NCBI GenBank assembly: GCA_973895155.1 | Contig: OZ316892.1 | Location: 21,081,619 to 21,145,618 of the forward strand | Length of the DNA stretch: 64,000 nucleotides | Direction of reading: 5' to 3' | Source: Marsupella aquatica | Lineage: Eukaryota > Plantae > Marchantiophyta | In this document: positions 1 to 64,000 of the stretch, piece after piece | Numbering within the stretch: the first letter of the stretch is position 1 | How the letters are laid out: every line of letters begins with the position of its first letter | Notes under the pieces: generated by a model | Told to the model about the DNA's origin: nothing | Databases searched by the model: none | Seen by the model: only the letters and a program-made list of their open reading frames with translations | Translations under genes and position numbers: made by a program

Positions 1-1605
1 AGTTCAAGATTCAAGCCCAGGAATAGACAGTGCAAATCTTCTGGGGCTGCTTTCTAATGGCCTCTGGGTAGAAACTCTAGTTAATTTGCATGTAGTTGAT
101 GCTGGGATGGACCATAAGGGGTTGACCTCAAGATTCCGGTAGACCAAGCACTTTTAATCTGGCACCGGAAAGGCAAGCATTTAGTATACAAATGAAAGGT
201 GTTCTCTGCGTAATAAACATTGTTCCAGAGTGGTCCATGTGGGTTGCAAGATTCCATTGAAGCACCTTGTCAAACAATGTAATCTATGGGAGTTTAAGTT
301 GCTCAATTTGCATTGGACATAGTTATGAACCCTGGGCTGACAGTGCAGAACTCTCAAACTTGTGAATATATAAAAGGACATCCATCATGAATGATTGTGG
401 ATCAACAGGGTAACCACCCTAAGTCAGCAAAATCACAGATACCAGTTCACAAATGCAATTAATCACAACTCTTCCAAAATATGGGTCTGAACCAAAATTA
501 ATCACACCTCTTCCAAGATAGGGGTCTGGACAAATCATATCTTAATGACACCTATCTCTCCCCCCCTCCCACTTTGTGACTTACTTCCCTAGACTCAACT
601 CTAGTTTGCAGTGATGCCCCAGGACCATTTTGTCGACCAAATGAGTACTTGCATATGTACAAGACCATCTCCGATTTAAGGATGCCTGTGGATAGTTGTC
701 CAGATCGACCAGACATCATGGATCGCTGATGCGTTTGATATCATGGCTTTTCAAGTAGCCCTCCTAGCTCCTTGCACCTTCATTAGTGACGAGCTTCGAT
801 GCTGGTGGAAGATTGATAGCAAACACCATGACTTGCAGTAGATCCTGTGCTAATCGTGTCCATCAAGACAGCAATTGATTTGGTCTCGATCTTTGTCTGC
901 GAATTCCCGTAGCGAGCAGCGGAGGTGCGGCGAGCAGCGGAGGTGGGGCGAGGTGCGGCAAAGCGGAGGTGCGTTTCAGGAGGCGTGGGGGTAATAATGA
1001 GGGTCCCCCGGCCCCCTGGAGCGGAGGTCGTCAGCCTGCGCTGACGCTCCCGGCTCAGCCCTGCGCCCGGGAAGGGTGGCCCTGGGCCCGGGACGAGTGG
1101 CCCTGCGCCCGGGTTTGACGGCCCTGGACCTGGGAAGGTTGCCCCCCCCCGGGTTGGGTTTTGGTTTCTTGGCGGCCCCAGTTGGGTTGGGTTTCTTGGC
1201 GGCCCGGTTTTCCTTGGCGGATTTGTGCTTGGCGGCCCCGGACCTGGTTTGGTTGGTGGGGCTGGGCCCCCACCATAGGCGGTACCCGTTCGCACTCTGG
1301 CTCCGTGCTTGCGGGGTTTTTTCATTCGGTCATTGGAGGCGTTCCTTCGGGTTACCAGGTTTTTGTGTTCGGCGCGACTTGCCACTACCGGGTTGAGGTT
1401 CTTTGCCTTGGACATCCATCCCTTGTTCCTTCATTTATGTTTTTGTTTTGCTCGAGCTTTCCGGTGTTGTTCTTGTACTCTTTTCTCATTGTTCCGTTCA
1501 TTTATTTTCGTTTCCTTTGCCCCACCCTTTATCCCAGCTTTTTCCCAGCATTTCCCCATGGAACCCCTCTCCTATCCTAGTTCACCACCTACCACTCTTG
1601 TCCCT

Positions 1606-4600
1606 ATGGCTTCCCCATCTTCCACCCCTCGTTCAGCTCGCCGGATCCGCCCCTCTTCCCCCCCCCACTTCTCCTTCTGATTCCCGTGTCCAGTGTGATG
1701 CTTGTCATAGTTGGTACCAACCATCTGGTCTGACTCGCCATCGTCGCTCATGTCCTGCTCTTCGTGCTTCCTCCTCCTCTGTGCTTCCCCCTGCCCCCCT
1801 TCCCCCTCCCCCGTCTGGCCCCCCCTTCTTCCTGGGATTGGCTGGCCCACCTAGATGTCCTTGCGGCTCTTTACCCCGATTTCCGGCATCCTCGATTGTA
1901 TACCCGGATTCCTGTGCCCTTGCGGCCCCTGCTTCGACAGGCCTTTCGTCTTCCTTTTGACCGGCTGGCGCGTGACCCCACTGATGTTGGTGCCTGGTCC
2001 CTACTCCTCTTGCTTCCTCATTGGGTGTTGACCCTCCCTCCTCGTGGGGGCCCGGCCGGGCATAGGGAGACCATTGCCAAGTTGCAACGGTTTTTGTCGG
2101 GGGACTGGATTTTGCTTCAGGAGGAGTTCTATCACCGGCTTCTTGCGTTGGCCTCTAGGGCCTCTGAGTTTGAGGAGGAACCTCTGGTCCCTCCTGTCCA
2201 GCGCCGCCTTCGCCGATGCCTTTTGTTGGGACAGGAGGGGGAGTTTTCTCGGGCCGCACGTTCCTTGGTTCCCCTTTCCCCCTCTCCTCCTTCGGTCGAG
2301 ACGGTTGCGGCCCTTCGGTCCCTTCATCCCCCGGCTTCTTGCGCGGTTCCAGGTTTCATTGGGAGCTTCTCTCCGGAGGTTGAGTTCTCCCTTTCTCGTG
2401 AGATTTTTTCCTCTGTCTTCCTTCATTTGCCCCGTCTTTCCGCTGGGGGCATCTCTGGGATGAGGTTCGAGCACCTCAGGGACTGCTTCTCCCCCGAGAC
2501 TCGGCGTCGGGTTTCCAGGAGTTGTTCCAGGTGTGTGCTCATGTTGCAGGTGACAGCATTCCGCCTGTTGTCGCTCGGCTCTTGGGGGCGTGTCGGTTCA
2601 TGGCTGTGGCCAAGGAGACGGGTGGTGTTCGACCCCTGGCCATTGGGGAGGTCCTGTATCGTCTGGTTAGCCGCTGCATTTGTTTACAGATGAGGGCACC
2701 GTTTGCTTCACACTTCTTCCCCCACCAGTTCGGCGTGGCCACCCCGGGCGGTTGTGAGAGCGTGGTACATGGCTTGCGTGCCGTTTTGGACCTCCACCCT
2801 GATTGGGGGGTCATTCAGGTGGATGTTGCCAATGCCTTCAACTCTGTCTCCCGTCGTGTGATTTTCGAGGAGCTTCGGGATGCTGGGGGGAGATTGCATC
2901 CCTCATCCCTTTTGCTCGGGCTTTTTATGGGACCCCTGCCCCCTTGGTCTACTCTGACCATCTGGCGTTTGGGACATACTCCACCATTATGTCAGAGTCC
3001 GGCACCCGGTAGGGGGATCCCCTTGGTGGTGCGTTGTTTGCCTTGGCTCATCTTCGGGCCATCCGGGCATCTTCCGGTGCTTTTCCAGGTTGCTTGTTCC
3101 CCTCTGTTGCTGACGATACTCACATTGTTGCTCCTGCCTTGCTTCTTGGAGATGCCTATATCCATTTTGTTCAGCAGCTTGCCATTATTGGTTTGTCAGT
3201 ACAGCCTAGGAAGTGTGGGGTCTGGTCCCGTCTTCCTCTCCCGGACTCATTCTCCCCCCCTCTTGATATCCCCATTAGACATGATGGCATTCGGGTCCTT
3301 GGGGTGCCGTTTGGGGGGACGGCCTTTGAGCAGGAGTTTCTACAGTCTGCCTTGGACCAGGATGTTGCGCACCTTGACCAGCTGGTGGCTTTGGGGGATG
3401 TCCAGATTGCCTTCCTCATTCTGGTTTTGTGTTTTGTTCGCCGACCATCATACCTTCTGCGGACGGTCCCCCCCACCCCAGCGTTTTTGTCCTTGCTCTC
3501 TTCCTTTGACACCACCGTGATGCGGGTCTTTGGTCACCTCATCGGTCCTGGAGCCCTTGATGGAGAGGATGGTTTTTTTGCGGCTAGGCAGGCGTCTCTG
3601 CCCCCATCGGGAGGTGGTTTGGGGGTGTCCTCGGCTGTGGTTGCTGCTCCTTGTGCGTTTCTTGGCAGTTGGGCGCAGGTGGCCCCCACCTTGGCGTCAC
3701 GTTTCATTGTGGACCTTCGGCCTATCCTCTCTGACTCGGTCATGGGAGTGGAGAACGGAGCTCTCCCTTTTCAGATCCAGCTTCGTCATGCCCGGTCCTT
3801 ATTACCGGAGGATGTGCAGAGCGTGGTCCCTGCTTTTGAGGGAGTTATTTTGGACAGTCCCAACCGAGTTCAACAGGTGATCTCTGATCGCATGCACCGA
3901 TTCACCCTTTCTAGCATGCTTTCCGACGCACCCTCTGACTTGGTTCGAGCGCGTCTTTTATCCGGTTCGGGCGTTGGTTCGGGGGCTTGGTTATCTGCGA
4001 GCCCATTGTGGGCCCCCTTTCGTATGAGTTCTTTTGTCTTCACCACTTCCATGCGCCTCCGTCTTGGTCTTCCCCACCCATGCCTCCTTGGGCAACCCAC
4101 ATGTGTTTGTGGAGTGCCCTTGGATAGGGGGGAATCCATATCCTACGATGTGGTCATGGTAGTGAGCGGACGGCGACACACGATGACATCCGGGATGTGG
4201 TAGCCGCCATCGCTCGTGATTCTGGGTATCATGTTATGATGGAGCAACGACATGTGTTACCACCCCAGGATGGAGTACCGGACAGGCGTCGGGCCGATTT
4301 GGTTTTCTCTCGCGCTGGTGTTCGTGCCCTTGGGGATGTGGTTGTTGCTGACCCCACTAGTGGAGCCAATTTGGCGTCCGCTGCCCACATCCCAGGTCAT
4401 GCTGCCACGAGGGCTGCTCGTCTCAAGGAGGAGGCTTATGCTACGCGTTACCCAGGGGACCTTTTCTACCCGTTTGCTGTGGAGGTCTTTGGAGCGCTGC
4501 ACCCGACCTTTGACCAGTTCTTGCGCTCCTGTGCGGTTCATTATGTCGAGCGGCGGCCTTATCCACCAGTCTCTGTTATCACATCCTTTTTTAGACAGAG

Positions 4601-4754
4601 GGTGTCCATTGTACTTCAGCGTGCACAAGCCTTCACTATCCTTCGTAGAGGCGAGGCGGTTGGAGTCCGGGCATCTAGTCGGATTCCATTGCTTGACCCC
4701 CCTATGCAGTTCACGACGGAGCTTTATCAGGCCCTTCACTTTGCCGTTGGGTAG
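1606..4754 (+). pseudogene. ZnF-RT-RLE polyprotein of the CRE-like element, frameshifted
   Basis: CDACHSWYQPSGLTRHRRSC; GGVRPLAIGEVLYRLVSR; HQFGVATPGGCE; QVDVANAFNSVSR; SGTR*GDPLGG (TAG at 3010 in place of Q); SVADDTHIV; CVCG..HILRC..THD; RRADLV..GDVVVADP..K; PFAVEVFG. About five frameshifts, mostly at C/G homopolymers. Confidence 0.85.
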
Positions 4755-4873
4755 TCTTTAGGTTTGTGTGTCCTTTGTTCTCCTTGGGCTGGGCTTGTGC
4801 CTGGTCTTTTTTGTTTTTGCTCTTTGGCCTTTTGGCCTTTTTTCTTGTTTTCCCTTGATGGGTTTTTTGGCCT

Positions 4874-4925
4874 GTGGGTTCCTGTCTCCCGGTTCAGCGG
4901 TGGGTTCCTGTCTCCCGGTTCAGCG
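4874..4925 (+). repeat. Perfect 26-bp tandem duplication in the retroelement 3' UTR
   Basis: gtgggttcctgtctcccggttcagcg x2. Confidence 0.9.
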
Positions 4926-5043
4926 CCTCCTGCTCTTTGGCAGTTTGATATATATACTAGAAGGAGAACCCATCCATCTCAAGCTAGGGAAAGTCTCGAC
5001 CCTAGAGCAATACATATTTGTAGAACTGGCTCCATGTTTTTGC

Positions 5044-6231
5044 TCATAGCTGAATAGAGCACATGGAGGTATGAAGGTCAGGAACCCCAGGGACCCAAAA
5101 AGTGGAGGATGCTCTCGACCACACTACGTCGTCCTTGCCACCGAAGCCGCTGCATTCGAGTAGACATTCTCCTCGCTCTTCGCTGTCGGTCTTCTTCCAC
5201 AACACCATTGCTAACAACTTGTTTTTCACGGGTAGAACAGCCAATATGGAAAGTCTGTCGACGGAGTCTATAGGTAGCAGTTCATCACATGCTATTCGAC
5301 TGTACCTATATGTCAATGCATTCTGTTCTTTATCGTAGACATAAATGCCATCCGAGAGCACTGAGTACATATTTCCTTGCCACATGAATGGCAATTGTCT
5401 TGGAACAGGGATGTTAAGCGAAAGACCAGGTATCCTATACAAAGCCCTTACCTCTCTCCAATCATTCTTGAGTGGATCATAAATCTGCCAAGTCGATACA
5501 ATGTCAAAATCGATCGCGAATCCACCGTGCACAAGGAGCTTCTCACCCGTACACATGACTCCAGGGTGCATTCGGCCTGAGGACATGGGTCTTATCATAG
5601 ACCAAGCATCGACTTTGGGATCATACATTTCACATCCACAAAGAGGAGTCATTCCTCCATCAGTAGAGCAGCCACCAAATACATAAATCCTCCCATTCAT
5701 GGCGTCGCACCCAAAGAATCGTCTCGGTTCTAGCATACTCGCACACCGCTTCCACTGCCTTTCTCCAGCCACATCCAGCACATACACACTTTGGTGCTCG
5801 TGATGATCGAGGTGAGTATTGACTCCTCCCAAAACATACAATCTGCCATCCAATGGTACGAATTCGAACCCTCGAAGAAGCACTGGCATTGGAGGAAGTC
5901 GGTGAAGGGATTTGTCTCTCAAACTGTAAAGAAAAAACTGACCGTTTCGGTTATTTTCTGAAGAAATATGAACGACCGCGAGAGTCTCTGTTGAATTGTG
6001 GCGAACTCTGGCATCGTAGACTCCTCGACTTCGTATTTCTTTTCGCCAACATGGAGTCACGGAAGATAGGGTATCAGTATATCTCCATGACAGCTTTGTG
6101 GCAATTTCGTACAAAGCAATGTCATTGGGAATACCCGGAAAGAGTTCCTCCAAGACGGGGAAAACGTGCTTAGAGTCCATATATAGCACTTGTTTCACGG
6201 CTGTGCTGCAAAAAGGCATTGCGATACACAT
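5044..6231 (-). CDS. F-box/kelch-repeat protein, intronless (start may be MDSKH at 6180)
   Basis: F-box-like ELFPGIPNDIALYEIATKL..VTPCWR; kelch repeats DGRLYVLGG, ASMLEPRRFFGCDAMNGRIYVFGG, EMYDPKVDAWSMIRPMSSGR, LLVHGG..IYDPLKNDW. Confidence 0.85.
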   Translation of the reverse strand: MCIAMPFCSTAVKQVLYMDSKHVFPVLEELFPGIPNDIALYEIATKLSWRYTDTLSSVTPCWRKEIRSRGVYDARVRHNSTETLAVVHISSENNRNGQFFLYSLRDKSLHRLPPMPVLLRGFEFVPLDGRLYVLGGVNTHLDHHEHQSVYVLDVAGERQWKRCASMLEPRRFFGCDAMNGRIYVFGGCSTDGGMTPLCGCEMYDPKVDAWSMIRPMSSGRMHPGVMCTGEKLLVHGGFAIDFDIVSTWQIYDPLKNDWREVRALYRIPGLSLNIPVPRQLPFMWQGNMYSVLSDGIYVYDKEQNALTYRYSRIACDELLPIDSVDRLSILAVLPVKNKLLAMVLWKKTDSEERGECLLECSGFGGKDDVVWSRASSTFWVPGVPDLHTSMCSIQL

Positions 6232-7506
6232 TAGAGGCTAGGAATGCAATTTCCAAAATGATCAGATTCCCATGATCTCTTGACTGAACGAGAAATAAAT
6301 ATATGCATATTGGAATGCAATCAGTGATGCCGCCCGCTTTTGTTCTAACCCACTTCTTGCAAAAAATGAGTTCACATTGAACGGAAGCTCTTCCACAACT
6401 TCTGAGAGAAGTTGTTGCAGCCAGAAGCACAAGTTCCTACAGTAGCTAGCACTGCACTCACAATCATGCTTTCAAGTAAGTGCAGTGAAAGGCAGGAATA
6501 CTTGTAATGGCAGAGGAAATGCACGACGTACTCATTTGTCTTGGTGCGTTCCCTATAGGGAACTATTAGGGCGTGTATGGTTTTAGTGGCAGAGCTTTAT
6601 ATGGTTTAGTGCATGTTTGGTTAGTGGCAGAACTTTATAGGGTTTAGGAAATTAATTTTTCTTAAATTTTAGGGGGTGTAGGCGAGGGTGTAGGGCTTAA
6701 AAAAGTCACAGGTGATGGGGGGGACGGGCGGTTTACTTTTTTATTCACCCAAGTTACCATGACATTTTATCACTCTTTGTAAACAATGCAAAGAGATAAT
6801 GGTATCACACTTTGCATTGATTCCTCCTTTTGGGTACTCCAGGTCGGTGACCATGCTTATAATACAAACAGTGAAAGAAGGAGCTTGCGCTCAACCAGAA
6901 GCCTGTACAACCAACAAACACACTTGGTAATAGTTTTGTCTTCAATCTCTACTCATTGATATTGTGGTCACCATACCTATCAATCAAGGCACGTTGGCAA
7001 GAAAATTGAGAATCGGTGATACTTCCCCTTTAGAAAAAGCAGTTGCAGCAAAGATCCCATTTCAAAATGAGTTAGAATTAAAATTATTATTGACTTCTGA
7101 AATAAACCCTATACCCTAAAATGCTGAAATGAACACAAGTTGCAATTCCGGTGACATAGCTTGCATTCAAATTTGCTACCTTTGGTCTTGCCTTTGGTTC
7201 CTGATCGAGCTTTGGTTGCAAAGCTAAGCACTATCTCTTCTTCTCCCTCTTGTAAGTTTTTACATCTCACCTCATCTCAAATGGTACTTGCAATACAAGT
7301 ATCACAAACTCTTGAATGCATTCAGTGGTACTGATATCAATGTTCATTTTTGAATTGGATGAAACTTTGAGAGGAAACCTAGATCTATCACTCAATCTGA
7401 TGCTCTTTTTTATACTGGCTTCATTGTTTGCTTTCAAGTACAGTAAATGACGAGAACAAGACCTAACCAGAGTAGGGTACATTTGCTCTTAAGTTTGCAA
7501 TCATGC

Positions 7507-9250
7507 TGATATATATATGGCTCATGATTGGTCAAATGATTTGAATGCACTTGACTGTGTATACTTACAAGTCAGGTGTGGGAGGCTCAACTTAGTAGTA
7601 GGTGTAGGACTTCTGAAGTCTTGGGTGAAAGTGGTATTGCTAGCAAGGATAAAGACTTAGTAGAGAGCCAAAAACACTGATTGAATGAATGCCCTTTGCA
7701 ATACTTCTATTGGGGTTTGCTTGTGACTAAAGGTGAACTATTAGAGGGGCATAGAAATATAGACCTTATGCAAAGAGCTCACTGGTATTCTGGTTGGGCT
7801 TGATTGATTTGAATGTAGGTCTCTACAGGAGTCAAGGAGAAAAGGTGAGGATTGGCTATAGAGGGCAAAGAGTTGGAACGGTGAGCGCTCATATATATAG
7901 CTCTGCCACTAACCATGGTTGAATCCTGACCTAACCTAGGTTAGAAACAACTAACCACAATTAGAAGTCATGGTTACAAGTTCACTGCACATTTACCCAC
8001 GCTTTGATGACTTTGACCAGATGATTTTCATATGCAGAGAGCAATCGTGGTATAGAAGCTTGGATTGCTTCAATCTTTTGATGGTGATTGTGGATGGACA
8101 TTTTTTTTCAGATTTCCTCAACTGGAGCTTATTCTGGAATTTTTGCTTCTTTTTATGGAGAAAATGAGATGTTTGAACAATTTCTAAGTGTAGAATGCAG
8201 TTTAAAAAGTTTAATTCCCTGTTATTTTATTTAAAATGTTCTAGACCTCAGAAATGGCTGAAATCCTGGCAGCAGGTAGAATAGATGTAGAAGATTACCC
8301 TGGAAACATTTCAACTTCATCGAAGCTGTGATTAGGAAGTTATGAATTTTCAAAGTTACCAAATCTTCATCCGCACAGTTTTCAGCGACGCTTTCAGAAG
8401 CGTCCATCAAATTCAGGATGCTTTGTGAAGCGTCCACCCAAGTACACGACGCCTCGTGAAGCGTCCACCAGTGACGATGACAAAAAGTACTTGACGCTTT
8501 GCAAAGCGTCCACCTGTTTTCTTCCCGGCACTTAGAAAATTTTAGGTTAGACTGCATTTTCATCCAATAACACTTTTGTCTTATTTCTTTGAAGTACTTA
8601 GACCACTTAGAAAAGTTTGAGATTTTGCCTGCTTGCAGACTGAAGGAAGCACCTGCAAGTGCGTTAAAATATGCATTTTGGGTGTTAGGGATTAAGAATT
8701 AAAAATAGGCAAATGTAGTCAAATATTTTTTTCTGTTAGAAAAGCCTAATGACACTTAGTCATTTTTGCCCCCAAATTTAGTTTTTGTAGGAACCTACTA
8801 TTATAGTAATATTTTATCAAGCTTAGTTAGACTCGAAAAGGTATAACTTTCCATACCACCATTATGTTAGGGCCTTAAACCTATAAAGTCTTTTAGAGTC
8901 ACTTCTTGAAAGGGGGCCAAACCATTATTCAGTAAAGGAGGTTGTTGATTAATTGTTCCTCCTTCCATTGTAACAAGTCATTGAGAGTCAAGGTCTTGTA
9001 TGGAAGTAAAGCTTTGATTTTGAAGTGTGATTAAATTCAAGACACTTTCGTAGTGAATGAGTTGAATGATTAACTTCTGAGGTTCACATCGAGTTCACTG
9101 CTAGAATTGCTCGCTGTGACGAGATTTGCTAGCCAATTCGAGGATGAATGTTGTAATTGTGAGAAGCAAAATTCTATTTTCACGGGAATTAGTATATATC
9201 GTTACCATGCACTGCAATAAATCTTAGAATTTGACTTAAGTTGTGTATCA
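7507..9250. mobile_element. Possible solo LTR or LTR remnant
   Basis: TGATA...TATCA ends, internal gaagcgtccac short repeats at 8397-8515, no coding capacity. Flanks (catgc/cactt) do not form a TSD. Confidence 0.25.
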
Positions 9251-12200
9251 CACTTAATCGAATCATGTTGACGGCGTCTTAAGGCTTATCTTTGCATTTG
9301 TAACTAGAAAGTTACTTTGGGTTTGGTGAACAGAGGTCTTACATCCAACATTATTATAGGTTAGAGAAAGGATGATTGGAGAGTGGTTGGAAGTTACCAT
9401 TTTATATATATATATATATAATAAGACCAGAGTCCTTTATGAAGGAGTGACAGTATTAAAATGATAATTAAATCATCTCAGTCTAAGTTATTTCCATCTA
9501 TAACTCAAAAGTTTTTGGACTGCTGTTTTGATGGATTTGTTTACTTCTGTTAGGAGTAAGTAAGAGAAATAGAGAGCAAGACACTCTAAAGCTCTCAAAA
9601 GGATAAAAATATTCAATCCGATCCAATTATATTCTTAAAGGGATCGATACCTTGGTCTTTAAGTGAGAAGTATCACTTTTGGTTCTTCCATCTATACCAC
9701 AGTGATTTTCCTTTCTTTGTGCAATTTGTATGGGATTTGCAAGAAACAAGAAGTATTGCCACTCTTCTCACTTGGTCTGACATAGTGTTCTGTATCCCTT
9801 GTCAAACAAATGCTCAAAAACTCAATTCGTTGAACCCCTTTGGTCCCAACTGCCTGCCTATTTCCATTTAGGTGATAAGAGAGTGACCTCCAGTTTTTCT
9901 ACTTAGTGTAAGTATTTTGTGTACAAAGGGAGTAGGTGAATCCCACTTGAGGATGCATGGGATTTGTGCAGCTAAAGTTGGTTCTTATGAAGCGCAAACT
10001 TGCTCACTGGCATGCTCACTTGCTCCAATGAAGATAGCTATTGTTGTGCTATGCTTGCTACAACAACTTATTTAGAGCAAACTCTGTGCTTATGTGGATC
10101 TACACATTCTAAGTAGCATTGAAAAATGTGAAGACATACATCCCCATGTCTTCACTTTTTGTGCATGATAGGCAACATGCTATAATTGGCAACATTAATA
10201 AAATGGCAAGACCCACTAGGTAACACTTAATGAGTTCCTCCGCAATTATCTTGAAAAATCTAAACACTAGAATATGCAATCCCACTGTTCTTCCTCATGT
10301 TTTTAGGAAACATCATTCTGGCATGAAGCATCCATGGCAGTCCATATGGTACTCATTTTTTCTAAGCATGAGATGGACCCAAAGGTGCAACTAGACACTC
10401 TCCCCACAACTCACACTCTCTTTGAAATCCAAATGCTAGAAAGACTTGGCAACAGTTTGCAATGTTTGATTGCCTGACCTTCTCACTTGTGCTCAACATC
10501 ACTTACTTTTGACAAGTGTGCAACTGGCATGCTGAGGCTAATCTATCTAAACTCTATCCCTTTGATTATGGGGACATTTGCTCATAACCGTGCGATGGAC
10601 CTAAAGGTGCCGTCTTGTGAATCTTTTTCATGCCCATCCTGTCATGCTCCCTACAGTGCACACACTCCTTGAAATCCAGTTGCCAACCTGCTGGCTCCCT
10701 GAGTGTCCAATTATGCTACACAACACTTCAGCTCAATAACATTTAGTATGACAATATTGTGAATCTCACTTATGCTCCACAACACTTTAGCCCCAAGGTG
10801 ATGGCTGATCAGTGCACATTTCAACATTGAATCTCAAGGAGAAAACTCGAGGGAAGGCTAAGAGCCAACTTGCATGTGGGCAGCCCCTCAGTTTTCGGGC
10901 CCTCAACTTCACAGATGGTATTGAAGGAGAATTTTGTATAGAACCTCCTTGTCACACAGGGCTTATGGCATACAAGGGCAAGGGTCAGCAACTTTCTGGC
11001 CCTTACCTAGAGGTCCCAAACCTTGAAAATTGAAAATTGACTAAAAAACGAAAATTTCACACTTAACAAACTCAGGTTCACACTAGTAAAAGTGGCAGAT
11101 TTTTGTGGAGAATCAAGATACACTTTAGAATAAAAAAATCCACTTTTTCCCACAACTGAGGCTTTTTATTCACAATTGAGGAGTTCCAATGGCAGAAAAG
11201 AAAGGGCTCTTGACATGCAAGCGGGCTCTAGTGGGTACACGCTTCCAACCCTGAACCTCAATGTGCAACCTCAAGGGAGGGATCATGAGTACACGCTCCT
11301 AATCCTGAACCTCAAGGAGCAAACTCGAGGGAAGGATCATAAAGTTTCCAGATTCACACCTGTCACCACTAATGTGGTTCGACTCATCCCACCACAATAA
11401 TTTTGGAAAGGCAGAAAACCCAGAGCTCAGGTTTGGCATGTTCTACGCGTGTCGCTCACTCGAATTCCACCCAATTCTTCGTCTTTAGAAACTGTCAATC
11501 CAACGAAGTCACTCCAGCAACGAGATAGGAATCCAAACCAATGGCCTCCTGATTCGCCCTCGTCACCGGATTTGGGTTCTGTGCAGCCAATTCCAACTCG
11601 CCACCTTTCGAGAAGAGTGAATTCTTGGGGCCCCACGTTGCCTCGATGTTTGCCCACCTGGACCCAATGGCCACCCCACAAAGGTCCCTCCCTATTTCAG
11701 CCTCTGTAATCCCTCTGATGGAATGCTTCTGGTCTCGATTGCGTCTCGATTGTGAGCATTCTGTTCGTTGGCATGAAGTTGTGATCTAACAATAAGAAGG
11801 GTAACGCAGCAGGTTCGTTGATTGTCAGTGAAACTACTTCTGCTGTACATTTAGTCTTCGTTCGAGTCTCTCAGTGTCTGCAGAGGTTCTTTACAGCTTC
11901 TGGGCAAGTTTTGGCAGCTGTGTGGGAGAGTCGGATTCGTGCAATTGTAGGGTTGAAGGATCGTTGACTTGTTAATTTCTAGACTCAAGGTATGGCAACG
12001 CGATGGACCACAGGTTTAGAATATGGCATGGAATCCGCTGTAGTGTGTTCCTAATGTCGATTGTTGTGTCAGTGTGAGAGGCAATGTGTTTAGAGTGGGG
12101 TTTTTCTCCGTTCGCGGTGTTTAAACGTTGTCATCTCATCAACCGCCTTACCAAAGGCTCGTTGTGCTGTCGTGTGCACGCGTCGCCTTTGCCTAGATGT

Positions 12201-13013
12201 TTTTATTTTACCACTTGGCTTCCGAAGCCACGGTACAAATGAAAACGAGTATCAGAACTGTTTTACGGCTGAAACTCCCACGAAACAATTCTTTGCACGC
12301 ATGTTTTCTTTTGAGATCATGTTCGTCAAATAGTACTGGACGTGCACCCTGCTTCAAGGAAATTCACTGGATTTTACTTCTTTCAGAGGTTTAATTGGAG
12401 TTCACTTTTGCAGAGATGTGATTGACGTTCGGGCTGAGAATTTCGTACAAGAAGTCGAGTGAAACTTTGTTCGGCCAGATTTCGTTTGATCAGGTGAGGA
12501 ATTTCTCCAGGAATCTGCCGTCACTTTTAGAGGCCTCGTTCAAATTACTTTGGTGCAGAGGTCTAGTTAGAATTTGCATGTTGAGGGCGTGTAACTGAAA
12601 TACCGGCTTGCGGGTGTGGCATATGCATTGTGCCTGAATTGGTTCTGAACTGCTTGAGCAGCGTTTCCGTCTGGAAGGCACTCTTTGAAAGAATTCTCAT
12701 TGAATGATTAGATTCCTCTCGTTCTTTACCGGGTCTCTGGAGTGTAGGCATCTCATTCTAGTTTCCACCTCAAAATTTTGTAGACTGGAGCGAAGCAACA
12801 GTAAAAAGTGTGGTCCGCCATTCAGCTAGGGTACTGTTTTCAGGAGAGAAAAGCAGAGAAGAATCTCTGACAAGGATCATTCTTTGTGGATACCGTAAAG
12901 GAACCACAACAGTCACAGATTGAGGAAAAGGTTGGAAAACTCATTTTCATACAACCCTTTCAGACCGGCTGAGGAGAATCAATTCGGAGTCTTATTGGCA
13001 GGAAGTATTGTCA

Positions 13014-14753
13014 ATGGCTGAGACTGAGAGGCTGGGTTATTCCACTTCCACCAACAACCATCCCAGCAAGGTTCTGAGCACCGGGTGGTCAGCCCTATGG
13101 AGATTACTGTGCGCCCTTTCACTTTTTGCAGCTGCCGCCAGTGGATTTTCGGTGCCCATCACCGACAGGGCGCCCAGAATCGATATCGACGGAGCTTTGG
13201 ATCCCAGATTTGCGTATGCCGAGAAGTTCATTACCGCGGACAACTCCCTGTTCGGGCCGCAGATTGAGGGCACGTCGGTCGACCGCCTCGGTAGGATTTT
13301 TGCCGTCGACTTCCAGGACCAGACTCCGCAACTAGGACAGCTGTCCGATGAAAACGGGGAAGTGGACCAGAAGCTGTTCTTCAAATCGGATGACGAGGAG
13401 TCCTTCTTCAACGGAATTCGTTTCCTCCCAGTACCGTGGGAGAACTCCGATGTACTATCCACAGCAGTCGTAGCTGATAAGAAGGGACAGGTACTTCAAG
13501 GTCCCCCTTTCTGCTTGTTTGTCTTGACTGCTTCAGCCATGGAGCTGTTTCACACACTAACGGGAAGGGTGCCCTTAACATCACTGACGGATCAACTGTT
13601 TAGTTAGGCACAGGTTTATTTACATGAATGTAACAGAGATGGAAGACTCTTAACCAATCGAAGATGTTCGATGAATGAAAAGATCAGTGGAAAGCATTGG
13701 ACCTCGTCAATATCTTTGTTCATGAAAAGTAATAATGAAAAGTAATTATGAAATGGTACTATGTTAGACGGTGTTGGGTTCATCTTTGCTAGCGTTCTCT
13801 TCAGTCAATGTACAGATAAATGAATAAATGTGTTACAAAGAGTCCAGTCTCTGGGTTCAACGATAGTCATACCACAGGTGAATGAATGAAATAGAGATTA
13901 TGTAATATGAAACTTAATGGGTGTGCATATCGTGATACACATGAGGCTAACAAGAAGCGTATAATGGCAGGTTGGGCAAGTAGTCCAGACGAAGGACGGA
14001 GTAGTCCGAGGAAGAGTGTTCTGCAAAGACGAGCATATGATCGAGCCCAATGATGTGGCGGTGGCTTACAAATCCGGGAAGGTGTATTCCACAGGGCTGA
14101 ATTACGCTCCCGACACGTCTTTTGGTGATGGAGACATCTGGCTCTGTGAAATTAACAACGGTTCGTTCGTTTTCTCTCCTGATGTCAAGTACGACGGCAC
14201 TGTTACCCCAGCCACTAGACTGCGTGTTCAAGGGCGTGCCAATGGAATCGAGGTCTCCTTCGATGAAAAGCATCTCTACGCAGCCGAGACGTGGGCCACA
14301 GACATGAAAATTTACTCGAATATGGTATGGAAGTACGATATTGATCAGGAGACCGGTCTGCTCTCCAACAGGAGGATGTTCTTTGACATGAAGGACATTG
14401 ATGAAGAGCTGCAAGGCAAAGCCGGGGATATTGATGGCGTGAGGACAGATATGGATGGGAATCTGTTCCTAGTGAGGAATGGGGAGCCTGGGGAGGTTGT
14501 CAAAGTCTCGCCTACAGGTAAAGTTCTGGAGAGAATTAAACTTCCGGGAATCATGGAGCCTACAAATATTGAATTGGGTGGGCCGCACGGGACTACTTTG
14601 TTCATTGTGGGAAAGTGCAGGGAGAATCCAGATTTGGGTTGTATCGATAAGTGGGAAAATCATGGGTCTCCTGGACGGGCCTTCTTCAACCTCTATCGAC
14701 CTGATCCTGCTCCCCCTGCTGAGGTAGAGGAGGATATACATGACGAGCTATAG
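13014..14753 (+). CDS. Secreted SMP-30/gluconolactonase-like six-bladed beta-propeller; exons 13014-13490 and 13971-14753
   Basis: Hydrophobic signal/TM LWRLLCALSLFAAAASG; IEGTSVDRLGRIFAVDF, IEPNDVAV, ANGIEVSFDEKHLY, IDGVRTDMDGNLF, PTNIELGG. A phase-0 GT..AG intron at 13491-13970 joins both ORFs in frame. Confidence 0.85.
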
Positions 14754-17229
14754 GAGAAGAAGAAGAAGAAGATGAACAAGAAGGTGAACAAGAAGAAGCT
14801 AAATTGGCCTCTGCTTGAAATTTTTACACAGGCCTTGGTTTGGAGTTTGATTAATGTTGAAGAATTGAAACAGAAATGCTCACTATGGTTCTCATGATTA
14901 GCAATGTAAATTTTCCTTGTAAATCTACTTGCCATTGCAAAGTTTGGGGTCATGATGAGTTTGTTGTACTAGAGCGTGATCTCAAGCATCAAACTCTGCT
15001 CTCTGAAGCTTTAGTGTAGCCTTGCACGGGTCTTGTTTGCTTTTGTAATATGGATGTACGCTTGCCAAATTTAATTTTAGCTATCGCCTCTCTACAGTAT
15101 CTCTATTGTGTGAGTGCCCCAAACGTAGAACAAATAGTGGCAAGCTGAAACAACCCAATTAGCCCAAAGCAGCTGTCGTGTTTTTTTCTTGGATTGGTAA
15201 CTTCGCGCATGGGGCTGTGTTGGGCTCTTCTATAATCTGAAACTTTTCCTATAATCTGAAACCAGCCGTCCTATGGAAAGGAATGTTACTGGAGTGTTGT
15301 TGCCACAATGGAAATGTCCGTCGCAAGTTGCTGCCATCAGCCGAATAATTCCCTAAACAGTGCCTCTAGTGACAAATTGCGAACGTCAAAGCTGTCTCTC
15401 CTTGCATACAAATTTTCATCCAGAAATCAATCCACCTGTGCATAACTAGCTCAAACATCTCTGATTGTGGACGAATCATTTGTCTCTCTTCAATTCCAGC
15501 GTAAGGTTTGAAGAGCGCTCTTTGTGCAATATCCCTGTACATGCCACTCATTTCCGAAGCTTCCTCCCTTGTTGGGGCCCTCACCTCGTTTGAAAAACCG
15601 TTTCAATATTTTCAGTTGTTTAGAAAAAACGACCTGCTAAATGCGGTGCCCGATTTTGGCAAGAAAACTCTATACACCTCTTTCTTTCTATTTCAATTTG
15701 TAAAGATGACTCTTCTGCAAATGGTTTAGACAATTAATAATAGTAAAGCGAACAATATTAGGCATCGATCCAGTTGTTGGTAAACGTTAGCATCCCTTCA
15801 ACACGTCATCTGACAAATGGAGACTCTCTTTCAGGTCACTATGGCCCTACTCTGTTGAACTAGAATCGATACCAGCTGCATCCTCGCATTCACCCTAAAC
15901 CTGACATGATTTTGATTTGATGGTGAGATAGTCTCGAAATCCCCATAATTGATGTCTACAGCTTTTAGACGGATAAGCAACATAATAAAGGGTATTGCCC
16001 GCTGGAAGCTTTCTATCCAACTTCGTCATGATTTGAATCTAGAGATCTGCTACATAATTATTGTGATTAGAAAACTCCAGTGTGTCGTCCTAGTGATTGA
16101 GTGACTGTTTTGATGTCTGTAACGTTCCAATCTTAGTCCTGGCCATTAGAAACAAACTCTAAATAACTTGAGGACAAACGAGGGACTCTTTTTCTAATAG
16201 CTCGTCTGGCTTGCACTGATTAGTGCAGTTGGATTCTAACCCGCAGGTCAGACCTGGGCTTAGAGTGCCACACTGTCTGTCCAGGTGGGAAGGAGCAGTT
16301 TCTCCCAATCTCTCATCCATTAACAGCTGACACTTGTCCTCCAAGTGGCCCTGGCGCTTTTAGGCTCTTTGCCCTTCGTGTACATTCTCCCTTGTGTTTC
16401 CTGTCCTTTACTTTGGGGGTTTTGTACTTTGGGAGTGTGAGATAAATTGGACAGATGGATGTTTTGGGAGTCTATTGCTAAACCCTCACTAGCTCGGGAA
16501 TAGCTCATGGAGAGTTATTTAGTCACTTGCAAGGGATTCACCAATGGTAGAAACCAACTAAATGGGCATACACTCAACCCCTCCTTTGTTGTTGTTATTA
16601 TTATTATTAAAAAGTTGGATTCATGCCATCCAAAATAAATATTTGTATGCTATTTGATCAAAATTTTACCTAGCATAGAAAATAAAATAAGATGTTTATA
16701 ACGCAAAAGTGAAACATCATTGATCATTTATTTTCTATACAGAATTTTTAATACAATATGTTTGTACAAAAGTAGGAGTATTTTACATAGGTCAGGATGG
16801 GTTTTAAGGCCAGGATGTACCAATATCTTCCCTATGAGGCCTAGTGGAAGTCACTTGGATGGACTAGATTGAAATACAAAAATACCGATTGAATACTGTT
16901 GTTTACACTTCTATCCAAAAAGCACCTTATCGATGGCCAAATCATCACGTTTGTCCAACAAGTACCTTATCAGTGGCAGATCATCACTTCTCTCCAAAGG
17001 GTACCCTGTCAATGGCAAAATCGCCAATGATTGCAGTTTCCAGTTCATTCTCCCTGCAACCTTTTCCCTAGATAGAGTTACTTCATCTTGTTTTTTTATA
17101 TTTTAGGAACAAAGAAGGATATAACCTATGGCACATTTAGTTCTTCAGGGACGTTAACTGATCTTTATGGTAAATTAAACTTTTAAGCACTTTCAAAGTT
17201 TATTATTTTACTTAGAGTGCCTCAAGTAG

Positions 17230-17739
17230 TTGTTAGGTTATGCTGCTAGCCAACCTATTTACTTCCATACTACTAGTTAGGCTTTAGCAGAATAGGATAG
17301 TCCTCATTTGAGTTTCAGGTTGACTTCCCATAGACCATGGGATGGGGTATATCCAAGGGGAACCCAAATGTGTGCTCACATTAGAGAGTTCAGTCTTATG
17401 TGTGCAAAGGCTGGAGGATATTAGAGATCAGTTTCATAGTGGAGCTTGTGAACTAGTCAGGCTATGGTGAGAGTACATATTATGTTCATATTGACTCTTC
17501 TCGCACGGCTGTCGATGTAGCCTTGATGGGGTGAACCACTCTATCTACCGGTGCTGATTCATTTCTGTATGCTGGTTCCTATGTGTTAGGAATTGATTCC
17601 AGTTCCCAACTAAAGTTAGTTTGGCTCTACTAGAGTTAGTTTACCCTTGCTTAGATTAGGATAAGATACACTTTGATTTGCCCCCCCCCCCCCACCCACC
17701 CACACTGAGGGTATTGGTTTAGGGTTGACATTCTTCACA
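17230..17739 (+). mobile_element. Degenerate Copia-like LTR remnant
   Basis: gatgtagcc..ggtgaaccac at ~17515-17540 resembles the equivalent motif in the Copia LTRs of this window. Poly-C tract and a ..CACA end at 17739. The 5' boundary is uncertain. Confidence 0.3.
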
Positions 17740-19837
17740 TGAACTCTCATATGTTATGGATCCCTCAAGCGTTTCTCCACCGTTGTCTTATAAGTGTAGC
17801 TTTTGATCAAGTGTGCTTTCATGTTCTGCATTTGCTTTCTAGTTTGAGCCGGCTGTTTCTTACACTTTGTTGTCATGTTGTCCAATTAGATCCCCAAGAG
17901 TAGTCTGATCAATGGTCAAAAAGAAAATAAACTTAATTTCACAAATGCTTTGCAATTGTTTTACACACTGTCTTGAAATTCAAGGGCATTGAATGATATT
18001 TTGTAAAGTCTTTCAGGATGCTCTTACATAATTCTATTTTTTACAGAGCATGGTATCCCAAAGTATACATTACCTTAAATCCCCGGCCAAGAGGCAACCT
18101 AGGCCCCCAATGAATACATCAAGGTGAGGAGAAATTTCCACAAGTACAACAAGCCCATTGATAGGAGGGCAAGGCTACATAAATGATGCAGGGAAAGGAA
18201 GATAGTAAGTTCCATTGATGAGTGGAAGCTTAGGGGAATTATCAGGGCACTACATGGAAGTGTCATCCAATGTAAGATGTACATTACTGTCCCAAAGGAA
18301 GAAACCATTCGTCATTAAAGCAATTGCTCTTATATTAAACATGCCCTGCAAGAGCAATGTCATATAAGAACAGCTTACAACCCCTTACAAAAAGAGGGCA
18401 TTATCTTATAGTCCAATTGTAGATATATGCAGAGTGTACCCTAATGCCATCCTGGTTCAAGCAGGACCTGTGGGAAACATTCAATAAATTATTTTTCATT
18501 GTAGGAAACAGCGCAAGGGTTGCAATATTATTTGCCTGCTTTCATTTTCTAATTTTATGAACTATGTATACACTGGATTCTTCAGTGTTTTACATGAACC
18601 CAGATGGCACTATAGTTATCTGACGTAAGACTCTCACATCACTCTCCCAAACAAAGAAAAAATCATCAGTAGGGCGTCTTGATCCTTGAGCAATACGTCA
18701 AGGAGGTGTTCTGGTCATATCATCCAGCCATAGCTATTCTTGTCATCAGGTAATATTTTTGGTGCCCAGCCTGTGAAGCTTCCATCTGGCCATGTCTTAT
18801 GGATGTCTATTAAGAACAAAAAGTTACAAAATGCTGATTTCTAAGTCCTTAGAGCATTCCTACCCTGCCAGCATGGACTTTACTTAGTGAGAGGTGCTGG
18901 CTAGAGCTCTTTTTATTCTCCCACCAGGCCATGGGAAATTCAAACCCGGGCTCTTGGCACACCAGAAGGCACCGTGCCACAACTGGTAAATCAAGGCATG
19001 CAGCAGTGGCCCCAGCCCAGTCCTGCCTAATTGTGTGTGGAGGACACCAATTATCCAATCTCATTTCTGCAGACATCACTTGTCAATTCTCACTTGTCGC
19101 TTGTCGATGTTCACTTGCCAACTGGTGGGGATCAGGGCCGGGTGCAATCTGCCAAAGATGACCCTGAATGTGAGTGGCCTCACCATTGACCCCCATAGAT
19201 AGGGGTCCCAAATTGTGCTACCTATGCTTTGCCTTTTTAAGGATTGTGTCTATAACCCATAAGCTCACCAGTTAAATACTCTGAACTTTGAGACCCCCTT
19301 TGGGCCAATTGCTTTTATATCAAGCATCAGCGTTCAACACGGCAGCAGCAATCTCCTATAAGAACAACAAGCCCTCCCGAAACGGAGTAAAGTAGAGTAG
19401 TGTCGTCTTTTATGTGTATACAACGAGTTTCAGACTGAAACCTCTTGACCGCTTTCTCGTTCTCAGTGAATCGCGAGTTCCATTGATCATTGCCGTCCCA
19501 CCGAAGATTGTCCAGAGATCCATCAGTACTGTACATCACCACTGAATTGATCGGCCACCGAAGCCGATCCGGCCCTCACTCACAGGCTTTTTGCTGCTTC
19601 GAGGAATTCTGTGTGAAAGTTTTGCTTCTCGCGGGTGGGTGATCGGTCGGTGGGTCTGTCTGTACGTCTGTCGGTTTTTGGTTCGAAGGGGACGAAGCGA
19701 GAAGTATCAGCTGCGGATCGGCGGGGAATTGATGCGGTGAGATGTCATGAGCAAGACGGGACACTGGAGCTCACGCTTTTCGCCAGCTGTGTTCACTTGA
19801 GAACAGCAGTTCTCGGTGAGCTTGGCGTTCGGGGGAA

Positions 19838-20476
19838 ATGGGGAGAATAAAACCGGCGGCCTTGTTACGGCAGAGCAAGAAGCAGAAAGGGCCTGCGCGA
19901 CCGAGTGTCACTGCAATAGCCGGTTCCCTATGTTTTCTCCTCGTGGTTCTGCTTTCGGTGGCTTTTGTCAGCAAGCAGAGAGGGCAACACGGTCATGACC
20001 GATCACCTCAGTTTGCGGTTTTCAATACCACCAAAGGGCTACTGACTCTGCAGCTGTCTGATCGGCATGAACCTAACGCTGTGGAGAACTTCGTGAGCCA
20101 CAGCCAAAACGGGGACTACAAAGGATGGAGATTTGACAAGGGGTTGAACTTCCTCGTGATTCAAGGAGGGGATCAAGCGATTAAAGGAATAGATGAAAAT
20201 TTGCTCTCGGATGTGAAGGTTGAGGATGAGACTGGGGCCGGTGGGCTCAAGTATGAGCGATTCACATTGGCTTTGGAAAACCTGGGGCCCCTTACAAATA
20301 GTTCCCGCTTCTTAATCACTACTACTGACACACCACATCTTAGTCGTGACAAGCACTTTGTCATTGGCCGTTTTGTGGGGGACCTGAGCGTGCTGCAGGA
20401 CATGGAGTATTCCCTTACAGATAAAAGTCAGCAGCCTCTCGAGCACGTTGTGATTCACAACATCCTTTCTCTGTAG
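19838..20476 (+). CDS. CYP21-4: Membrane-anchored cyclophilin-type PPIase, CYP21-4-like, intronless, degenerate active site
   Basis: N-terminus MGRIKPAALLRQSKKQKGPAR plus TM helix as in plant CYP21-3/4; NTTKGLLTLQL, VENFV, VIQGGD, GPLTNSSRFLITT, KHFVIGR. Confidence 0.8.
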   Translation: MGRIKPAALLRQSKKQKGPARPSVTAIAGSLCFLLVVLLSVAFVSKQRGQHGHDRSPQFAVFNTTKGLLTLQLSDRHEPNAVENFVSHSQNGDYKGWRFDKGLNFLVIQGGDQAIKGIDENLLSDVKVEDETGAGGLKYERFTLALENLGPLTNSSRFLITTTDTPHLSRDKHFVIGRFVGDLSVLQDMEYSLTDKSQQPLEHVVIHNILSL

Positions 20477-21899
20477 TTCTTCTCCAAAGACAATTTCATT
20501 GAATTGTTTTCTGAAAAGTCTTTGTGGCGGGCTACTACTGGCTTGTCTTGTTTCGTGGGTGGAGAGCAGATTTTCCTAGCATCTCTGCTGATACTTTGTT
20601 TTTGGGTCAATTCTTGTGTCACTCGAGGTTGCAGTAGTGGTTTATTAATGACTCAAGCTTCATGTGCTGCAAATTGTAATTAGAAGGGAGTGGGTATGAC
20701 CAGTAAATGGTTTGGTTTATATATCAGCAAAATGTCAGAAATAAAATTAGAATCCGAGGGGAGTATCTTCGAAATTCATTTTCTAGAAATACCTCTCCTT
20801 TATCTTTGAATTCTTAGTCCTAATGCAGTGATCTCCTCCACAGCCTACAGAGATGATATTGTGAAAACAAAAGTTAAACTGTATAACCTGAAGACGAAAC
20901 AGAGTAGTGGAGCTCGAAGCTAATCGTTTGGCATTGTAGAGTCTCAATTATTTCTAGGGTCCCGCGGCCTGTTGCAATGGCATCGATTGAAATGAGTAAT
21001 GACATAATAGAAGGAGCGAGGGGAAGAAAGTTACTAAACAAGGTGAGCATTCTTTATCATGTGTCTGTCACATAGCTCAATCTGTCTCTCTGATTCTGTC
21101 TGTTTGTAGTTTTCCAGTTATGTACCCGAATGGAACGTTCATGGGGCCCTTGCCAGCCAGGAGCCTGGTCGTGTGTCTGGCTTCCAGCTCTATGTCATTT
21201 TTTATTTCTTTGGAAGGTTTCGTCTTTGCTGTGCGTTGAATTTACTTTCTAATCCTTAATAAATCTGGATCCATTTTTGGTGTTTAAATGTCGATCATTG
21301 AGACCTTTTCCTAACATAGATCAGGTTACTTTCAAATATAAGGTTTCCCAATATGGACCGCAGTTTTTGTTTTCTCGTGCAATCCATACAATCTGACACA
21401 TTTATTAGGCTCCGGACTTTTACCCTCGACGGCTGTGAACAATGTTTACCTAGAAGTGCCTACTGCGTCAGTGTGATGTTCCATAAGTGTCGCCTGAGAT
21501 GAAATTTACTACTGGACCTGCTTAGTTCTCACGCGCTTCAAATTCTCTCCACTCGTCTGATCTTCCATTAGTTCAGCCTGAGATTTAAGTCCTACAGCCC
21601 TCGTTTCTAGACATATTATTTCCTGAAGACTGCCCGCAACAACTCAGATTTGGCAGTTCATGTTGGATGGCCCTCTTCATTAAACCAGCCTACAGAATGG
21701 ACATGTTCCTGTAGCTATAGAAAGATATAAAGCCTAAACTTACAGTCCAGGTAGTTAGTTGTACACTACTTTCTGGCTAACCTAACCTAACCTTCCCCAG
21801 CCATGGATTCGACTGTGATGAATGGCCTGGACTTTTACAAAAGTTTGTCCTGGTACCCTTAAGAGTTGTCCGTAATGTGGCCAAATTGGAGTCAGTCGC

Positions 21900-22222
21900 C
21901 TGTTATGTAGGCATCGATCCAGGGTCAGTTGAATGTCGTCTTGCAGTTGAACTATACAGGATTCCAATGGGGTTGAAACTGCCAGAAGGGCTTTTGGATG
22001 TGCTTCGCTATAAGTCTGTTGTTTAGGCATGGATGCAGGGTGAATTGAATGTTGTCTCTCCCTGTGAAACTGCCAAAAGGGCTTTGGGATGTGCTTTGCT
22101 ATAAGTCTGTTATTTAGGCATGGATCCAGGGTGAGTTGAATGTGGTCTCTCAGTTGAACTAGGCAGGATTCAAACAGGGGCTGAAACTGCCAAAAGCGTT
22201 TTGGGATGTGCTTCACTATAAG
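21900..22222. repeat. Degenerate ~90-117-bp tandem repeat, three copies
   Basis: gaaactgcca(a/g)aag..ttt(g)gatgtgctt..ctataagtc at 21975, 22066 and 22183. Confidence 0.8.
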
Positions 22223-22246
22223 TCGCCAGCAGTTGTGCTGGAACAG

Positions 22247-22307
22247 AATGAGATAACTTCGAGTTCACAACACTTCCAATGAGATAACTTCGAGTTCACA
22301 ACACTTC
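22247..22307. repeat. 31-bp tandem duplication
   Basis: aatgagataacttcgagttcacaacacttc x2. Confidence 0.9.
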
Positions 22308-22928
22308 TCCCTGACCTCATCCAGTGTTTCATGAGTCAATATGTGTCAGAGGGAGAATTTTAGTAGTTTTGGGGGCGTAAGAGCAGTGATCACCCTTAAT
22401 TCCACCCTCTTCTTGGAGGGATAACTCTCTTTGCCAAGCATTTTTACAAGATCTTGGTCAAATTCCCACCCAACAAAATGGCTGCCACTCACCTTGAGGG
22501 TGTACTATTTCTAACATACTAAGAGTATTTTAATGAAATGACCACAATTCAAATCTAGCACTGTACTACGAGAACCCACAAATTCTGGCGGATGGTTTGC
22601 TGAAAAAAAAGCAAAAATAAAAAGGGAACGAATCCTGGCTGTCTACTGAAAAAAGGTTCCTTTGTCACTGTTGGATCCCCATCTAAACCCCTCCTGCCAG
22701 TGAGACCTCACTTTCCCCAGGGCACTACGACTCCCTAGGAGCACACCCACTGCCTTCTGGTAGGCCTTGCCTCAAGCCTCCCTAGCAGCCTCCTCCTTGC
22801 CCTCTATGTGCCACTGGACACAGGTGCGAGCATGGAGGGCAAGGACTCAGGCACAGGCACATAATTTCTGTCAGGAGAAGAGGTTACCGGTGTGTAACCA
22901 TTTTTGCAGGGCCTGCTATAGTCATAAT

Positions 22929-23027
22929 CTGCTGTCCTGAAAAGTCAAGCCAGTAAACTCTTACTGGGCAAGAGTTACTGCTGTCCTGAAAAGTCAAGCC
23001 AGTAACCTCTTACTGGGCAAGAGTTAC
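22929..23027. repeat. 49-bp tandem duplication
   Basis: ctgctgtcctgaaaagtcaagccagtaa(a/c)ctcttactgggcaagagtta x2. Confidence 0.9.
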
Positions 23028-24695
23028 GTATACTAGTGCAGGGCAGGGCTGGGGTTATAGAATGTAACATGCTCCCCATATTCTGGACACAAGGTTACAG
23101 CCTAGTAACCCTGCGCCCAGACCTGCATTACCCTATATACTTATGGGATGCAGACCTCACTGTCTGGGCTGTATGGCTGCCCTCCTCCCCAGTGTACCGC
23201 TTGCCAAGGTGCCTGGCACGGGCTCACTGTCTTCCTCGTTCAGAGAGGGGTCAGAGGAGGAAAAAATATGTTGTGTGAACACATCAAGACACCACAAAGC
23301 CACTGCTGCCAGCCCATCTTGCAATCCCTAGCGCTCTTCCCTCCCCATCACTATCACTTTTGCAACAAGTATGACCAAAATGATAACATTTTTGCAACTG
23401 CACCCCTCCCTCCTCAACAACATCACTTTTGCAACAACAAGTCTGACCAAAATGATAACATTGTTGCAATTATCAATTATCATCATTAAACGCAACCATC
23501 ATCTCACCCTAAAAGAAAAATGGAACCAAAGAATGAGACCTGTCCAATAAAAGGATGGTCTACTCACCTCATCTTGCTTTGTGGCCTAATGCTGCTCTTC
23601 CCATGCTGACGTGTTACTCCATCAGAGCATTCCTGCCCGTAGGCTCAAGCTCCATTCACAGTAGGCATTGGGCAGACTACCAAGCCCTTTGGGCAGCCGG
23701 GCCTCCAGAGAGAGAGAACTGGTACCTTTGGCCCAATAAGACATAACCACTTGTTTCCACTACAACCTTAAACTCTTGCTTTTTTCTACAAATTTGCGTA
23801 TGATTAGGGGTGTAGGTAGGTGCCAAACCCAAGCCCCTAATGCATTGATGATTGGCTTGGTACTAAAGCTAGTGCATTACTATCTTTAACTTCCAGGCTT
23901 AAACTTGTGCACCTATACTCTCGCTGGTCTATAAATTAATATCAGTTCCAAAAAAATCTAAAGAAAAACAAGTAGAAAATATTTTTGAGAGACTACCTTC
24001 TCTAGTGTTTTATCCTCATGTGTCAAATCTTTGTTCTTGTGACCAGTCAGTCCATAAACCCCAAGGCACAAGACAAGCCATGAGCTCCACTAGTCCAAAG
24101 TATAGTACAAAATAACAAAAAGCGCCAAAAAGCAGCAGACCCAACAAAGGTGAGAAAACAAGGGAATCTCCAAAGAGCCAAGAAGTCAGTGAGTCCTCAT
24201 CAATGGCAAAAGAACTAAAGCCCTATTGAACACCAAACTGAAAGGCCTGGTAGAGTTCCCAAGTAAAACTCATAAGAGAAATTAGACTAGAGGCCCTAAA
24301 ACCTATTCCAGAGTAAACCTCATAAGAGAAATTGGTCTAGAGGCCCTGAAACCCAGTGCCTCGGCCCTCTGGAGAGAATAGTGAACACAGGGAATACCAA
24401 GGAGATTGGGGTGAGGGCCATGAGATTAACCAACTTCCTTGGAGTCTCGTGGAGAACGAATGGGTGGACGTGCTCTATGGTCAACCGTGCCACCAAAGGA
24501 TATTTTACCATTGTTTGGAATTTTGAAATCCGAAGGCTGAGAGTGTACCCACAAAACATTATCTTCCTTCGCGTGAACTTTCAGCAGAGGATGACAGGAC
24601 ATTGCTCACTTCTAAGCTAACAGATTATCCCTGTCATTCCTGCTGCTGCAGTCTGAGAACTGAAGAGAGATTGAGATCGTCAAATTGCATCTACC

Positions 24696-27009
24696 ATGGC
24701 GAGCTCTTTGAGCTGCAGCTTCTTGCTGCCAATCTCCTCCCTCTCAGCTCTCTCCTCGTCTTCTTCTCCTTCCTTTGCACGGAAATCGAAGTTCTGCATA
24801 GCGAAAATTCCCTCTCGCTCGCTGAAGATTGTTGGGGCACAGCAGGAGCAGGTGGCTTTGTCCACTGACGGGAAACGCCATAGCCACTCAGGTGAGATGC
24901 TCCTCCCAAGTTTGAGGTGGTCCAGGCGAGAGATTCTCGGCCTGGGAGCGACTTTGGCAACCACGGGGATGGGAATGGCGATCGTCACTCCTGAAACCAA
25001 TGCTGCGACTGGGGAGTGTGCTGAGCTGACTGTGAGCCCATCCGGTCTGGCATTCTGCGACACTGCTGTGGGGTCTGGGATCAGTGCATCCAAGGGATTG
25101 CTCATTAAGGTGTGTGTCGCAATCTGTTTACTCTGTTTCTCTTCGTTCCCAGGAGTTTGATTGTCAACGGTAGCTGTTAAATTTCTACCTTGTTGCGGGT
25201 TGGACCCACATCAACCGACGATGTTTAACGATGAGAATATTACTTACAAATTCCTGAATCTCGACATTCGGATCTCCTGGCACAAATGTCAGCCACTTAA
25301 GGAAGATCGAGATGGTGAAATCCTGTGGAAATGGTTATGATTTGGGAAGTTCTTGTATTTCTGTTGGGAAGTTTCAGAAGTAGTACATGCTGGCAGAAGA
25401 CTGTTTCTTACGTGGTGTACTTGCCTTCTCACACTTTCTCTGTCTTGCCCCACTTTTGGGGTATCTTGGACTTCACTATTATTTTCGCTTCCGCATGCCT
25501 CCACCGATTAAGAAAGGGAATTTGAAGTGTGGAAATAGACGTTTTAGCAGGTTGTATGCTTGCATTGGGAAGGATTTGGACGAATCATCTTGTTGCTCCC
25601 GGTGGGCTTAAGTTGAACTCAAAGCTGTTCTGTCAGAACCAATTAATGTTCCATTTGTTCCGCTCTTTGTGATTTTTCCAGGCCCATTATTCCGGGAGGC
25701 TGGAGAATGGAAAGGTTTTCGATAGCAGTTACAATCGTGGAAAACCTTTGGTTTTTCGTGTCGGCGTTGGAGAGGTGGCTCTTTCCCTTCCTTCCTCTAA
25801 CTCTCCTGTCAAATTCCCACACTTATTGTGCCCTCTTCTTGCAGGGTCAAATTCCTGTACGCAGGCGGATATAGCTTACGTCGCAATATCTCAATCTTGC
25901 ATATGCTGTAAACTCATAATATACTTAGAATGCACTGCCGCTCCTGCTCTTTGGGTGAATGCCTTCAAACATCAGGGTGTCATGGGCTTCAATCGTTCAT
26001 TTTCTGTCTGCCTGAAGGGTTTAGGGTCCCTCTGAGATTGAAAGGCTATGGCGAGCGGTAAAGTAAGATTCGTCGTATTTTAAGAAAGGTCAGTTCGATA
26101 GAATCGAAGGAAACAAGACCAAAACTTTCCAGTCATTTTTCTCGGTTTTGTTCTTCGATCAGGAGGGAATTTTTATTGCTAGTCAAGCATCGGTCATGGT
26201 TGGTTTATGTCTTTCCCGACCTTCTTTCTTTTATGAGCATATAATGCCAGAAAAAGTCTAAGCACAGCTCCCAAATGTAGGTTGGATCCTGGTGACAGCC
26301 ATATTCTCTCCGCGCTGTCTGTTGTCTTCCAAACCCAAAGAATTCTTCCAGCTTGTGTTATTTGAATGCTTATGTCCATCTAGAGACGTTGAATTTTTTG
26401 CCATCATGTTAGTTCCATCCCCTTCATCTGAGCTTTCTCCTGTCATGTCATGGCCGAATATGGAATTGACAGAAGCCCTTCGGACTTGCAACTGACAAAG
26501 CTGTGTTGTTGTTTCATAGGTGATTAGGGGTTGGGATCAAGGCATTCTCGGGAGCGAAGGGATTCCCCCCATGCTTGCAGGTTTTCCCACCATCCTATAC
26601 CACTTGTGATAATGAGCTACCAACTGCAGAACCATCGTTTGGTTTTTCTCAAGAACTTTCTCAAGATTGAACTTGCTAATGGTGAGGCAGGAGGCAAAAG
26701 GACTTTGAGGATCCCTGCAAACTTGGGATATGGAGAAAGGGGAGCTGGATGTAGGGGAGGTGAGCCTCAACTCTTCCACTCAAATCTTTGATCTGTCCTT
26801 GCCAATGAGAGCATAACATACCCGTTCCTAACGTCTCTCCATAAAATATCTTCCATTATTCTTGCAATTGCATGACATTACGGTTGATAATAATATCCTG
26901 TGGCGAATGAGCTGAAGTATCTCATTTGGTTTTGGACTGTGCAGGCTCATGTCTCATCCCACCTAATTCGACTCTCATATTTGATGTGGAGTTTGTGGGC
27001 AAAGCGTAA
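24696..27009 (+). CDS. FKBP13: Thylakoid-lumen FKBP-type PPIase; exons 24696-25109, 25682-25774, 26520-26580, 26691-26759, 26945-27009
   Basis: Transit peptide, twin-Arg SRREILG, CAELTVSPSGLAFCD, AHYSGRLENGKVFDSSYNRGKPL, VIRGWDQGILG, GGKRTLRIP, GAGCRGGSCLIPPNSTLIFDVEFVGKA. All introns are GT-AG and in phase. Confidence 0.95.
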
Positions 27010-28303
27010 GAAGGTGGAAGAGCCATTGGCTAATCACAGCACTCTGATGATCCACCTTTGGTGAAATGTGGCTGCCTACTGAAGTTTTAGGAAATCATTC
27101 TGGAAAATGTCGTTGTCGATTGATGCACTTGGAGCCAAGCTCATGAAGGTTATTTTTCCATTAGAATCCAATGCAATAGTAATTGCAATTTTTCTGCATT
27201 GCCAATGTCTATCCCGATACAACAGCAAGTTCCTGTCCTAAATGTTTCGAGGTAGACAAGTTGTTTTACTGTCATGAGTCACTCATTGCTGCTATTGATA
27301 GAAAAAGCGAGATTCTTGTCAAGAACCACTACTTTGGATCATGAATATGTTGTGACGTTGCTTAGATGCAAAACTTGATTGGGTTTGGGGGTCTTGAAGT
27401 AGAATTAAACCGCCACTGGCCGGATAAAAGGTCTCTGGTTCCACATTCCACCCACTCCTCTCCTCTACCCTGCCAGTCTGCTCCAGGATTCCAGGAAAAA
27501 GCTAGTTTCTATGGTGAAACCTGGTGGATCCAGGTTCTGACATGGCTAGTGGCAGTTTAAGTCAAATAGAGGTTGAGGTCAATGGTGAGCCTCAGGCAAA
27601 TGGACATTCTCTGAAGGTTTTTCCCCTCCTTTTTGTTGTGTTTTCAGTTCTGTTTGCAGTCACTTACAATTATGGCCCTCCAAATGACTTCATATGACAT
27701 TTACCTACAAGAAGGTATCCTGCCAAGAGGAGTCCTCATGGCACAAACTTGAAAGAAGGGAATAAGACTAATTATCACACGTTTTTTAGGGGTTTGACAT
27801 CTTTGGATTGACGCAAATGGGCTGCCCAAGCGGATGTGGCTTCTAGCGTACAAGGTGCATGTGCTAGCCCAGAAGACTAAGTTTATATCTGATATGGGGA
27901 GTGCACACTCCAGGGAGTGGGTGAGGAAAATATATGTACCCTTCGATTCAGGTTGAGGGACAATATTGAGGTTCCTCTCCTCTTGAATATAATTTTTTCC
28001 CATGTTCACTCATGAAGGTAACTCTTGGTAACCAATTTCTCTTGGGGCCCCTGGCCTGTCGCCCTTTCAGGATTCTGGAAGAGGGGATGGGTCATGAGAT
28101 TCCCTTCTTCAATTCTCTTGATTCTGGCATGGGAGCAGGGCTGTAATATCTCCTTAACAAATGTTTTTCCCAATATTCCCTTGTTAACCCTGGGCAACTA
28201 ATCCCTCCTGCGGGTGAGCCCTCTAACCCCTGTGATGTTTCCTGCCAACATAATTGTTTGCAATACGTGTACCCTCCCCAACCCATCTCCACTTGGAGGC
28301 CAT

Positions 28304-28640
28304 GTCCTCTTGAAATACCCTTGGACTGTCCTCTTGAAATATATTTCAAGAGGACAGGAGATATTACAGCCCTTGGACTGTCCTCTTGAATGTAAGCCCT
28401 TGGACTGTCCTCTTGAAATAACTTTTGTTGATTTCACTCATTGGGGCTCGGTAGCTCATCACCTTTTGGGGGCAATGGCCTGTAACCTCCTCCAGCAATG
28501 TCGACCCTAAATTTTTCCAATATTCACTCATCAGATTTATAGTGAGGAACCTAACCTCCTCCTTGGATGTAACCTCCTCCAGCAATCTCTACCCTAAATG
28601 TTTCCAATATTCCCTCATCAGGTTTATAGTGAGGAACCTC
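28304..28640. repeat. Short degenerate direct repeats, probable TE remnant
   Basis: (cccttggac)tgtcctcttgaa x4 at 28304-28418; tttccaatatt..tcatcag..ttatagtgaggaacct x2 at 28514 and 28601. Confidence 0.6.
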
Positions 28641-29247
28641 ATCTCCTCTGTGGAGGCCATGGCCTGTAACCCCCTCTGGCAATGGGAGGAAAGTAGGGGA
28701 ACCAATCCCCAAGTGGGGCTAGTCTAGAAAACACATTGCTATGAAAAGCTAGAGTTGGGGTCTAGGCTTCTAGAGTGACTTTATGGGTCCCACCCAAATT
28801 TATGTGGATGGAAAAAAGGATGAGATCTTACTATAAAAGCGCCAACTGAAGTCTACTTTTAAGAGCCTTGGTCTAGAGTGAAGCCTCTAGACCATAACTC
28901 TATGATCATCATATGCATGGGAAAAACTCATGACATGACTATGATGTATGTCAACTTGTACATGCAAGTATTTTATATTCATAAATATGGGCATTATGGC
29001 CCCACCACAACATATGTGCATAGAAGATGGATGTGCATATAAAAAGACTGATGTGCACATAAAGGAGAATGACATATTATATATGACTATTAAAATGATG
29101 GGTTTTTTTAATCATTTTAATCTTCAAAGAATATGAATAGAGAATATATTTTGATAATATATATTTCTATTGTCCTCTCCGCTATTCACGTTCAAAGAAC
29201 GGGTAATCGGGGCTAGTAGTATCATGTATTTCAAAATGATGAATGAT

Positions 29248-29270
29248 CAGTCTATTCATTAAAACTGGAA
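29248..29270 (+). repeat. Left TIR of the outer DNA transposon
   Basis: cagtctattcattaaaactggaa, inverted match to 59950-59972. Confidence 0.85.
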
Positions 29271-29527
29271 AATTATTTGATCTTTGGACATTTAGGCACC
29301 AAAAATATATATATTTGGGCACAAGAATTGTACATTTGGGCAGTGGGAGTTGTACATTTGGGCACCAGATGTTGTACATTTGGGGGATCAAGATTGTACA
29401 TAGGAGAAAATGAAATATTAATTTGGATTCTAAAGAAAAACATTTGGGTGATAATAATGTAAAATGTGTTGGATAAGAAGTAGAACTTACTTACATTGAT
29501 TCAATTTGACTAATAGAATATAACTGT

Positions 29528-29670
29528 CTAGTAAAGCTTCAATATGATCTCTACCCATATAACTAGTAAAGCTTCAATATGATCTCTACCCATATAACTA
29601 GTAAAGCTTCAAATAATATGATCTCTACCCATATAACTAGTAAAGCTTCAAATGAATATGATCTCTACCC
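29528..29670. repeat. Subterminal tandem repeat, four copies of 35-39 bp
   Basis: ctagtaaagcttcaa..atatgatctctaccc at 29528, 29563, 29598 and 29637. Confidence 0.9.
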
Positions 29671-30143
29671 TTACCTAGCTAAATTAACCTTCTACTTAGT
29701 TACTAATTGAGAGCATTTAATATATTAAATTTGAATGATACCTGGCTTACTATCCATTCAGACAAGTAATTTGTTACATTCTAAGCAACTCGAGTTGAAA
29801 CTAAGGTTTACTACTAGATAGTACTAAGAGGCACTCACATCCTATCATGGATATTAAGACTTCATGTAATATATAGTCTGTATTGATATAATAATTAATT
29901 AAAGCAATTATAAAGGTATCCAAGTCCAATTACCTCCACCTATTCAAACTAGTATCCCAAAATATTATAATAATTAGTTACTTAAATAGATATACTACTT
30001 AGTACTAACCAACAGTAAGTACTAAAGACATGTCTGATTCCAAACTAATTGACATAGACTCCCTCACTCTGACATGTCTAATTCCAAACTAAATGACATA
30101 GACTCCTTCACTCTGACAGAGTGACTACTAAAAAACATTTGAC

Positions 30144-33100
30144 TTACTCAACAATCCCTTCCATGTAGGTTTTGAGTGTTTTCAAAATATTCTTGGGAAT
30201 GGTCAAACCTCTATCAATTATATTTTCTTCTCTAGAGCGTGACTTGAATCCATACATAGCAGAATTAGCAAATTGCCAACGTTCAGTGGCACTGTCAAAC
30301 CCAGGATCCACCTCCCAAGTCTTAGTGGTCTGAAAGCAACGTGAATATCGCACATGATCCGGTGCATCATGCTTACCATGTTTAGGCCTCCACCATTGCA
30401 CTTGGAACATAGGAGCATACCGTGTACTAGTAGGAGAATTCTCATTGCATTGCAAGTCTCCTGAAGGAACTTCATGGTTTGGGTCCACAACACCCAAAGC
30501 TCTCACCAACCAGAAACGTTCTTTCCCATTCTTCTTTTCCCATTCATCCTCTGGACGGAGAAATACAAAGTGACCTTCTTGAATATCCTGTAGAGGAATC
30601 CAACGTGCAAGTTCTCGCTCGTGTCGAGCGCCAACAAATGTTGCAGCTTGATCCTCCATCTCTTCCAGGTACTCATTCTGAAGCTCCACCATTTGTGGAT
30701 TTTGTGTACTACTACTAGGCTCCCCCAATGGTTCAGAGGTTCCTGTACTATTAACCTTGTAACCAATTCCGTGGTTGGTTTTTGGCGAGAATTCATATGT
30801 CAATGCTAACTGTATTTCTGCCTCCCCTTCAATTGTAAGCTCCCCAGATAATACTTGCACCACCATCTCCCAATATTTCACCAAAGGAAACCGTTCACGA
30901 TATGCTGTAGAGGTCTCATCCTTACAACTCTTCTTCAAAAACTCAATGTAACGATTAAGGAATGGGATGATTTCTTCAACCTTGCCTCGTACATCCCCGG
31001 AGATGGGTTTTGCAAATGGTTGACCTTCTGGTAAAATGAGAGCATTGGTGTTGGAATCAGTTCTCCAAATAGACCTTCCGGTTAAAGGGTACCAAGGTTG
31101 TTTCACATGTGCTTTGTATTGATATATTGGAATATTATCTCTCATAGAGAAAAGAAATGCCACTGGTTTTGAGTGACCCTCTATGTCTTTTACCTTGAAA
31201 GTTTTCAAAAACTCTTTGTAAGTTGCAACCTCTTGGATCAACCGTGGGATAGGATGAATGCTTTCACACTCCCAAACCTCAGCCATCAACCCCAAGAGGG
31301 TAGAAACCTCCTTGTACTTCACTTGGTTGGATACTTTCAAAAACAATGCATCGACATCCTCATGGGTGTGACCAACCATGAGAAACGACATCTGCACTGT
31401 TTCAAAAACCCCTCTACTAACAAGCTCACTGCAAAATGCCATCACGTACTGGTTTTTGTTATCTTTCCCTGAATTATCCATTTGCAAGGTCAGGTGCCTT
31501 GGCAATGGTTTGAAAGAGGTAGACGTAGCCTTGGGATCAACACCAAAGTCGTCTTGGTCATCTTCAGCTCCTTGAAATCTAGCAATTGAGACTTTTTTGG
31601 GTTCTAAGTAACCTGCGAGAAATGCTTCAAAGTCCAAAAGAGATTGAAAAATTGGCCTCGTTGCAGCCCAATATAATCCTTCAAGGAGGTCTCCAGATTT
31701 TTCCCCCTTGTAATCCTCCAGATCTCTAAGGCACTTGGCCAATGATGTCACTGTGAAGTCTGCATCTCCCGGCCAAAGCCCAATGAAACTGAAGTGAGCA
31801 TACACAGAGATTTTTGAGGAGGTATACTCAAAAATGGAATTAGATGGCTACGTGAAGGTGAGTGAAAACACTATGTATAAACTCTGGAGTGAGTCCTTCA
31901 TGAATTTTGACTTTCACAAGGGAAGTGCATTTGCAAAGTGTACACTTTGCACTGAGTTCAAAGATCAGTTGATGCGGGAGAAGAGAAAGAAAGAGCGTTT
32001 AGAGATTGAGGAAAGAAGAGCTCGCCATTTTCGTGAGCAAATGTCTAGGAGATATGTTTACTATGCTCATAGGGTTCTTGGAAAGAAGGATCCTGAGAAC
32101 TATCTTTGCATTATACATGACAAGATGGACCAGGCCAAGACATGGATCCCTAGGTTGGTCCCCACTCCTAAATCATTGTCTGGTAGTGGTCAACCGCTCC
32201 CCATTGCGCTCATTGGGATGTTGACCCATGGAAGGGATCCCGGAGTTTCTTCGTGAAACAAGATGGAAGTCTGTACTCAACCGTGTTAGTCCCGTGAGAC
32301 CCTCCATAGGGAAGATGCGGCATGGGTTCTCCGTTTTGGGTTAGAATGGACTCCAACAAAGCACGAGCATGCAAGGTGCTTCCCCGTGTCTTGTGTGAAC
32401 CCTTGTTTCCATGGAATCCAACCGTACAACCTGCTTCATATTGATTTTTGTAATCATAATACTTGGCAGTGTTGAATCCATGCATTCTAATAAATGCACC
32501 CTTGCAAACAAGTCTACTTCTTACAAAGAAATATCCTTTTGTCTCCACTTCCTTCTCCCTACAGCCAAAAAGAGTGAGAATGTGACTGGTTTTGTTGTCG
32601 CTTGACATCCCATGGTATTCCCTCCTTATCGCCTATAGGTCTTCTCTCGGCATGCTGAGGCAACACTTCAACTTACAACAACCTTCTCTTTGGATGGAGT
32701 CAATTTCCTCCTCTATGATTTTTAGTATCGCCCGAGACTCCAAGTGCTTCTTCCTTTTTTCATCTGGGTTAACCTTCGTTCTCTTGATGAAGTTATACTG
32801 GCGCTTTGAAAAATCAGTGTCACCTTTCATATCTACCTCTAGATGATCTCGACCATCAATAATTGGTTTCAAAGAAACCTCTTCAATGAGATCTAGAAGA
32901 AAAATACCCTTTGATATCAACAGAAGTGAACGAACGGCCCACCTAACAAGACCAGGCACTCCTGGGGAGATATTTGGGAAAAATAGAGGGTCAATCACAC
33001 GTGTGACAGCAACCCCAACGTGATCTGGTCCAAGAACATCATCATCAATTGCACCTGACTCGAAAGGAACTGTGATGATGCCAACCCCCACTTTGGTCCG

Positions 33101-33860
33101 ATTATCCTCAGCATACAATTCCACCTCCTTGGTCATCCAATTAGAACGCAAACTATAATCCTTGAAATTATAATTTGCAAAAACATCCCGTGTGGACAGG
33201 TTGTTTAGCATATCCTAGGAAGAACTCCTCCGAGTAACATCCTTTAAATTCCAGAATACAAAAGTGTCCAATGCTTCCTGAACGGTATTGGCTCCATTGT
33301 GAGGAAAGGGTAACCTCTCCCTTCCTTGAAAAACTTCACATATTTTCACACTAATCCTAGAAGTGTCAAGACTTTCATTGTGACAGGTCTCATCGGGATT
33401 CGTCTTGAACACAAATCCACGAGCCACAATCTGATTGCCGATCCAGAGCTCAACTTCATCGCCAGATATAATTGAGTCTCCAAAACTTCCCACCGAAGAT
33501 TTGTCTGGTACAAAACCGGGAACCGTATCCTTTGTAGAACAAGAGGCATCCATTTGTGTTGTCGCTGGAGTTGACTGACTTCAAATATGCAAAAGAGGCA
33601 TCCCAAATAATGCAGGAGTCGACAGCATCAAATAGGGTCCTGATCGGCGGCAAAGGGTAAGGAATTTCCCATGATCCCTCATAGCACTTCTCAATGAGAA
33701 CTCCTATACGATTACTTCCCAAATCAACATTACGCACTGAGTCACCCGGGTCAACCTTGAGGACGGTCCCGCAAGCAACTTCCACTCCGTTGATTACGAG
33801 GCAAACCTTGTCCCCTCGAAAAAAATCCCCATTTTGAAAACGTGGTCCAAACTGTTGGAT
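30144..33860 (-). pseudogene. Sola-like/DUF7869-type DDE transposase with three N-terminal Tnp1/En-Spm-like domains; disrupted by two TAG stops, a frameshift and an inversion
   Basis: CCKLKCC; VCKGAF..HG; YRLPSCFTKK; FAKCTLC..H; CIIHDKMDQAK; LTLQMDNSGKDNKNQYVMAF; FLMVGHTHEDVDALF. In-frame TAGs at 33215 and 32633. Segment 31806-32246 lies on the + strand. The 5' end is uncertain. Confidence 0.8.
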
Positions 33861-35227
33861 GTAGTTACCTCGAGATGATCTCGAGGTAAAGTGACTACAA
33901 AAACAAACCAAAAAACCCAAGTATAGAAGTTTATCCCACAAAATTGTGTGATAGAGAAAATAAGAAACTCTTCTACCTCGAGACGATCTCGAGGTAGAAG
34001 AGGGACCAAAAACTCCAATATGTAAAAATTCAGAAGTATTTAGCTCGAGACGATCTTGAGGTAAAATATGAAATCTCACTGAATAGCGAATTCAGATTCT
34101 ATACCTCCGACTCTCTACAAACTCAATTATAAGAAGGACAACCGAATGCACCATTAGCTAGAAGGCAAAAGTTAATAATTTTGAGGATCAAACTTATGAC
34201 TCGAGATGATCTCGAGCCAAAAAGGACATTGTATTTGACAAAGATACTATTATGAATAATAAGCCACCCAAAATAAGAACATATAAATGGCTCTAGATGA
34301 TCTAGAGGAATGATTTGGTGCAATTAAGAAAGTAGGCTCCCAGTTTACTTCCAAACACTGAGAAATAGCTTCTAAAAGGCCATCAAATAGAGGGAAAAGG
34401 CTTCCAAATGGATTTTGACTGACACTAGTATAAGCTGAAAAGGTTTGGTTTTCTAAAAGATAGGAGCTCAATTATTTTAGACCTCCTTCAGGGCTTAAAA
34501 TGAGAATTTCTCGAAATATCCTAAACACAAACGTAGAGTCCACAACCCTTGAAAAGAACAACAGAAAGAGATCAGAGCAGAAATCTAGAGTCAAAGAGAG
34601 GGAGAGGGAGAGGGAGAGAGAGCAGAGAGAGGCAGAGGGAGAAACGAGCGAGCAATGAAACAAAATGAGAAGAATGACCCGCTGGAGACCAAAGAGAAGC
34701 AATATATAAAACCCTGACAGACAAAAAGGCCAATAAGACGGCTTGGTTGAACTTGTGTCACGGCTAAACTCGCGGCAGGGCAGAAGTACGGATAACAATA
34801 ATGACAACACGTGTGACCGTAATAATGACTGTACGCACCTAGCAGGTTGCGCGGCAGTCTGCCTGAGCCTGCACAAGCCCTGGCACGCTTGGCACGACCA
34901 AGGCCGACCCCCGAGGGGCTTATAGTGGCATCAGGGGTTTTGAATTCCCCATTTTCACATTCGCCTCCTCGCCTCCTCGCCTCCTCGCCTCCTCGCCTCC
35001 TCGCGTCCCTTGCCTCCTTGCCTCTAGATTGTTTTGCGCTCTTGCCTCGAGATCCTTGTATTAGCCTCGAGATTGCAGAGGGTCAAGATTAGGTTTTTTC
35101 CTCGAGATTTTATAGGGTCAAGATTTTGTGTTTAGGCTCGAGCTTCGATAGGGTCGAGATTTTCTATTTAGGCTCGAGATTTGTTTTTAAGTTCTCAGCC
35201 CATAGTACGTTCCTCTCTTCACCAGCC

Positions 35228-38200
35228 ATGTCGACTGTTGTAGATTTCTCCAAGGAGGACTTCGCTGAGTACAACCTTGCAACCGTTGGCGAAGAGCTTC
35301 AGACCCATCTAGACTCAGCACATCAGATCCATCGCACCATTAAACGTAATTCATCATCTTTGTTCTGTTTAGGTTTAACTCGAGATCGTCTCGAGCTTCA
35401 ATTGGTCGACTTGTTTCTGGATTCCTTGGATGCAGTTGAGGCTCGAGATCATCTCGAGCCTATTGATGTTTTTTGCAATACTTTGCTTCAAAAGTTGTGA
35501 TCTATCAATTGATTTTGCATTTGATGTAAGTGGCATGAGGCTCGAGATCGTCTCGAGCCAATATGCAATTCCTGCATGTGACCTAGTGAGATTTCTTCAA
35601 GTTGGAAACCCTTATCCTTCAAAAGTGAAACATCATATCCAAAATATCTAAAATTTCCTTCCTCCAGGGACTTCTGTACCCTCCAACTCGTTCTGATCAT
35701 TGACATCCGAACGGGTTTGTGGTATCAGAAGTCAATGGAGAAAGTGGATTTTAATCATTGATTGAATATGATGTTCATTGTTGAATATGATATTCGGATC
35801 ACTCGTTTGACATGTTAGGCTCGAGATCGTCTTGAGCCAAATATATCCCTCACCATCTTCCATTATGGTCATTCGTATCCCTTGGCCAATTTCTTCCAGT
35901 TGGAAGGATTCCATGTCGTCTACTTCAATTACTAATATCCTTTTCATGGTGATCCAAGCTTGCCTTTTGGACCACTTTCTTAGTCATCCAACTCGTTTGT
36001 GAAGATGACAAACCACTAAGTTAGAGGGTTTTGAATGTGGTCGAATAGGTGACATTGGATCATTCTTGAAAATGTTGTTCGTTAAATTTGACTGGTTCAT
36101 GATATGCAATGGAATAAAACCTCAACTGATATATATGAGGATCGAGATCATCTCGAGCCCTTGTCTTTTTCTTTTAAACAGATGGTGGCTCGAGATCATC
36201 TCAAGCCTATTGTGTTTCCTAACTATTGTGTTATCTTTTTAGATTTCTTGGGTTTAAAATCTCTTTTTAAATTCCACGGATGAAATGGCATTGGAACATG
36301 TCAGACTATTAAACTTAAAAGGAAGATCGAGATCATCTCGAGCCACCTATTTGTTTCTTGGTTTTGTAGTACATGTTTTTGACAATTGCTACATTTTGGC
36401 TGTACCAGGTGTGAAATTGGGATCGCCTAATTTGGTAGTCGAAGATGAACATGCAATTGAAGTTTCCTGCCCTGGACAGGGTTTATTTGGATTCTGTTGG
36501 GCCATTGAGCTTGCTGAAACTGAAGACATGGAAGGAACTATTATTTGTGTGAAGACGAGGTCTCCATCAGTCGATCCTCTAGTGTGCAGCCTTCTAGGGC
36601 TTATTGTTTCTATTGTGACGAGTAACGGTAAGGACATGGTTTTGACGGTGGAGAACCATGAGACAGGGAAGTGGGCTCTAATTAGACTTCACGCCAAAAA
36701 CTACTCTTGCAATCTTAACATTGAACGTGCAGCCAGGAAACAACTGAGCATGATATCAATGGGGTTCTTCCCCGAGGGTTTTACTACAAGTAATTTACTA
36801 GAAGATACTCCTATATCTGGAGCGGACATAATTTTTGGATTCCTTTATTGTCGAAAATATGGGTTTGATCGTGATGATGCATTCACGACTCCTTTCACGT
36901 GGAAGGTTTTGAGACTAATGTCGGAATCCAAATTGGGGGAGTTTGAATCCATATCCCCTGATTTTGTGTTTGGAGCCGGAGAATTTGACGAGGATGCTTG
37001 TAAAAAGTGGGTGTTGTCTCATCGGAGACAAACAGGTAAATTGAAATCTGTAGCTGCGGGAGACAAGACATCCGGTTTGGACAAAAAGGAAGCAAAGGTG
37101 TCTCAAAAGAGGAAGAGGGTTGAGAAACCCGAAAGCAAAGCGAAGAAGGCTCCACCTCAAAAAAAGTCCGCGCCGCCCAAGGTAGATCTCATTCCGGCAT
37201 CTTCCTCGGGTGTGAATGCACATACCGATGATGATGGCACTCCAGGAGATGCTCCGGGAGAAAAGAGCGTTAAGGAAGGAGCCGAACTTCTTAAGGAGAT
37301 TGAGGAGTATTACACATTTGGCATGAATGAAACTTTTGATATTCCTGTCACTAGTATAGATTTGCCGTCTGCAGTTTTGGTATATAGGATGTTCAATAAG
37401 ACCATGCCATGGAGGTCGCAAAATCCATGGTTAGAAACCCTGGAATGGTACCAGCTGTGGCGGATTTAATTTCGTATTCAAGAGAGAGTTTGTAGTTGCT
37501 CCATTATGAGAATACTGCTAAGGATCGAAAGGAGTTTGAGTGGGGTGTTAAGAATAAGAAGGTGCAGTTCCTTGCAATCAGTGGACAACACTCGGCAAAG
37601 GCAGCTGTTTGGATCATAGGTTGGGCTAAGAGCGATGCAAAGTTGAAGGAGGTCGCGAAGAGTCTGCAATATCGAAAGTCACAAATTCTTTCGGACAGAA
37701 CTCCAAGAACAATACTTGCTCAACACTCACAAAGGGCAAATGCTATTAATAAGACCATGGAGTATGAGTCTTGTTTTCTTGATACTATGGTCCATGCCCA
37801 TTGATAGTTTGACGAGTGTGGCCGTCCGGAGAGACCCGTGATTGGGTCCAATAGACTAACGGATCATCAAAAGTTCCAGGTAAATTCAAACTCAAATCCA
37901 CTTCTAGCTCAAGATTGTCTCGAGCCTCGAGGTCAAGTTTCTGTATTTGATTTATCTTCATGTATTCTCCCATAAATTTTACCATAGTTCTTTAATTCTA
38001 CCTCGAGATCGTCTCGAGCCTCAGATTTTCTTTGTACTGTTTGGATCAGGATTTTATGGCCCTTGCCAAAATAATGACTGGAAAATCCGATCTAAGGAAT
38101 ATTTTTTGGTTGCTATTTTCGGATGAGAACCTCTTCCGAACTTGGAGACAAATGTGCATCAATTGGGTCAAGGGACTTCTTCCAGATGGTCTAGGGGAGT

Positions 38201-39767
38201 TAGGTTAAAAAAAAAACGGGAAATCCCGGACAATAAAAATGATTACGCCGGCATTGTTTAGATGCTTTGAAGGAGATCTAAGTAGTGACGACATTCTGAA
38301 AGTTTTTACTGTCGTTCAACAACAGAAGATTTTATTGAAGAAAGACCCAGCCAACAAATCTGATGTTCAATCAATGAGTGATATGGCTCATACTTTCAAA
38401 GTCATGACCAAGCTGAGGGCAAAAATTGTGGAGTACTTTGTTTTGAAGTATCCGGATCGGTTTGCCAATTCACTCACTTGGTTTGAGCTAACTCAATTTT
38501 TGCCTGCATTTATGGATCGTGGTGAGTTGCCGAAACTTAGACAACTTGCTGGAGAGGTTTGGATTTCCAACCTCCTAAAAAGAAATAGGCCAAAAGACCC
38601 ATTTCCGCAAAGTCTCATTGTTAGGCTTGAGCAGATATATTGCAAGGTATTTGGCGGGTTGCCTTCAATGGAGGATACTCCTTATCGCACATTTTTTAGC
38701 GATAATTTGATGAGGACAATGAAGACTGAGATTGTTGACTCGGTGCAAAGGATGTGCCCACTCTCCATTGTCGATTTTGGTCGTCTTCGACAACGGCAGT
38801 GGACAGATGCCGAATTTTTTGTCTTGCTGGAGTATTGTTTGCAGATGGCAAACTCGACGGAGCTCTTAGTAATCATTTTTGTCCATCAAGGCCCATTGAT
38901 AGGCCAGATTCAGAGTGCCTTTGAAAATATTCATCGTGAGAAGAAAGTCCACACGAAGCTGGAGTACAGGAGCTACTACCGTGATCAGCTGCCCAAGGAG
39001 GAGGGAGATTTTCTCATTGGAGCCCAAGACTCAATCATCTTTGGGGGAATTTGTTGTGAAGAGGAACCAGACTGGTCCCAAATTTTCTTTGATGACTTTT
39101 ATGCGTTCTGGAACTACAGTGAGAAGTGGGACAAAGACTTCACAGTCTTGCCTTTGAAGGCCCCTACTGGGAACAACAAAGACCAATCAAAGGGGAAAGA
39201 GAAGCTCGATGAATCCACTGTTGATGTCAAAGTTTTGGAGAAGATGACCCCATCTTATGAGATGGTCGGTCGGCGTGGTGGCTTTGTAAATCCAAGAGCA
39301 AAGCCTTTGCGAATGACAAAGCGTCTTGTTGATTATTTCTCGTGCCCAGGTCATACAGTATTGGATTTCTTCTCTGGAGGACAGACATTGAAAGCTTGTG
39401 TCATTCTTGGTCGGGATTGTTTTGTGTATTCGGACACAGCTCAAGAGATGGAATTCACAGAAGCCTTTGCTCAGCTCCTTCATGACAACAAGCAGGTTTT
39501 ATATGTGCCACCCAAGGAGCCGTTATCATCTGAGGAAATTACTGCCGGTCCCCTCGTTGTAATAGAAGAGGCGGCCTTAGACATAGCTCCGGTAGAAGCC
39601 AGTGTTTATGAGGAAGTATTTGCGGAGAATTTAGAGCATCGCAAAACGGAGGGCCCGAAAATCACAAGCTACATGGAAGAGAAGGGTGAAATACTGCCTG
39701 AATTTGGAAATGATGCTCGAGATGATCTTGATGTTCCAGGTGTGCCTTCATCGGGTGACCTTGGGGA
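35228..39767 (+). pseudogene. Cargo gene, 5' part: ParB-like domain plus N4/N6 DNA methyltransferase-like domain (multi-exon, decayed)
   Basis: DIPVTSID..RMFNK/DHAMEVAKSM..FLAISGQHSAKAA (ParB-like); NPRAKPLRMTKRLVDYFSCPGHTVLDFFSGGQTLKACVILGRDCF (beta-class MTase motifs X/I). Intron 37880-38049 is in phase. One frameshift at ~37399 and stops at 37493, 37802, 37805 and ~38206. The 5' exons are tentative. Confidence 0.65.
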
Positions 39768-40112
39768 TGTTAGGATTTACTCTTAGGTCTAGAGTTACGA
39801 ATGTACCGTAGTTAAAACTAACCTTAGTCGCAGACTTGGTTAGGTTAGTCATGCTGTGCACACTCTATAACCAAGCGGTGTTTGCTTGGAGAGGTGGAAC
39901 TCAGGCTCATTGTTACGGAGCCAGTTGAGAGATAGGGAGAGCTTGTGCTGTGGATGCTTGGTATGGCCGGTCGGCCTAGAGTGTAGTAAAGCTCTTGTGT
40001 GTTCCCGTGGACGTAGCCTCATGTGGAGGTGAACCACGTATCTCTCTGTGTCGACTATTGTGCGTTGGATGGTTCATGGGCTTGCCATTACGATCGTCGT
40101 CTATGCTCAACA
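39768..40112 (+). repeat. 5' LTR (345 bp)
   Basis: tgttaggatttactc...ctatgctcaaca; about 9 substitutions and 1 indel versus the 3' LTR by manual comparison. Confidence 0.97.
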
Positions 40113-40114
40113 AT

Positions 40115-40126
40115 TGGTATCAGAGC
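40115..40126 (+). other. Primer-binding site (tRNA-iMet)
   Basis: TGGTATCAGAGC 2 nt after the 5' LTR. Confidence 0.95.
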
Positions 40127-41044
40127 ATGTCTGGGAGGTGACGTGTATTTGTGATGGTTTTTTCCAGTGTTGAGTGTCGGTGGATCACCCGGAGTTTTGT
40201 CGCATGGAACTTGGAGTTTATGGGCTCAACGGATAGATCGGGGCAAGAGCTTTCTAACGGTGTGAAGAAATCGTTGAACGGAGCTCGTGGTGCAGACACA
40301 ACTACATTTTGACTCAACTTAACGTTGCCTCACAACAGGCTAATCTCGACGTATGAAACTCTAAACGGAAACACGGAATCCCCAAGGTAAAATTGGCAAC
40401 GTTCTGGACGTCTATATTGACGTGGTTTCTTACGTCGTCTCACACAATGCACATTGCCACACCGCCAACGTGGTTCTTTGTGTGCACGACGTCCTATGCA
40501 TCGTTAGAGTACTGGGCTAATGTAGATTTCCATGTCCATTGAACGTCGCACGAAGTGACGTTAATACAAACAAAATGTCGTGATTGACGACGTTGACTCC
40601 CTCGTATAAGACAACGTCAATGTTTGTAACGATGTCTGGGACACCGTTTCGTTTGATGTAATGTGAATTCGTTCATTGGTTTACGTGGTGTGATAAGACG
40701 TTGTTATCATATATCGATGTCATGAACGACATTGTGTGAAAGTGGAAGACTACGTCTGGGTCATACCTTGTGAGATGCTTGGTAACTTTATGAATGAACG
40801 ACACCCCGTATATTATGTCGGACCCTGCCATACAACCTTATTGGAGGTTATAAACACACTTAAGCTAGGGTTACAATGGGGTGAGTATTATTTGGGTAGG
40901 CAATTGGGGTTTAGGGATACACATTCAATATGCATATGGTATAGACGTTGTAATCCGCGAAAAGTGTGGTATTAGATAATATTGTTATGGGCCAAATATG
41001 TACAAAATGGAGGATGAAGTTGGGCAAGTAAAATAGGCTATACC

Positions 41045-43209
41045 CTAGTCACGCTCAGTCCGCCTGGTATCACGTCCAGACCTGCGTGTAGAAGTGGGTT
41101 GTACGCCTCTCGTGCGCAACTCGTACCTGGAGTCATCCTCCTCTAAGCTAGTGGTACTGGGGGACAACGTATCTGCCTGTGTTGCAGCCCTATGAGTAGT
41201 CACTGGCCTACTCCCCTTACTGTGTGGAGGTCGCCTAGTGTCATCCCTCCTCCTCCTCTCCCTCTCCCTCCCCCTCCGTCTATCTGACCTATCTCTCCCT
41301 ATCTCCCTCTCTCTCCCTCCCTTGGCTCTCTCTCTCCCTCCGGCCTTGGCCACTAGTACGCCCCCCATGAGTCTCTGCCTCCTCCTGCCCGCAATCTACG
41401 TGAGCCTCCTCCTGCAAACCCTCCTCGGGCGGTACCCTGGCTGGCAAGTGATCCTCAGGGATGGCCCGTGCAACCAAGCCCTCCGGAGGAGTCCAATCCT
41501 CCACCTGCATGATAGCATTCTGGTCAGTTAATGTCACAGAGTAGGCCTAAAGTCAACTACAACCTAGCAATCACTTTAGCTCTTACCCGGTGATCCTCCG
41601 GGACTGAGGCCAACTTGGCCCATAGCGCTGCCGGGCCATACCGTTTCGAGTACAGCCGCTCCTCCTCCGACGGCTTGGCATCGACACCAAACTTGCGTTT
41701 CTGCGAGAAAGCAAAAGAACGTCGTTCCTAAGCACGTATTCAACCCTCTCAGCATCGGTGCTAACGTCGTTCCATGCGTTGCATATCTAGTTAACGTCGC
41801 TCTAACGACGTTTTCACTAAAGCGGTACATGTAACGTCTCAAGGATGACGTTCTTCCTAAGGTACGTCTCAGATGAAGTTACAAATCAAAGTTAACGTTG
41901 TTATGGACGACGTTATGAATGAATCAGGCGACGTAATTTCAAAATCTCGACGTTACACTATGGTTTACACCAGAGCAGCGAAATGAAAACGTGGAAGTTG
42001 GGTCCGAGACTTACGTAGGTTGCAAGGAACCCTCGCCATCCTCCTTGCCCCCAGAAATTGGTTACTAGAAGGTGTCCGCTATTCTTTCGAGCTGCAGTGG
42101 CTTTGTCACCCATGTGCACTCGTTTTCCTACTGGGGTGTCTGGGGGTGCTTCAAGTTCAGACACGATCAAGTTGAAGTCCGACTTGGCCATCCCTTCAGG
42201 CTTACGGTACTGCCCTGTCTTCTCGCATTTCATTGCTCGGACCTTGCTTCTCCACCTGAATCTTCTGTCAGCAAGGAAACTCACAATCTTCTGCCTGATG
42301 TGTCGAAAATCAATCTCTCTGCCATTCTTGAATCCGGCCTGTATGTCATTGAGGAGTACTTGAAACTTCTTTGTATTGTGCACGAGGTCCTTCCAAGTCG
42401 TCCACCCAGGGCAGTATTTCGTACAGCAGACCTGCACTCGATTCGTTAGCGCCTTCTCATCAAGCACCTCTGGCTTCGCATCAAAAGCAGCCAGGCTGAT
42501 GACCGGCAGTTGTTCTTTGCTGGCAGGAGTAGCAACGCTTCGGTGAGGAGAAGCTCGCCGACGACCTCCTCCGATTGAATGTGAATGTCGATGTGACCTT
42601 CGACCTCTCCTATCTCTGTCCACCCTCGAATCTCATTCAGCCCTTTTTCTCTTGTGTGTGCTGCGGCTGTCTCTTTCTCTGCGCTCCTTTCCCTTCCCCT
42701 TTTTTTTGTCTCCTCTCAATGCTACTATTGCTACTCAAAGAACGGGAACGACGTCGCCTTCTGTGTGTCCGCAACTCTGTACTTGAATCATCAGGCTCAT
42801 ATCTCTGAATCCTCACTTGGCTCTTGATGGGAGTAACACAGGGTGGTTGTGAATCCGGCTCCATCCCAGAGAATGAGGGATAGTCCCAGACTGAGTCCAT
42901 CAAGGGCGGGAAGGAAGCAAGAGGATCAAGTGATGCCCCCGGAAGGTCGCGCAAGAACTCTGGTGCTTGAATGTCGGGCTCAACGTCGGATGCTGGAGCG
43001 TTCTCTTCTATGTTCTGAAGGTATTCCAAAAATCGTGACTCCTTCGTCCCAGTTCCTCCCATGAATTGCCAACTCTGATTGAAAGCATCAATCAGTGAAT
43101 GTGCTGACCGCAAAGCTGTTCGAACCTTCTCCACCTCCTCTGGGTCTTCCATGGAAACTTTCACAGCATCAAAGTTGATACTGAGGGGCAGATAAGCTGG
43201 ACGTGACAT
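41045..43209 (-). pseudogene. TnpA/Ptta-like accessory ORF of the CACTA element (one frameshift at ~42630-42710; downstream exons ~41700-41587 and 41519-41045)
   Basis: WTTWKDL..FLADRRFRWRSK..KATAARKNSGHLLVTNFWGQGGW resembles plant Ptta/En-Spm ORF2. GT-AG sites at 42014, 41701, 41586 and 41520. Charged low-complexity tail. Confidence 0.5.
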
Positions 43210-43727
43210 TGAGGCGAGACTTGGAGCAAATGTAGATGACCTTCACAAAGATTAGAGCTTCACTAGAGCTTCACTAGAGCCACAAACAGAACAGAACACT
43301 AGATGTGGGGTGAGGTGTGTGCGGAATGGTCGAATGACTCACATTCGACACTATGCCCCGGTATTTTCCGAATAGAATGCGGCAGAGTTCGCAACAATGT
43401 GTTTCCGCCATTCTCTGTCTATTTACGTCATTTTTCACGACGATGCCCTAATTGATCGATTAGTAATACGTTGTGCTAGACGACGTTTTCATTTAAACGT
43501 TGTTCTGTACACCGTTAAAAGGTAGGGTTTACTGTAACGTCGTGTGGGGTACGGTACATGACGTAGGGTTTAAGAAATATGTCGTGTATTGTGTTCTCGG
43601 CGACGTAAAGTGAAAGTACTTTGTTTTACTTGACGTAAATATTGTGGTACTATAGTGGTCCCGACGTTCCATTTCCAAGGCTGAGTTTGCAAGTTTGCGT
43701 GTATATGTGTGTGTACTATTGCAGGCC

Positions 43728-45211
43728 ATGGCCTCGTGCTCATCGGAGTGGTCATCTGATGATCGCTATGATGGAGGTGCACATCACCAAGACAGGTACC
43801 GCTCTCATGATAGGGGGAGGGAGAGGAGGAGGGAGCACTCACCTGCGAGGTCGAGATACCACTCAGCCGAGAGGAGGAGGGACTTATCATCTGATAGGAG
43901 CAGGCACCATTCGTCTGAGAGGAGTTGGGATCAGTCTTCAGATAGGGAGTACCGATCTAGGGATCATCGACATCGGGAGCGACGAAGGCATAGGAGGTCC
44001 CATCGACAGTCCCACCGCCACCGCCGGTCCAGGTCTCCCTCTGATGACCACACACCCCGACACCGATCACCCATGCCGGAGGATGAGGATAGGTTTGGAG
44101 AGGCCATGGCTGCCCTTCAGGGGATTGGCCCAGTCCGAAAGATGCCCTGCCCATGTAGTAGATGCAAGGGCGTCGTCTCCCACGAGAGGACCACTGTCCT
44201 TAGCCATTTAGGCCTCCACGGCCGTTACGTACCCCCGACACATCAGGTAATTCATAAACCTTTATTGACACTATTCAATTCATTAAGTCCTTATTTTTGA
44301 ATATAACATGTTTGGGTTTCTTGAGTTTCTTGAGTGTTTAGTTGGAATGGTTTTTTCCCTGATTTCTGAAGTTCTCTTGTTCACATGTGAAACAGATTTT
44401 GTGTGTGGTCTCTCCGCCCTTGGACCACATGAGATAGGTTGCACGTCGCGCGCTCACAGCACTAGTTCCCCCATCAGCACTCGATGCCACGTTAAGGGCA
44501 ATAGACCGTGTTTTTGATAGGAGGAGGAGGGTCATTCGGAGTCACCCTATTGAGAGGGGAGTAGAGGTCACCACTAGACCTCGGTCCATTACGTCTCGTA
44601 CCCCTAGGACGGTGCCGCCACACTGTCCTTTTCTTGATGCCTCTTTTTCCCGAGCACCAAGAGAGTTAAGAGGGAGAGCCTTGGACATCATAAAGGACTC
44701 ATTCCCAATCCAGTTTGGCCTCCCTATGGTCCTGCTTGTTCGGGAGCCTATTGTAGTTTGGGATAGGCCATGGGTCCTCCTCCCATCCACATTGGGAGAC
44801 GACGTAGGTCTTGGATTATTTGCACTCGTGGATATTGTGGTGCCGGAAGGTTGTGCACCTGAGGACCTGCCCGAGTTGATTCCATTTTATGGGCCAAAGT
44901 ATTCGGCCCATAGATGGCGTATCTTGTCTCGCCAATGCCCAACCTTTGGTCGGTATGGCATGTCACTAAAGTTGGACCCTAGGTATACTCAGATGGATGG
45001 TTACCCCCCTCGTACTGGAAACTTGGCGGGTTACATCAATAGCACAGTGGGGTGTCGGCGTTTGGGGTTCCGCCCCAACGCTGAGTGGCATGAGTACCAT
45101 GACCAGAGTCACCCTCGTTTGCCCTTGGGATGCAGTCACTACATCCTGACACATGCCACCCGCACCATTCGAGCAGGGGATGAGATATTTGTAGACTATG
45201 ATTGGCATTGA
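43728..45211 (+). CDS. SET-domain protein; exons 43728-44246 (RS-rich plus transposase-associated Cys/His domain) and 44438-45211
   Basis: STLGDDVGLGLFALVDI, FYG, GNLAGYINST, PNAEW, HATRTIRAGDEIFVDYDWH. A phase-0 splice gives an uninterrupted frame. Confidence 0.75.
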
Positions 45212-48200
45212 AGATTATATATGTTATTGATCACTTATTCATTACTCAGAGTGAGACTTATATTGGATTCTTTGACCTTCAACCTCATGCACTATTGGGA
45301 ACACATTGTCTAATTTGGGGATGACCTTATCTAATATTGATGTCTTGCATAGGATGGTCCAAATATAACACCTACACCTCATCCATCGATGATGACGGAG
45401 TCAGCCCGTTCGTTCCACATGCGAGCCACATTATCTTTTTCTGACGACGAAGATGTTGAGAGTGATCATGTGCATGAGGACGAGGATGTGGACGAGGATG
45501 TGAATGAGTACCATGATGCACATGATGACGATTTTGATGAAGATGTAGAGGATGATATGGATGCACCTATTCTTGAAGAGGATGCTTTTGCGCACCTTGT
45601 GGACATCCACTTTGGACCTCATGTACCTGAGGGTGACCCTCCTGTCATGGAACTAGACGAAGATGATTGGGACCAATTGGAAACTGAATCCAGGACTCCG
45701 CTATTCCAGGGTTCCCCGACCTCACGGTACATTTCTCTGAGGTGCTATTATAGTTTTTCTACTGTAATGTTGCTTAAGGGTGTGCATAAACCCTAAGTCC
45801 CCAATTGGACCATCCTCAATGGCATGCCTTAAACTAATTAAAAAGCTGGTTTCTTTGTGGTTTTCAATGCAAATGCAGGTTGGGAGCCACACTCTTGATG
45901 TTGAATTTACAGGGGGTTTTCAATGGATCAGATGTCCATACAGATGCACTCTTTGCGTTGTTCCACAACAAACTCTTGCCTCAACCTAACAACCTTCCAG
46001 GAAGTGTGCGGGAGACTAAGAAGTTGTTATCATCTATCGGACTGGCGTTAGAGACTATACATATGTGCCCTCATGGGTGCATCTTGTATAGAGGACCGTA
46101 CTTGGACCTCACCCATTGCCCAATTGAGCGATGTGGCCTTCCACGGTATCGTCCTGATACCATTGGAGACAAGATTGCTGAGAAGGTAATGACATCCTCT
46201 CTGTACCACATCTGTATTTTAGTAATTTTTGACGTACTTTATGGCGTTTTGTGTCCCTTAACGTTGCCCTCGTGAGTAGTACGTCTTTCAACTAGAAGTA
46301 AATAACCCTAACGTCTCCCTTGTGATTTTTACGTCTTTCCATACGACGTTTTTTAGTCCAACGTCGATTTTTGCAACGTAAAAGTTTAGAGAACGTAGAT
46401 CTGCTCAACATGAAACTATAACGTCGTTCTGGACAACGTTCACTTTTAGGATACGTAGTTATGTTCAATACAGAAGTAATACGTCGTATTGAACATCGTA
46501 AAGATTTTTGGAACGTAGTTATCGTCAACGTATTTGTGATGTTAACGACGAAATGCCGCCTCATGGTTGTTGTACATTCAGGTACTGAGGTATTTTCCAA
46601 TCACACCCCAATTGCAGCATCTATACCGGCGAAGACACCTATCCTCCCTACAGACTTGGCATGCCGAGACCAAATCCCTAGCAGGGATAATGCGGTATCA
46701 CCAAGATAGTCCAGCATGGAAGCACATTGATGCCACATGGCCAGATTTTGCTGCAGAGCCACGGAACGTTCGGTTGGGGTTGTCCATAGATGGGGTAAAC
46801 CCATACAAGCAGCGACGGAAACCAAAGTCCATTTGGCCAGTTCTTTTGATAAATCAGAACATCCCTCCATGGTTGGCGATGAAAAAAGGTCATGTTCTCC
46901 TCCTAGCTATCATTCCCGGTCCCGAGGCTTGCAAGAATCCAGATGTTTGCTTGGCCCCAGCTTATGAAGAGCTACATGACTTGTGGGAAATTGGGGCTCC
47001 AACAACAGATGTCACCCGTGCACCGGACAATGGGAGGACATTCAACATGAGAGTCATGATCACCCATTGCACCACTGATGGGCCCGGTAATTCAAAAACC
47101 TTACAAAATGTGATTATATTGTGCTAAATGACTTTATGTCTTCATTTGGCTTCTTTTATTGTGGGAATATGATGGGGTTTCTTTGGCAGGCATGGGCACA
47201 ATATCAGGCTTGAAGGTGGCTGGGTACTCAGGTTGCCCTTCATGTGGCCCTGAGTTGCATGGGAGGTACTCAGTACTATTGCACAAAACCACATATGAGG
47301 GCAGCAGGATGAGATTGTCAATGGATGACCCCATGCGATGTAACACAAGACATTGGGCACAGACTGAGTTAAGACCATGTCCTAATGCGCCTTCAGCAGA
47401 AGCTCAAATTCAAATGGCAGAGATGGTGGAGGCTAAGCTGCTGAAACCCAAAGATTGTGGAGTAAACCGACGCTCAGCATTGTGGGACTTGCCTTATTGG
47501 AGGGTAGGTACAATACACCTATCAAATGTTGTGTATAGATTTTTTCATCAACTCTCATAATGCTAGAGTTTTTCACTTGATTACCATGTTGTGCAAGCAG
47601 ATGCTAAAGATCCGGTGGCTACTGGACTCCATGCACATTGAAGTGAATGTCGCAAAGAATTTGGTGAAGCACATGTATGGTGAGAATGATACTCGTGGAG
47701 TTCGTGTGGATGCAAAGAATGTAGGAGTTGTGAAGAGCTGTTGGATATCAGGTACATGATAAAACATCGATCAACCCTTAATTTGTAAGAAGTTGCCCGG
47801 ATTTGCCTGAAACCCCAAACCCTAACAAGTTGATTCTCTTTAATTATTGGACAGCACGTACTGGGGTGACACCACCAGCCCCTTGGATTTTGCCTCGAGA
47901 CATTCTAAAGGATGTGAATGGGATGATTTGTGAGATGAAGTTCCCGAGCCATTACGGAGCTGGATTCCATGGGTGCACAACGAGGAATGAGTACATCCCC
48001 CCGATAGGGTTGAAGTCCCACGATTATCACAAGTTGATACAGCATGTGCTCCCTGCAGTGTTGCGTTGTTGCGATGATTCTAGAGAGCGCCACCTACTCC
48101 GACTCACAGTGTACAAGTTGTGCTCCATTTTCAGGTTGGAAATATCTTACTCGTGGATTTTGTGGTGTTATGGGACCATAAATTTATGGTGTCTCAAACG

Positions 48201-49597
48201 ACATTCTAGAGAGGATACGTAGTCTCTTAATACTTTACGTCATCTATAACTAGGTAATGTAAAAATACGACTCCACATACGACGTATTCAAGGTCGTATA
48301 AGTCACCCCTCTTCAGGAACATCCTGCAAAGCGACGTTTGTAGGAATCTTAGTAGAGGGAATGTTAGTAGGCATTGAATTGGTAACCATCTTAGCCCACT
48401 TTCAGATTGGGCGGTGATATTTATTCCTGTCATGTTTTTGAGTGCCTCATAGGTGGGTATGTGCCAAGGAGATCAAGGAGTCAGAGATTCCTTTGATGAG
48501 GGAGAGGACGGCGCAAGTGATGTGCAATTTGGAGCGAGTGTTCCCCCCAGCACAGTTTGACATGCAAATGCATTTGCTATGTCACCTGGTGGATGAAGTT
48601 GCCATTGCAGGCCCAGTCCATGCCCGATGGATGTATTGGGTTGAGCGATATATGAAGGTGCTCAAGGGTTGGGTGCGTCAACCCGCTCGACCTGAGGGAA
48701 GTATGGCAACAGGGTTCATTATGTCAGAGTGTCTTTTCTATTCCGGGGGGGTGATAGGGAGTTTGGATAGCAAAGCTCCCACAACTTGGGAAGAGGCACA
48801 AGATGATGACAATGGTGGGCTGCGATTGATGGGTGCGGCCAAGAAGCGATCATTGGATGATGACATCTTTCGTCGACAGATCCATAATTATGTGTTGGGG
48901 AATCGACCGGAGATGTCTGATTGGAGGGAGATGTATAGGTATGGTACTCTAAAATTTTAATCGATTGTGAATTGGATTTGAGAAGGCTGCAAATCTCTAA
49001 CAATCTTGTGACAACGTATTTGGCAGTGCATGGTTGGAGCTTCAAGTGGGAGTTGCGCAAGCAGGTCGTGGCATTGCATCATTTCGTGTCTGGGCTTTGG
49101 AGCGCATGGAGAGGCTCTTGGCTGTGCATGGGTCTACATCCATTCCCATTGATGTACAAAACATCATTAGAGGGCCAGGGATGCGGGCCACAACTCATAC
49201 ACACATGTATGAGTCAGGGCATCACTTTCGGACTTGGAGGACAGACCATATGAAGAAGAGTACTTGTAACTCTGGAATCTTCATGATGACTGATGTAGAT
49301 GATGTAGAGGTTCCTTATTGTGGGACAGTTGTGGACATTTTAGATGTTCATTTTGGGTCATTTGTCACCACTGTACTAGAGGTGAGGTGGCACAAGTCGA
49401 TCATGTCACCCCCAGCGAGAGCTACGATGGTTGCGGATGAGTGTGGTTTTTATCGTGTGGACACAACCCGAGTTGCACCCACAGGGACTGAGTTTAGTGA
49501 CACCATAGTTTTTCCTAGCCAGGTGGATCAGTGCATTATGGTTCCGATGCAGACCATGAGAGGATGGTCCATTGTCATACTAATTTTCCCTCGGTGA
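43728..49597 (+). CDS. TnpD-type CACTA transposase; exons 43728-44246, 45353-45726, 45879-46185, 46582-47086, 47190-47503, 47601-47751, 47855-48134, 48453-48938, 49027-49597
   Basis: CPCSRCK..HL..HG; IHMCPHGCILY..CP..C; LRYFPI..DSPAWKHID..EPRNVRLGLSIDGVNP..SIWPV; TDGPG; DSMHIEVNV; GLKSHDYH; FPPAQFDMQMHLLCHL..GPVHARWMYWVERYM..RPEGSMA; YCGTVVDI..DECGF. All junctions are GT-AG and in phase, and no stops were seen. Confidence 0.88.
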
Positions 49598-50278
49598 AGG
49601 AAGGGCTTCATGGCATCAGTCCTTGCAGACGATGCGGACTGACACTATCCTTCACACCCTCCATTTATATGTATTGGCTATGCCCACCTTCCACATATAT
49701 ATTGACATATGTTTCGACGTTTGAGATCTGGCAAACTGGAGGGAGAGTTGTGCAAAGTTTCTTCTTTCCTCACTTTATAGCTAAGAACACATTAAAAAGC
49801 ATTAAACCTCGGCCTTCGAACAACCTTCAATGGGTCCTAGCACGTAAACCCTTATCACGTAGGCCAATTGACACTTCGAACTTATTAACGTCAACCTCAA
49901 CGTCATTAGACAATCAAAGGTCCCTTATACCCATAATGAAGACGTTAATCTATAGTTACGTCGTAGATACGTTGTACAAACGATGTATACATAGTACGTC
50001 CTTGGTTTACCTTGTAGTAGACGACGTAGATTGTGTTACCGTGTCTTAAACGACGTAAATGTTTATTTAACCATTCTTCTGATGACGTTCAAAGTTTCAA
50101 TCGACGTTACTCACAAAACACATTACAAATATAAATTGCCTGGGAGGGACTTTTTATTCATGCGCTCAGAAACATACAACGTGCACATAAGGCATGAGTC
50201 TGACTCCAGTCTAAACTGATTCCAATCCTAGGCAAATGATGCTCCTCCGTCTCCAGCTGACCTTGGCACTAGTGTAGC

Positions 50279-50839
50279 TTAAGGGGTCCCTTCACCAGAC
50301 CAGTAGTACTCCTCATCTGCCTTCCTCTTTTTGTACGAATCACGCCTATTGCTGGCGTTCCATTTCTTGCGGACCACTGCTTCACCAACCTTCAGCCTTT
50401 CAGCCTCAATCTCAGCTGCACAGCTTTCCTTGTAGTCATACATCACAATATCAAGTTCAGTCGGTGACAACTGACATTTAGCCAACTTTGGTGGACAAGC
50501 CTCACCATCATCATCCTTGGGCGTATTGTCCAGCATCAAATCGTCCCCTGGATGCAGCAAAAACTCTTCTGGGTCCAACTCCTTATTGCCCAGAATGGAG
50601 TACTGTACCCAACAAATCGAGATGAAATGCACGGACTCTGCAAAGTGCTCGATCAATCCAAGATAGTCACTGAAGTGCTCTGTGACTTGTTTCCAGGTAT
50701 TGGCAAGCAAGTATTCCGTCTTTGAGTTACAAAACTTGTCTATCACACCTCCACGACAAAAAAAGCCACGAACAGTCTTGTCTTCTTCACCTAGCGGAAG
50801 AAAACAACAGTGGACATCCTTGAATATCTTACGTACCAT
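50279..50839 (-). CDS. Small BRCT-domain-like protein carried by the CACTA element
   Basis: IFKDVHCCF..RGGVI..KTEYLL..HFISICWVQYSILGNKELDPEEFLL fits the BRCT consensus (F, GG, THLI-like, W..S); basic C-terminal tail. Confidence 0.6.
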   Translation of the reverse strand: MVRKIFKDVHCCFLPLGEEDKTVRGFFCRGGVIDKFCNSKTEYLLANTWKQVTEHFSDYLGLIEHFAESVHFISICWVQYSILGNKELDPEEFLLHPGDDLMLDNTPKDDDGEACPPKLAKCQLSPTELDIVMYDYKESCAAEIEAERLKVGEAVVRKKWNASNRRDSYKKRKADEEYYWSGEGTP

Positions 50840-52547
50840 AGCTAAAGACTTTCAATCTCACTCTGCAAATTCTGTGCACTATCATACCCGTAGGACATCT
50901 GAAATCACGAATGACCTGTGCAGTGAGGTCCCAGTAGCCTTGCCCCAAAAACTCCCGCAAAAAACCTTACGCATGCCAATTGGATTCCATTAACGTCGTT
51001 TCCCACATTGGTCATATACGTCTAACCTCGCCCAACATCCATTATACGTTGTCATAGCATAGTATCCGTTATAGCCACGTCTGAAACGACGTACATCTAT
51101 ACGTCGACCCAACCCTATTTTGCTACACCGTTCGGGACGACGTCTACATGTTTGCCTCGTTATAAAAGACGTAAATAGCCCTATTGGGAGATACGTTAAA
51201 TTAAAGACCCTCTAGACGACGTAAAATGGGAAGGAAAGTCAAATGGGTAAACCCATTTTGGGTTACGACGTAGAGGGAGATGTACTGGGGAGTAACGTCG
51301 TGTCACATGACGCGAAAGGAAGTCACGACGTAGTGAAATGTAGTTGTGAGAGAGATCTAAGTTTTTGTCATTTTGGATTTTGTGAAGAAAGTTGGCAACA
51401 TTCGTGTTCGACGGTTTTTTGGAGAAGGGACCAGAGTTTGTTTTCTTGACGGTTTGAGCTCTACGGCAAAGGAGGCATCGCATGCTGTAGCTCTGCTTAT
51501 AGATCGGGATGAGCTGTTTGTTTTGGTAGCTGATTTGTTACCAAGTGTGTACCGTGTGCGACGGGACGAGCAAAAGAAGCATTCTGATTTTCTGACCGGC
51601 TATGGAGTCCTCTTTTGCCTGATCGGGGTTTCTTGTCGTGGAAATCGACTCGGAGGGAGAAGCGTCAAGTATTTTGACTCAACGGAGAGATTGAGGCAAG
51701 ACGATTGTTTTGAGTCCGGGATTGGCTCTTTGATGCCAAGAGGAAGGCTAAGCAAAATCAATTACCTTGTTGGACTTGGTGACGGCACCAAGTGCAATTC
51801 ATCAACATTCGTTGTTGACAAGGTACCATTTTTTCTCTTTGAAAAACTGATTCAAAATTGGCTATGGCAATTGAGAGAAATCTGTCATCTTTACCAATTT
51901 TTTTCTCTCTTGTTCTTTCCTCGTTTTGGGTGCTTCTTATACCGATCTTCACCGCCTCGAAGTCTAGTTTCCAAATCTGAAATCAGATCTTGATTTCGTC
52001 AAAACCCGAGTGAGATATCTTGCGTTTGGTGTCGAGGGGTACATTCTGCCGTGTGTATTTTCTGCGCGCGTGACCAGATTTCGACAACGAAGGGTGGTAG
52101 GGGGTTTTGGGGGTTCGAGGACACGTGTCAGCCCCTCGATTGTTCTTCCAAAATTCCCATAGGGCCTGTACAAGGGTCATAGAATATTCCAAAAAACCAG
52201 AGAGCTATTTTTTGACCGTCCAACAAAGATTTCATCCGCCGAACGGTAATTTTTTTGGTTCTTTTTTGGCGAGGTCGTAGCCATTGAAGTTGGCAACGCG
52301 ATGCACCGATCACATCACAATTCCGATGACGGGTTGTACTTCATATTTTGGTTATTCCTTGAGGTGGTCAAAACGGGGGAGTTTCCCAAGGTTTTACCCA
52401 CCTCGATCAAAATTTGAATAACTTTTCCGTCAAATTTTGATTTTGATTTTCAGTATTGGACTCCTAGCTTTGTGGGCTACGCGGCGGTGTTGAATTTTGA
52501 GTTTTTAGAGAAGTTGTGAAAAACGACATTTTTTGTGATTTTCTCAT

Positions 52548-55500
52548 ATGAGTGATTCGGAGGAGTTTTTTGAAGACGTGGAACTTGAAGCACGAGGATC
52601 ACCACGGCGGTTTGAGGGACAGAGAGAGGAGCAAGAGGAAGAGCACGAGACACCGATACCATCACCGGTGCGGCGTGTGGTGGAGGAAGCAGTACTACTA
52701 CCGGAGCTCACGGTAGTGCCAAAGAAGAAGATGGGGACTTTCAAGCTTGGGGGACCCAAGTATGAAGTGACAAAGTATGATGGGCGCTCTGACTACTTGC
52801 TATGGGAGAAGCAGGTGAAGGGAGTGCTCTATACGTCAGGGATGGGCCAACTGCTAAGCCCTCATGAAGACGATGTTGATGAGAAACAATGGGACCGCAT
52901 GTAGGAGCAAGGAGTGTGGTGTGTTACACTCTATCTCATGCCTCCCATCATCAAGCAGTTGGGTGCACATAAGGCGGGACATAAGGATTGCATGTCCTTG
53001 TTTGCGGAATTGCAGAGCAAGTATCACCGCAAGGAGTTGTCAAACCGGCTATACACTTCCTACAAACTGATGAGTTTCAGGATGAAGGAATCCGGTACGA
53101 AGTTGCAAGACCATGTGGATGCTTTCAACGACATGGTCGTTGACTTGGAAAACCTTGGGGAGACTTTGAATGATGAGACGAAGGCTCTGCAGCTTCTTAG
53201 TTCATTGCCTCCATCTTACCAGTCCCTATCACGAGTGTTGTTGCATCGTGATAGGGATATCATTTCATACAATGACGTGGTAAGTTCTCTGCTTAGTGAT
53301 GATCTTCAGCAGAAGATGCACATCACGTCACAGCCTTCATCATTTGGTGTTGCCCTCAATGTTAACCGTGGGAGGAGTATGCAGCGACCAACTGGGGACT
53401 GTAGAACCTAGTTTAGATCTAAATCCAGATCTAAGTCCAGGGGTAAATCCCCTCAGAGGAGGCAGGTGACATGTTGGAAGTGCAACCAAGTTGGACACTT
53501 CAAGCGAGACTGTAAGGGAAAGGCAGCGGAAACTTCATCGGCAAATGTGGCTAGGGCTGATGGAGAAGCTGATTTGCTCAATGATGAGTATGTTTTATGA
53601 AGTCGGGGGTATGCCCTGTGCACGTCATCCAGGAGAGCAGATGATGTATGGATTCTTGATTGTGCTTACTCTTTTTATATTTGTTACATTCGTGAGTTTT
53701 TCAGTTCTTACTCTATTTCAAACGGTTCAGTTCTGATGGGAAATGATCACTCCTATCAAATTGAGGGTATTGGGTCTGTGAAGATTCAAATATTTGATGG
53801 CGTTGTGCGCACAGTGTCCGGAGTCAGGTATGTACCTGGCATGCATAAGAATCTGATTTCACTCGGTGTGTTGGATTCAAATGGTCATCAATGAAGCGTT
53901 ATTGATGGTGAACTTCAAGTCAGATCGGGAGAGACAATGATTTTGAAGGGGAGCAGACAAAAAAAATTGTATGTGTTACAGAGAAATATTGTATGTGGAG
54001 AGGCCAATGTAACCAAGTCTCACGAGGAGATGACTCAACTGTGGCATTCACGGCTAGGCCACATGAGTGAGAAGGGTTTGGCTATCTTACGGAAGAATGG
54101 ACTCATTTCTAATTTGCAATCTTGTAAATTAGAGTTATGTGAGCATTGCATTCTTGGAAAGCAGCTTTTGGTGTTGGAACTCATCGTTCCAAAGCGGTTC
54201 TTGAGTACATACATAGTGACGTGTGGGGTCCATCCTCGACTCCCTCACACTCTGGAAAGTTGTACTATGTATCATTTATTGACGATTACTCAAGATTTGT
54301 GTGGATTTATTTCATGACGCTGATGTCTTGTCCATTTTTAAGAAGTGGAAGGCCCAGGTGGAGAATCAGACTGGAAACATGGTCAAGTGTTTGGATACAA
54401 GGGTGAAGAGTCCGAGGTCAGACAATGACGGGGAGTACACTTCAATGGAATTTGAAGAGTACTGTTTAGAACAGGGGATAACTCACCATCTCACCACAGT
54501 TTATACTCTGCAGCATAATGGTGTCGTTGAGAGGCTCAATCGGACACTGTTGGAGCGGTCACGGAGTATGTTGAGCCAATCAGGTTTACCACAAGAATTT
54601 TGGGCAGAAGCTGTCAATACCGTAGCTTATTTGGTAAATCTTTCTCCTTCTAGTGCTATCAATTTCAAAACGCCGTTTGAGATGCACTATAAGCGGCAAG
54701 CAGACTATCATGGCTTGGTAGTTTTTGGAAGTGATGCATATGCTCTCACACTGAAGCATAATAGGACCAAGTTGGATCCTACCTCCAAGAAATGTGTTTT
54801 TCTTGGGTACCAGAGTGGTGTGAAAGCCTATAGGCTATGGGATCCTATTGCCTGTAAGCTCGTTGTCAGTAGAGATGTTTCCTTCAATGAATCTAGATTA
54901 TTGAAGGAGGGGGAGAATACTCAGGTCTCCCATACTGACAAAGAAAAATCTCCTATCCCGGATCTCGTTGAGGGGGAGATTGGTTATGAGGTGCATGACT
55001 GGAGAGAAGAAGTTGCTCCAATTATGGAGCTGGTTCTTGTGCCAGAGGAACCAGAGGAGTTTGTTGATGCTGGTGAGCAGCAAGTGGATGCTGGTGAGCT
55101 TCAAATTGTACCAGCACACGCAGATCAACCAGAGTCATCGGCTATAAGAGCATCTGGTCGCACTGTACGCACTCCATGAAGGTATGGACAGTGGGTTGAT
55201 TCATCTCAGTTGCAAGAGGAGGATCGATTTTGTTACTGACGATGAGGGTGATGCGTTGATTTTGGAAGAAGGTGAACCTTCTTCATTTCATGAAGCAAGT
55301 GCTTCAAAGGAGAAGCAGGAGTGGACTGCAGCAATGCAAACGGAGATGCAGTCACTGAAGGACAACAAAACTTGGGAGCTTGTCAAGCTGCCTAAGGGAC
55401 AGCAAGTGGTGGACAGCAAGTGGGTATACAAGCTGAAGGATCAGTCCATAGGAGGTGGATCGAAGGTCTACAAGGCTAGGTTGGTAGCCAAGGGATTCAC

Positions 55501-56860
55501 ACAGGAAAAAGGTGTGGATTACAATGAGGTCTTCTCACCAGTTGCTAAGTACTCAACAATACGGCTATTGTGTGTGCTTGTTGTTATGTTTGGTCTGCTA
55601 CTAGATCAGATGGATGTTGTCACAGCTTTCCTCTATGGCACCTTGGAAGAGGTGATCTTCATGAGACAGCCGCTAGGTTTTGTGAAGAAAGGGCAAGAGG
55701 ATTTGGTTTGCAGATTGCTGAGATCCTTGTACGGGTTGAAGCAGTCACCAAGACAGTGGAATAAGCGGTTTGATGATTGGATTCATGCACAAGGCTTTCA
55801 CAGGAGTGTGTTTGACCCATGTGTGTATCTTAAACCGGTGAAGAATGCTGTCTTAGGGTTCATTGTTTTAGTACTTTATGTGGATGACATGCTAATTGCA
55901 GCCAAGGATAGGTCTGAGATTGTTAAGCTCAAGGCACTGCTTAGTGCAGAGTTTAAGATGAAGGACTTAGGGCCAGCTAAGAGGATTTTGGGTATGGAGA
56001 TCACTAGGGACTTGGAGGCTGGCAAGCTATGGTTGACGCAGAGCAGTTATGCGAGGAAGGTAATTGCAAGATTCAACATGGGGAATAGCAATCCAGTAAG
56101 TACCCCGTTGGCTCCACACTTCAAGTTATCATCAGCGTTCTGTCCTACGGATGACACAGAGAAGGGGTTGATGTCAAAGGTTCCGTATGACAAGGCAGTG
56201 GGGAATCTCATGTATTTGATGACTTGCACTAGACCTGATCTTGCCATGGCTATGGGCAAGGTGAGCAAGTACATGTCGAATCCAGGGAAGGTACACTGGG
56301 AAGCAGTGAAGTGGATTATTCGGTATTTGAAGGGTACCGTGGATCATGGTCTATTGTTTGATGCACATGCTGATAATGCTAGATCATTGATGGGCTATGT
56401 AGATGCTGACTATGCACAGGATCTAGATCGGAGGAGGTCAACAACAGGTTATGTGTTCACACTTGGAGGTGGATGCATAAGTTGGAGGTCTACTTTGCAG
56501 AAGTGTATTGCTCAGTCTACTACAGAAGCGGAGTATGTTGCAGCAGCGGAAGCAGCAAAGAAAGCGACTTGGTTGGATAGACTTATCAATGAGATGGGAT
56601 TACCATAGGGGAATGTGAAGCTCCATTGTGATAGTCAGAGTGCACTCCACCTTGCTGTGAACCAGGTGATGGACAGCAGAGTGAAGCACATCGACGTTAG
56701 GTACCATTTTATCAGGCAGGCTGTGTCTAATAATATGTTTGAGCTAGTCAAGATTGACGGTAAACTCAACCCGGCTGACGCTTTTACCAAAGTGATTCCT
56801 TTAGAGAGTTTTTCTAGACACCGTGATGCGTTGCAGGTTTTGCAATTGCCTCACAAGTAG
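52548..56860 (+). pseudogene. Copia gag-pol, disrupted
   Basis: KYDGRSDYLLW; LLSSLPPSY; zinc knuckle CWKCNQVGHFKRDC; WILD protease; LWHSRLGH..CEHC; IHSDVWG, FIDDYSR, RSDNDGEY; YKARLVAKGF, QMDVVTAFL, LYVDDML; YVDADYA, SSTEAEY-like QSTTEAEY, CDSQSA, KHIDVRYHFIR. Several stops and frameshifts. Confidence 0.95.
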
Positions 56861-57040
56861 GGTTACTTAACATTTGTGTAGATACTGAGATATGCTCTTG
56901 CTCATTCCTTGTATAGGCTACGACTTAGTTTTGGTCTACTCTCGTATAAAGAGGGAAAAATTGGTTTGGTTTTTCTTTCCAGAACTTCCCGCTGAGTAGT
57001 CATATTGATAGCAGCCTTTACCCTCACCTAGACCAGAGTC

Positions 57041-57050
57041 AAGGGGGAGA
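57041..57050 (+). other. Polypurine tract
   Basis: AAGGGGGAGA immediately before the 3' LTR. Confidence 0.9.
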
Positions 57051-57051
57051 T

Positions 57052-57397
57052 TGTTAGGATTTACTCTTAGGTCTAGAGTTACGAATGTACCGTAGTTAAG
57101 ACTAACCTTAGTCGCAGACTTGGTTAGGTTAGTCATGCTGTGCACACTCGATAACCAAGCGGTGTTTGCTTGGAGAGGTGGAACTCAGGCTCATTGTTAC
57201 GGAGCCAGTTGAGAGATAGGGAGAGCTTGTGCTGTGGATGCTTGGTATGGCCGGTTGGCCTAGAGTGCAGTAAAGGTCTTCGTGTGTTCCCGTGGACGTA
57301 GCCTCATGTGGAGGTGAACCACGTATCTCTCTGTGTCGACTATTGTGCGTTGGATGGTTCATGGGCTTGCCGTTGCGATCGTTATCTATGCTCAACA
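57052..57397 (+). repeat. 3' LTR (346 bp)
   Basis: Direct repeat of 39768-40112 followed by TSD GGGGA. Confidence 0.97.
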
Positions 57398-57402
57398 GGG
57401 GA

Positions 57403-59272
57403 TGCACAACGTGAACAACAATCTTCAACCTTGGATGTTGGCTGGGAATCCACCTTGCAGGATGCAATTAGCCAACCAATTCCAAGCCATTCTCAACTGG
57501 ATGAGATTTTCTCTACTAAGAAAGCTAGTGGCTGCCATACTCCCCCCCAGGACGAGGCAGGTGCATCGTCCTCTCCCTTGGACCAAATGTTTTGCGCTTC
57601 AGAGAATAAGCTTGTTTTCACAGATTCTTTTACTGGAAGCCCCATAATTCTCCCTTTTGTTAGGAAATTGGGGACTGAAATTGGTAGAACTGGTTACAAA
57701 TCACTCAAAGCAAGTGCTACTCATTATGTTTGGACTAATGGACCGTCAAAAGGTCAACAAGTCAGTATAGAGCAGTCTGAGAATATTATTCGATCTAGAA
57801 AGTATAGGAAGGATAAGTTCAAATTAGTGCCAGTTTGGTCTGAGCCAGCTCTTGTTGAGACCCTTCCCGGAGGGATAAATTTGGACATCCAAAACCAACT
57901 AGGAGATAACCTTCTAGATGAATTTGGGTCTTTCAGCACGTGAGGTTGAAACCCAAGTTAGTTTGAACAGTCCTAAAATTCAACCGTCTAAATTATTATG
58001 TCTACCTTCACAGAAATAGGCGGGCCCTTACCAATTGTGGAGTGTGTCGACAATAATCTCTAAAGATGTCCTGAGATTTCTTCAACTACTGACCTTCAAC
58101 CAACAATAGGTATGACGTTGACTGTTGTTCATTACCTTGTGATGCTCGAGATCGTCTCGAGCATTCCTTTATTTTATCTCCCACAATTCTAACATTGGTG
58201 TTCCTTCTTTGCAGGACCCTTGCCTCCACTTCACGGTCCGATCAGACAGAAGCTATTGATTCTTGACCTCAACAAAATGTGTTGGGATTCTGTCAAAACG
58301 CCAAGTTCCGGACCGCGCCGTAGTGCAACAAGTGTCAAGGGTGTCCACTGGGGGAGACGTGGAGGGTTTAACTTTATGTATGTTGAGCGACCCCATCTTC
58401 ACGAGTTCTTAATTGCAGCTTTTTCGTTATTTGATGTTGCCATTTGGACTTGTGCAAGGAAACCCAGGACGGATGAAATGATTCATTTGATCTTCAGTCA
58501 AGAAGAGCGAGAGCAATTCAAGTTTATTCTCACACAAGAAGATACATTCGATATTGGAATCCAGAGGCCTGACATTACCGATGGGAAGGCAAATATTCAT
58601 TTGAAGGATTTGAGGGTGGTTTGGAAACGTTATGGTGGATTATACGACGAAACTAATACACTCCTTCTTGATGACACTCCAATGAAGGCATTTGCAAATC
58701 CAGAGAATTGTGGGTTGTTTCCTTCCTCATTTTTGCATCACTCCACGGATGATACATTCTTTCCAGAAATACTATGGCCTTTGCTCAGGAAATTGTATCA
58801 TGCCTTCAATCTTCAGCACTACCTTTTTATCAATCATCCAAAGTGGTCTATGATAAATGTTTTAGCGGACAGAGATCAACAGGCTGCCATTTATGCGTTG
58901 TTGATGGAGCAATGGGGTAGTATGGTATGGGTTCATTTGGTTATCCATACAGTCTTGGATGTCACAGCGGACGAAATTCCTTGGGATGTCAAGAATGAAG
59001 TGCAACAATTACCACCAATGGAGGAATTGACGGAGGAGGCGATCAACGACCTTGCAAAGACGTTAATTGGATATCAGTACACAAGACCCTACAGAGACAA
59101 TCATTGGGGATTTGTTTCGGAAGTCTTGAGGTGTAGGGACCTCACCACGAAGTTCTGGAATACGAAGCCTCTCGATTTCTGCAATCGCGATATGAAATAT
59201 GACCTGTCAGGGTCTAGATTTACTTGCTCAAATGAATTCTGCGGGGTGGAGGAGCATGAGATTTGGGTCTAG
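57403..59272 (+). pseudogene. Cargo gene, 3' part: linker exons plus FCP1/NIF-like HAD phosphatase domain (58215-59272)
   Basis: The frame continues SSGDLGD|AQREQQ after Copia removal. KLLILDLNK, ERPHLHEFL..FDVAIWT, HLKDLRVVW, NTLLLDDTPMKAFANPEN. Confidence 0.75.
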
Positions 59273-59949
59273 ATTATCTCGACCCTACACTGAACAGTTA
59301 CAATGTGAGTTGTAGATATACATATTCTTACTCAAAAAAAAGTGAAGCTATGCGTACTATCCATTTGAGTCTAGATGTTGTTGATCCTCTTTTACTTATA
59401 GATATGTTCTCAGAAAAAGGTTATTTGGGTCTTGACCCTATACAAAGGGAATAGCTAGAGATATAGATTCAACAACGGGTCAAAATTATGTGGACCCTAC
59501 ATTTGGGTCGAGATAATCTCGACATAGATTTTTACATAGTAATTGATATACATTCAACAACCGGTCAAAGCCATCTAGAGCCTGCATTGGGGCAGACGTG
59601 GTCTCGACCCTGTAAAAATAGGTTTTTTACTTTTATAATACATCACCGGTTTACCTTCCGTGTTTGTGTAACTTGGTTATCACAGGTCATTTGAATTTAT
59701 TATATTGTCTTATTCTATTTTTTCATTGTTTATATTGTATATAATAAGAACACTTTATTGTCTTTTAATTAATAAGTATTAATAATTGATAACTGAATTA
59801 TTTAATTAATAATTTGGGCATTAGAATTGTAATTTTAGACCTCAAAAAGTGTATATTTGGCCACTAAAATATATGCTTTTGGGGAACAAGTTATAGAACT
59901 TTTGGGGGTAAAATAAGAAATTTGAAGGTCAACTTCTGGACTAGAGAAA

Positions 59950-59972
59950 TTCCAGTTTTAATGAATAGGGTG
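59950..59972 (-). repeat. Right TIR of the outer DNA transposon
   Basis: ttccagttttaatgaatagggtg, inverted match to 29248-29270. Confidence 0.85.
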
Positions 59973-62771
59973 ATAATGCGCATGATGATTTTTGTCATCA
60001 TTCCTATTAAGATTGAAAGACTGAGAGTTCAGGCTAGTGGGATGTAATCCCTGAGCCCAAGGGGTTATAACCGAGCATCTCCAAGTGGGAATGAGTTACT
60101 GGTCATAAGTCCCAAGTGAATTCACCTCACTTTCACACTCCAAAACTGTCATCTGCCTGGGGATGGGGATCTACATTCATAGAGATTGGGCCAAACAACA
60201 ATTTAAAATTTGGGCCGGTGAAACCTCTTTAGGTGATGCCATCTCTTACATGATGGTCAATTATGGTTCTTGGGATGGACTGTATGAAATCCATGAAGAT
60301 TTCCTGCAAGTGCCACCGGTGCCTCCTCGCCCCCATGATTTAGAGTGTTTGTCAGGAGTAGTAGCTTCACTGCAGGCTAGATCGATATTGCTTTAGGCTA
60401 TATCATGGACCCACTGTTTGGTGCCCTGCCAGTACCTCTCCACTGGCCTGTCTTTGGAGTTGTGTCGCAGTAGTTGAATGTCTTGTTTGGCTCCCTCGGT
60501 GCTGGGCTGGCTTCTCTCCTGGTACCGGCCTCTCCGGTCCCCCTGGCTACCCGACCTCTGGTCCACCCGGGTGATGACCCCCTTTTGTGGGCTGCCCACG
60601 GTGTATGCTGGCTTTTTGGATGAATTTCAATGAGTTTTTTCAGGGCCAAAAAAAAAACTGCCATCTGCCCCCTTTTGCCGCTTGCACCATACCTATATCC
60701 ACATTCAAAATTGAGAATGCCCAAGCCAGGCTGCTGGGGTGGTTCCATGGCTCACTCAAAGGGTAATAAACCTATCCATATAGCTCATGCACCATTCAGT
60801 GCCTTTTTTTACTACATTTGTTCACAAGGTCTTTAGCCTAGAGCTATCTGTAAACTGTCATGAAGACACCCAACCTAATCAGACTGTAACTGTAACCACA
60901 GACAAATCCAGAGGACAACACCTGTACCCTAAACCCTAAGCACCTCCTCTTCATGAAGATTCTCACGTTCTTTGTCTATGTAGTCAAGAACACTACATTT
61001 AATAAATCTACACAACAATTCATACTGCATTTAGTTCCATATAAAAATTTGCCTTACTAAACCAATTGTTAAAAAAAATTCATGGGTCTATTTTGATCAG
61101 AAGCAACATGTCATACATCATTGAATTCCTTGAAATCACACTTTAGTGCATCATTTGTTGTTTGGTCCATCCTTTTCCATTTATTGAGCAAGACTGGTCC
61201 AGGGTTAGACAGCATACAGATAGTTTTAACGCCTCACAACTTTCTATAGAAATACAAAAAATAAAATACACATGAGGTTTTCCCAATGGGTTACACTACA
61301 CCTCTATTCTCCTCCCCAATGGGTTACCCTGCACCTCTATTGACCTCCCCTCCCCTGCCCGCCCCTGCCCGCCCCTCCCTTTTGCCTGGGTGGGTCCGTC
61401 TCTGCCCCACAACTTCATCCACAACTTTTGTACTCTCGCCCTCATAAACTTCGCCCGAGCGCCCCCTCTGCCCTCCCCCTCTCTCTGTGCACGACAACGC
61501 AGCCCTCTGAATATTCCGAAATTGGCAGAGAGAGAGAGAGGAGAGAGAGAGATAGGAGTGACCGCCATCGCCAGGAGTTCGCTCTCGACCCCTCACTCTC
61601 GGCTGGCGGCAGAAGACGAGCAACAGTCAAGAGAGCGAAAGCTGGTGGCGGTGTTTAAATTGTATGTTTGACTGACTTACTTCGTGTTACGGAAGGTCTT
61701 TGCTCGATCAGGTACTGTAGCTTCCGGAGTTGTGGAAGTGTCTTGGGGCCAGCGTTTTTCGTGAGCGCGTTCCAGGTTGTCTTTTAGTCCAGAGGTCGCT
61801 TGAATAAATTGCCGTCGTCAGGTCTTTGACGTTATTTGAACAGATGAGACAGGTAGCCGGTTGAGTATTGGTCCTCTTCCTGATTGCATTTTGCACTTTT
61901 CACTTTGCTTGTGGTGTGTGATTTGGTACGGGGCGTCATAATTGCAAGAGTCTGTTGATGAAGTGATGGTACCGACTGGGTAATGAGACAGAGTGTTTAA
62001 GTCGACCTGGGGTGTTGCTCATAGCGAGCAAGGATTTCAGTGGAAATAAATAATTTGTAGGTTGTGTGGATGCTGCATTTGTCATCAGAGTGAACGCCGG
62101 CATCCTTGATGGTGGGTTCTTAGACAGAACCAAATGCTTATTTCTTGGAATTATTGAATGTGGAAAACTTGTTGGAAGTTTGGCGTCGTTGGCGCTATGA
62201 TTCAGTGTGTTTTAGTGATGAAGGTAACCAAATAGCCCTAGAATTGTCATACTCTCTGTTGCTTCGAGTTGCCAGTGCTAGAAGCTGGCAAAAACCCTAC
62301 CCCTTCTCGGAATTAACAGTTCAGCACGTAGGAATCATGTTGTAATTGAAAGCAGTGCCTCCTCAAAAAATCATTGGCATCAAGCTTTTCTTTTCTCGTC
62401 TCATTCTAAGCAAGGAATGGTATTCGCTGGCATTGTAGACTTGCAGCTCCTTCTGCGCATACGAGACCCTTGAATCAACAGAGGGAGAAATGCATGAAAA
62501 GCTCCGTTTAAAAAGTCTACTTGCTTGACTCATAAAGACAAGATCCCCGAACAAGTTCACTGCCATATCGCCGTCGATACAAACTTGTTTAAACAACTAG
62601 GTGGAGGAGGTGGCTAAACTCCCTGTTCCGAAACTGCTGCAGAAAGAGGATGCGGAACTAGTTCTGGAACATTTTGACATGGGGACAAGGGGATGATGGC
62701 ATGGAAGTCGGAGCAGCAGCAGGAGGAGCGGGGGAAGGCGATTGGGCGATCTGAATGAGTCGAGCTGGTTC

Positions 62772-64000
62772 ATGCATTTTTTTGAAATGTGTGCCAGAAG
62801 TGTGTGCTGCACAGCTTCTACGACCCTGTCTCCGTCACCTTGTGTAGGGCGTATTGTGACCTCGCAGTTATGCAGACCCATTTCGTCGGCCCGGAGGGCG
62901 ACATTTGAGCAAGTTTTAACTTTACAATATCCATCACTATTGTCGAGTAGGGCATTTTCTCGGCCACGGCGATGGTTTTTGAGTACTTCGACGTCGTGTG
63001 GAAGTGTTTCGCCTTCCTTGTCATGTTTGAGAGGAGCCCACAATCCCTTGAGCATCCGATTCTGCCGAGTTTTGAATGCGGATGCGAATCCTGAGGTTGA
63101 GGTTGAGGTCGATGCGGAGCCTGAGGCAAATGGACATTCTTCGGAGGTTTTTCCCCTCATCTTTCTATTGTGTTCAGTTTTGCTCTTAGTCAATTACATT
63201 TAACGAGCTTGTGGTAGTCTAGCTACCTTATTCATATGAATTCTGTCTTAGACCGCAGATTTACCCATGAGATATGTTGTTATGTGTCCTTTACATCATC
63301 AGTGTAGCATTGAGGGTTTCAAGCTTCACGCTGTACCATAAACGAAGGCTTCCCGTCACATAGAAATGAGGATGGTAGTCATGGGCTCATCAAAGTCCGG
63401 GCTCGAAGGGATGGTAATAGAAGAACTTTTTCATTATTGGATGTCAAGGGATTAATGAAAAGAATTAATCTGAGTACTCAGGATAATGTGAATATTGTTC
63501 GAGCGAACAACTGCTAGGTTTAGTACAGACCTCCTTCAGGAAAGTGGTTGCTGTAAGTTATGACTAACATCCTTAAGTCGTTTATCTCTTGCTTTAGGTT
63601 ACAGATTTCGCGTCGTGTCGGTAGTCGAGATCTTTCCAATGAGTACTTTGATTACTATCGTATTGGATTAGGGAAAATGTTCCCATCCTCTGCTTGCGAA
63701 CCTACCCTCTTAGTATAGCCAACTGTGGTCTGAATAGATCGGGCATCGCTTGATAAATAGCGTACAGACTTACAAGTTCACAGGCTTGCTGGGACTTGTA
63801 ATGTGTCTCTTCTAGTGTTGGCAGATGCACTTGATACATTGCTTTTACTTAAGGCTCCGAGTAAGAGTTTGCGGATTGGTGGTTTATCTCAGGTAGAACT
63901 TTGGACTGAAAGCGAGGAGAAAGATGTTGCATCTCACATAGAGCAGGTACAACATCAAGAGCAACAACAACAGAAACAGAAGAAAATGCTCCAGAACAGA
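62772..64000 (+). CDS. 5' part of a gene for a probable plastid/mitochondrion-targeted protein; exons 62772-63146 and 63893->64000
   Basis: Ser/Arg-rich, acid-poor N-terminus followed by an acidic segment. Phase-0 intron gag|GT..ctcAG|gta continues open to the window end (VELWTESEEKDVASHIEQ..). GA-rich putative 5' UTR at ~61525. Confidence 0.55.

Follow-up and report, generated by a model that had tools for sequence, protein, structure and literature searches.

Does a transposon in the liverwort Marsupella aquatica carry a protein that recognizes the copies of its own family, and, if so, does that protein chemically mark them? The question is raised by a stretch of 64,000 nucleotides (nts) of contig OZ316892.1 (assembly GCA_973895155.1, positions 21,081,619 to 21,145,618, forward strand), hereafter called the window. 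A first-pass annotation placed in it a candidate new system, a TIR transposon encoding a fused ParB-like, N4-N6 methyltransferase-fold, and HAD-phosphatase protein along with the palindromic sites on which that protein would act. We found that the element is a TIR transposon of the Sola type that has palindromes of its own and carries, divergently oriented, an accessory gene encoding an amino-methyltransferase fold. Positions given below are those of the window.

The element and its transposase gene

An inverted pair was detected in the window at 29243-29270 and 59950-59977. Within it, the left TIR (29246..29270, plus strand) is 25 bp long and identical at 23 of 25 positions to the right TIR (59950..59974, minus strand). 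The same 4 bases, AATG, lie at 29242..29245 and directly after the right TIR at 59975..59978, an exact 4-bp duplication. Thus, the TIRs reported earlier as 23 bp are real, but the true arms are 25 bp and the ends each lie 2 bp further out; the ends first proposed, 29248 and 59972, yield no exact TSD. A 4-bp TSD is described as a Sola trait (PMC10741241), and both the TIR ends and the length of the TSD match that superfamily.

The element is a cut-and-paste transposon, real but decayed, and is about 13 kb long when the nested inserts are subtracted. A decayed Copia LTR retrotransposon (39768..57397, plus strand; TSD GGGGA) lies in the accessory gene. Its LTRs (39768-40112 and 57052-57397) are identical at 336 of 346 columns, and inside it is an EnSpm/CACTA-like element (40297..51348, plus strand) with CACAA ends, the TSD AGA, Tnp2 pieces, and a SET ORF. 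The Copia interrupts the accessory gene, whose reading frame resumes past the insertion site and continues to a stop at 57943. Both the transposase gene and the accessory gene have stops and frameshifts, in agreement with the earlier description of this copy as decayed, and the present copy is no longer able to make either protein.

The transposase gene is on the minus strand and matches Pfam DUF7869 (E = 7.9e-39), which we take to be the Sola1 transposase family, in part on the likeness of the ends and layout to those of the Ectocarpus element Sola1-1_Ec32. This match and the 4-bp TSD fit the Sola-like transposase first seen inside the TIRs. The DUF7869 core is in the 3′ part of the gene (30147..31805), in the region of the second and third acidic motifs, with DNSGKDNKN and GHTHED. 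The 5′ part (32246..33835), delimited by homolog alignment, has stops and frameshifts, and its 5′ end is approximate. Between these parts, residues 44-190 of homolog P0190 align to 31807..32247 on the plus strand, opposite to the rest of the transposase; this piece is therefore inverted, as the first-pass annotation had suspected. The full-length homologs P0190 and P0200 cover the gene in separate pieces, and its N-terminal unit is matched twice, by residues 4-82 of P0200 at 33824-33594 and again at 33460-33236. The best match to the transposase was P0086 of Calypogeia fissa (65% identity), and many Riccia sorocarpa proteins were among the 103 matches. Alignment of the transposase against viral contigs gave no match.

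The accessory gene and its neighbor

The accessory gene is inside the TIRs on the strand opposite to the transposase gene, and the two are arranged head to head. In the predicted gene model (plus strand), exon 1 (35228..35345) is followed by intron 1 (35346..36408), whose GT..AG boundaries give an open in-frame join. Exon 2 (36409..37879), which contains a frameshift and stops, has an N-terminal region and then a ParB-like segment at about 37260-37879 that includes the motif SGQHS. Intron 2 (37880..38049) is spanned by residue 43 of homolog P0001. The 5′ part of exon 3 (38050..39767) encodes a helical region and then a domain with a beta-class amino-methyltransferase fold, in which D-F-G-R (38773-38784) occupies the motif IV position and DFFSGG (39364-39381) is motif I. 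Beyond the Copia insertion, the 3′ end of the gene (57403..57943) encodes a conserved tail whose last residues are E-F-G-S-F, followed by a stop; homologs P0001, P0002, P0003, and P0198 end there too.

A search of cluster representatives gave 84 matches. The named homologs among 30 proteins looked up were 5 from Calypogeia (on 5 contigs), 7 from Riccia, and 1 from Ceratopteris. Many of the homologs are incomplete, as genes of transposons often are. The family is multicopy and dispersed in Calypogeia and Riccia and is not a single host gene. A search of metagenome contigs with the methylase ORF found no match. By gene number, the accessory models in Riccia and Calypogeia are not adjacent to the listed DUF7869 transposases, the nearest being 11 genes away. 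Permutation of the gene numbering gave P = 0.04 for the third-nearest neighbor, a weak result since transposable elements cluster, and one obtained with a partial transposase list (75 Riccia tags) and a fragmentary gene annotation of repeats.

Downstream is a sequence with a NIF domain (Pfam, 61.7 bits; cut-off, 21.8), which the first-pass annotation had joined to the ParB-like and methyltransferase parts in one protein. Such a fusion is unlikely. Because the stop at 57943 closes the methylase-like frame, and because the NIF sequence starts with a separate ATG at 57998 and contains an intron that keeps the frame (58110-58214, with one palindrome), we predict a separate NIF/FCP1-like HAD gene at 57998..59272 (plus strand), with one early stop. 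This is probably a second gene and likely a second passenger. Of 23 aligned sequences, only P0060 of Riccia combines NIF with the methylase part, and it may be a merged gene model. NIF/FCP1 HAD phosphatases have the catalytic motif DxDx(T/V); in the window ORF, which is one decayed copy, DLNK replaces DxDxT.

Palindromic sites within the element

With at most 1 mismatch, CTCGAG-N5-CTCGAG occurs 14 times in the window, versus 0.04 occurrences expected by chance, and none of 100 shuffled sequences attained 14 sites. All 14 are inside the element and none is in the Copia. When 2 mismatches were allowed, 18 of the 21 sites in the window were in the element proper, and with the 17-mer consensus at up to 4 mismatches the fraction was 19 of 21. 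The original description of about 20 element-restricted palindromes is therefore a fair one.

These 19 dispersed 17-bp palindromes, with the consensus CTCGAGA(T/C)(C/G)(A/G)TCTCGAG, extend from 32837 to 59523. All but three (16/19) are outside predicted coding sequence, either in the 3′ flank, in introns of the gene models, or in the region that separates the gene starts. Five (at 33869, 33977, 34044, 34200, and 34291) are in the region between the starts of the two divergent genes (33836..35227), and nine are in the introns of the predicted accessory gene, seven in intron 1 and two in intron 2. The palindromes are not subterminal; the first 3.5 kb next to the left TIR has none.

The ParB-like segment

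ParB and Srx domains have a nucleotide-binding motif of the G-x-x-R or D-G-x-H-R type. The plant segment does not have the G-x-x-R motif; all five plant sequences that cover the segment have SGQHS, versus DGGHR and DGMHR in the segments at L028 and L056, two DUF7869 loci described below. Contrary to the first-pass assignment, the plant segment matched no ParB profile, nor anything else, in Pfam, PHROG, NCBIfam, or the PDB, and profile alignments of it with the L028 and L056 segments either failed to outscore shuffled sequences or lacked significance. A structure model of the ParB-like segment had a pLDDT of 42. In the Atlas, the look-alikes of the segment scored 0.95 to DUF3723 clusters and 0.91 to a cluster in which 35% of the members have ParB_N. 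We regard a ParB identity of the plant segment, and with it a ParB ancestry, as a likely but tentative assignment. In the intact homologs P0198, P0204, and P0080, one protein contains both this segment and the methylase part. In ParB-parS systems a palindromic site is bound through an HTH; in structure searches with the whole model, nothing clearly resembled the helical region that precedes the methylase fold.

The methylase-fold domain

The window ORF matches Pfam N6_N4_Mtase at 28.7 bits (cut-off, 26.7). For structural comparison we used residues 463-756 of the predicted model of homolog P0198, which is confident over most of 270-750. The closest match was to CcrM (Z = 17.6; rmsd = 3.7 over 224 residues), followed by BceJIV, MboIIA, RsrI, PvuII, and the rotifer N4CMT (Z = 15 to 16.5), while the first unrelated row had a Z of 5.5. 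The structurally aligned residues are 9 to 11% identical to those of N4CMT (PDB 8s9m-o). The P0198 model has the permuted Rossmann fold of the beta-class methylases, with the motif IV side ahead of motif I. Both the profile match and the homolog model support a methylase fold, of the beta class, for the accessory protein, in which the first-pass annotation had read an N4-N6 methyltransferase fold.

The catalytic motif of such enzymes, [DSN]PP[YFW], was absent at any position from all 87 homologous proteins; this count omits P0074, a bacterial-type match through motif I only, and some of its rows are near-duplicates. Where motif IV would be expected, D-F-x-R is found instead, the D being present in 33 of 36 rows and the F after it in 30, and there are no prolines. 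The position was set by domain order and by aligning IVDF to YVDLPF of L028. In contrast, motif I, DFFSGG, is conserved (D in 36, G in 37, and G in 38 of 41 rows), although it is one residue short of FxGxG and shorter by one than that of RsrI. Also well conserved across the family is V-N-P-x-x-K-P. Because motif IV has been lost family-wide, the accessory domain likely cannot write 4mC or 6mA, and the earlier suggestion that the protein marks its copies is unlikely. The simplest reading is a catalytically dead, possibly cofactor-binding, domain.

DUF7869 loci in other DNA

Alignment of the transposase to metagenomes matched at least 597 stretches, of which 462 were confirmed; the best 80 of these 462, comprising 66 clusters, were used. 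None of these 80 loci matched the plant ParB-like or methylase profiles, and the NIF profile matched L035 and its two duplicates. Among 115 chosen ORFs from 33 representative loci, Pfam identified one N6_N4_Mtase (in L028) and one NIF (in L035). At L028, from a distant eukaryote, a spliced gene upstream of the DUF7869 transposase and on the same strand has the motifs IDGGHR, DLPF, and DFFAGT plus a SET domain, and two palindromes of the locus's own, CTGATCGGCCGATCAG, lie between the two genes. At L056 the motif IDGMHR is encoded by a divergent ORF, where the contig ends. The ParB-like segments of these two loci had no Pfam match. At L028, the pairing of a DUF7869 transposase with a gene of the ParB-like and N6_N4_Mtase type recurs outside plants, in a distant eukaryote. 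The L028 and L056 transposases are 35 to 37% identical to that of the window over the core, and in a midpoint-rooted FastTree phylogeny of 38 sequences they cluster together, separately from the plant clade. Alignment of the plant methylase domain with that of L028 is weak (hhalign probability, 24%).

Palindromes that differ from those in the window are present at several other loci. L035 is a TIR-bounded element of 11.3 kb with the TSD ATAT and a divergent NIF ORF; its palindrome has the core GTGGCCAC, and 38 of 38 sites (raw count) are inside the TIRs. The 4.6-kb TIR-bounded element at L029 contains 8 of 10 palindrome sites (raw count), and still other palindromes are present at L001, L010, L057, L088, and L089 (raw counts). 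Many loci among the 66 clusters had no such motif. Private palindromes look like a recurring trait of the DUF7869 transposon group, a pattern compatible both with a helper supplied in trans together with its sites and with binding by the transposase. Scanning 40 ORFs of the 14 loci on genome contigs revealed no ParB, methylase, or NIF family. Because L089 is beside a Helitron, these 14 loci look like eukaryotic DNA in bins.

DISCUSSION

The design described here has been published for algae, so the original claim of a new system is not tenable as such. The Ectocarpus element Sola1-1_Ec32 is 21.5 kb long, has AACCG ends and a 4-bp TSD, carries on the opposite strand a 1,104-aa ParB-like plus N4/N6-methylase gene, and has a moss Sola1 transposase as its best match; the accessory protein was proposed to bind and modify its own element (PMC12477816). 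The Marsupella element is likewise Sola1-type, with a 4-bp TSD, ends that start with A, and a head-to-head, opposite-strand accessory gene of the ParB-like and methylase type. By the published description, it differs in its land-plant host, in its TIRs (25 bp versus 282 bp), in having an extra NIF gene, and in the absence of motif IV, this last comparison being with the Ec32 protein as described. It also has dispersed palindromes, whereas the stem "palindrom" does not appear in the main text on Sola1-1_Ec32 (PMC12477816).

Related arrangements occur in the red alga Bostrychia, where the Plavaka accessory genes PAG2 and PAG3 are described as PF01555 methylase (plus SET) and ParB-like genes beside inverted-repeat arrays (10.1101/2025.02.11.637652). 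These are also transposon-borne methylase and ParB-like genes near repeats, and the methylase and SET domains of L028 are the domain pair of PAG2. However, Plavaka has an EnSpm-lineage transposase, its ParB-like and methylase parts are described as separate genes, and its arrays are tandem. The self-binding idea, too, has been put forward for algae in these two reports. The likeness to VANC and VANDAL, in which a transposon protein counters silencing by acting on family-specific motifs in the noncoding parts of its own element (PMC5735166), is an analogy; VANDALs belong to the Mutator superfamily, and the VANC function has been shown experimentally.

The beta-class amino-methylase fold also occurs in eukaryotes in MpDN4MT1 of Marchantia and in the rotifer N4CMT, but these are host genes that keep the catalytic motif, which the family in the window does not have. 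MpDN4MT1 retains TSPPY (10.1101/2021.02.12.428880). Hence, the plant family is likely a poor source for MpDN4MT1, the proposal that it was a vehicle for enzymes of that type is unlikely, and the element sheds little light on where Marchantia 4mC came from. The passages on clades in a survey of eukaryotic amino-methylases (PMC4738411) include no such land-plant clade. In the openly readable papers searched, we found no report of the motif-less land-plant form, multicopy in Calypogeia and Riccia and with one fern match, or of differing element-specific palindromes beside the DUF7869 transposases of other hosts. The present element extends the algal Sola1 plus ParB-methylase design to land plants.

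What might the accessory protein do? We propose a noncatalytic helper, a candidate role that we consider about evenly balanced between right and wrong. A dimer of the accessory protein would bind each 17-bp palindrome, near both promoters and in the introns, and once bound would keep the copies of the family transcribed or competent for transposition, in the fashion of VANC on VANDAL. Its conserved SAM-side motifs may still bind the cofactor. Were the protein instead an active, noncanonical N4C or N6A methylase that marks the palindromes, the full beta-class fold and the conservation of the initial Asp of motif IV, of V-N-P-x-x-K-P, and of DFFSGG would be accounted for; near-canonical motifs are retained in its relative from another eukaryote, L028, and unusual variants of motif IV are reported in eukaryotic clades (PMC4738411). 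But 36 of 36 rows lack both prolines and the closing aromatic residue, which position the target base (PMC4738411), and motif I is one residue short, so we regard this explanation as very unlikely.

A better case can be made that the palindromes are bound by the transposase itself, for assembly of the ends or for self-activation, with the accessory genes being passengers that have another role or none. Element-specific palindromes occur at DUF7869 loci in which no ParB or methylase gene was detected, such as L029, in L088 and L089 there are arrays of them to either side of the transposase, and transposases are reported to be sequence-specific activators (10.64898/2026.08.24.746577). Yet sites used in trans would persist in deleted copies under either reading, the sites in the window are not subterminal, with none less than 3.5 kb from the left TIR and with 9 of 19 in the predicted accessory introns, and ParB-like genes adjoin inverted-repeat arrays in the unrelated Plavaka (10.1101/2025.02.11.637652). 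On balance, we think transposase binding unlikely. Distinctly less probable, in our judgment, is that the accessory gene and the palindromes are a cassette that roams between transposon families, the tie to Sola1 being one capture. Accessory genes of red algae are described as hopping among Plavaka, Zisupton, and Fanzor elements (10.1101/2025.02.11.637652), 7 Riccia and 5 Calypogeia models are not number-adjacent to listed DUF7869 genes, and the weak plant-L028 methylase alignment (24%) makes two captures possible. Against this, the same pairing is found in Ectocarpus, L028, L056, and the window, and the neighbor evidence comes from a fragmentary repeat annotation and a partial transposase list (75 Riccia tags). 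Moreover, a roaming cassette concerns history and is compatible with a binding role.

Returning to the noncatalytic helper, since motif IV is missing throughout the family, the prediction for plants is that binding, and not methylation, was retained. With a defined 17-bp candidate site and homologs in liverworts, the binding half of the algal proposal is directly testable. If binding is indeed what plants kept, VANDAL would be joined by another land-plant example of a transposon that recognizes itself, and there would be a set of natural pairs of proteins and palindromes. A broader possibility, which we offer tentatively and with more doubt than belief, is that early land plants have a second, VANC-independent antisilencing system, in which a dead, prokaryote-derived ParB-methylase of Sola1, possibly a SAM-sensing DNA binder, acts on private palindromes of 14 to 20 bp that each family has evolved for itself.

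Surroundings of the element and its nested insertion

Immediately upstream of the accessory gene start are three tandem units with palindrome half-sites and an 8-bp repeat (35066-35172 and 34953-35016, respectively). The N-terminal region of the gene (36409-37000) has many predicted hydrophobic strands and gave no family match. In the EnSpm/CACTA-like element nested within the Copia insertion (40297-51348; CACAA ends, TSD AGA), an ORF with a SET domain at 44438-45208 precedes Tnp2 on its upstream side; it gives this genome a further accessory gene of chromatin type. Beyond the TIRs, the element is flanked on either side by copies of a 104-bp direct repeat (27569-27672 and 63099-63202) that are 81% identical. 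Host-like genes (Kelch, SGL, cyclophilin, and FKBP) lie within positions 1-27000, and a decayed reverse-transcriptase region is at about 1700-4200.

Related transposases in other sequence records

Palindromes accompany DUF7869 transposases at three further loci. The TIR-bounded element L035 (L035:867-12139; TSD ATAT) has 38 palindromes with a GTGGCCAC core and two matches resembling the NIF/FCP1-like HAD domain, which are opposite the transposase; its TIR end recurs in many other loci. Palindrome arrays flank the transposase on both sides in L088 and L089, both from records titled as bacterial bins. L089 is probably eukaryotic DNA because it adjoins a Helitron with an OTU domain.

At two other loci a DUF7869 transposase lies beside a ParB-like gene. 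In L056, a spliced ParB-like ORF on the minus strand (L056:221-868; motif IDGMHR) is head-to-head with the transposase, and the contig stops before any further domain. In the eukaryotic locus L028, an apparently intact gene with ParB-like, N6_N4_Mtase, and SET parts (L028:270-5746) is immediately upstream of the transposase (L028:6743-9463), and its N6_N4_Mtase part has the motifs DLPF and DFFAGT. If such an enzyme actively marks its own element, the L028 gene would be a stronger candidate for it than the copy in the window.

Follow-up and report, generated by a model that had tools for sequence, protein, structure and literature searches.

The window analysed here, 64,000 nucleotides of the genome of the liverwort Marsupella aquatica, contains a transposon (the outer element) in which a 17-bp palindrome recurs. 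This raises the question of what reads the palindrome and to what end. Transposon self-recognition and escape from silencing are understood in detail for few cases, and according to excerpts of the preprint by Petroll et al., VANDAL alone among transposons is known to bind its own sequence and modify it (10.1101/2025.02.11.637652). The outer element holds one sharply defined site and one candidate reader, and it has many liverwort relatives. Liverworts include a tractable model, which makes the pairing of a ParB-like protein with a palindrome directly testable in plants.

The outer transposon and its two genes

The outer element is a DNA transposon of 13.1 kb, decayed and present in multiple copies, with a DUF7869 transposase and 23-bp terminal repeats (Table 1), and its closest named relatives are from liverworts. 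It is flanked by a candidate 2-bp target duplication, AT, at 29246–29247 and 59973–59974, which at this length is weak evidence alone. CACTA/EnSpm elements have CACTA/CACTG termini, a 3-bp duplication and Transposase_21. By contrast, the termini CAGT/CACC, the candidate 2-bp duplication and DUF7869 (PF25273, E 7.9e-39) place the outer element outside CACTA/EnSpm sensu stricto, with which it shares only the TNP1-like domain. The ORFs scanned have no MULE match in Pfam, and the transposase is of the DUF7869 and not the Mutator type. A literature search yielded nothing on DUF7869 and no description of this transposon family, the only related report being the above preprint by Petroll et al., on Bostrychia.

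The 1230-residue relative P0225 from Calypogeia aligns over the whole transposase gene (67% in the core). In the window the gene is damaged by an inversion, by a frame change close to its start and by two stops, at 33217 and 32635. The left subterminal 22-bp repeats are likely to be those that the transposase binds at the element end.

The second gene, here called the cargo gene, is divergent from that of the transposase. The exon that encodes its ParB-fold domain is broken by a frameshift near 37400 and stops at 37802 and 37805; the methyltransferase exon has a frame change near 38208 and is split by a nested Copia retrotransposon, the LTRs of which are 97–98% identical and which is accompanied by a 5-bp duplication, GGGGA. 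The exon phase is identical on either side of this insertion. An in-frame splice path to the downstream NIF exon was not found in the window copy: a candidate 96-nt exon (58014–58109) is one base out of phase and contains a stop. The NIF region matches UBLCP1 (E 6.6e-11), and in Riccia the NIF domain and the methyltransferase fold occur together in one predicted protein, P0178. In Calypogeia, the cargo fragments CAM6091064.1 and CAM6091065.1 are 2–3 numbers from the transposase CAM6091067.1, an adjacency that concerns two of seven cargo fragments and is judged by accession number, in partial lists, on a same-length contig. One of five Riccia cargo fragments is 10 locus numbers from a transposase; the others have no near neighbour in the partial lists.

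Table 1 Coordinates of features of the outer element, in window positions
Position	Strand	Feature	Remarks
29248..29270	+	Left terminal inverted repeat	Begins CAGT; 21/23 match to right end
29284..29401	+	Left subterminal 22-bp tandem repeat	TGTACATTTGGG core; motif unlike the palindrome
30144..33838	-	Transposase gene	N-terminal TNP1/EnSpm-like domain in triplicate, followed by DUF7869
31806..32246	+	Transposase segment inverted relative to sister copies	Opposite-strand joints in 4/4 runs; relatives align on opposite strand
32837..32853	-	Degenerate palindrome within transposase coding DNA	
33869..34307	-	Five palindromes upstream of transposase start (33869, 33977, 34044, 34200, 34291)	Predicted 5'-UTR intron region, from splice consensus only
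34484..35030	.	Predicted divergent promoter region	Tracts rich in pyrimidine or purine on either side; promoter role putative
35046..35180	+	Eight same-strand half-sites in a 36-bp tandem unit	5' of predicted cargo start codon (35229)
35379..36342	+	Seven palindromes (35379, 35442, 35541, 35820, 36141, 36189, 36326)	Predicted first cargo introns, from splice consensus; small exons within not placed
36409..37879	+	Cargo exon	N-terminal domain without a known family, linker rich in Lys, then ParB-fold N-terminal domain
37880..38049	+	Phase-0 cargo intron with two palindromes (37908, 38002)	
38050..39767	+	Cargo exon	Helical domain (predicted DNA-binding), then beta-class N6/N4 methyltransferase fold
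39768..57397	+	Nested Copia LTR retrotransposon	Holds a CACTA-type element; splits cargo exon
57403..57939	+	Remaining cargo exon	Small C-terminal domain, conserved but outside known families
58145..58161	+	Perfect palindrome, non-coding	Between cargo exon and NIF exon
58215..59272	+	NIF/FCP1-like HAD domain	PF03031, E 8.6e-17; DLN replaces DxD
59267..59523	+	Two variant palindromes with G/C outer pair (59267, 59507)	Downstream of cargo gene
59950..59972	-	Right terminal inverted repeat	

Sequence, placement and conservation of the palindrome

All 19 palindrome starts listed in the sequence-only reading of the window are correct, and eight of these copies have the perfect form CTCGAGA-N3-TCTCGAG. 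The 5-nt spacer that it described as fixed is the only one that recurs among spacers of 0–15 nt, with eight pairs versus one each at 1 and 14 nt. The window contains 19 sites with two mismatches or fewer, whereas 0.10 are expected from 100 dinucleotide shuffles, the largest count in any shuffle being one. Eighteen of these sites are in the outer element (13,090 bp), none in the 33.3 kb of flanks, and one in nested DNA. The absence from the host flanks is thus as described before, but the absence from the nested Copia and CACTA elements was very slightly overstated, owing to a non-symmetric site with two mismatches at 47894 in the nested CACTA element. The listed copy at 59267 carries three mismatches, and further degenerate GGGTC words occur around the two variant copies downstream of the cargo gene. 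Each copy of the palindrome contains two or three mutable CpGs.

The 35-bp palindrome at 33968–34002 is real, as are the paired changes that keep the symmetry at 34291 and 59507. Over the copies as a whole, symmetry outside the 17-mer does not exceed that of shuffled sequence at the offsets next to it (p 0.05–0.11; p 0.03 over five offsets). Flank covariation was rejected as proof of an RNA stem.

The central base of the palindrome is polar: on the sense strand of the respective gene it is C in 15 of the 19 copies, G in one, T in two, and A in one, so that the orientation flips across the divergent promoter. The only G-centred copy is the degenerate one within cargo coding DNA at 39716. The polarity is absent from the sequence-only reading.

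Copies of the palindrome gather in 5' introns, avoiding both coding DNA and the ends of the element. As had been noted, most copies are intronic or intergenic: just two of the 19 (32837 and 39716) are wholly within coding DNA, which makes up 8,596 of the 13,090 bp in the gene model used here (binomial p 1e-6), and none of the eight perfect copies is. Twelve of the listed copies and the half-site array fall in positions 33869–36342, around the divergent promoter, the predicted region of which contains neither a palindrome nor a half-site. The half-sites, also reported earlier, are eight STC(G/A)AG(A/C)T words on one strand with alternating spacing of 20 and 16–19 bp. The first 3.5 kb from the left end have no palindrome and carry a different repeat.

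The sequence-only reading named a lack of conservation in position or spacing among sister copies as grounds for refutation. On this the outcome is divided: sister copies retain the sequence of the palindrome, which by peptide evidence is also kept in one orthologous intron, but they vary in the distance from one palindrome to the next. At 34057 the window copy has a privately decayed T, and C is restored in the sister copies in four of four runs. Sister copies carry additional palindromes at other spacing, in a second organism too. The flanks are unrelated between copies of the palindrome (best pair 36/80 identical, mean 24), which indicates that the 17-mer persists as the sequence around it changes. 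Only one of the 39 other variable places shown is in the 70 arm positions, compared with 5.7 expected (p 0.016); this count covers 40 of 52 rows, and contig-end bias is possible. In run X2, the summed depth is 9,400–15,400 at the first two palindromes versus about 530 between them, a spike that was present in one of four runs and two of five copies and that, as summed contig depth, is not a copy number. The commonest transposase contigs have a depth of 11,000–12,000, close to that of the spike.

Read-throughs of the intron orthologous to 37880..38049 in P0215 and P0248, which are about 54% identical to the window, contain three strict peptide shadows of the palindrome, and the chance of one such shadow in 40 random codons is 0.0003. 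The presence of the palindrome in the orthologous intron of these relatives is thereby implied. Across 100,176 residues, the five strict shadows are not a significant excess over the 1.7 obtained by shuffling (maximum 9), and a scan limited to the window's own palindrome centres gave nothing relevant.

Ten of the 28 C>T/G>A differences listed are at CG, which holds 12% of C, and this bias suggests that the host methylates the outer element. Four intronic palindromes of this dead element show CpG-type decay in an arm, which implies that shielding of the sites was incomplete once the element had inserted.

The cargo protein as a candidate reader

The cargo protein is predicted to contain a ParB/sulfiredoxin N-terminal fold. 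The window's own gene is broken, and the fold evidence comes from a partly helical model (pLDDT 89) of P0210, a liverwort relative whose identity to the exon in the window is 57% over 102 aa. In a Foldseek search with this model the top eight rows were Noc/ParB, at E-values of 1.6e-3 or weaker; in VIA the top 29 of 50 rows had the ParB/sulfiredoxin fold, with Z-scores of 5.6–9.8, and the next had 3.4. The model matches 7bm8 with a Z-score of 9.0 (97 residues, 2.6 Å). Including the helical domain, it can be superposed on KorB (8qa9) over 202 residues at 4.7 Å and on Noc over 157 residues at 5.3 Å; the helical domain gave no HTH profile match. Prediction of a P0210 homodimer, in which the alignment was not used, scored 0.00 and speaks neither for nor against a dimer. 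Box II, which reads GQHS in the window's exon, has this form in ten of ten sequences, with serine replacing the arginine that is needed for nucleotide binding in the ParB-fold proteins tested. A CTP-gated sliding clamp is therefore doubtful, and stationary binding, spread over many sites, would account for their number.

The methyltransferase fold is supported by matches to PF01555 (E 1.6e-6 for the window), RsrI and CcrM (E 1e-7), and by a profile E-value of 8.5e-12. The SAM-binding motif I, DFFSGG, is retained in the window's exon and is present in 23 of 38 sequences. The catalytic position reads DFGR in the window's cargo, and (D/N/S)PP(Y/F/W) occurs at the aligned position in none of 36 relatives and nowhere in the family proteins scanned. 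The fold is apparently non-catalytic.

Pfam returned no ParA ATPase among the 47 ORFs scanned (the outer element has two genes), no oxygenase (it has one cargo gene only), and no VANC-like or DUF3723 match in the cargo. The N-terminal domain had no usable Atlas match, and the methylase exon had no longer relatives in a search for them. Viral, metagenome and other searches revealed neither a close prokaryotic donor nor any plant DNA: viral contigs and phage records contained no related locus, metagenome contigs gave 28 short matches to the methylase end only, and prokaryote genomes gave one weak related locus. In viral contigs the exact palindrome occurred as single sites only among the 80 loci listed of 120, and one of 149 loci examined had two palindromes at one mismatch.

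Several known systems resemble this arrangement, as judged from excerpts of their published descriptions. PAG3 of the red-algal Plavaka elements (EnSpm/CACTA) is a ParB-like protein with inverted repeats as putative binding sites (10.1101/2025.02.11.637652). PAG2/PAG3 and the cargo share a large DNA transposon, a ParB-like accessory protein, a PF01555 domain and inverted repeats. However, in the PAG system ParB is fused to a 2OG oxygenase and the methylase is a separate gene with SET, whereas here ParB and a blank methylase fold form one protein. The PAG repeats are in tandem beside PAG3, whereas the sites described here are dispersed through the introns of both genes; and the Plavaka transposase with three accessory genes contrasts with a DUF7869 transposase, a downstream NIF domain and a plant host. 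The pairing of ParB with a palindrome has thus already been proposed, and what is new, by description, is the plant host and the fused, apparently non-catalytic protein. The cargo shares its domain order with phage fusions of ParB and N6/N4 methyltransferases (PMC12704722, PMC4738411), which are a plausible origin for it. Unlike these, it has an intervening helical domain, has lost the catalytic motif, and is carried by a cut-and-paste transposon of a plant. In language-model features, the clusters nearest to the ParB part are DUF3723, at 0.90–0.91, which is near the noise limit and a lead only. DUF3723 is a conserved cargo of fungal Starships (10.1101/2021.12.13.472469), which are likewise large mobile elements but move by a tyrosine recombinase.

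Possible functions of the palindrome

The sequence-only reading suggested either a parS-like site of a dimeric protein or a methyltransferase target. The former gains a candidate in the cargo protein with its predicted ParB fold, and the latter is weakened by the missing catalytic motif. We infer, with a probability of roughly 0.55, that the palindrome is a self-recognition site through which the element's own ParB-like protein regulates copies of its family. This value covers the whole reading: that the cargo binds the palindrome, that it marks and regulates its own copies, and that shielding is likelier than repression. By analogy, its binding would more likely protect the copies from host silencing than repress them. 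The second protein would bind duplex sites in the non-coding parts of both genes, the candidate target of its predicted ParB-plus-helical domain being CTCGAGATCRTCTCGAG. Two subunits may each read an 8-bp half-site, CTCGAGAY, around the central C/G. On chromatin or RNA polymerase II, the phosphatase-like domain and the apparently inactive methyltransferase fold could act as effectors or as docking modules, and the outcome would be the upkeep of the element's transcription. Against cargo binding, a symmetric dimer would leave the polarity of the centre (15 C versus 1 G on the sense strand) unexplained, and the transposase's own repeated TNP1-like domains could be the binder.

Binding to the introns and non-coding regions of its own element is known for VANC21 of Arabidopsis VANDAL21 (PMC5735166, in excerpt), likewise an element-encoded accessory protein with short motifs in such places. 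By contrast, the VANC motifs are non-palindromic tandem words of 8–9 bp that change fast between families, whereas the 17-bp palindrome has unrelated flanks and is apparently stable among relatives. KorB, according to excerpts of its description, regulates genes of its own element, the plasmid RK2 (PMC11790492). The systems KorB–OB, ParB–parS and Noc–NBS resemble the cargo in the predicted ParB fold with a helical domain and in a palindrome of similar length on the same mobile element; unlike them, the cargo gene is eukaryotic and spliced, lacks ParA, has the box II serine, and encodes large extra domains.

It is conceivable, although speculative, that liverwort genomes host a large, as yet undescribed transposon family in which a phage-type ParB–methyltransferase fusion was made into a CTP-independent, sequence-specific epigenetic controller that reads a stable and transcription-oriented 17-bp operator in introns of the family's own genes, its dead methyltransferase fold and phosphatase-like domain keeping the genes unsilenced. 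If so, plants would have an anti-silencing system independent of VANC, and within a module of ParB and palindrome distributed over eukaryotic transposons, the family would form the land-plant branch. Should the protein shield DNA that carries the mark, transgenes could be guarded from silencing by one protein and a 17-bp tag.

The same evidence of fold and motif would also fit a cargo that acts structurally, bridging or compacting the 13-kb element for end pairing, or that represses the element in the manner of KorB, its closest functional model, which represses from distant 16-bp sites. This is unlikely: the sites gather at the promoter and in introns instead of at the ends, the arginine that KorB requires for long-range action is missing, and the phosphatase-like domain would point to transcription.

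TnpA in Spm regulates its own promoter, and the transposase could bind the palindrome in the same way through its three N-terminal TNP1/EnSpm-like domains. Its full-length relative P0225 matches PF03017 (E 5.5e-5), the domain is repeated three times, and five palindromes are directly 5' of the transposase start. Nevertheless, we regard this as rather improbable, because the left end has another repeat and no palindrome, the cargo gene holds more copies than the transposase gene, and the element encodes a protein with the predicted fold of ParB, a family known to bind such palindromes.

If the pre-mRNAs of the two genes formed an RNA hairpin at the motif that served splicing or feedback control, the intron bias and the sense-strand polarity would be explained. 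This reading fits the paired changes at 34291 and 59507, and three of five motif regions fold with z-scores of -2.8 to -8.2. However, every palindrome folds, pairing of the flanks is at best borderline relative to shuffles, the same-strand half-site array folds no better than shuffles (z -0.8), and pairing between adjacent copies is as easy as pairing inside one copy. The P0215 peptide shadows imply both orientations of the centre in a single intron, and Rfam gave no match. Such a hairpin is thus quite improbable.

That the motif binds a host transcription factor, or is a neutral mini-repeat multiplied by local duplication, is more improbable still: one sister contig has a tandem duplication of the palindrome unit, but the host flanks lack the motif, the copies combine unrelated flanks with a fixed spacer, and they persist in distant relatives and in introns that exons separate, despite their mutable CpGs. 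Self-marking of the sites by the cargo's methyltransferase (6mA or 4mC) can be largely dismissed; although the fold is of the beta class, DFFSGG is often retained, and active bacterial-type 4mC enzymes exist in a liverwort, the catalytic motif is missing in 36 of 36 aligned relatives, and the Marchantia 4mC enzyme, unlike the cargo, has TSPPY.

A recurrent palindrome within the outer element

The palindrome, a 17-bp motif CTCGAGA-N3-TCTCGAG, is real: all 19 positions listed by the sequence-only reading were confirmed, eight of the copies are perfect, and the proposed fixed 5-nt spacer is the only one that recurs between CTCGAG words. The window contains 19 sites with at most two mismatches, compared with 0.10 expected. 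The claimed confinement to the outer element, a decayed DNA transposon, holds for 18 of these sites, with none in the 33.3 kb of flanks, but a weak, asymmetric site lies in the nested CACTA element at 47894. The motif is best described as a pair of 8-bp half-sites, CTCGAGAY, flanking one central base. As had been proposed, the copies are mostly non-coding: only two of 19 are coding, against a coding share of 66% for the element in the gene model used here. No palindrome is present within 3.5 kb of the left end of the element. The reported half-sites number eight, all on the same strand, and form a 36-bp tandem array.

The flanks of separate copies are unrelated to each other (best pair 36/80, mean 24). 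Conservation among sister copies of the element is partial, as the motif is present, with extra copies too, but the spacing between copies differs; one sister with extra copies is from a second organism, and one has them arranged as a tandem unit. The sister copies have C at position 34057 in four of four sequencing runs, and the degenerate arm there is therefore private decay. Of the other 39 variable places, one falls within the 70 arm positions, compared with 5.7 expected (p 0.016, 40 of 52 rows), a result that contig ends may bias. In run X2 only, the depth is approximately twentyfold higher at the first two palindrome copies and approaches that of the most abundant transposase contigs, an indication of a larger, diverged subfamily with the motif as its sole shared part.

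In several relatives, gene predictions run on into the orthologue of the 37880–38049 intron. The two long read-throughs, in the cargo relatives P0215 and P0248 (identity to the window about 54%), include three peptide shadows of the motif in total, SRPSR and RDGLE, plus the flanking residues that the motif demands; the probability of one shadow in 40 random codons is 0.0003. Four shorter read-throughs of this intron (3–25 residues) contain no shadow, and there is no excess across all proteins scanned (5 versus 1.7 by shuffle, maximum 9). The implied centres, YGG and CCN, are compatible with Y-S-R.

The transposase and cargo genes

The outer element is 13,090 bp long excluding the nested Copia, has a candidate 2-bp target duplication, and bears a separate 22-bp repeat at its left end. 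Its transposase gene is interrupted by stops and one inversion; the closest named relatives are from Calypogeia fissa (65–67% in the core) and Riccia sorocarpa, which makes a liverwort the likely host. The DUF7869 core also has a weak match in a Nitrospirales MAG contig (L149:10001-10280, 32%, E 1e-8). The C-terminal domain beyond this core looks, by eye, like a possible chromatin-reader barrel. The family is multi-copy: in X2, which may derive from the same source as the window, the depth is 37 for the flank contig and 500 to about 12,000 for element contigs, summed depth being a rough guide only. Differences from sister copies are concentrated at CG (10 of 28 listed transitions versus 12% of C), the pattern expected of methylated DNA. 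No paper on DUF7869 or this family was found in a search mostly of non-subscription journals.

A profile-free search identified 85 relatives of the cargo methylase exon, the named ones being liverwort proteins. The structure model of P0210, the Calypogeia relative (57% identity to the cargo exon, pLDDT 89), gives Noc/ParB-type proteins as the first eight Foldseek matches, none reaching E < 0.001. With VIA, the top 29 matches have the Noc/ParB/KorB-type fold (Z 5.6–9.8; next 3.4), and KorB 8qa9 aligns over 202 residues including the helical domain. Box II is GQHS in 10 of 10 sequences and lacks the arginine described as required by ParB-fold proteins for nucleotide binding; certain phage ParBs are described as functioning without nucleotide-binding residues. 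The following domain has a beta-class methyltransferase fold that retains DFFSGG in 23 of 38 relatives. Its catalytic motif is missing from 36 of 36, which argues against the palindrome as a methyltransferase target and sets the cargo apart, by the features tested, from active methyltransferases. A NIF domain follows as a putative part of the cargo protein; in Riccia P0178, it and the methylase fold occur together in a single predicted protein.

Putative self-recognition by the cargo

Taken together by analogy, the cargo and palindrome would work like a self-recognition module of the PAG3/KorB/VANC type. In the simplest account, a cargo dimer would bind both half-sites, and the cargo would mark promoter-proximal introns of its own transposon family. 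Without the CTP arginine it would stay stationary on DNA, in keeping with a requirement for many sites, and the lost catalytic motif would leave it a reader or recruiter rather than a methylating enzyme. We favour a role in protecting the element against silencing, because it is apparently methylated by its host, the palindromes occupy places like those at which VANC21 is reported to bind its own element (PMC5735166), and the cargo is retained in high-copy families. The main alternative is KorB-like repression of the element by the cargo (PMC11790492). The palindrome could instead act as an RNA hairpin, which would account for its polarity: read along the sense strand of either gene, 15 of the 19 copies have a central C and one has a G, so that the orientation flips at the divergent promoter. 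However, flank covariation is borderline at best and the half-site array folds no better than shuffles. The peptide shadows imply both orientations, and therefore this polarity may be lineage-specific.

A ParB-like accessory protein binding inverted repeats has already been proposed for red-algal Plavaka transposons (Petroll et al., bioRxiv 10.1101/2025.02.11.637652), and phages are described as the typical home of ParB-methylase fusions (PMC12704722; PMC4738411). By the features tested, the module belongs neither to ParABS nor to the PAG cassette of Plavaka.

Nested element and surroundings

The candidate ends of the nested CACTA-type element are CACTAG..CTAGTG, and a search at these ends found no target duplication. 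The high-depth repeat directly left of the terminal repeat is probably a separate small element.

Features of the outer element and its surroundings (window positions)
Feature	Position	Strand	Remark
Broken reverse-transcriptase element	1734–4761		left flank
Kelch-repeat gene	5044–6237		left flank
SGL beta-propeller ORF	13965–14753		left flank
Cyclophilin-like ORF	19820–20476		left flank
Direct repeat	27569–27672, 63099–63202		104 bp, 81%; flanks outer element
High-depth repeat	28500–29240		many loose ends 28746–28825; opposite-strand joint 28870–29163
Terminal repeats	29248–29270, 59950–59972		21/23 positions match
Transposase gene		minus	DUF7869; three repeated N-terminal TNP1-like domains
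Transposase C-terminal domain	30147–30700		conserved, aromatic-rich; no Pfam match
Inversion in transposase	31806–32246		clean, 441 bp; missing from sister copies in 4/4 runs
Half-site array	35046–35180
Cargo gene	about 35229 to 59272	plus	interrupted by introns and Copia
NIF domain			downstream of methyltransferase fold in cargo
Two more conserved cargo domains	36409–37030, 57554–57939		no known family matched
CACTA-type element within Copia	43272–50274		Transposase_21, DUF4218
SET-domain ORF of CACTA	44438–45211		PF00856, E 5e-5

Follow-up and report, generated by a model that had tools for sequence, protein, structure and literature searches.

A predicted methyltransferase-shaped domain with degenerate catalytic motifs in a probable helper gene of a palindrome-carrying liverwort DNA transposon

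The window analysed, 64,000 nt of the liverwort Marsupella aquatica (assembly GCA_973895155.1, contig OZ316892.1, positions 21,081,619 to 21,145,618 of the forward strand), hosts a multi-copy DNA transposon which, leaving aside a retrotransposon inserted in it, is about 13 kb long. A DUF7869 transposase-like gene and a spliced helper gene are arranged head-to-head in the element. By mapping homologues onto the window with tblastn, the helper gene could be resolved into an N-terminal domain, a ParB-like domain, a helical region, a pseudo-methyltransferase domain, and then a NIF-like domain. Coordinates refer to the window.

29243..29270, plus strand: candidate left arm of the terminal inverted repeats, its outer limit blurred by a high-depth repeat next to it
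30144..34091, minus strand: DUF7869 transposase-like gene (PF25273, E=7.9e-39)
32837..39732, no strand: 16 palindrome copies, 12 of them within 33869-36342, between the two divergent coding regions
36285..37259, plus strand: N-terminal region of the helper gene, a domain plus a Lys-rich linker in the same reading frame; start approximate
37260..37879, plus strand: ParB-like domain, ISGQHS at 37577-37594 (tblastn of homologues, Atlas)
37880..38049, plus strand: GT-AG intron, phase 0, with two palindromes at 37908 and 38002 (homologue mapping, sequence)
38050..38658, plus strand: the large exon begins here, with an all-helical region that is conserved family-wide (tblastn of homologues; confident helical model in the homologue P0155)
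38659..39516, plus strand: predicted beta-class amino-methyltransferase-fold domain with degenerate motifs (PF01555, AlphaFold, Foldseek, VIA, alignments)
38761-38784, plus strand: motif IV position
39289-39306, plus strand: motif X
39361-39384, plus strand: motif I
39409-39435, plus strand: motif II
39517..39767, plus strand: acidic linker after the methyltransferase fold, interrupted by the copia insertion; in-frame palindrome at 39716
39768..57397, plus strand: Ty1/copia-type LTR retrotransposon insertion of about 17.6 kb (LTRs 39768-40112 and 57052-57397, GGGGA on both sides)
57398..57943, plus strand: the gene resumes after the insertion with a small conserved C-terminal domain, stop at 57943 (residues 683-807 of the Calypogeia homologue P0002, 46% match)
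58145..59523, no strand: three more palindrome copies (58145, 59267, 59507)
58193..59272, plus strand: NIF/FCP1-like HAD domain, a separate ORF in the window (PF03031, E=8.6e-17)
59950..60010, minus strand: candidate right arm of the terminal inverted repeats (28 nt; complementarity to its left counterpart 89%), also the candidate right edge of the element

The window copy of the helper gene is a pseudogene, killed by a frameshift near 37397, by four stops (37493, 37802, 37805 and 38206, the last a premature codon at 38206-38208 in the helical region) and by the copia insertion. Sister contigs carry one base more near 37397 and are free of the frameshift. Most differences between the window copy and the sister contigs are transitions, as would be expected for a methylated, silenced copy. 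The two copia LTRs differ at 10 of 346 columns. Genes of CACTA type (Transposase_21, SET and DUF4218 matches) are nested inside the copia and do not belong to the host element; among them, a SET-domain ORF (44438-45211, plus strand; PF00856, E=5e-5) lies just upstream of the Transposase_21 exons. The LTR family of the copia is extremely abundant in the sequencing runs, its summed depth being far above that of any other part. The DUF7869 gene, which may encode a Sola1-type transposase, is broken in the window as well, the segment 31803-32246 being inverted, with opposite-strand joints at both ends in sister contigs. Three similar beta-rich repeats at 32633-34091 (minus strand) precede the DUF7869 core; they have no Pfam match, and resemble small domains of TNP1/EnSpm type found in plant transposons. 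The linkage of the helper and DUF7869 genes was seen in this window only; metagenome scans for the flanks of homologues yielded none, only a coding-only contig of 1.8 kb (L001) devoid of the palindrome.

The candidate terminal arms measure 28 nt and match at 89%, the outer end of the left one is blurred, and no target duplication, which in Sola-1 transposons measures 4 bp, was found around them. Contigs of run X1 covering 29786-59792 have a depth of 304-439 (2-10 differences), against 17-20 in flank contigs, and depth drops to the flank level after about 60010. This suggests some 20 close copies of the element, depth being no formal copy number and X1 possibly being the window's own sample. 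More distant families of the element occur in other sequencing runs. The left end abuts a high-depth short repeat (28740-29230), which has many different left flanks at 28825 and carries a hairpin, GGTCTAGAG-N6-CTCTAGACC, near 28871-28894; the repeat is possibly a MITE or a Helitron-like end. A 104-nt repeat, 81% identical in its two copies (27569-27672 and 63099-63202), flanks the element, and frameshifted ORFs at 1734-4754 (plus strand) resemble by eye the reverse transcriptase and nuclease of non-LTR retrotransposons. A bacterial or phage source for the window was dismissed, as it contains an intron and ORFs of copia, CACTA and LINE-like type, and as the homologues with a name come from liverworts.

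A preliminary description of this DNA had pointed to two peptides, and proposed a beta-class amino-methyltransferase fold with shortened motif I and replaced motif IV. It made no mention of the context, a domain internal to a spliced ParB-like fusion gene on a DNA transposon, nor of the pseudogene state of the window copy. Both peptides are encoded in one stop-free frame of 525 codons (38209-39786, plus strand): NPRAKP...LDFFSGGQTLKACVILGR at 39289-39414, and LSIVDFGR at 38761-38784, where DPPY is expected. The proposed fold is borne out by profile and predicted structure alike. The ORF matches PF01555 with 28.7 bits (E=1.6e-6), above the cut-off of 26.7, and the match is confined to profile positions 159-207 of 221, corresponding to the C-terminal motif X-I part; among the homologues scanned, only P0010 and the canonical-looking P0138 pass the cut-off. 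The top PDB match by sequence is M.RsrI (E=0.0028 with the single protein, 1.9e-9 with the family profile). The AlphaFold model of 38659-39516, built on a 74-row alignment, has pLDDT 87.3 and pTM 0.87. CcrM ranks first in Foldseek (E=1e-8) and in VIA (Z 17.9, rmsd 3.4, 217 aligned residues), where it is followed by M.BceJIV (Z 16.1), M.RsrI (15.2), M.PvuII (14.8) and N4CMT (14.7), with METTL3/MTA1 near Z 11; the model of the homologue P0155 also matches CcrM with Z 17.9. METTL14 and MTA9 chains are found, at lower Z (9.2-9.3), among the structural matches. In Foldseek and VIA the match of the predicted structure to beta-class enzymes spans the whole domain, in the permuted order in which motif IV precedes motif I.

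The second strand of the model (E35-39) is LSIVD, and ends in Asp39. In a global profile alignment with seven canonical domains IVD pairs with the ITD of ITDPPY, and PPY is left unmatched. The window reads DFGR at this position, and fails therefore the (D/N/S)-P-P-(Y/F/W) test for motif IV; its motif I is one residue short compared to G-S-G. A global alignment to a narrow set of phage sequences suggested a D-T-P-Y (38674-38685) as motif IV. This register was discarded: most homologues carry E-P-(F/Y/W) at that place, and the canonical domain starts at model residues 5-8 in structural alignments (CcrM 3, MboIIA 1), so that D-T-P-Y precedes the first strand. The window domain is thus predicted to have the beta-class amino-methyltransferase fold but fails the catalytic-motif tests, and is not classed as an active member.

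A word search found two relatives of the domain, one from Calypogeia fissa (39% identity). The profile made from the window and these two, all three degenerate, retrieved 187 proteins at E<=0.001, the best 150 of which were used; seeded in this way, it may have under-sampled intact relatives among the best 150 of 187. The 22 relatives looked up include nine from Riccia sorocarpa, one from Calypogeia, and one cluster with generic JGI methylase names; among the matches listed, the closest named relatives of the helper gene are from liverworts (Calypogeia, Riccia). No relative of the family was found in a scan of viral sequences, and the word search, weak evidence on this point, gave no longer fused relatives.

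Replacement of motif IV and shortening of motif I, already noticed in the window, extend to the family. Once the canonical-looking rows P0135 and P0138 are excluded, Asp is found at the motif IV position in 41 of the 45 rows covering it among the matches listed, Pro in either of the next two positions in none of the 45, an aromatic residue at +3 in one. The motif I loop is one residue short in 62/62 rows among the matches listed, which fail the F-x-G-x-G test, and 30 of the 62 read exactly DFFSGG. Again among the matches listed, the motif II acid is present in 0/56 rows, 19 of which carry an Asp one place further on, the motif X Lys is kept in 52/54, and the F-S-G-G columns are kept in 48/53, 41/53, 45/52 and 46/52, respectively. 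Family rows are 12-51% identical to the window domain. A quick tree, drawn from 28 of the 74 family rows (46 short rows were left out), places all 28 on one side of a branch against seven canonical domains (SH-aLRT 99); in it, Riccia proteins form three deep, long-branched groups, and the window sequence is nearest to Calypogeia and other rows. The tree has long branches, takes its canonical rows from phages and metagenomes only, and shows no donor. Judging from the sequences, the motif change is family-wide, old and maintained, rather than a decay of the window copy, because near-fixed columns persist in spite of the low identity of the rows, and the Riccia groups are deep.

The data could be alternatively explained by hypothesizing that a captured bacterial methylase gene is merely decaying, and that its altered motifs serve no function. 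The frameshift, the four stops and the retrotransposon insertion in the window copy are in line with such a process, as is the fragmentary state of many homologues. The recurrence of the same substitutions in deep lineages, the persistence of the conserved columns, and the sister contigs free of the frameshift make it very improbable.

In N4CMT the motif II acid (Asp301) holds the SAM ribose, the G-S-G-T loop binds the SAM carboxylate, and the target base is contacted at the corresponding motifs (PMC10406627, accessible part); changing SPPY to APPA abolishes the activity of the enzyme (PMC8885841, in the portion available). Catalysis has probably been lost in the family. Binding of SAM is doubtful too, since the motif II acid and the full motif I loop are absent family-wide. 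The notion of a catalytically dead DNA/SAM-binding module, put forward in the preliminary description, survives therefore for the probable loss of catalysis, and is weakened for its SAM part. In principle, the protein could still be an active enzyme with altered chemistry or substrate, still able to bind SAM or a similar cofactor and, through the retained Asp and Lys, to modify a DNA, RNA or protein substrate. The frequencies reported above for the motif IV Asp, DFFSGG, the motif X Lys and the Asp following motif II, all among the matches listed, would suit an enzyme of this type, as would the available text of PMC12477816, where a relative from Ectocarpus is described as a predicted N4C/N6A methylase. 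Yet, the Pro-Pro-aromatic residues, the full motif I loop and the motif II acid, missing throughout the matches listed, are the points at which N4CMT and CcrM contact cofactor and base (PMC10406627, accessible part), and the ParB-like and NIF-like domains also lack signature residues, as fits a set of pseudo-enzymes. A changed chemistry looks consequently quite improbable.

The assignment of the N-terminal part of the helper protein to a ParB-like type is tentative. In the Atlas, residues 55-260 of P0155 lie close to DUF3723 clusters of fungi (0.95) and to one ParB_N cluster (0.91; 35% of members); DUF3723 is a conserved cargo of Starship elements (bioRxiv 2021.12.13.472469, part seen). The secondary structure is compatible with ParB/Srx, but the model has pLDDT 37-74. 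The region has no match in Pfam, PHROGs or NCBIfam, and does not match a phage ParB-type profile (probability 0.05); no ParB appeared in the matches listed for the 1009-residue model, which holds the ParB-like domain together with other parts of the protein, nor in PDB profile searches. SGQHS is found in the window and in all four proteins covering the site. It is similar to DGQHR-type signatures, but has Ser at its end, where ParB/Srx-type signatures have Arg (DGQHR, DGQQR, GCHR; PMC4619093, accessible part); 11 further rows with SGQHS were chosen by that motif, and hence add no weight. The region upstream (36285..37259) has no Pfam or NCBIfam match. Its domain (36285-37070, plus strand) has Atlas look-alikes mostly in fungal and other eukaryotic clusters (0.96, with a low recognition score; weak evidence), and a possible counterpart, identified by eye, at the start of the Riccia protein P0145. 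At the opposite end, the NIF-like domain is fused to the methylase-like protein in the predicted homologues P0069, P0121 and P0133. Despite the strong PF03031 match it fails the DxDx(T/V) test, the window having DLNK in place of DxDxT, and P0078 and P0133 DVEG. Up to three domains of one element, methylase-like, ParB-like and NIF-like, look catalytically disarmed.

The element is marked by a 17-nt palindrome, CTCGAGAT-N-ATCTCGAG. Allowing up to three mismatches, 19 copies reside in the 13.1 kb of the element, and none in the other 50.8 kb, both flanks and the 17.6-kb insertion being free of it; none was found either in 10 resamplings per region. Mirror symmetry characterizes the invariant positions, and the central three are variable; at 34291 and 59507, symmetric double changes preserve pairing. 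Such a pattern would suit a binder with two-fold symmetry, or else a hairpin. In the Calypogeia homologue P0002 the aligned place has RDRLE, one peptide reading of the palindrome; the RDxLE peptide occurs twice against 0.47 expected, and up to three times in shuffles, which is not significant.

Plant DNA transposons often contain internal repeats, scattered along the element, to which transposase-side proteins bind. It might likewise be the transposase, or its N-terminal repeats, that reads the palindromes, or the palindromes might work as hairpins; the pseudo-methylase might then be a partner protein, such as an inactive subunit that accompanies an active enzyme of the host, in the manner of METTL14 or MTA9. 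The pairing-preserving changes and the variable central bases are compatible with a hairpin and with a dimer site alike, and METTL14 and MTA9 are indeed among the structural matches. Against this alternative, the sites cluster between the genes and in the helper intron rather than at the element ends, and none occurs in 29235-32836; moreover, published ParB-like accessory genes have adjacent arrays of inverted repeats (bioRxiv 2025.02.11.637652, in the part available). This alternative is rather unlikely.

We hold it highly probable that the domain is a non-catalytic part of a transposon helper gene. As to its role, the explanation that we favour overall, with a confidence slightly better than even, is that the methyltransferase-shaped domain belongs to a helper which recognizes the palindrome of the element, and controls its expression or silencing. 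Intact copies would encode a non-catalytic, probably dimeric, DNA-binding protein. Beta-class enzymes are dimers, and for this reason the methylase fold may have been retained as a dimerising or DNA-holding scaffold. The helper protein, and not the transposase, would read the palindrome, and control the expression of the element or counteract its silencing, a role suggested by the location of 12 of the 19 sites between two divergent genes. Taken alone, the proposal that the protein regulates the element which encodes it by binding the palindrome has somewhat less than an even chance. A pure scaffold need not keep the motif IV Asp, found in 41 of 45 rows among the matches listed, which is a point against a scaffold role. 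A bolder version of the helper hypothesis envisages a liverwort self-recognition system of parS/ParB-like type: fused disarmed enzymes (ParB-like, amino-methylase, perhaps FCP1-like) would load on the palindromes, and shield the element from host silencing, the old methylase pocket reading or covering methylated bases. This is unlikely; if true, land plants would have a second anti-silencing system of the self-targeting kind, made of bacterial parts and unrelated to VANDAL/VANC. VANC, an accessory protein of VANDAL transposons, attaches to motifs of the element that encodes it and acts against silencing, and may offer a working analogy for the helper; to our knowledge it has neither a methylase nor a ParB fold.

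Several known systems share traits with the liverwort helper. CcrM, M.RsrI, M.BceJIV and M.PvuII have the same fold and motif order as the window domain, but retain the (D/S)PPY, the F-x-G-x-G and the motif II acid which are replaced in the family. Green algal cases are reportedly covered by Iyer in 2011. A similar design is that of Sola1-1_Ec32 from Ectocarpus, where a gene for a ParB-like plus N4C/N6A methylase protein lies opposite the transposase, the best match of which is given as Sola1-1_PPa_tp (PMC12477816, part seen). The Ectocarpus gene, which we compare by description only, is presented as coding for a predicted methylase, and the part of the article available is silent on lost motifs and on palindromes; in the window family, in contrast, degeneration affects motifs IV, I and II throughout, the methylase-like part is followed by a NIF-like domain, and homology places the host among the land plants. 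In Plavaka elements of Bostrychia, inverted-repeat arrays located beside a ParB-like gene (PAG3) are proposed binding sites (bioRxiv 10.1101/2025.02.11.637652, accessible part). PAG2 and PAG3 are also transposon cargo with PF01555 and ParB-like domains, respectively, but from what the same text describes the two domains reside in separate genes, are fused to SET and 2OG oxygenase, and travel on EnSpm/Plavaka elements. Bacterial-origin beta-class folds in eukaryotes include, as the available portions of the reports tell, MpDN4MT1a/b of Marchantia, itself a liverwort, and N4CMT of bdelloid rotifers (bioRxiv 2021.02.12.428880, PMC8885841, PMC10406627). These are active SPPY enzymes working for the host, MpDN4MT1 without extra domains and N4CMT with a chromodomain, whereas the window family resides on a transposon, has a ParB-like domain fused to it, and is devoid of SPPY.

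The design of the accessory gene is thus already known from a Sola-1 transposon of Ectocarpus, and the non-catalytic liverwort version with its palindromes is apparently new. In the literature within reach, most subscription journals lying beyond it, no paper was found that deals with a liverwort family of this kind, with the loss of catalytic motifs from proteins of this type, or with the palindrome. As far as their accessible parts go, the two algal studies (PMC12477816, bioRxiv 2025.02.11.637652) propose that ParB-like/methylase accessory proteins attach to the elements which carry them and mark these chemically. The liverwort family keeps the fold, presumably under selection, and loses the catalytic and cofactor motifs, and its job would hence be binding, not marking. 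The window provides a candidate binding site in a host group amenable to laboratory work, which makes the self-recognition idea directly testable. In addition, PF01555 matches in bryophyte genomes need not mean writers of 4mC or 6mA like MpDN4MT1.

Phage proteins in which a ParB-type domain is fused to an N6_N4_Mtase, encoded beside terminase genes (as in Fusobacterium phage Funu1), have the same domain order as the window gene, and are plausibly the ancestral type. They keep DPPY, however, and their N-terminal profile failed to match the ParB-like part of the family, so that no donor is shown. ParB-Tls loci are reported in the available part of PMC4738411. The P0138 cluster, a protein of 185 aa, combines a canonical motif I with a GGxVxxNPCQKP segment resembling that of the family, and is a possible bridge to active relatives.

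Follow-up and report, generated by a model that had tools for sequence, protein, structure and literature searches.

The 64,000-nt stretch of Marsupella aquatica DNA analysed here (the window) contains an EnSpm-type transposable element of about 11 kb, spanning 40297-51348 (Table 1). The element has 5'-CAC..GTG-3' termini and a 3-bp target-site duplication, the combination given for EnSpm/CACTA elements in the available passages of PMC12730594, and contig alignments in four of four runs mark the empty-site junction as loose ends at 51349. In the strict sense, CACTA ends read CACTA..TAGTG (PMC4158355). The terminal pentamer CACTA is absent from this element, and because its ends read CACAA..TTGTG, they escaped a search for paired CACTA/CACTG termini, and the element is placed only in the broad EnSpm/CACTA superfamily (Repbase sense). 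The first-pass annotation had called it a CACTA element, a name that suits the broad EnSpm superfamily (domains, CAC ends and AGA duplication) but not CACTA in the strict sense. Two related loci, L007 and L009, have a CACTA start upstream, seen at one end only.

The TnpD-type transposase gene is modelled with nine exons that encode 1168 aa without interruption, with GT-AG borders at all eight introns, and carries the domains PF02992 and PF13960 together with a weak PF13963 match (Pfam). The C(2)C and H(3-4)H motifs of the EnSpm/CACTA transposase core (PMC12730594, in the passages available) correspond to CPSC in exon 5 and HLLCH in exon 8, by sequence reading and with the catalytic acidic residues unaligned. 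The exon 8 donor lies at 48933 or 48939, either of which keeps the frame. The model is open only when the SET ORF, housed in the 1106-nt first intron, is skipped. Both exons that border this intron agree with their initial description: exon 1, open and RS-rich with CPCSRC..H..HG, has a phase-0 end followed by a GT donor, and exon 2 starts in phase 0 behind the acceptor at 45352 and continues into the open 1168-aa model.

Upstream of exon 1, a divergent minus-strand gene shows weak tblastn matches in the same place and orientation at L005, L007 and L009 (E 2e-4 to 3e-3); it may be a TnpA-like partner, and the Arg/Ser-rich ORF piece is probably one of its later exons. The 190-codon ORF is left unassigned: a likeness to BRCT domains was noticed by eye, but Pfam gave no match and the single-sequence model was poor (pLDDT 35).

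Table 1. Features of the Marsupella aquatica element, in window coordinates.
Feature	Position	Strand	Basis or remark
Target-site duplication AGA, left copy	40294..40296		sequence
Left TIR, 13 bp, first letters CACAA (not CACTA)	40297..40309	+	sequence
Left subterminal region, ACGT-rich	40297..40800		ACGT words 15/504 nt vs 3/529-nt flank
Arg/Ser-rich ORF piece	41045..41395	-	no Pfam match
Divergent gene, split in this copy between two frames (41958-42632 and 42637-43242)	41958..43242	-	no Pfam family
Exon 1, with ATG, an RS-rich stretch and, at 44148-44225, the zinc motif CxCxxC..H..HG; ends in phase 0	43728..44246	+	PF13963 E 8e-4, below cut-off
Short intron to likely SET acceptor, 149 nt, GT..CAG, GC 0.31	44247..44395	+	sequence
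Likely first 14 SET-exon codons; ATG 44429, TAG 44435-44437 (CAG in all four runs)	44396..44437	+	contig comparison, GC
SET ORF, 257 codons + stop; SET core ~residues 100-254	44438..45211	+	Pfam, predicted fold
Spacer, 141 nt, 3' end = TnpD exon 2 acceptor TTGCATAG	45212..45352	+	sequence
TnpD exon 2, acidic, phase-0 start	45353..45726	+	gene model
TnpD exon 3	45879..46185	+	gene model
TnpD exon 4	46582..47086	+	PF02992 E 3e-38
TnpD exon 5, CxxC motif	47190..47503	+	remainder of PF02992
TnpD exon 6	47601..47751	+	gene model
TnpD exon 7	47855..48134	+	gene model
TnpD exon 8, HxxxH motif	48453..48938	+	PF13960 E 2e-29
TnpD exon 9, through stop codon	49027..49597	+	matches PF13952 region of L003
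ORF, 190 codons	50279..50851	-	no Pfam match
Right subterminal region, ACGT-rich	50950..51348		ACGT 13/399 nt vs 0/502-nt flank
Right TIR	51336-51348		sequence; 13-bp TIRs perfect
Target-site duplication AGA, right copy	51349..51351		sequence

The SET ORF had been described as open, with intact SET motifs, and this was borne out: all 257 codons are open, the protein scores 24.1 bits against Pfam PF00856 (cut-off 22.4), and GLG, YINS and EIFVDY are present and conserved in an alignment of relatives. The model of the protein (pLDDT 82) has a SET fold, SET domains top both the Foldseek and the VIA-align lists, and the Atlas score to SET clusters is 0.96. SET catalysis involves the GxG motif, a SAM-binding Asn, an active-site Tyr and a terminal Tyr. 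Across the aligned rows, which are kin to each other and not independent, conservation is high at G124 (111/121), G126 (118/123), Y173 (111/122), N201 (123/134), E249 (102/104) and Y254 (98/99). Ser stands in for the His of the NHS motif in 120 of 133 rows. The window protein extends only three residues beyond Y254 and has no post-SET cysteine cluster, and the SET form contains no reader, pre-SET or post-SET domain. Canonical histone SET subfamilies (SUV39, SET2 and MLL types) have an NHS/NHC histidine and a post-SET cysteine cluster, and because the former is replaced and the latter absent, the SET ORF is left out of them.

A PDB sequence search with the SET ORF returned nothing significant and no match to any solved SET. 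Its structural neighbours, at 14-25% sequence identity, are ctPRC2 (Z 12.1, rmsd 2.7, 136 aligned), SET8 (Z 12.0, 2.2, 122), Set1 (Z 12.0, 2.7, 124) and PRDM3/5 (Z 10.8); since H3K27, H4K20 and H3K4 enzymes tie among these matches, a substrate is not assignable. Viral SETs match the model at E 5e-7 and 25% identity, and viral and cellular SET folds score similarly against it; regarding a viral origin, none of 18 pattern matches in viral contigs was confirmed. The SET family comprises 154 clusters at 50% identity, and PF01555 was found by Pfam in neither the SET ORF, exon 1 nor 14 relatives scanned.

The SET acceptor, initially placed at 44437, had to be revised. At 44435-44437 the family has a Gln codon, CAG, where the window reads TAG, position 44435 being C in every contig aligned in all four runs. 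Upstream, at 44395, lies a CAG acceptor that is likewise in phase 0 and shares the frame of this Gln codon. The T share in the 30 nt before the acceptor is 43% for 44395, 33-50% for the eight TnpD acceptors and 23% for 44437, and the 42 nt between the two candidates have an exon-like GC of 0.50, compared with 0.31 in the intron. The SET acceptor is probably 44395 rather than 44437, as judged from these features. In this copy, the SET form would reach 186 aa before a stop with 44395 and 430 aa with 44437; since 44395 is likelier and the TAG lies in frame with it, the SET form of this copy is probably truncated. It is likely that this copy makes the transposase form alone, unless TAG 44435-44437 itself acts as acceptor. 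Eight of the 26 YAG sites in TnpD intron 1 are in phase 0, and the odds of a coincidental phase match at one locus are about 1 in 3; the match stands above chance because the same arrangement recurs in other lineages. Among the joints listed (15 of 51; four runs, contigs of unrecorded kind), none is an exon 1 junction, which speaks neither for nor against.

The full order of zinc-motif exon, phase-0 donor, phase-0 SET acceptor, stop and phase-0 TnpD acceptor is found in 5 of 19 related loci, with all three sites on one contig (L001, L005, L007, L009 and L012; two further lineages), most contigs that lack the full layout being too short to show it. The zinc motif is reached in 10 of the 19, which represent about three lineages and not 10 independent events, and is followed by a phase-0 GT in all 10. 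At eight of these, a phase-0 YAG opens the SET frame 111-144 nt downstream; L006 has its candidate acceptor at 249 nt, and L008 has the same site with a frameshift behind it. In 12 of the 19 loci, SET is followed by TnpD exons, identified by tblastn in 10 and through the exon 2 sequence in 2; 6 of the 19 contigs run out no more than 225 nt past the SET stop, or before it. The spacer between SET and exon 2 measures 136-147 nt in L003-type loci and 189 nt in L001, and the position and phase of SET are constant across lineages at 33-45% protein identity. One further candidate, L019, was rejected as an unrelated bacterial-type SET.

Conservation of the SET across copies, a check set beforehand, was confirmed: dN/dS is 0.21-0.30 between L002 and 10 L003-type copies (dS 0.42-0.51), by which measure the SET is under purifying selection between subfamilies and not neutral. 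Ratios of 0.42-0.68 (window or L001 vs L002/L003 types) are near saturation and were set aside. Within L003-type copies, dN/dS ranges from 0.23 to 1.24 (9 pairs) and 4 of 12 cores contain a stop, a pattern indicating that most of these copies decay. Alignments of diverged copies in the runs span the SET ORF and drop off at its stop codon (loose end 45211). In codons 44396-44428, both listed changes are silent in the SET frame (2/2; a weak hint), and 11 nt seem to be missing from one diverged copy, which fits a non-coding stretch or a dead copy. A SET tree of 74 rows (72 of 168 aligned rows plus two loci, 96 short rows being dropped), built with a quick method and a midpoint root, without outgroup and giving no origin, gathers all rows whose transposon context is known into a single group of 53 (SH-aLRT 91), outside which lie Ginkgo, Adiantum and one Calypogeia protein.

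Database proteins also join the two parts. In P0031 (Logan contig, 2141 nt) and P0167 (ENA contig, 1528 nt), the zinc motif and SET form one unbroken ORF, on contigs that could stem from RNA or intron-less DNA, and the two proteins are 55% identical across the junction. Two predicted gene models of Riccia sorocarpa (P0033 and P0040) likewise contain both; such models are unreliable, since four others (P0082, P0083, P0112 and P0168) stitch SET pieces into TnpD. A profile of six exon-1 motifs matches the zinc-motif/SET proteins at E 2e-10 to 1e-3, compared with E 0.35 for the best of 930 shuffles. With a single SET query, no longer fused form was found among 4246 candidates; profile searches did find some. 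The proposal that two products share exon 1 stands in part: three recurring phase-0 sites, zinc-motif/SET ORFs and purifying selection on SET give it good indirect support, with 44395 the probable acceptor in place of 44437 and a probable premature stop in the SET form of this copy.

The favoured reading, with a probability of roughly 0.6, is that a SET exon lies in TnpD intron 1 and that one transcript yields either the transposase or a zinc-motif/SET protein, a predicted lysine methyltransferase that would mark the element's own histones. The donor at 44247 would pick either the near acceptor at 44395, joining exon 1 to SET (~444 aa in the family), or the far acceptor at 45352, giving TnpD (1168 aa). 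It is quite probable that one donor chooses between these acceptors, and an active SAM-dependent lysine methyltransferase is predicted for the SET form with similar assurance; that its substrate is a histone is only slightly favoured, and that its mark promotes rather than damps element activity is somewhat better than an even bet. The SET form would methylate histones on the element's own chromatin and counter silencing, with the RS-rich/zinc exon 1 giving both forms one nuclear address. In the widest version, an EnSpm lineage that is old and widespread in bryophytes would use splicing to toggle a single gene between "jump" (transposase) and "mark" (exon 1 joined to a minimal SET of a new family that methylates histones on cognate copies), opposing the H3K27me3/H3K9me silencing of transposons by bryophytes; this version is tentative, with the odds running against it.

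The same splicing could instead serve a non-histone target (TnpD, the TnpA-like partner or a host silencing factor), or the SET form could be a non-catalytic regulator that shares the transposase N-terminus. Non-histone proteins are substrates of many SET enzymes, and this option agrees with the replaced NHS His, the lack of reader and pre/post-SET domains, and the structure matches, which are tied, of low identity and without counterpart in sequence searches of solved SETs. However, the closest structural neighbours are histone enzymes, the retained catalytic Tyr, Asn and GxG argue against a dead enzyme, and other transposon-borne SETs have been interpreted as histone enzymes in the published passages available, by prediction there too. 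Such a target or role is considered unlikely.

Both of these readings assume a shared exon 1. Alternatively, SET could be an independent small gene within the intron, with its own ATG (44429 here), the in-phase acceptor being incidental. In four lineages (the window, L001, L002 and the L003-type family) a Met lies no more than 12 codons from the SET acceptor and could serve as a start of its own, P0001, P0003, P0005 and P0006 are called from the matching Met, and SET cargo elsewhere is a separate gene in the sources as available. Yet most loci leave just 111-149 nt between exon 1 and the SET frame, Phe occupies the Met position in P0009 with an identical 11-codon spacing from an upstream Gln, the silent changes before the ATG hint weakly at coding sequence, and unbroken zinc-motif/SET ORFs exist; a nested gene is considered improbable. 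CACTA elements capture gene pieces and often carry host fragments, and SET might be such a fragment, a passive intron passenger, as the stops or deletions in many copies and the distant relatives in Ginkgo, Adiantum and Calypogeia annotations (genomic context not given) could suggest. Against this stand the constant position and phase across lineages, the low dN/dS between subfamilies and the diverged copies whose alignment ends at the SET stop codon; because SET is conserved, passive capture is largely refuted and carries very little probability.

If one transcript does yield transposase and SET protein, the element would resemble maize En/Spm and Arabidopsis EN/SPM3/7, which have a CACTA-type TnpD and in which alternative splicing of a single gene yields both TnpD and TnpA (PMC13547354; 10.64898/2026.08.24.746577; passages available), splicing being shown there and predicted here. 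The second product of En/Spm regulates the element's epigenetic state, TnpA anti-silencing acting through host DNA demethylases (same sources and extent), whereas the Marsupella SET form is a predicted enzyme sharing coding exon 1; unlike in En/Spm, the candidate for a TnpA-like partner is a gene of its own in divergent orientation. Plavaka PAG2 of red algae places SET (PF00856) on an EnSpm/CACTA-superfamily element as a proposed chromatin modulator (10.1101/2025.02.11.637652, in part). PAG2 is a separate gene in a three-gene cassette, with SET fused to a PF01555 DNA methylase, whereas the Marsupella SET has no methylase partner and lies within the transposase gene of a land-plant element, the comparison being one of layout, not kinship. 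HarbingerS, oomycete MuDR with SET genes and Helitron SET captures (PMC12730594; 10.1101/2025.02.11.637652) are also DNA transposons with a SET gene, of other superfamilies and hosts, and their SETs are accessory genes not described as transposase-gene exons in the passages available.

With minimal SET enzymes (SET8, the PRC2/EZH2 core, the Set1/MLL core, PRDM PR domains and viral SETs) the Marsupella SET shares the fold, but at no more than 25% identity, without a sequence-level match, and as a family of its own, with 154 clusters at 50% identity, to which no subfamily or substrate can be assigned. VANC of VANDAL elements is likewise a plant DNA transposon factor that acts on the silencing of its element, shown there and predicted here; as far as the available passages describe it, VANC belongs to the MuDR superfamily and is a sequence-specific DNA binder without a SET domain.

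Transposon SET cargo as separate genes and alternative splicing of Spm TnpA/TnpD are already known from the passages covered. A literature search turned up no SET exon that shares the first exon of TnpD, though article supplements and Repbase, beyond its scope, may list such an element. The passages covered contain no transposon-encoded histone writer with proven function, and known plant transposon anti-silencing factors, VANC and TnpA, bind DNA and reduce its methylation. In liverworts and hornworts, H3K27me3 covers many transposons, and in the moss Physcomitrium mostly H3K9me2 does (10.1101/2022.10.24.513474, in part). Should the widest version above hold, the element would be a plant transposon that encodes a histone writer against its own silencing and deploys it through a splice choice. 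As the SET is kept across the lineage, a direct test is possible of which mark is written and whether the splice switch is coupled to transposition; the SET domain is small, confidently folded and easy to express, and its family is missing from solved structures. In Riccia and Calypogeia annotations, family members are labelled as host "SET domain" or unnamed proteins.

The element carrying the SET gene ends in perfect 13-bp inverted repeats that start CACAA (40297-40309 and 51336-51348) and is flanked by AGA on left and right. These ends are neither CACTA nor CACTG, falling outside the strict CACTA definition (PMC4158355), and standard CACTA finders would therefore miss the element. Contigs from all four runs compared with the window have loose ends at 51349, and since their letters match the DNA immediately left of the left AGA, they mark the unoccupied insertion site in further copies of the host Copia element, inside which the SET element sits ~180 nt behind the primer site. 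The Copia gag-pol is spread over several frames, with stops. At sites within 41000-51500 where the window departs from every contig in the rows listed, it mostly has T in place of C or A in place of G, the pattern that decay of a methylated copy, or origin in a different strain, would leave.

Features of the element and of its surroundings in the window
Feature	Position	Strand	Remarks
DNA transposon	40297-51348		11,052 bp; terminal repeats and duplication
Divergent gene, head-to-head with TnpD	41958-43242	minus	two frames in the window copy
190-codon ORF within the element	50279-50851	minus	BRCT-like by eye
Copia-type LTR retrotransposon	39768-57397		LTRs 39768-40112 and 57052-57397, 97-98% alike
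DUF7869 ORF	30147-31847	minus	E 8e-39
PF01555 N6/N4 DNA methylase ORF	38209-39786	plus	E 1.6e-6; runs into left LTR
NIF phosphatase ORF	58193-59269	plus	E 9e-17; after right LTR
CTCGAG..CTCGAG palindromic word			13 copies; repeats of the apparent larger enclosing element
Non-LTR-type reverse transcriptase frames	1700-4760		GC-rich; by eye
Kelch-repeat protein	5047-6237		presumed ordinary host gene, by eye
Gluconolactonase-like	12924-14750		presumed ordinary host gene, by eye
Cyclophilin-like	19820-20473		presumed ordinary host gene, by eye
Chloroplast FKBP	24675-26032		presumed ordinary host gene, by eye

On the plus strand, ORF pieces have good matches to PF02992 (E 3e-38) and PF13960 (E 2e-29) and a weak one to PF13963, and nine exons joined at GT-AG sites give an uninterrupted 1168-aa model of TnpD, the EnSpm-type transposase, with CxxC and HxxxH motifs. 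Because the end of exon 1 (43728-44246) and the start of exon 2 (at 45353) are both in phase 0, TnpD requires removal of the 1106-nt intron 44247-45352; this open model agrees with the first-pass annotation, which had placed the phase-0 end of exon 1 at 44246 ahead of a phase-0 TnpD exon 2. A diverged contig from one run (X1) skips 106 nt within 47746-47853, nearly exactly TnpD intron 6; either a related family has lost this intron or the record is a spliced one. The divergent minus-strand gene is also present in three related loci (L005, L007 and L009), and neither Pfam nor a single-sequence fold of the 190-codon ORF returned a BRCT or other match.

The SET ORF (44438-45211, 257 open codons) passes PF00856 at 24.1 bits (cut-off 22.4). 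Of 1667 candidates, 21 are its relatives, with identities of 40-63%, and a profile search recovered 154 cluster representatives of the family at E up to 0.001; the closest named relatives belong to two liverworts, Calypogeia fissa (49-59% identity) and Riccia sorocarpa, which makes a bryophyte host likely. The four presumed host genes recognised by eye at 5047-26032 indicate a land plant. SET domains head the Foldseek and VIA-align lists for its AlphaFold2 model (22 sequences, pLDDT 82), and ctPRC2 (Z 12.1), SET8 (Z 12.0) and Set1 (Z 12.0) are tied, with rmsd 2.2-2.7 and 122-136 aligned. In SET enzymes, SAM binding falls to GxG and Asn, a pair of Tyr residues lines the lysine channel, and how many methyls fit depends on the residue two positions ahead of the last Tyr. 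The motifs, earlier described as intact, are kept across the family: G124, G126, Y173, N201, E249 and Y254 are conserved in 91-99% of covering rows (168 aligned rows). The position that governs methyl number holds V, A, I, C, T or S in 96/99 rows, the pattern of multi-methylating enzymes. Distant family members are P0097 (Ginkgo Gb_21150), P0152 (Adiantum) and P0061 and P0075 (Calypogeia), and thus include one gymnosperm and one fern protein; in P0061, Cys/His repeats precede SET in place of the CxCxxC motif.

As 8 of the 26 YAG sites in the window's 1106-nt intron are phase 0, a phase match at one locus alone is not beyond chance, whereas across relatives it is. One scan of metagenome contigs yielded 19 loci, of which L019 is an unrelated bacterial-type SET. 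The CxCxxC exon was reached in 10 loci, which represent ~3 lineages (L001; L002 plus the L003-type family; L006), 33-47% identical to the window SET, and not independent events. Each of the 10 has a phase-0 GT behind that exon, and in eight of these a phase-0 YAG opens the SET frame 111-144 nt after that GT (L006 has a candidate phase-0 YAG at 249 nt; L008 has the same site as the eight, then a frameshift). In 12 loci SET is followed by TnpD exons, recognised by tblastn in 10 and from the exon 2 sequence in L005 and L007; the remaining six plant-type contigs end too early to show them. In the L003-type family, a phase-0 exon 2 acceptor, TTGCATAG (as in the window) or TGCATAG, follows the SET stop by 136-147 nt (window, 141 nt; L001, 189 nt), and all three sites occur together on one contig in five loci. 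L015, L017 and L018 are 5'-deleted copies, and diverged run contigs align over the SET and TnpD exons but depart at the SET stop (loose end 45211). The feature is real and conserved: in a bryophyte-type EnSpm lineage, the transposase gene has a SET gene built into it, which probably shares its first exon; the proposed phase-0 layout recurs across related loci, with the SET acceptor likely at 44395 instead of 44437.

The acceptor first proposed was TAG at 44435-44437, but every contig crossing 44435, in 4/4 runs, has C there; contigs from two runs end at 44434, so other letters at this position are possible. With C, the codon becomes Gln (GAG in one diverged copy) and in this aligned stretch close relatives begin with M-R-x-x-A-R-R. 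The upstream CAG 44393-44395 is also phase 0, and T content before the acceptor is 43% there, compared with 33-50% at eight TnpD acceptors and 23% at 44437. The intervening 42 nt have exon-like GC, both other changes listed there are silent in the SET frame, and one database protein (P0009) has Gln at the same 11-codon distance. Therefore, sequence features favor 44395 as the family's likely acceptor, in which case a stop would limit the SET form of the window copy to 186 aa; if the TAG served as a fallback acceptor, this form would be 430 aa. The T at 44435 may be private to the window copy or strain.

Most likely, one promoter and ATG and one donor at 44247 would serve two acceptors, the near one yielding an RS-rich/zinc-motif/SET protein (the SET form) and the far one TnpD; by way of the shared exon, the enzyme would have the same nuclear address as the transposase and might also have the same partners. 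Splicing of one donor to two acceptors is quite probable, as is catalysis by the SET form, whereas SET as a separate nested gene starting at its own Met, to which a Met close to the acceptor in four lineages lends some weight, appears improbable. At the level of reading frames, the fused zinc-motif/SET product does exist: a single ORF spans the zinc motif and the entire SET both in P0031 (423 aa, from a 2141-nt Logan contig) and in P0167 (424 aa, from a 1528-nt ENA contig), and the two share 55% identity, linker included. A profile of six exon-1 motifs (window and loci), run against 186 proteins, finds both (E 2e-10 and 1e-9), together with the Riccia models P0057, P0033, P0082 and P0040 (E 5e-10 to 1e-3; best of 930 shuffles, E 0.35). 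Four Riccia gene models mix SET pieces into TnpD, which confirms the order, the models being only predictions.

That the element puts putative histone marks on its own copies has, by our estimate, a probability of roughly 0.27; taken singly, a pro-element effect of the SET form is reasonably likely and a histone substrate slightly favored. A non-histone or non-catalytic regulator is a rather unlikely alternative, though a weightier one than the nested gene; the canonical NHS His is Ser in 120/133 rows of this family, and, unlike canonical SET domains, the window SET has no post-SET cysteine cluster. Passive cargo is very improbable. By Nei-Gojobori on the SET core, dN/dS is 0.21-0.30 between L002 and 10 L003-type copies (dS 0.42-0.51) and 0.26 between the window and L001 (dS 1.6, near saturation); within the L003 type, nine pairs of copies give 0.23-1.24, and 4/12 SET cores contain a stop. 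The dN/dS comparison proposed earlier thus reveals selection between families and decay within, as expected of a gene mattering only to active elements.

Every ingredient has precedent. Alternative splicing yields both TnpA and TnpD in Spm and in Arabidopsis EN/SPM3 and 7 (PMC13547354), and TnpA is an anti-silencing factor working via host DNA demethylases (10.64898/2026.08.24.746577). SET genes are carried by HarbingerS and oomycete MuDR (PMC12730594) and by Helitrons, and PAG2 (PF01555 plus SET) by red-algal Plavaka of the CACTA superfamily (10.1101/2025.02.11.637652). A full-text literature search, mostly at abstract level, did not turn up the combination: none of the land-plant EnSpm elements it returned has a transposase gene with a SET exon.

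A larger element (30147-39786 and 57397-59288) seems to enclose the Copia element, possibly a second transposon with DNA-methylase cargo; PF01555 is common to its methylase ORF and to red-algal PAG2.
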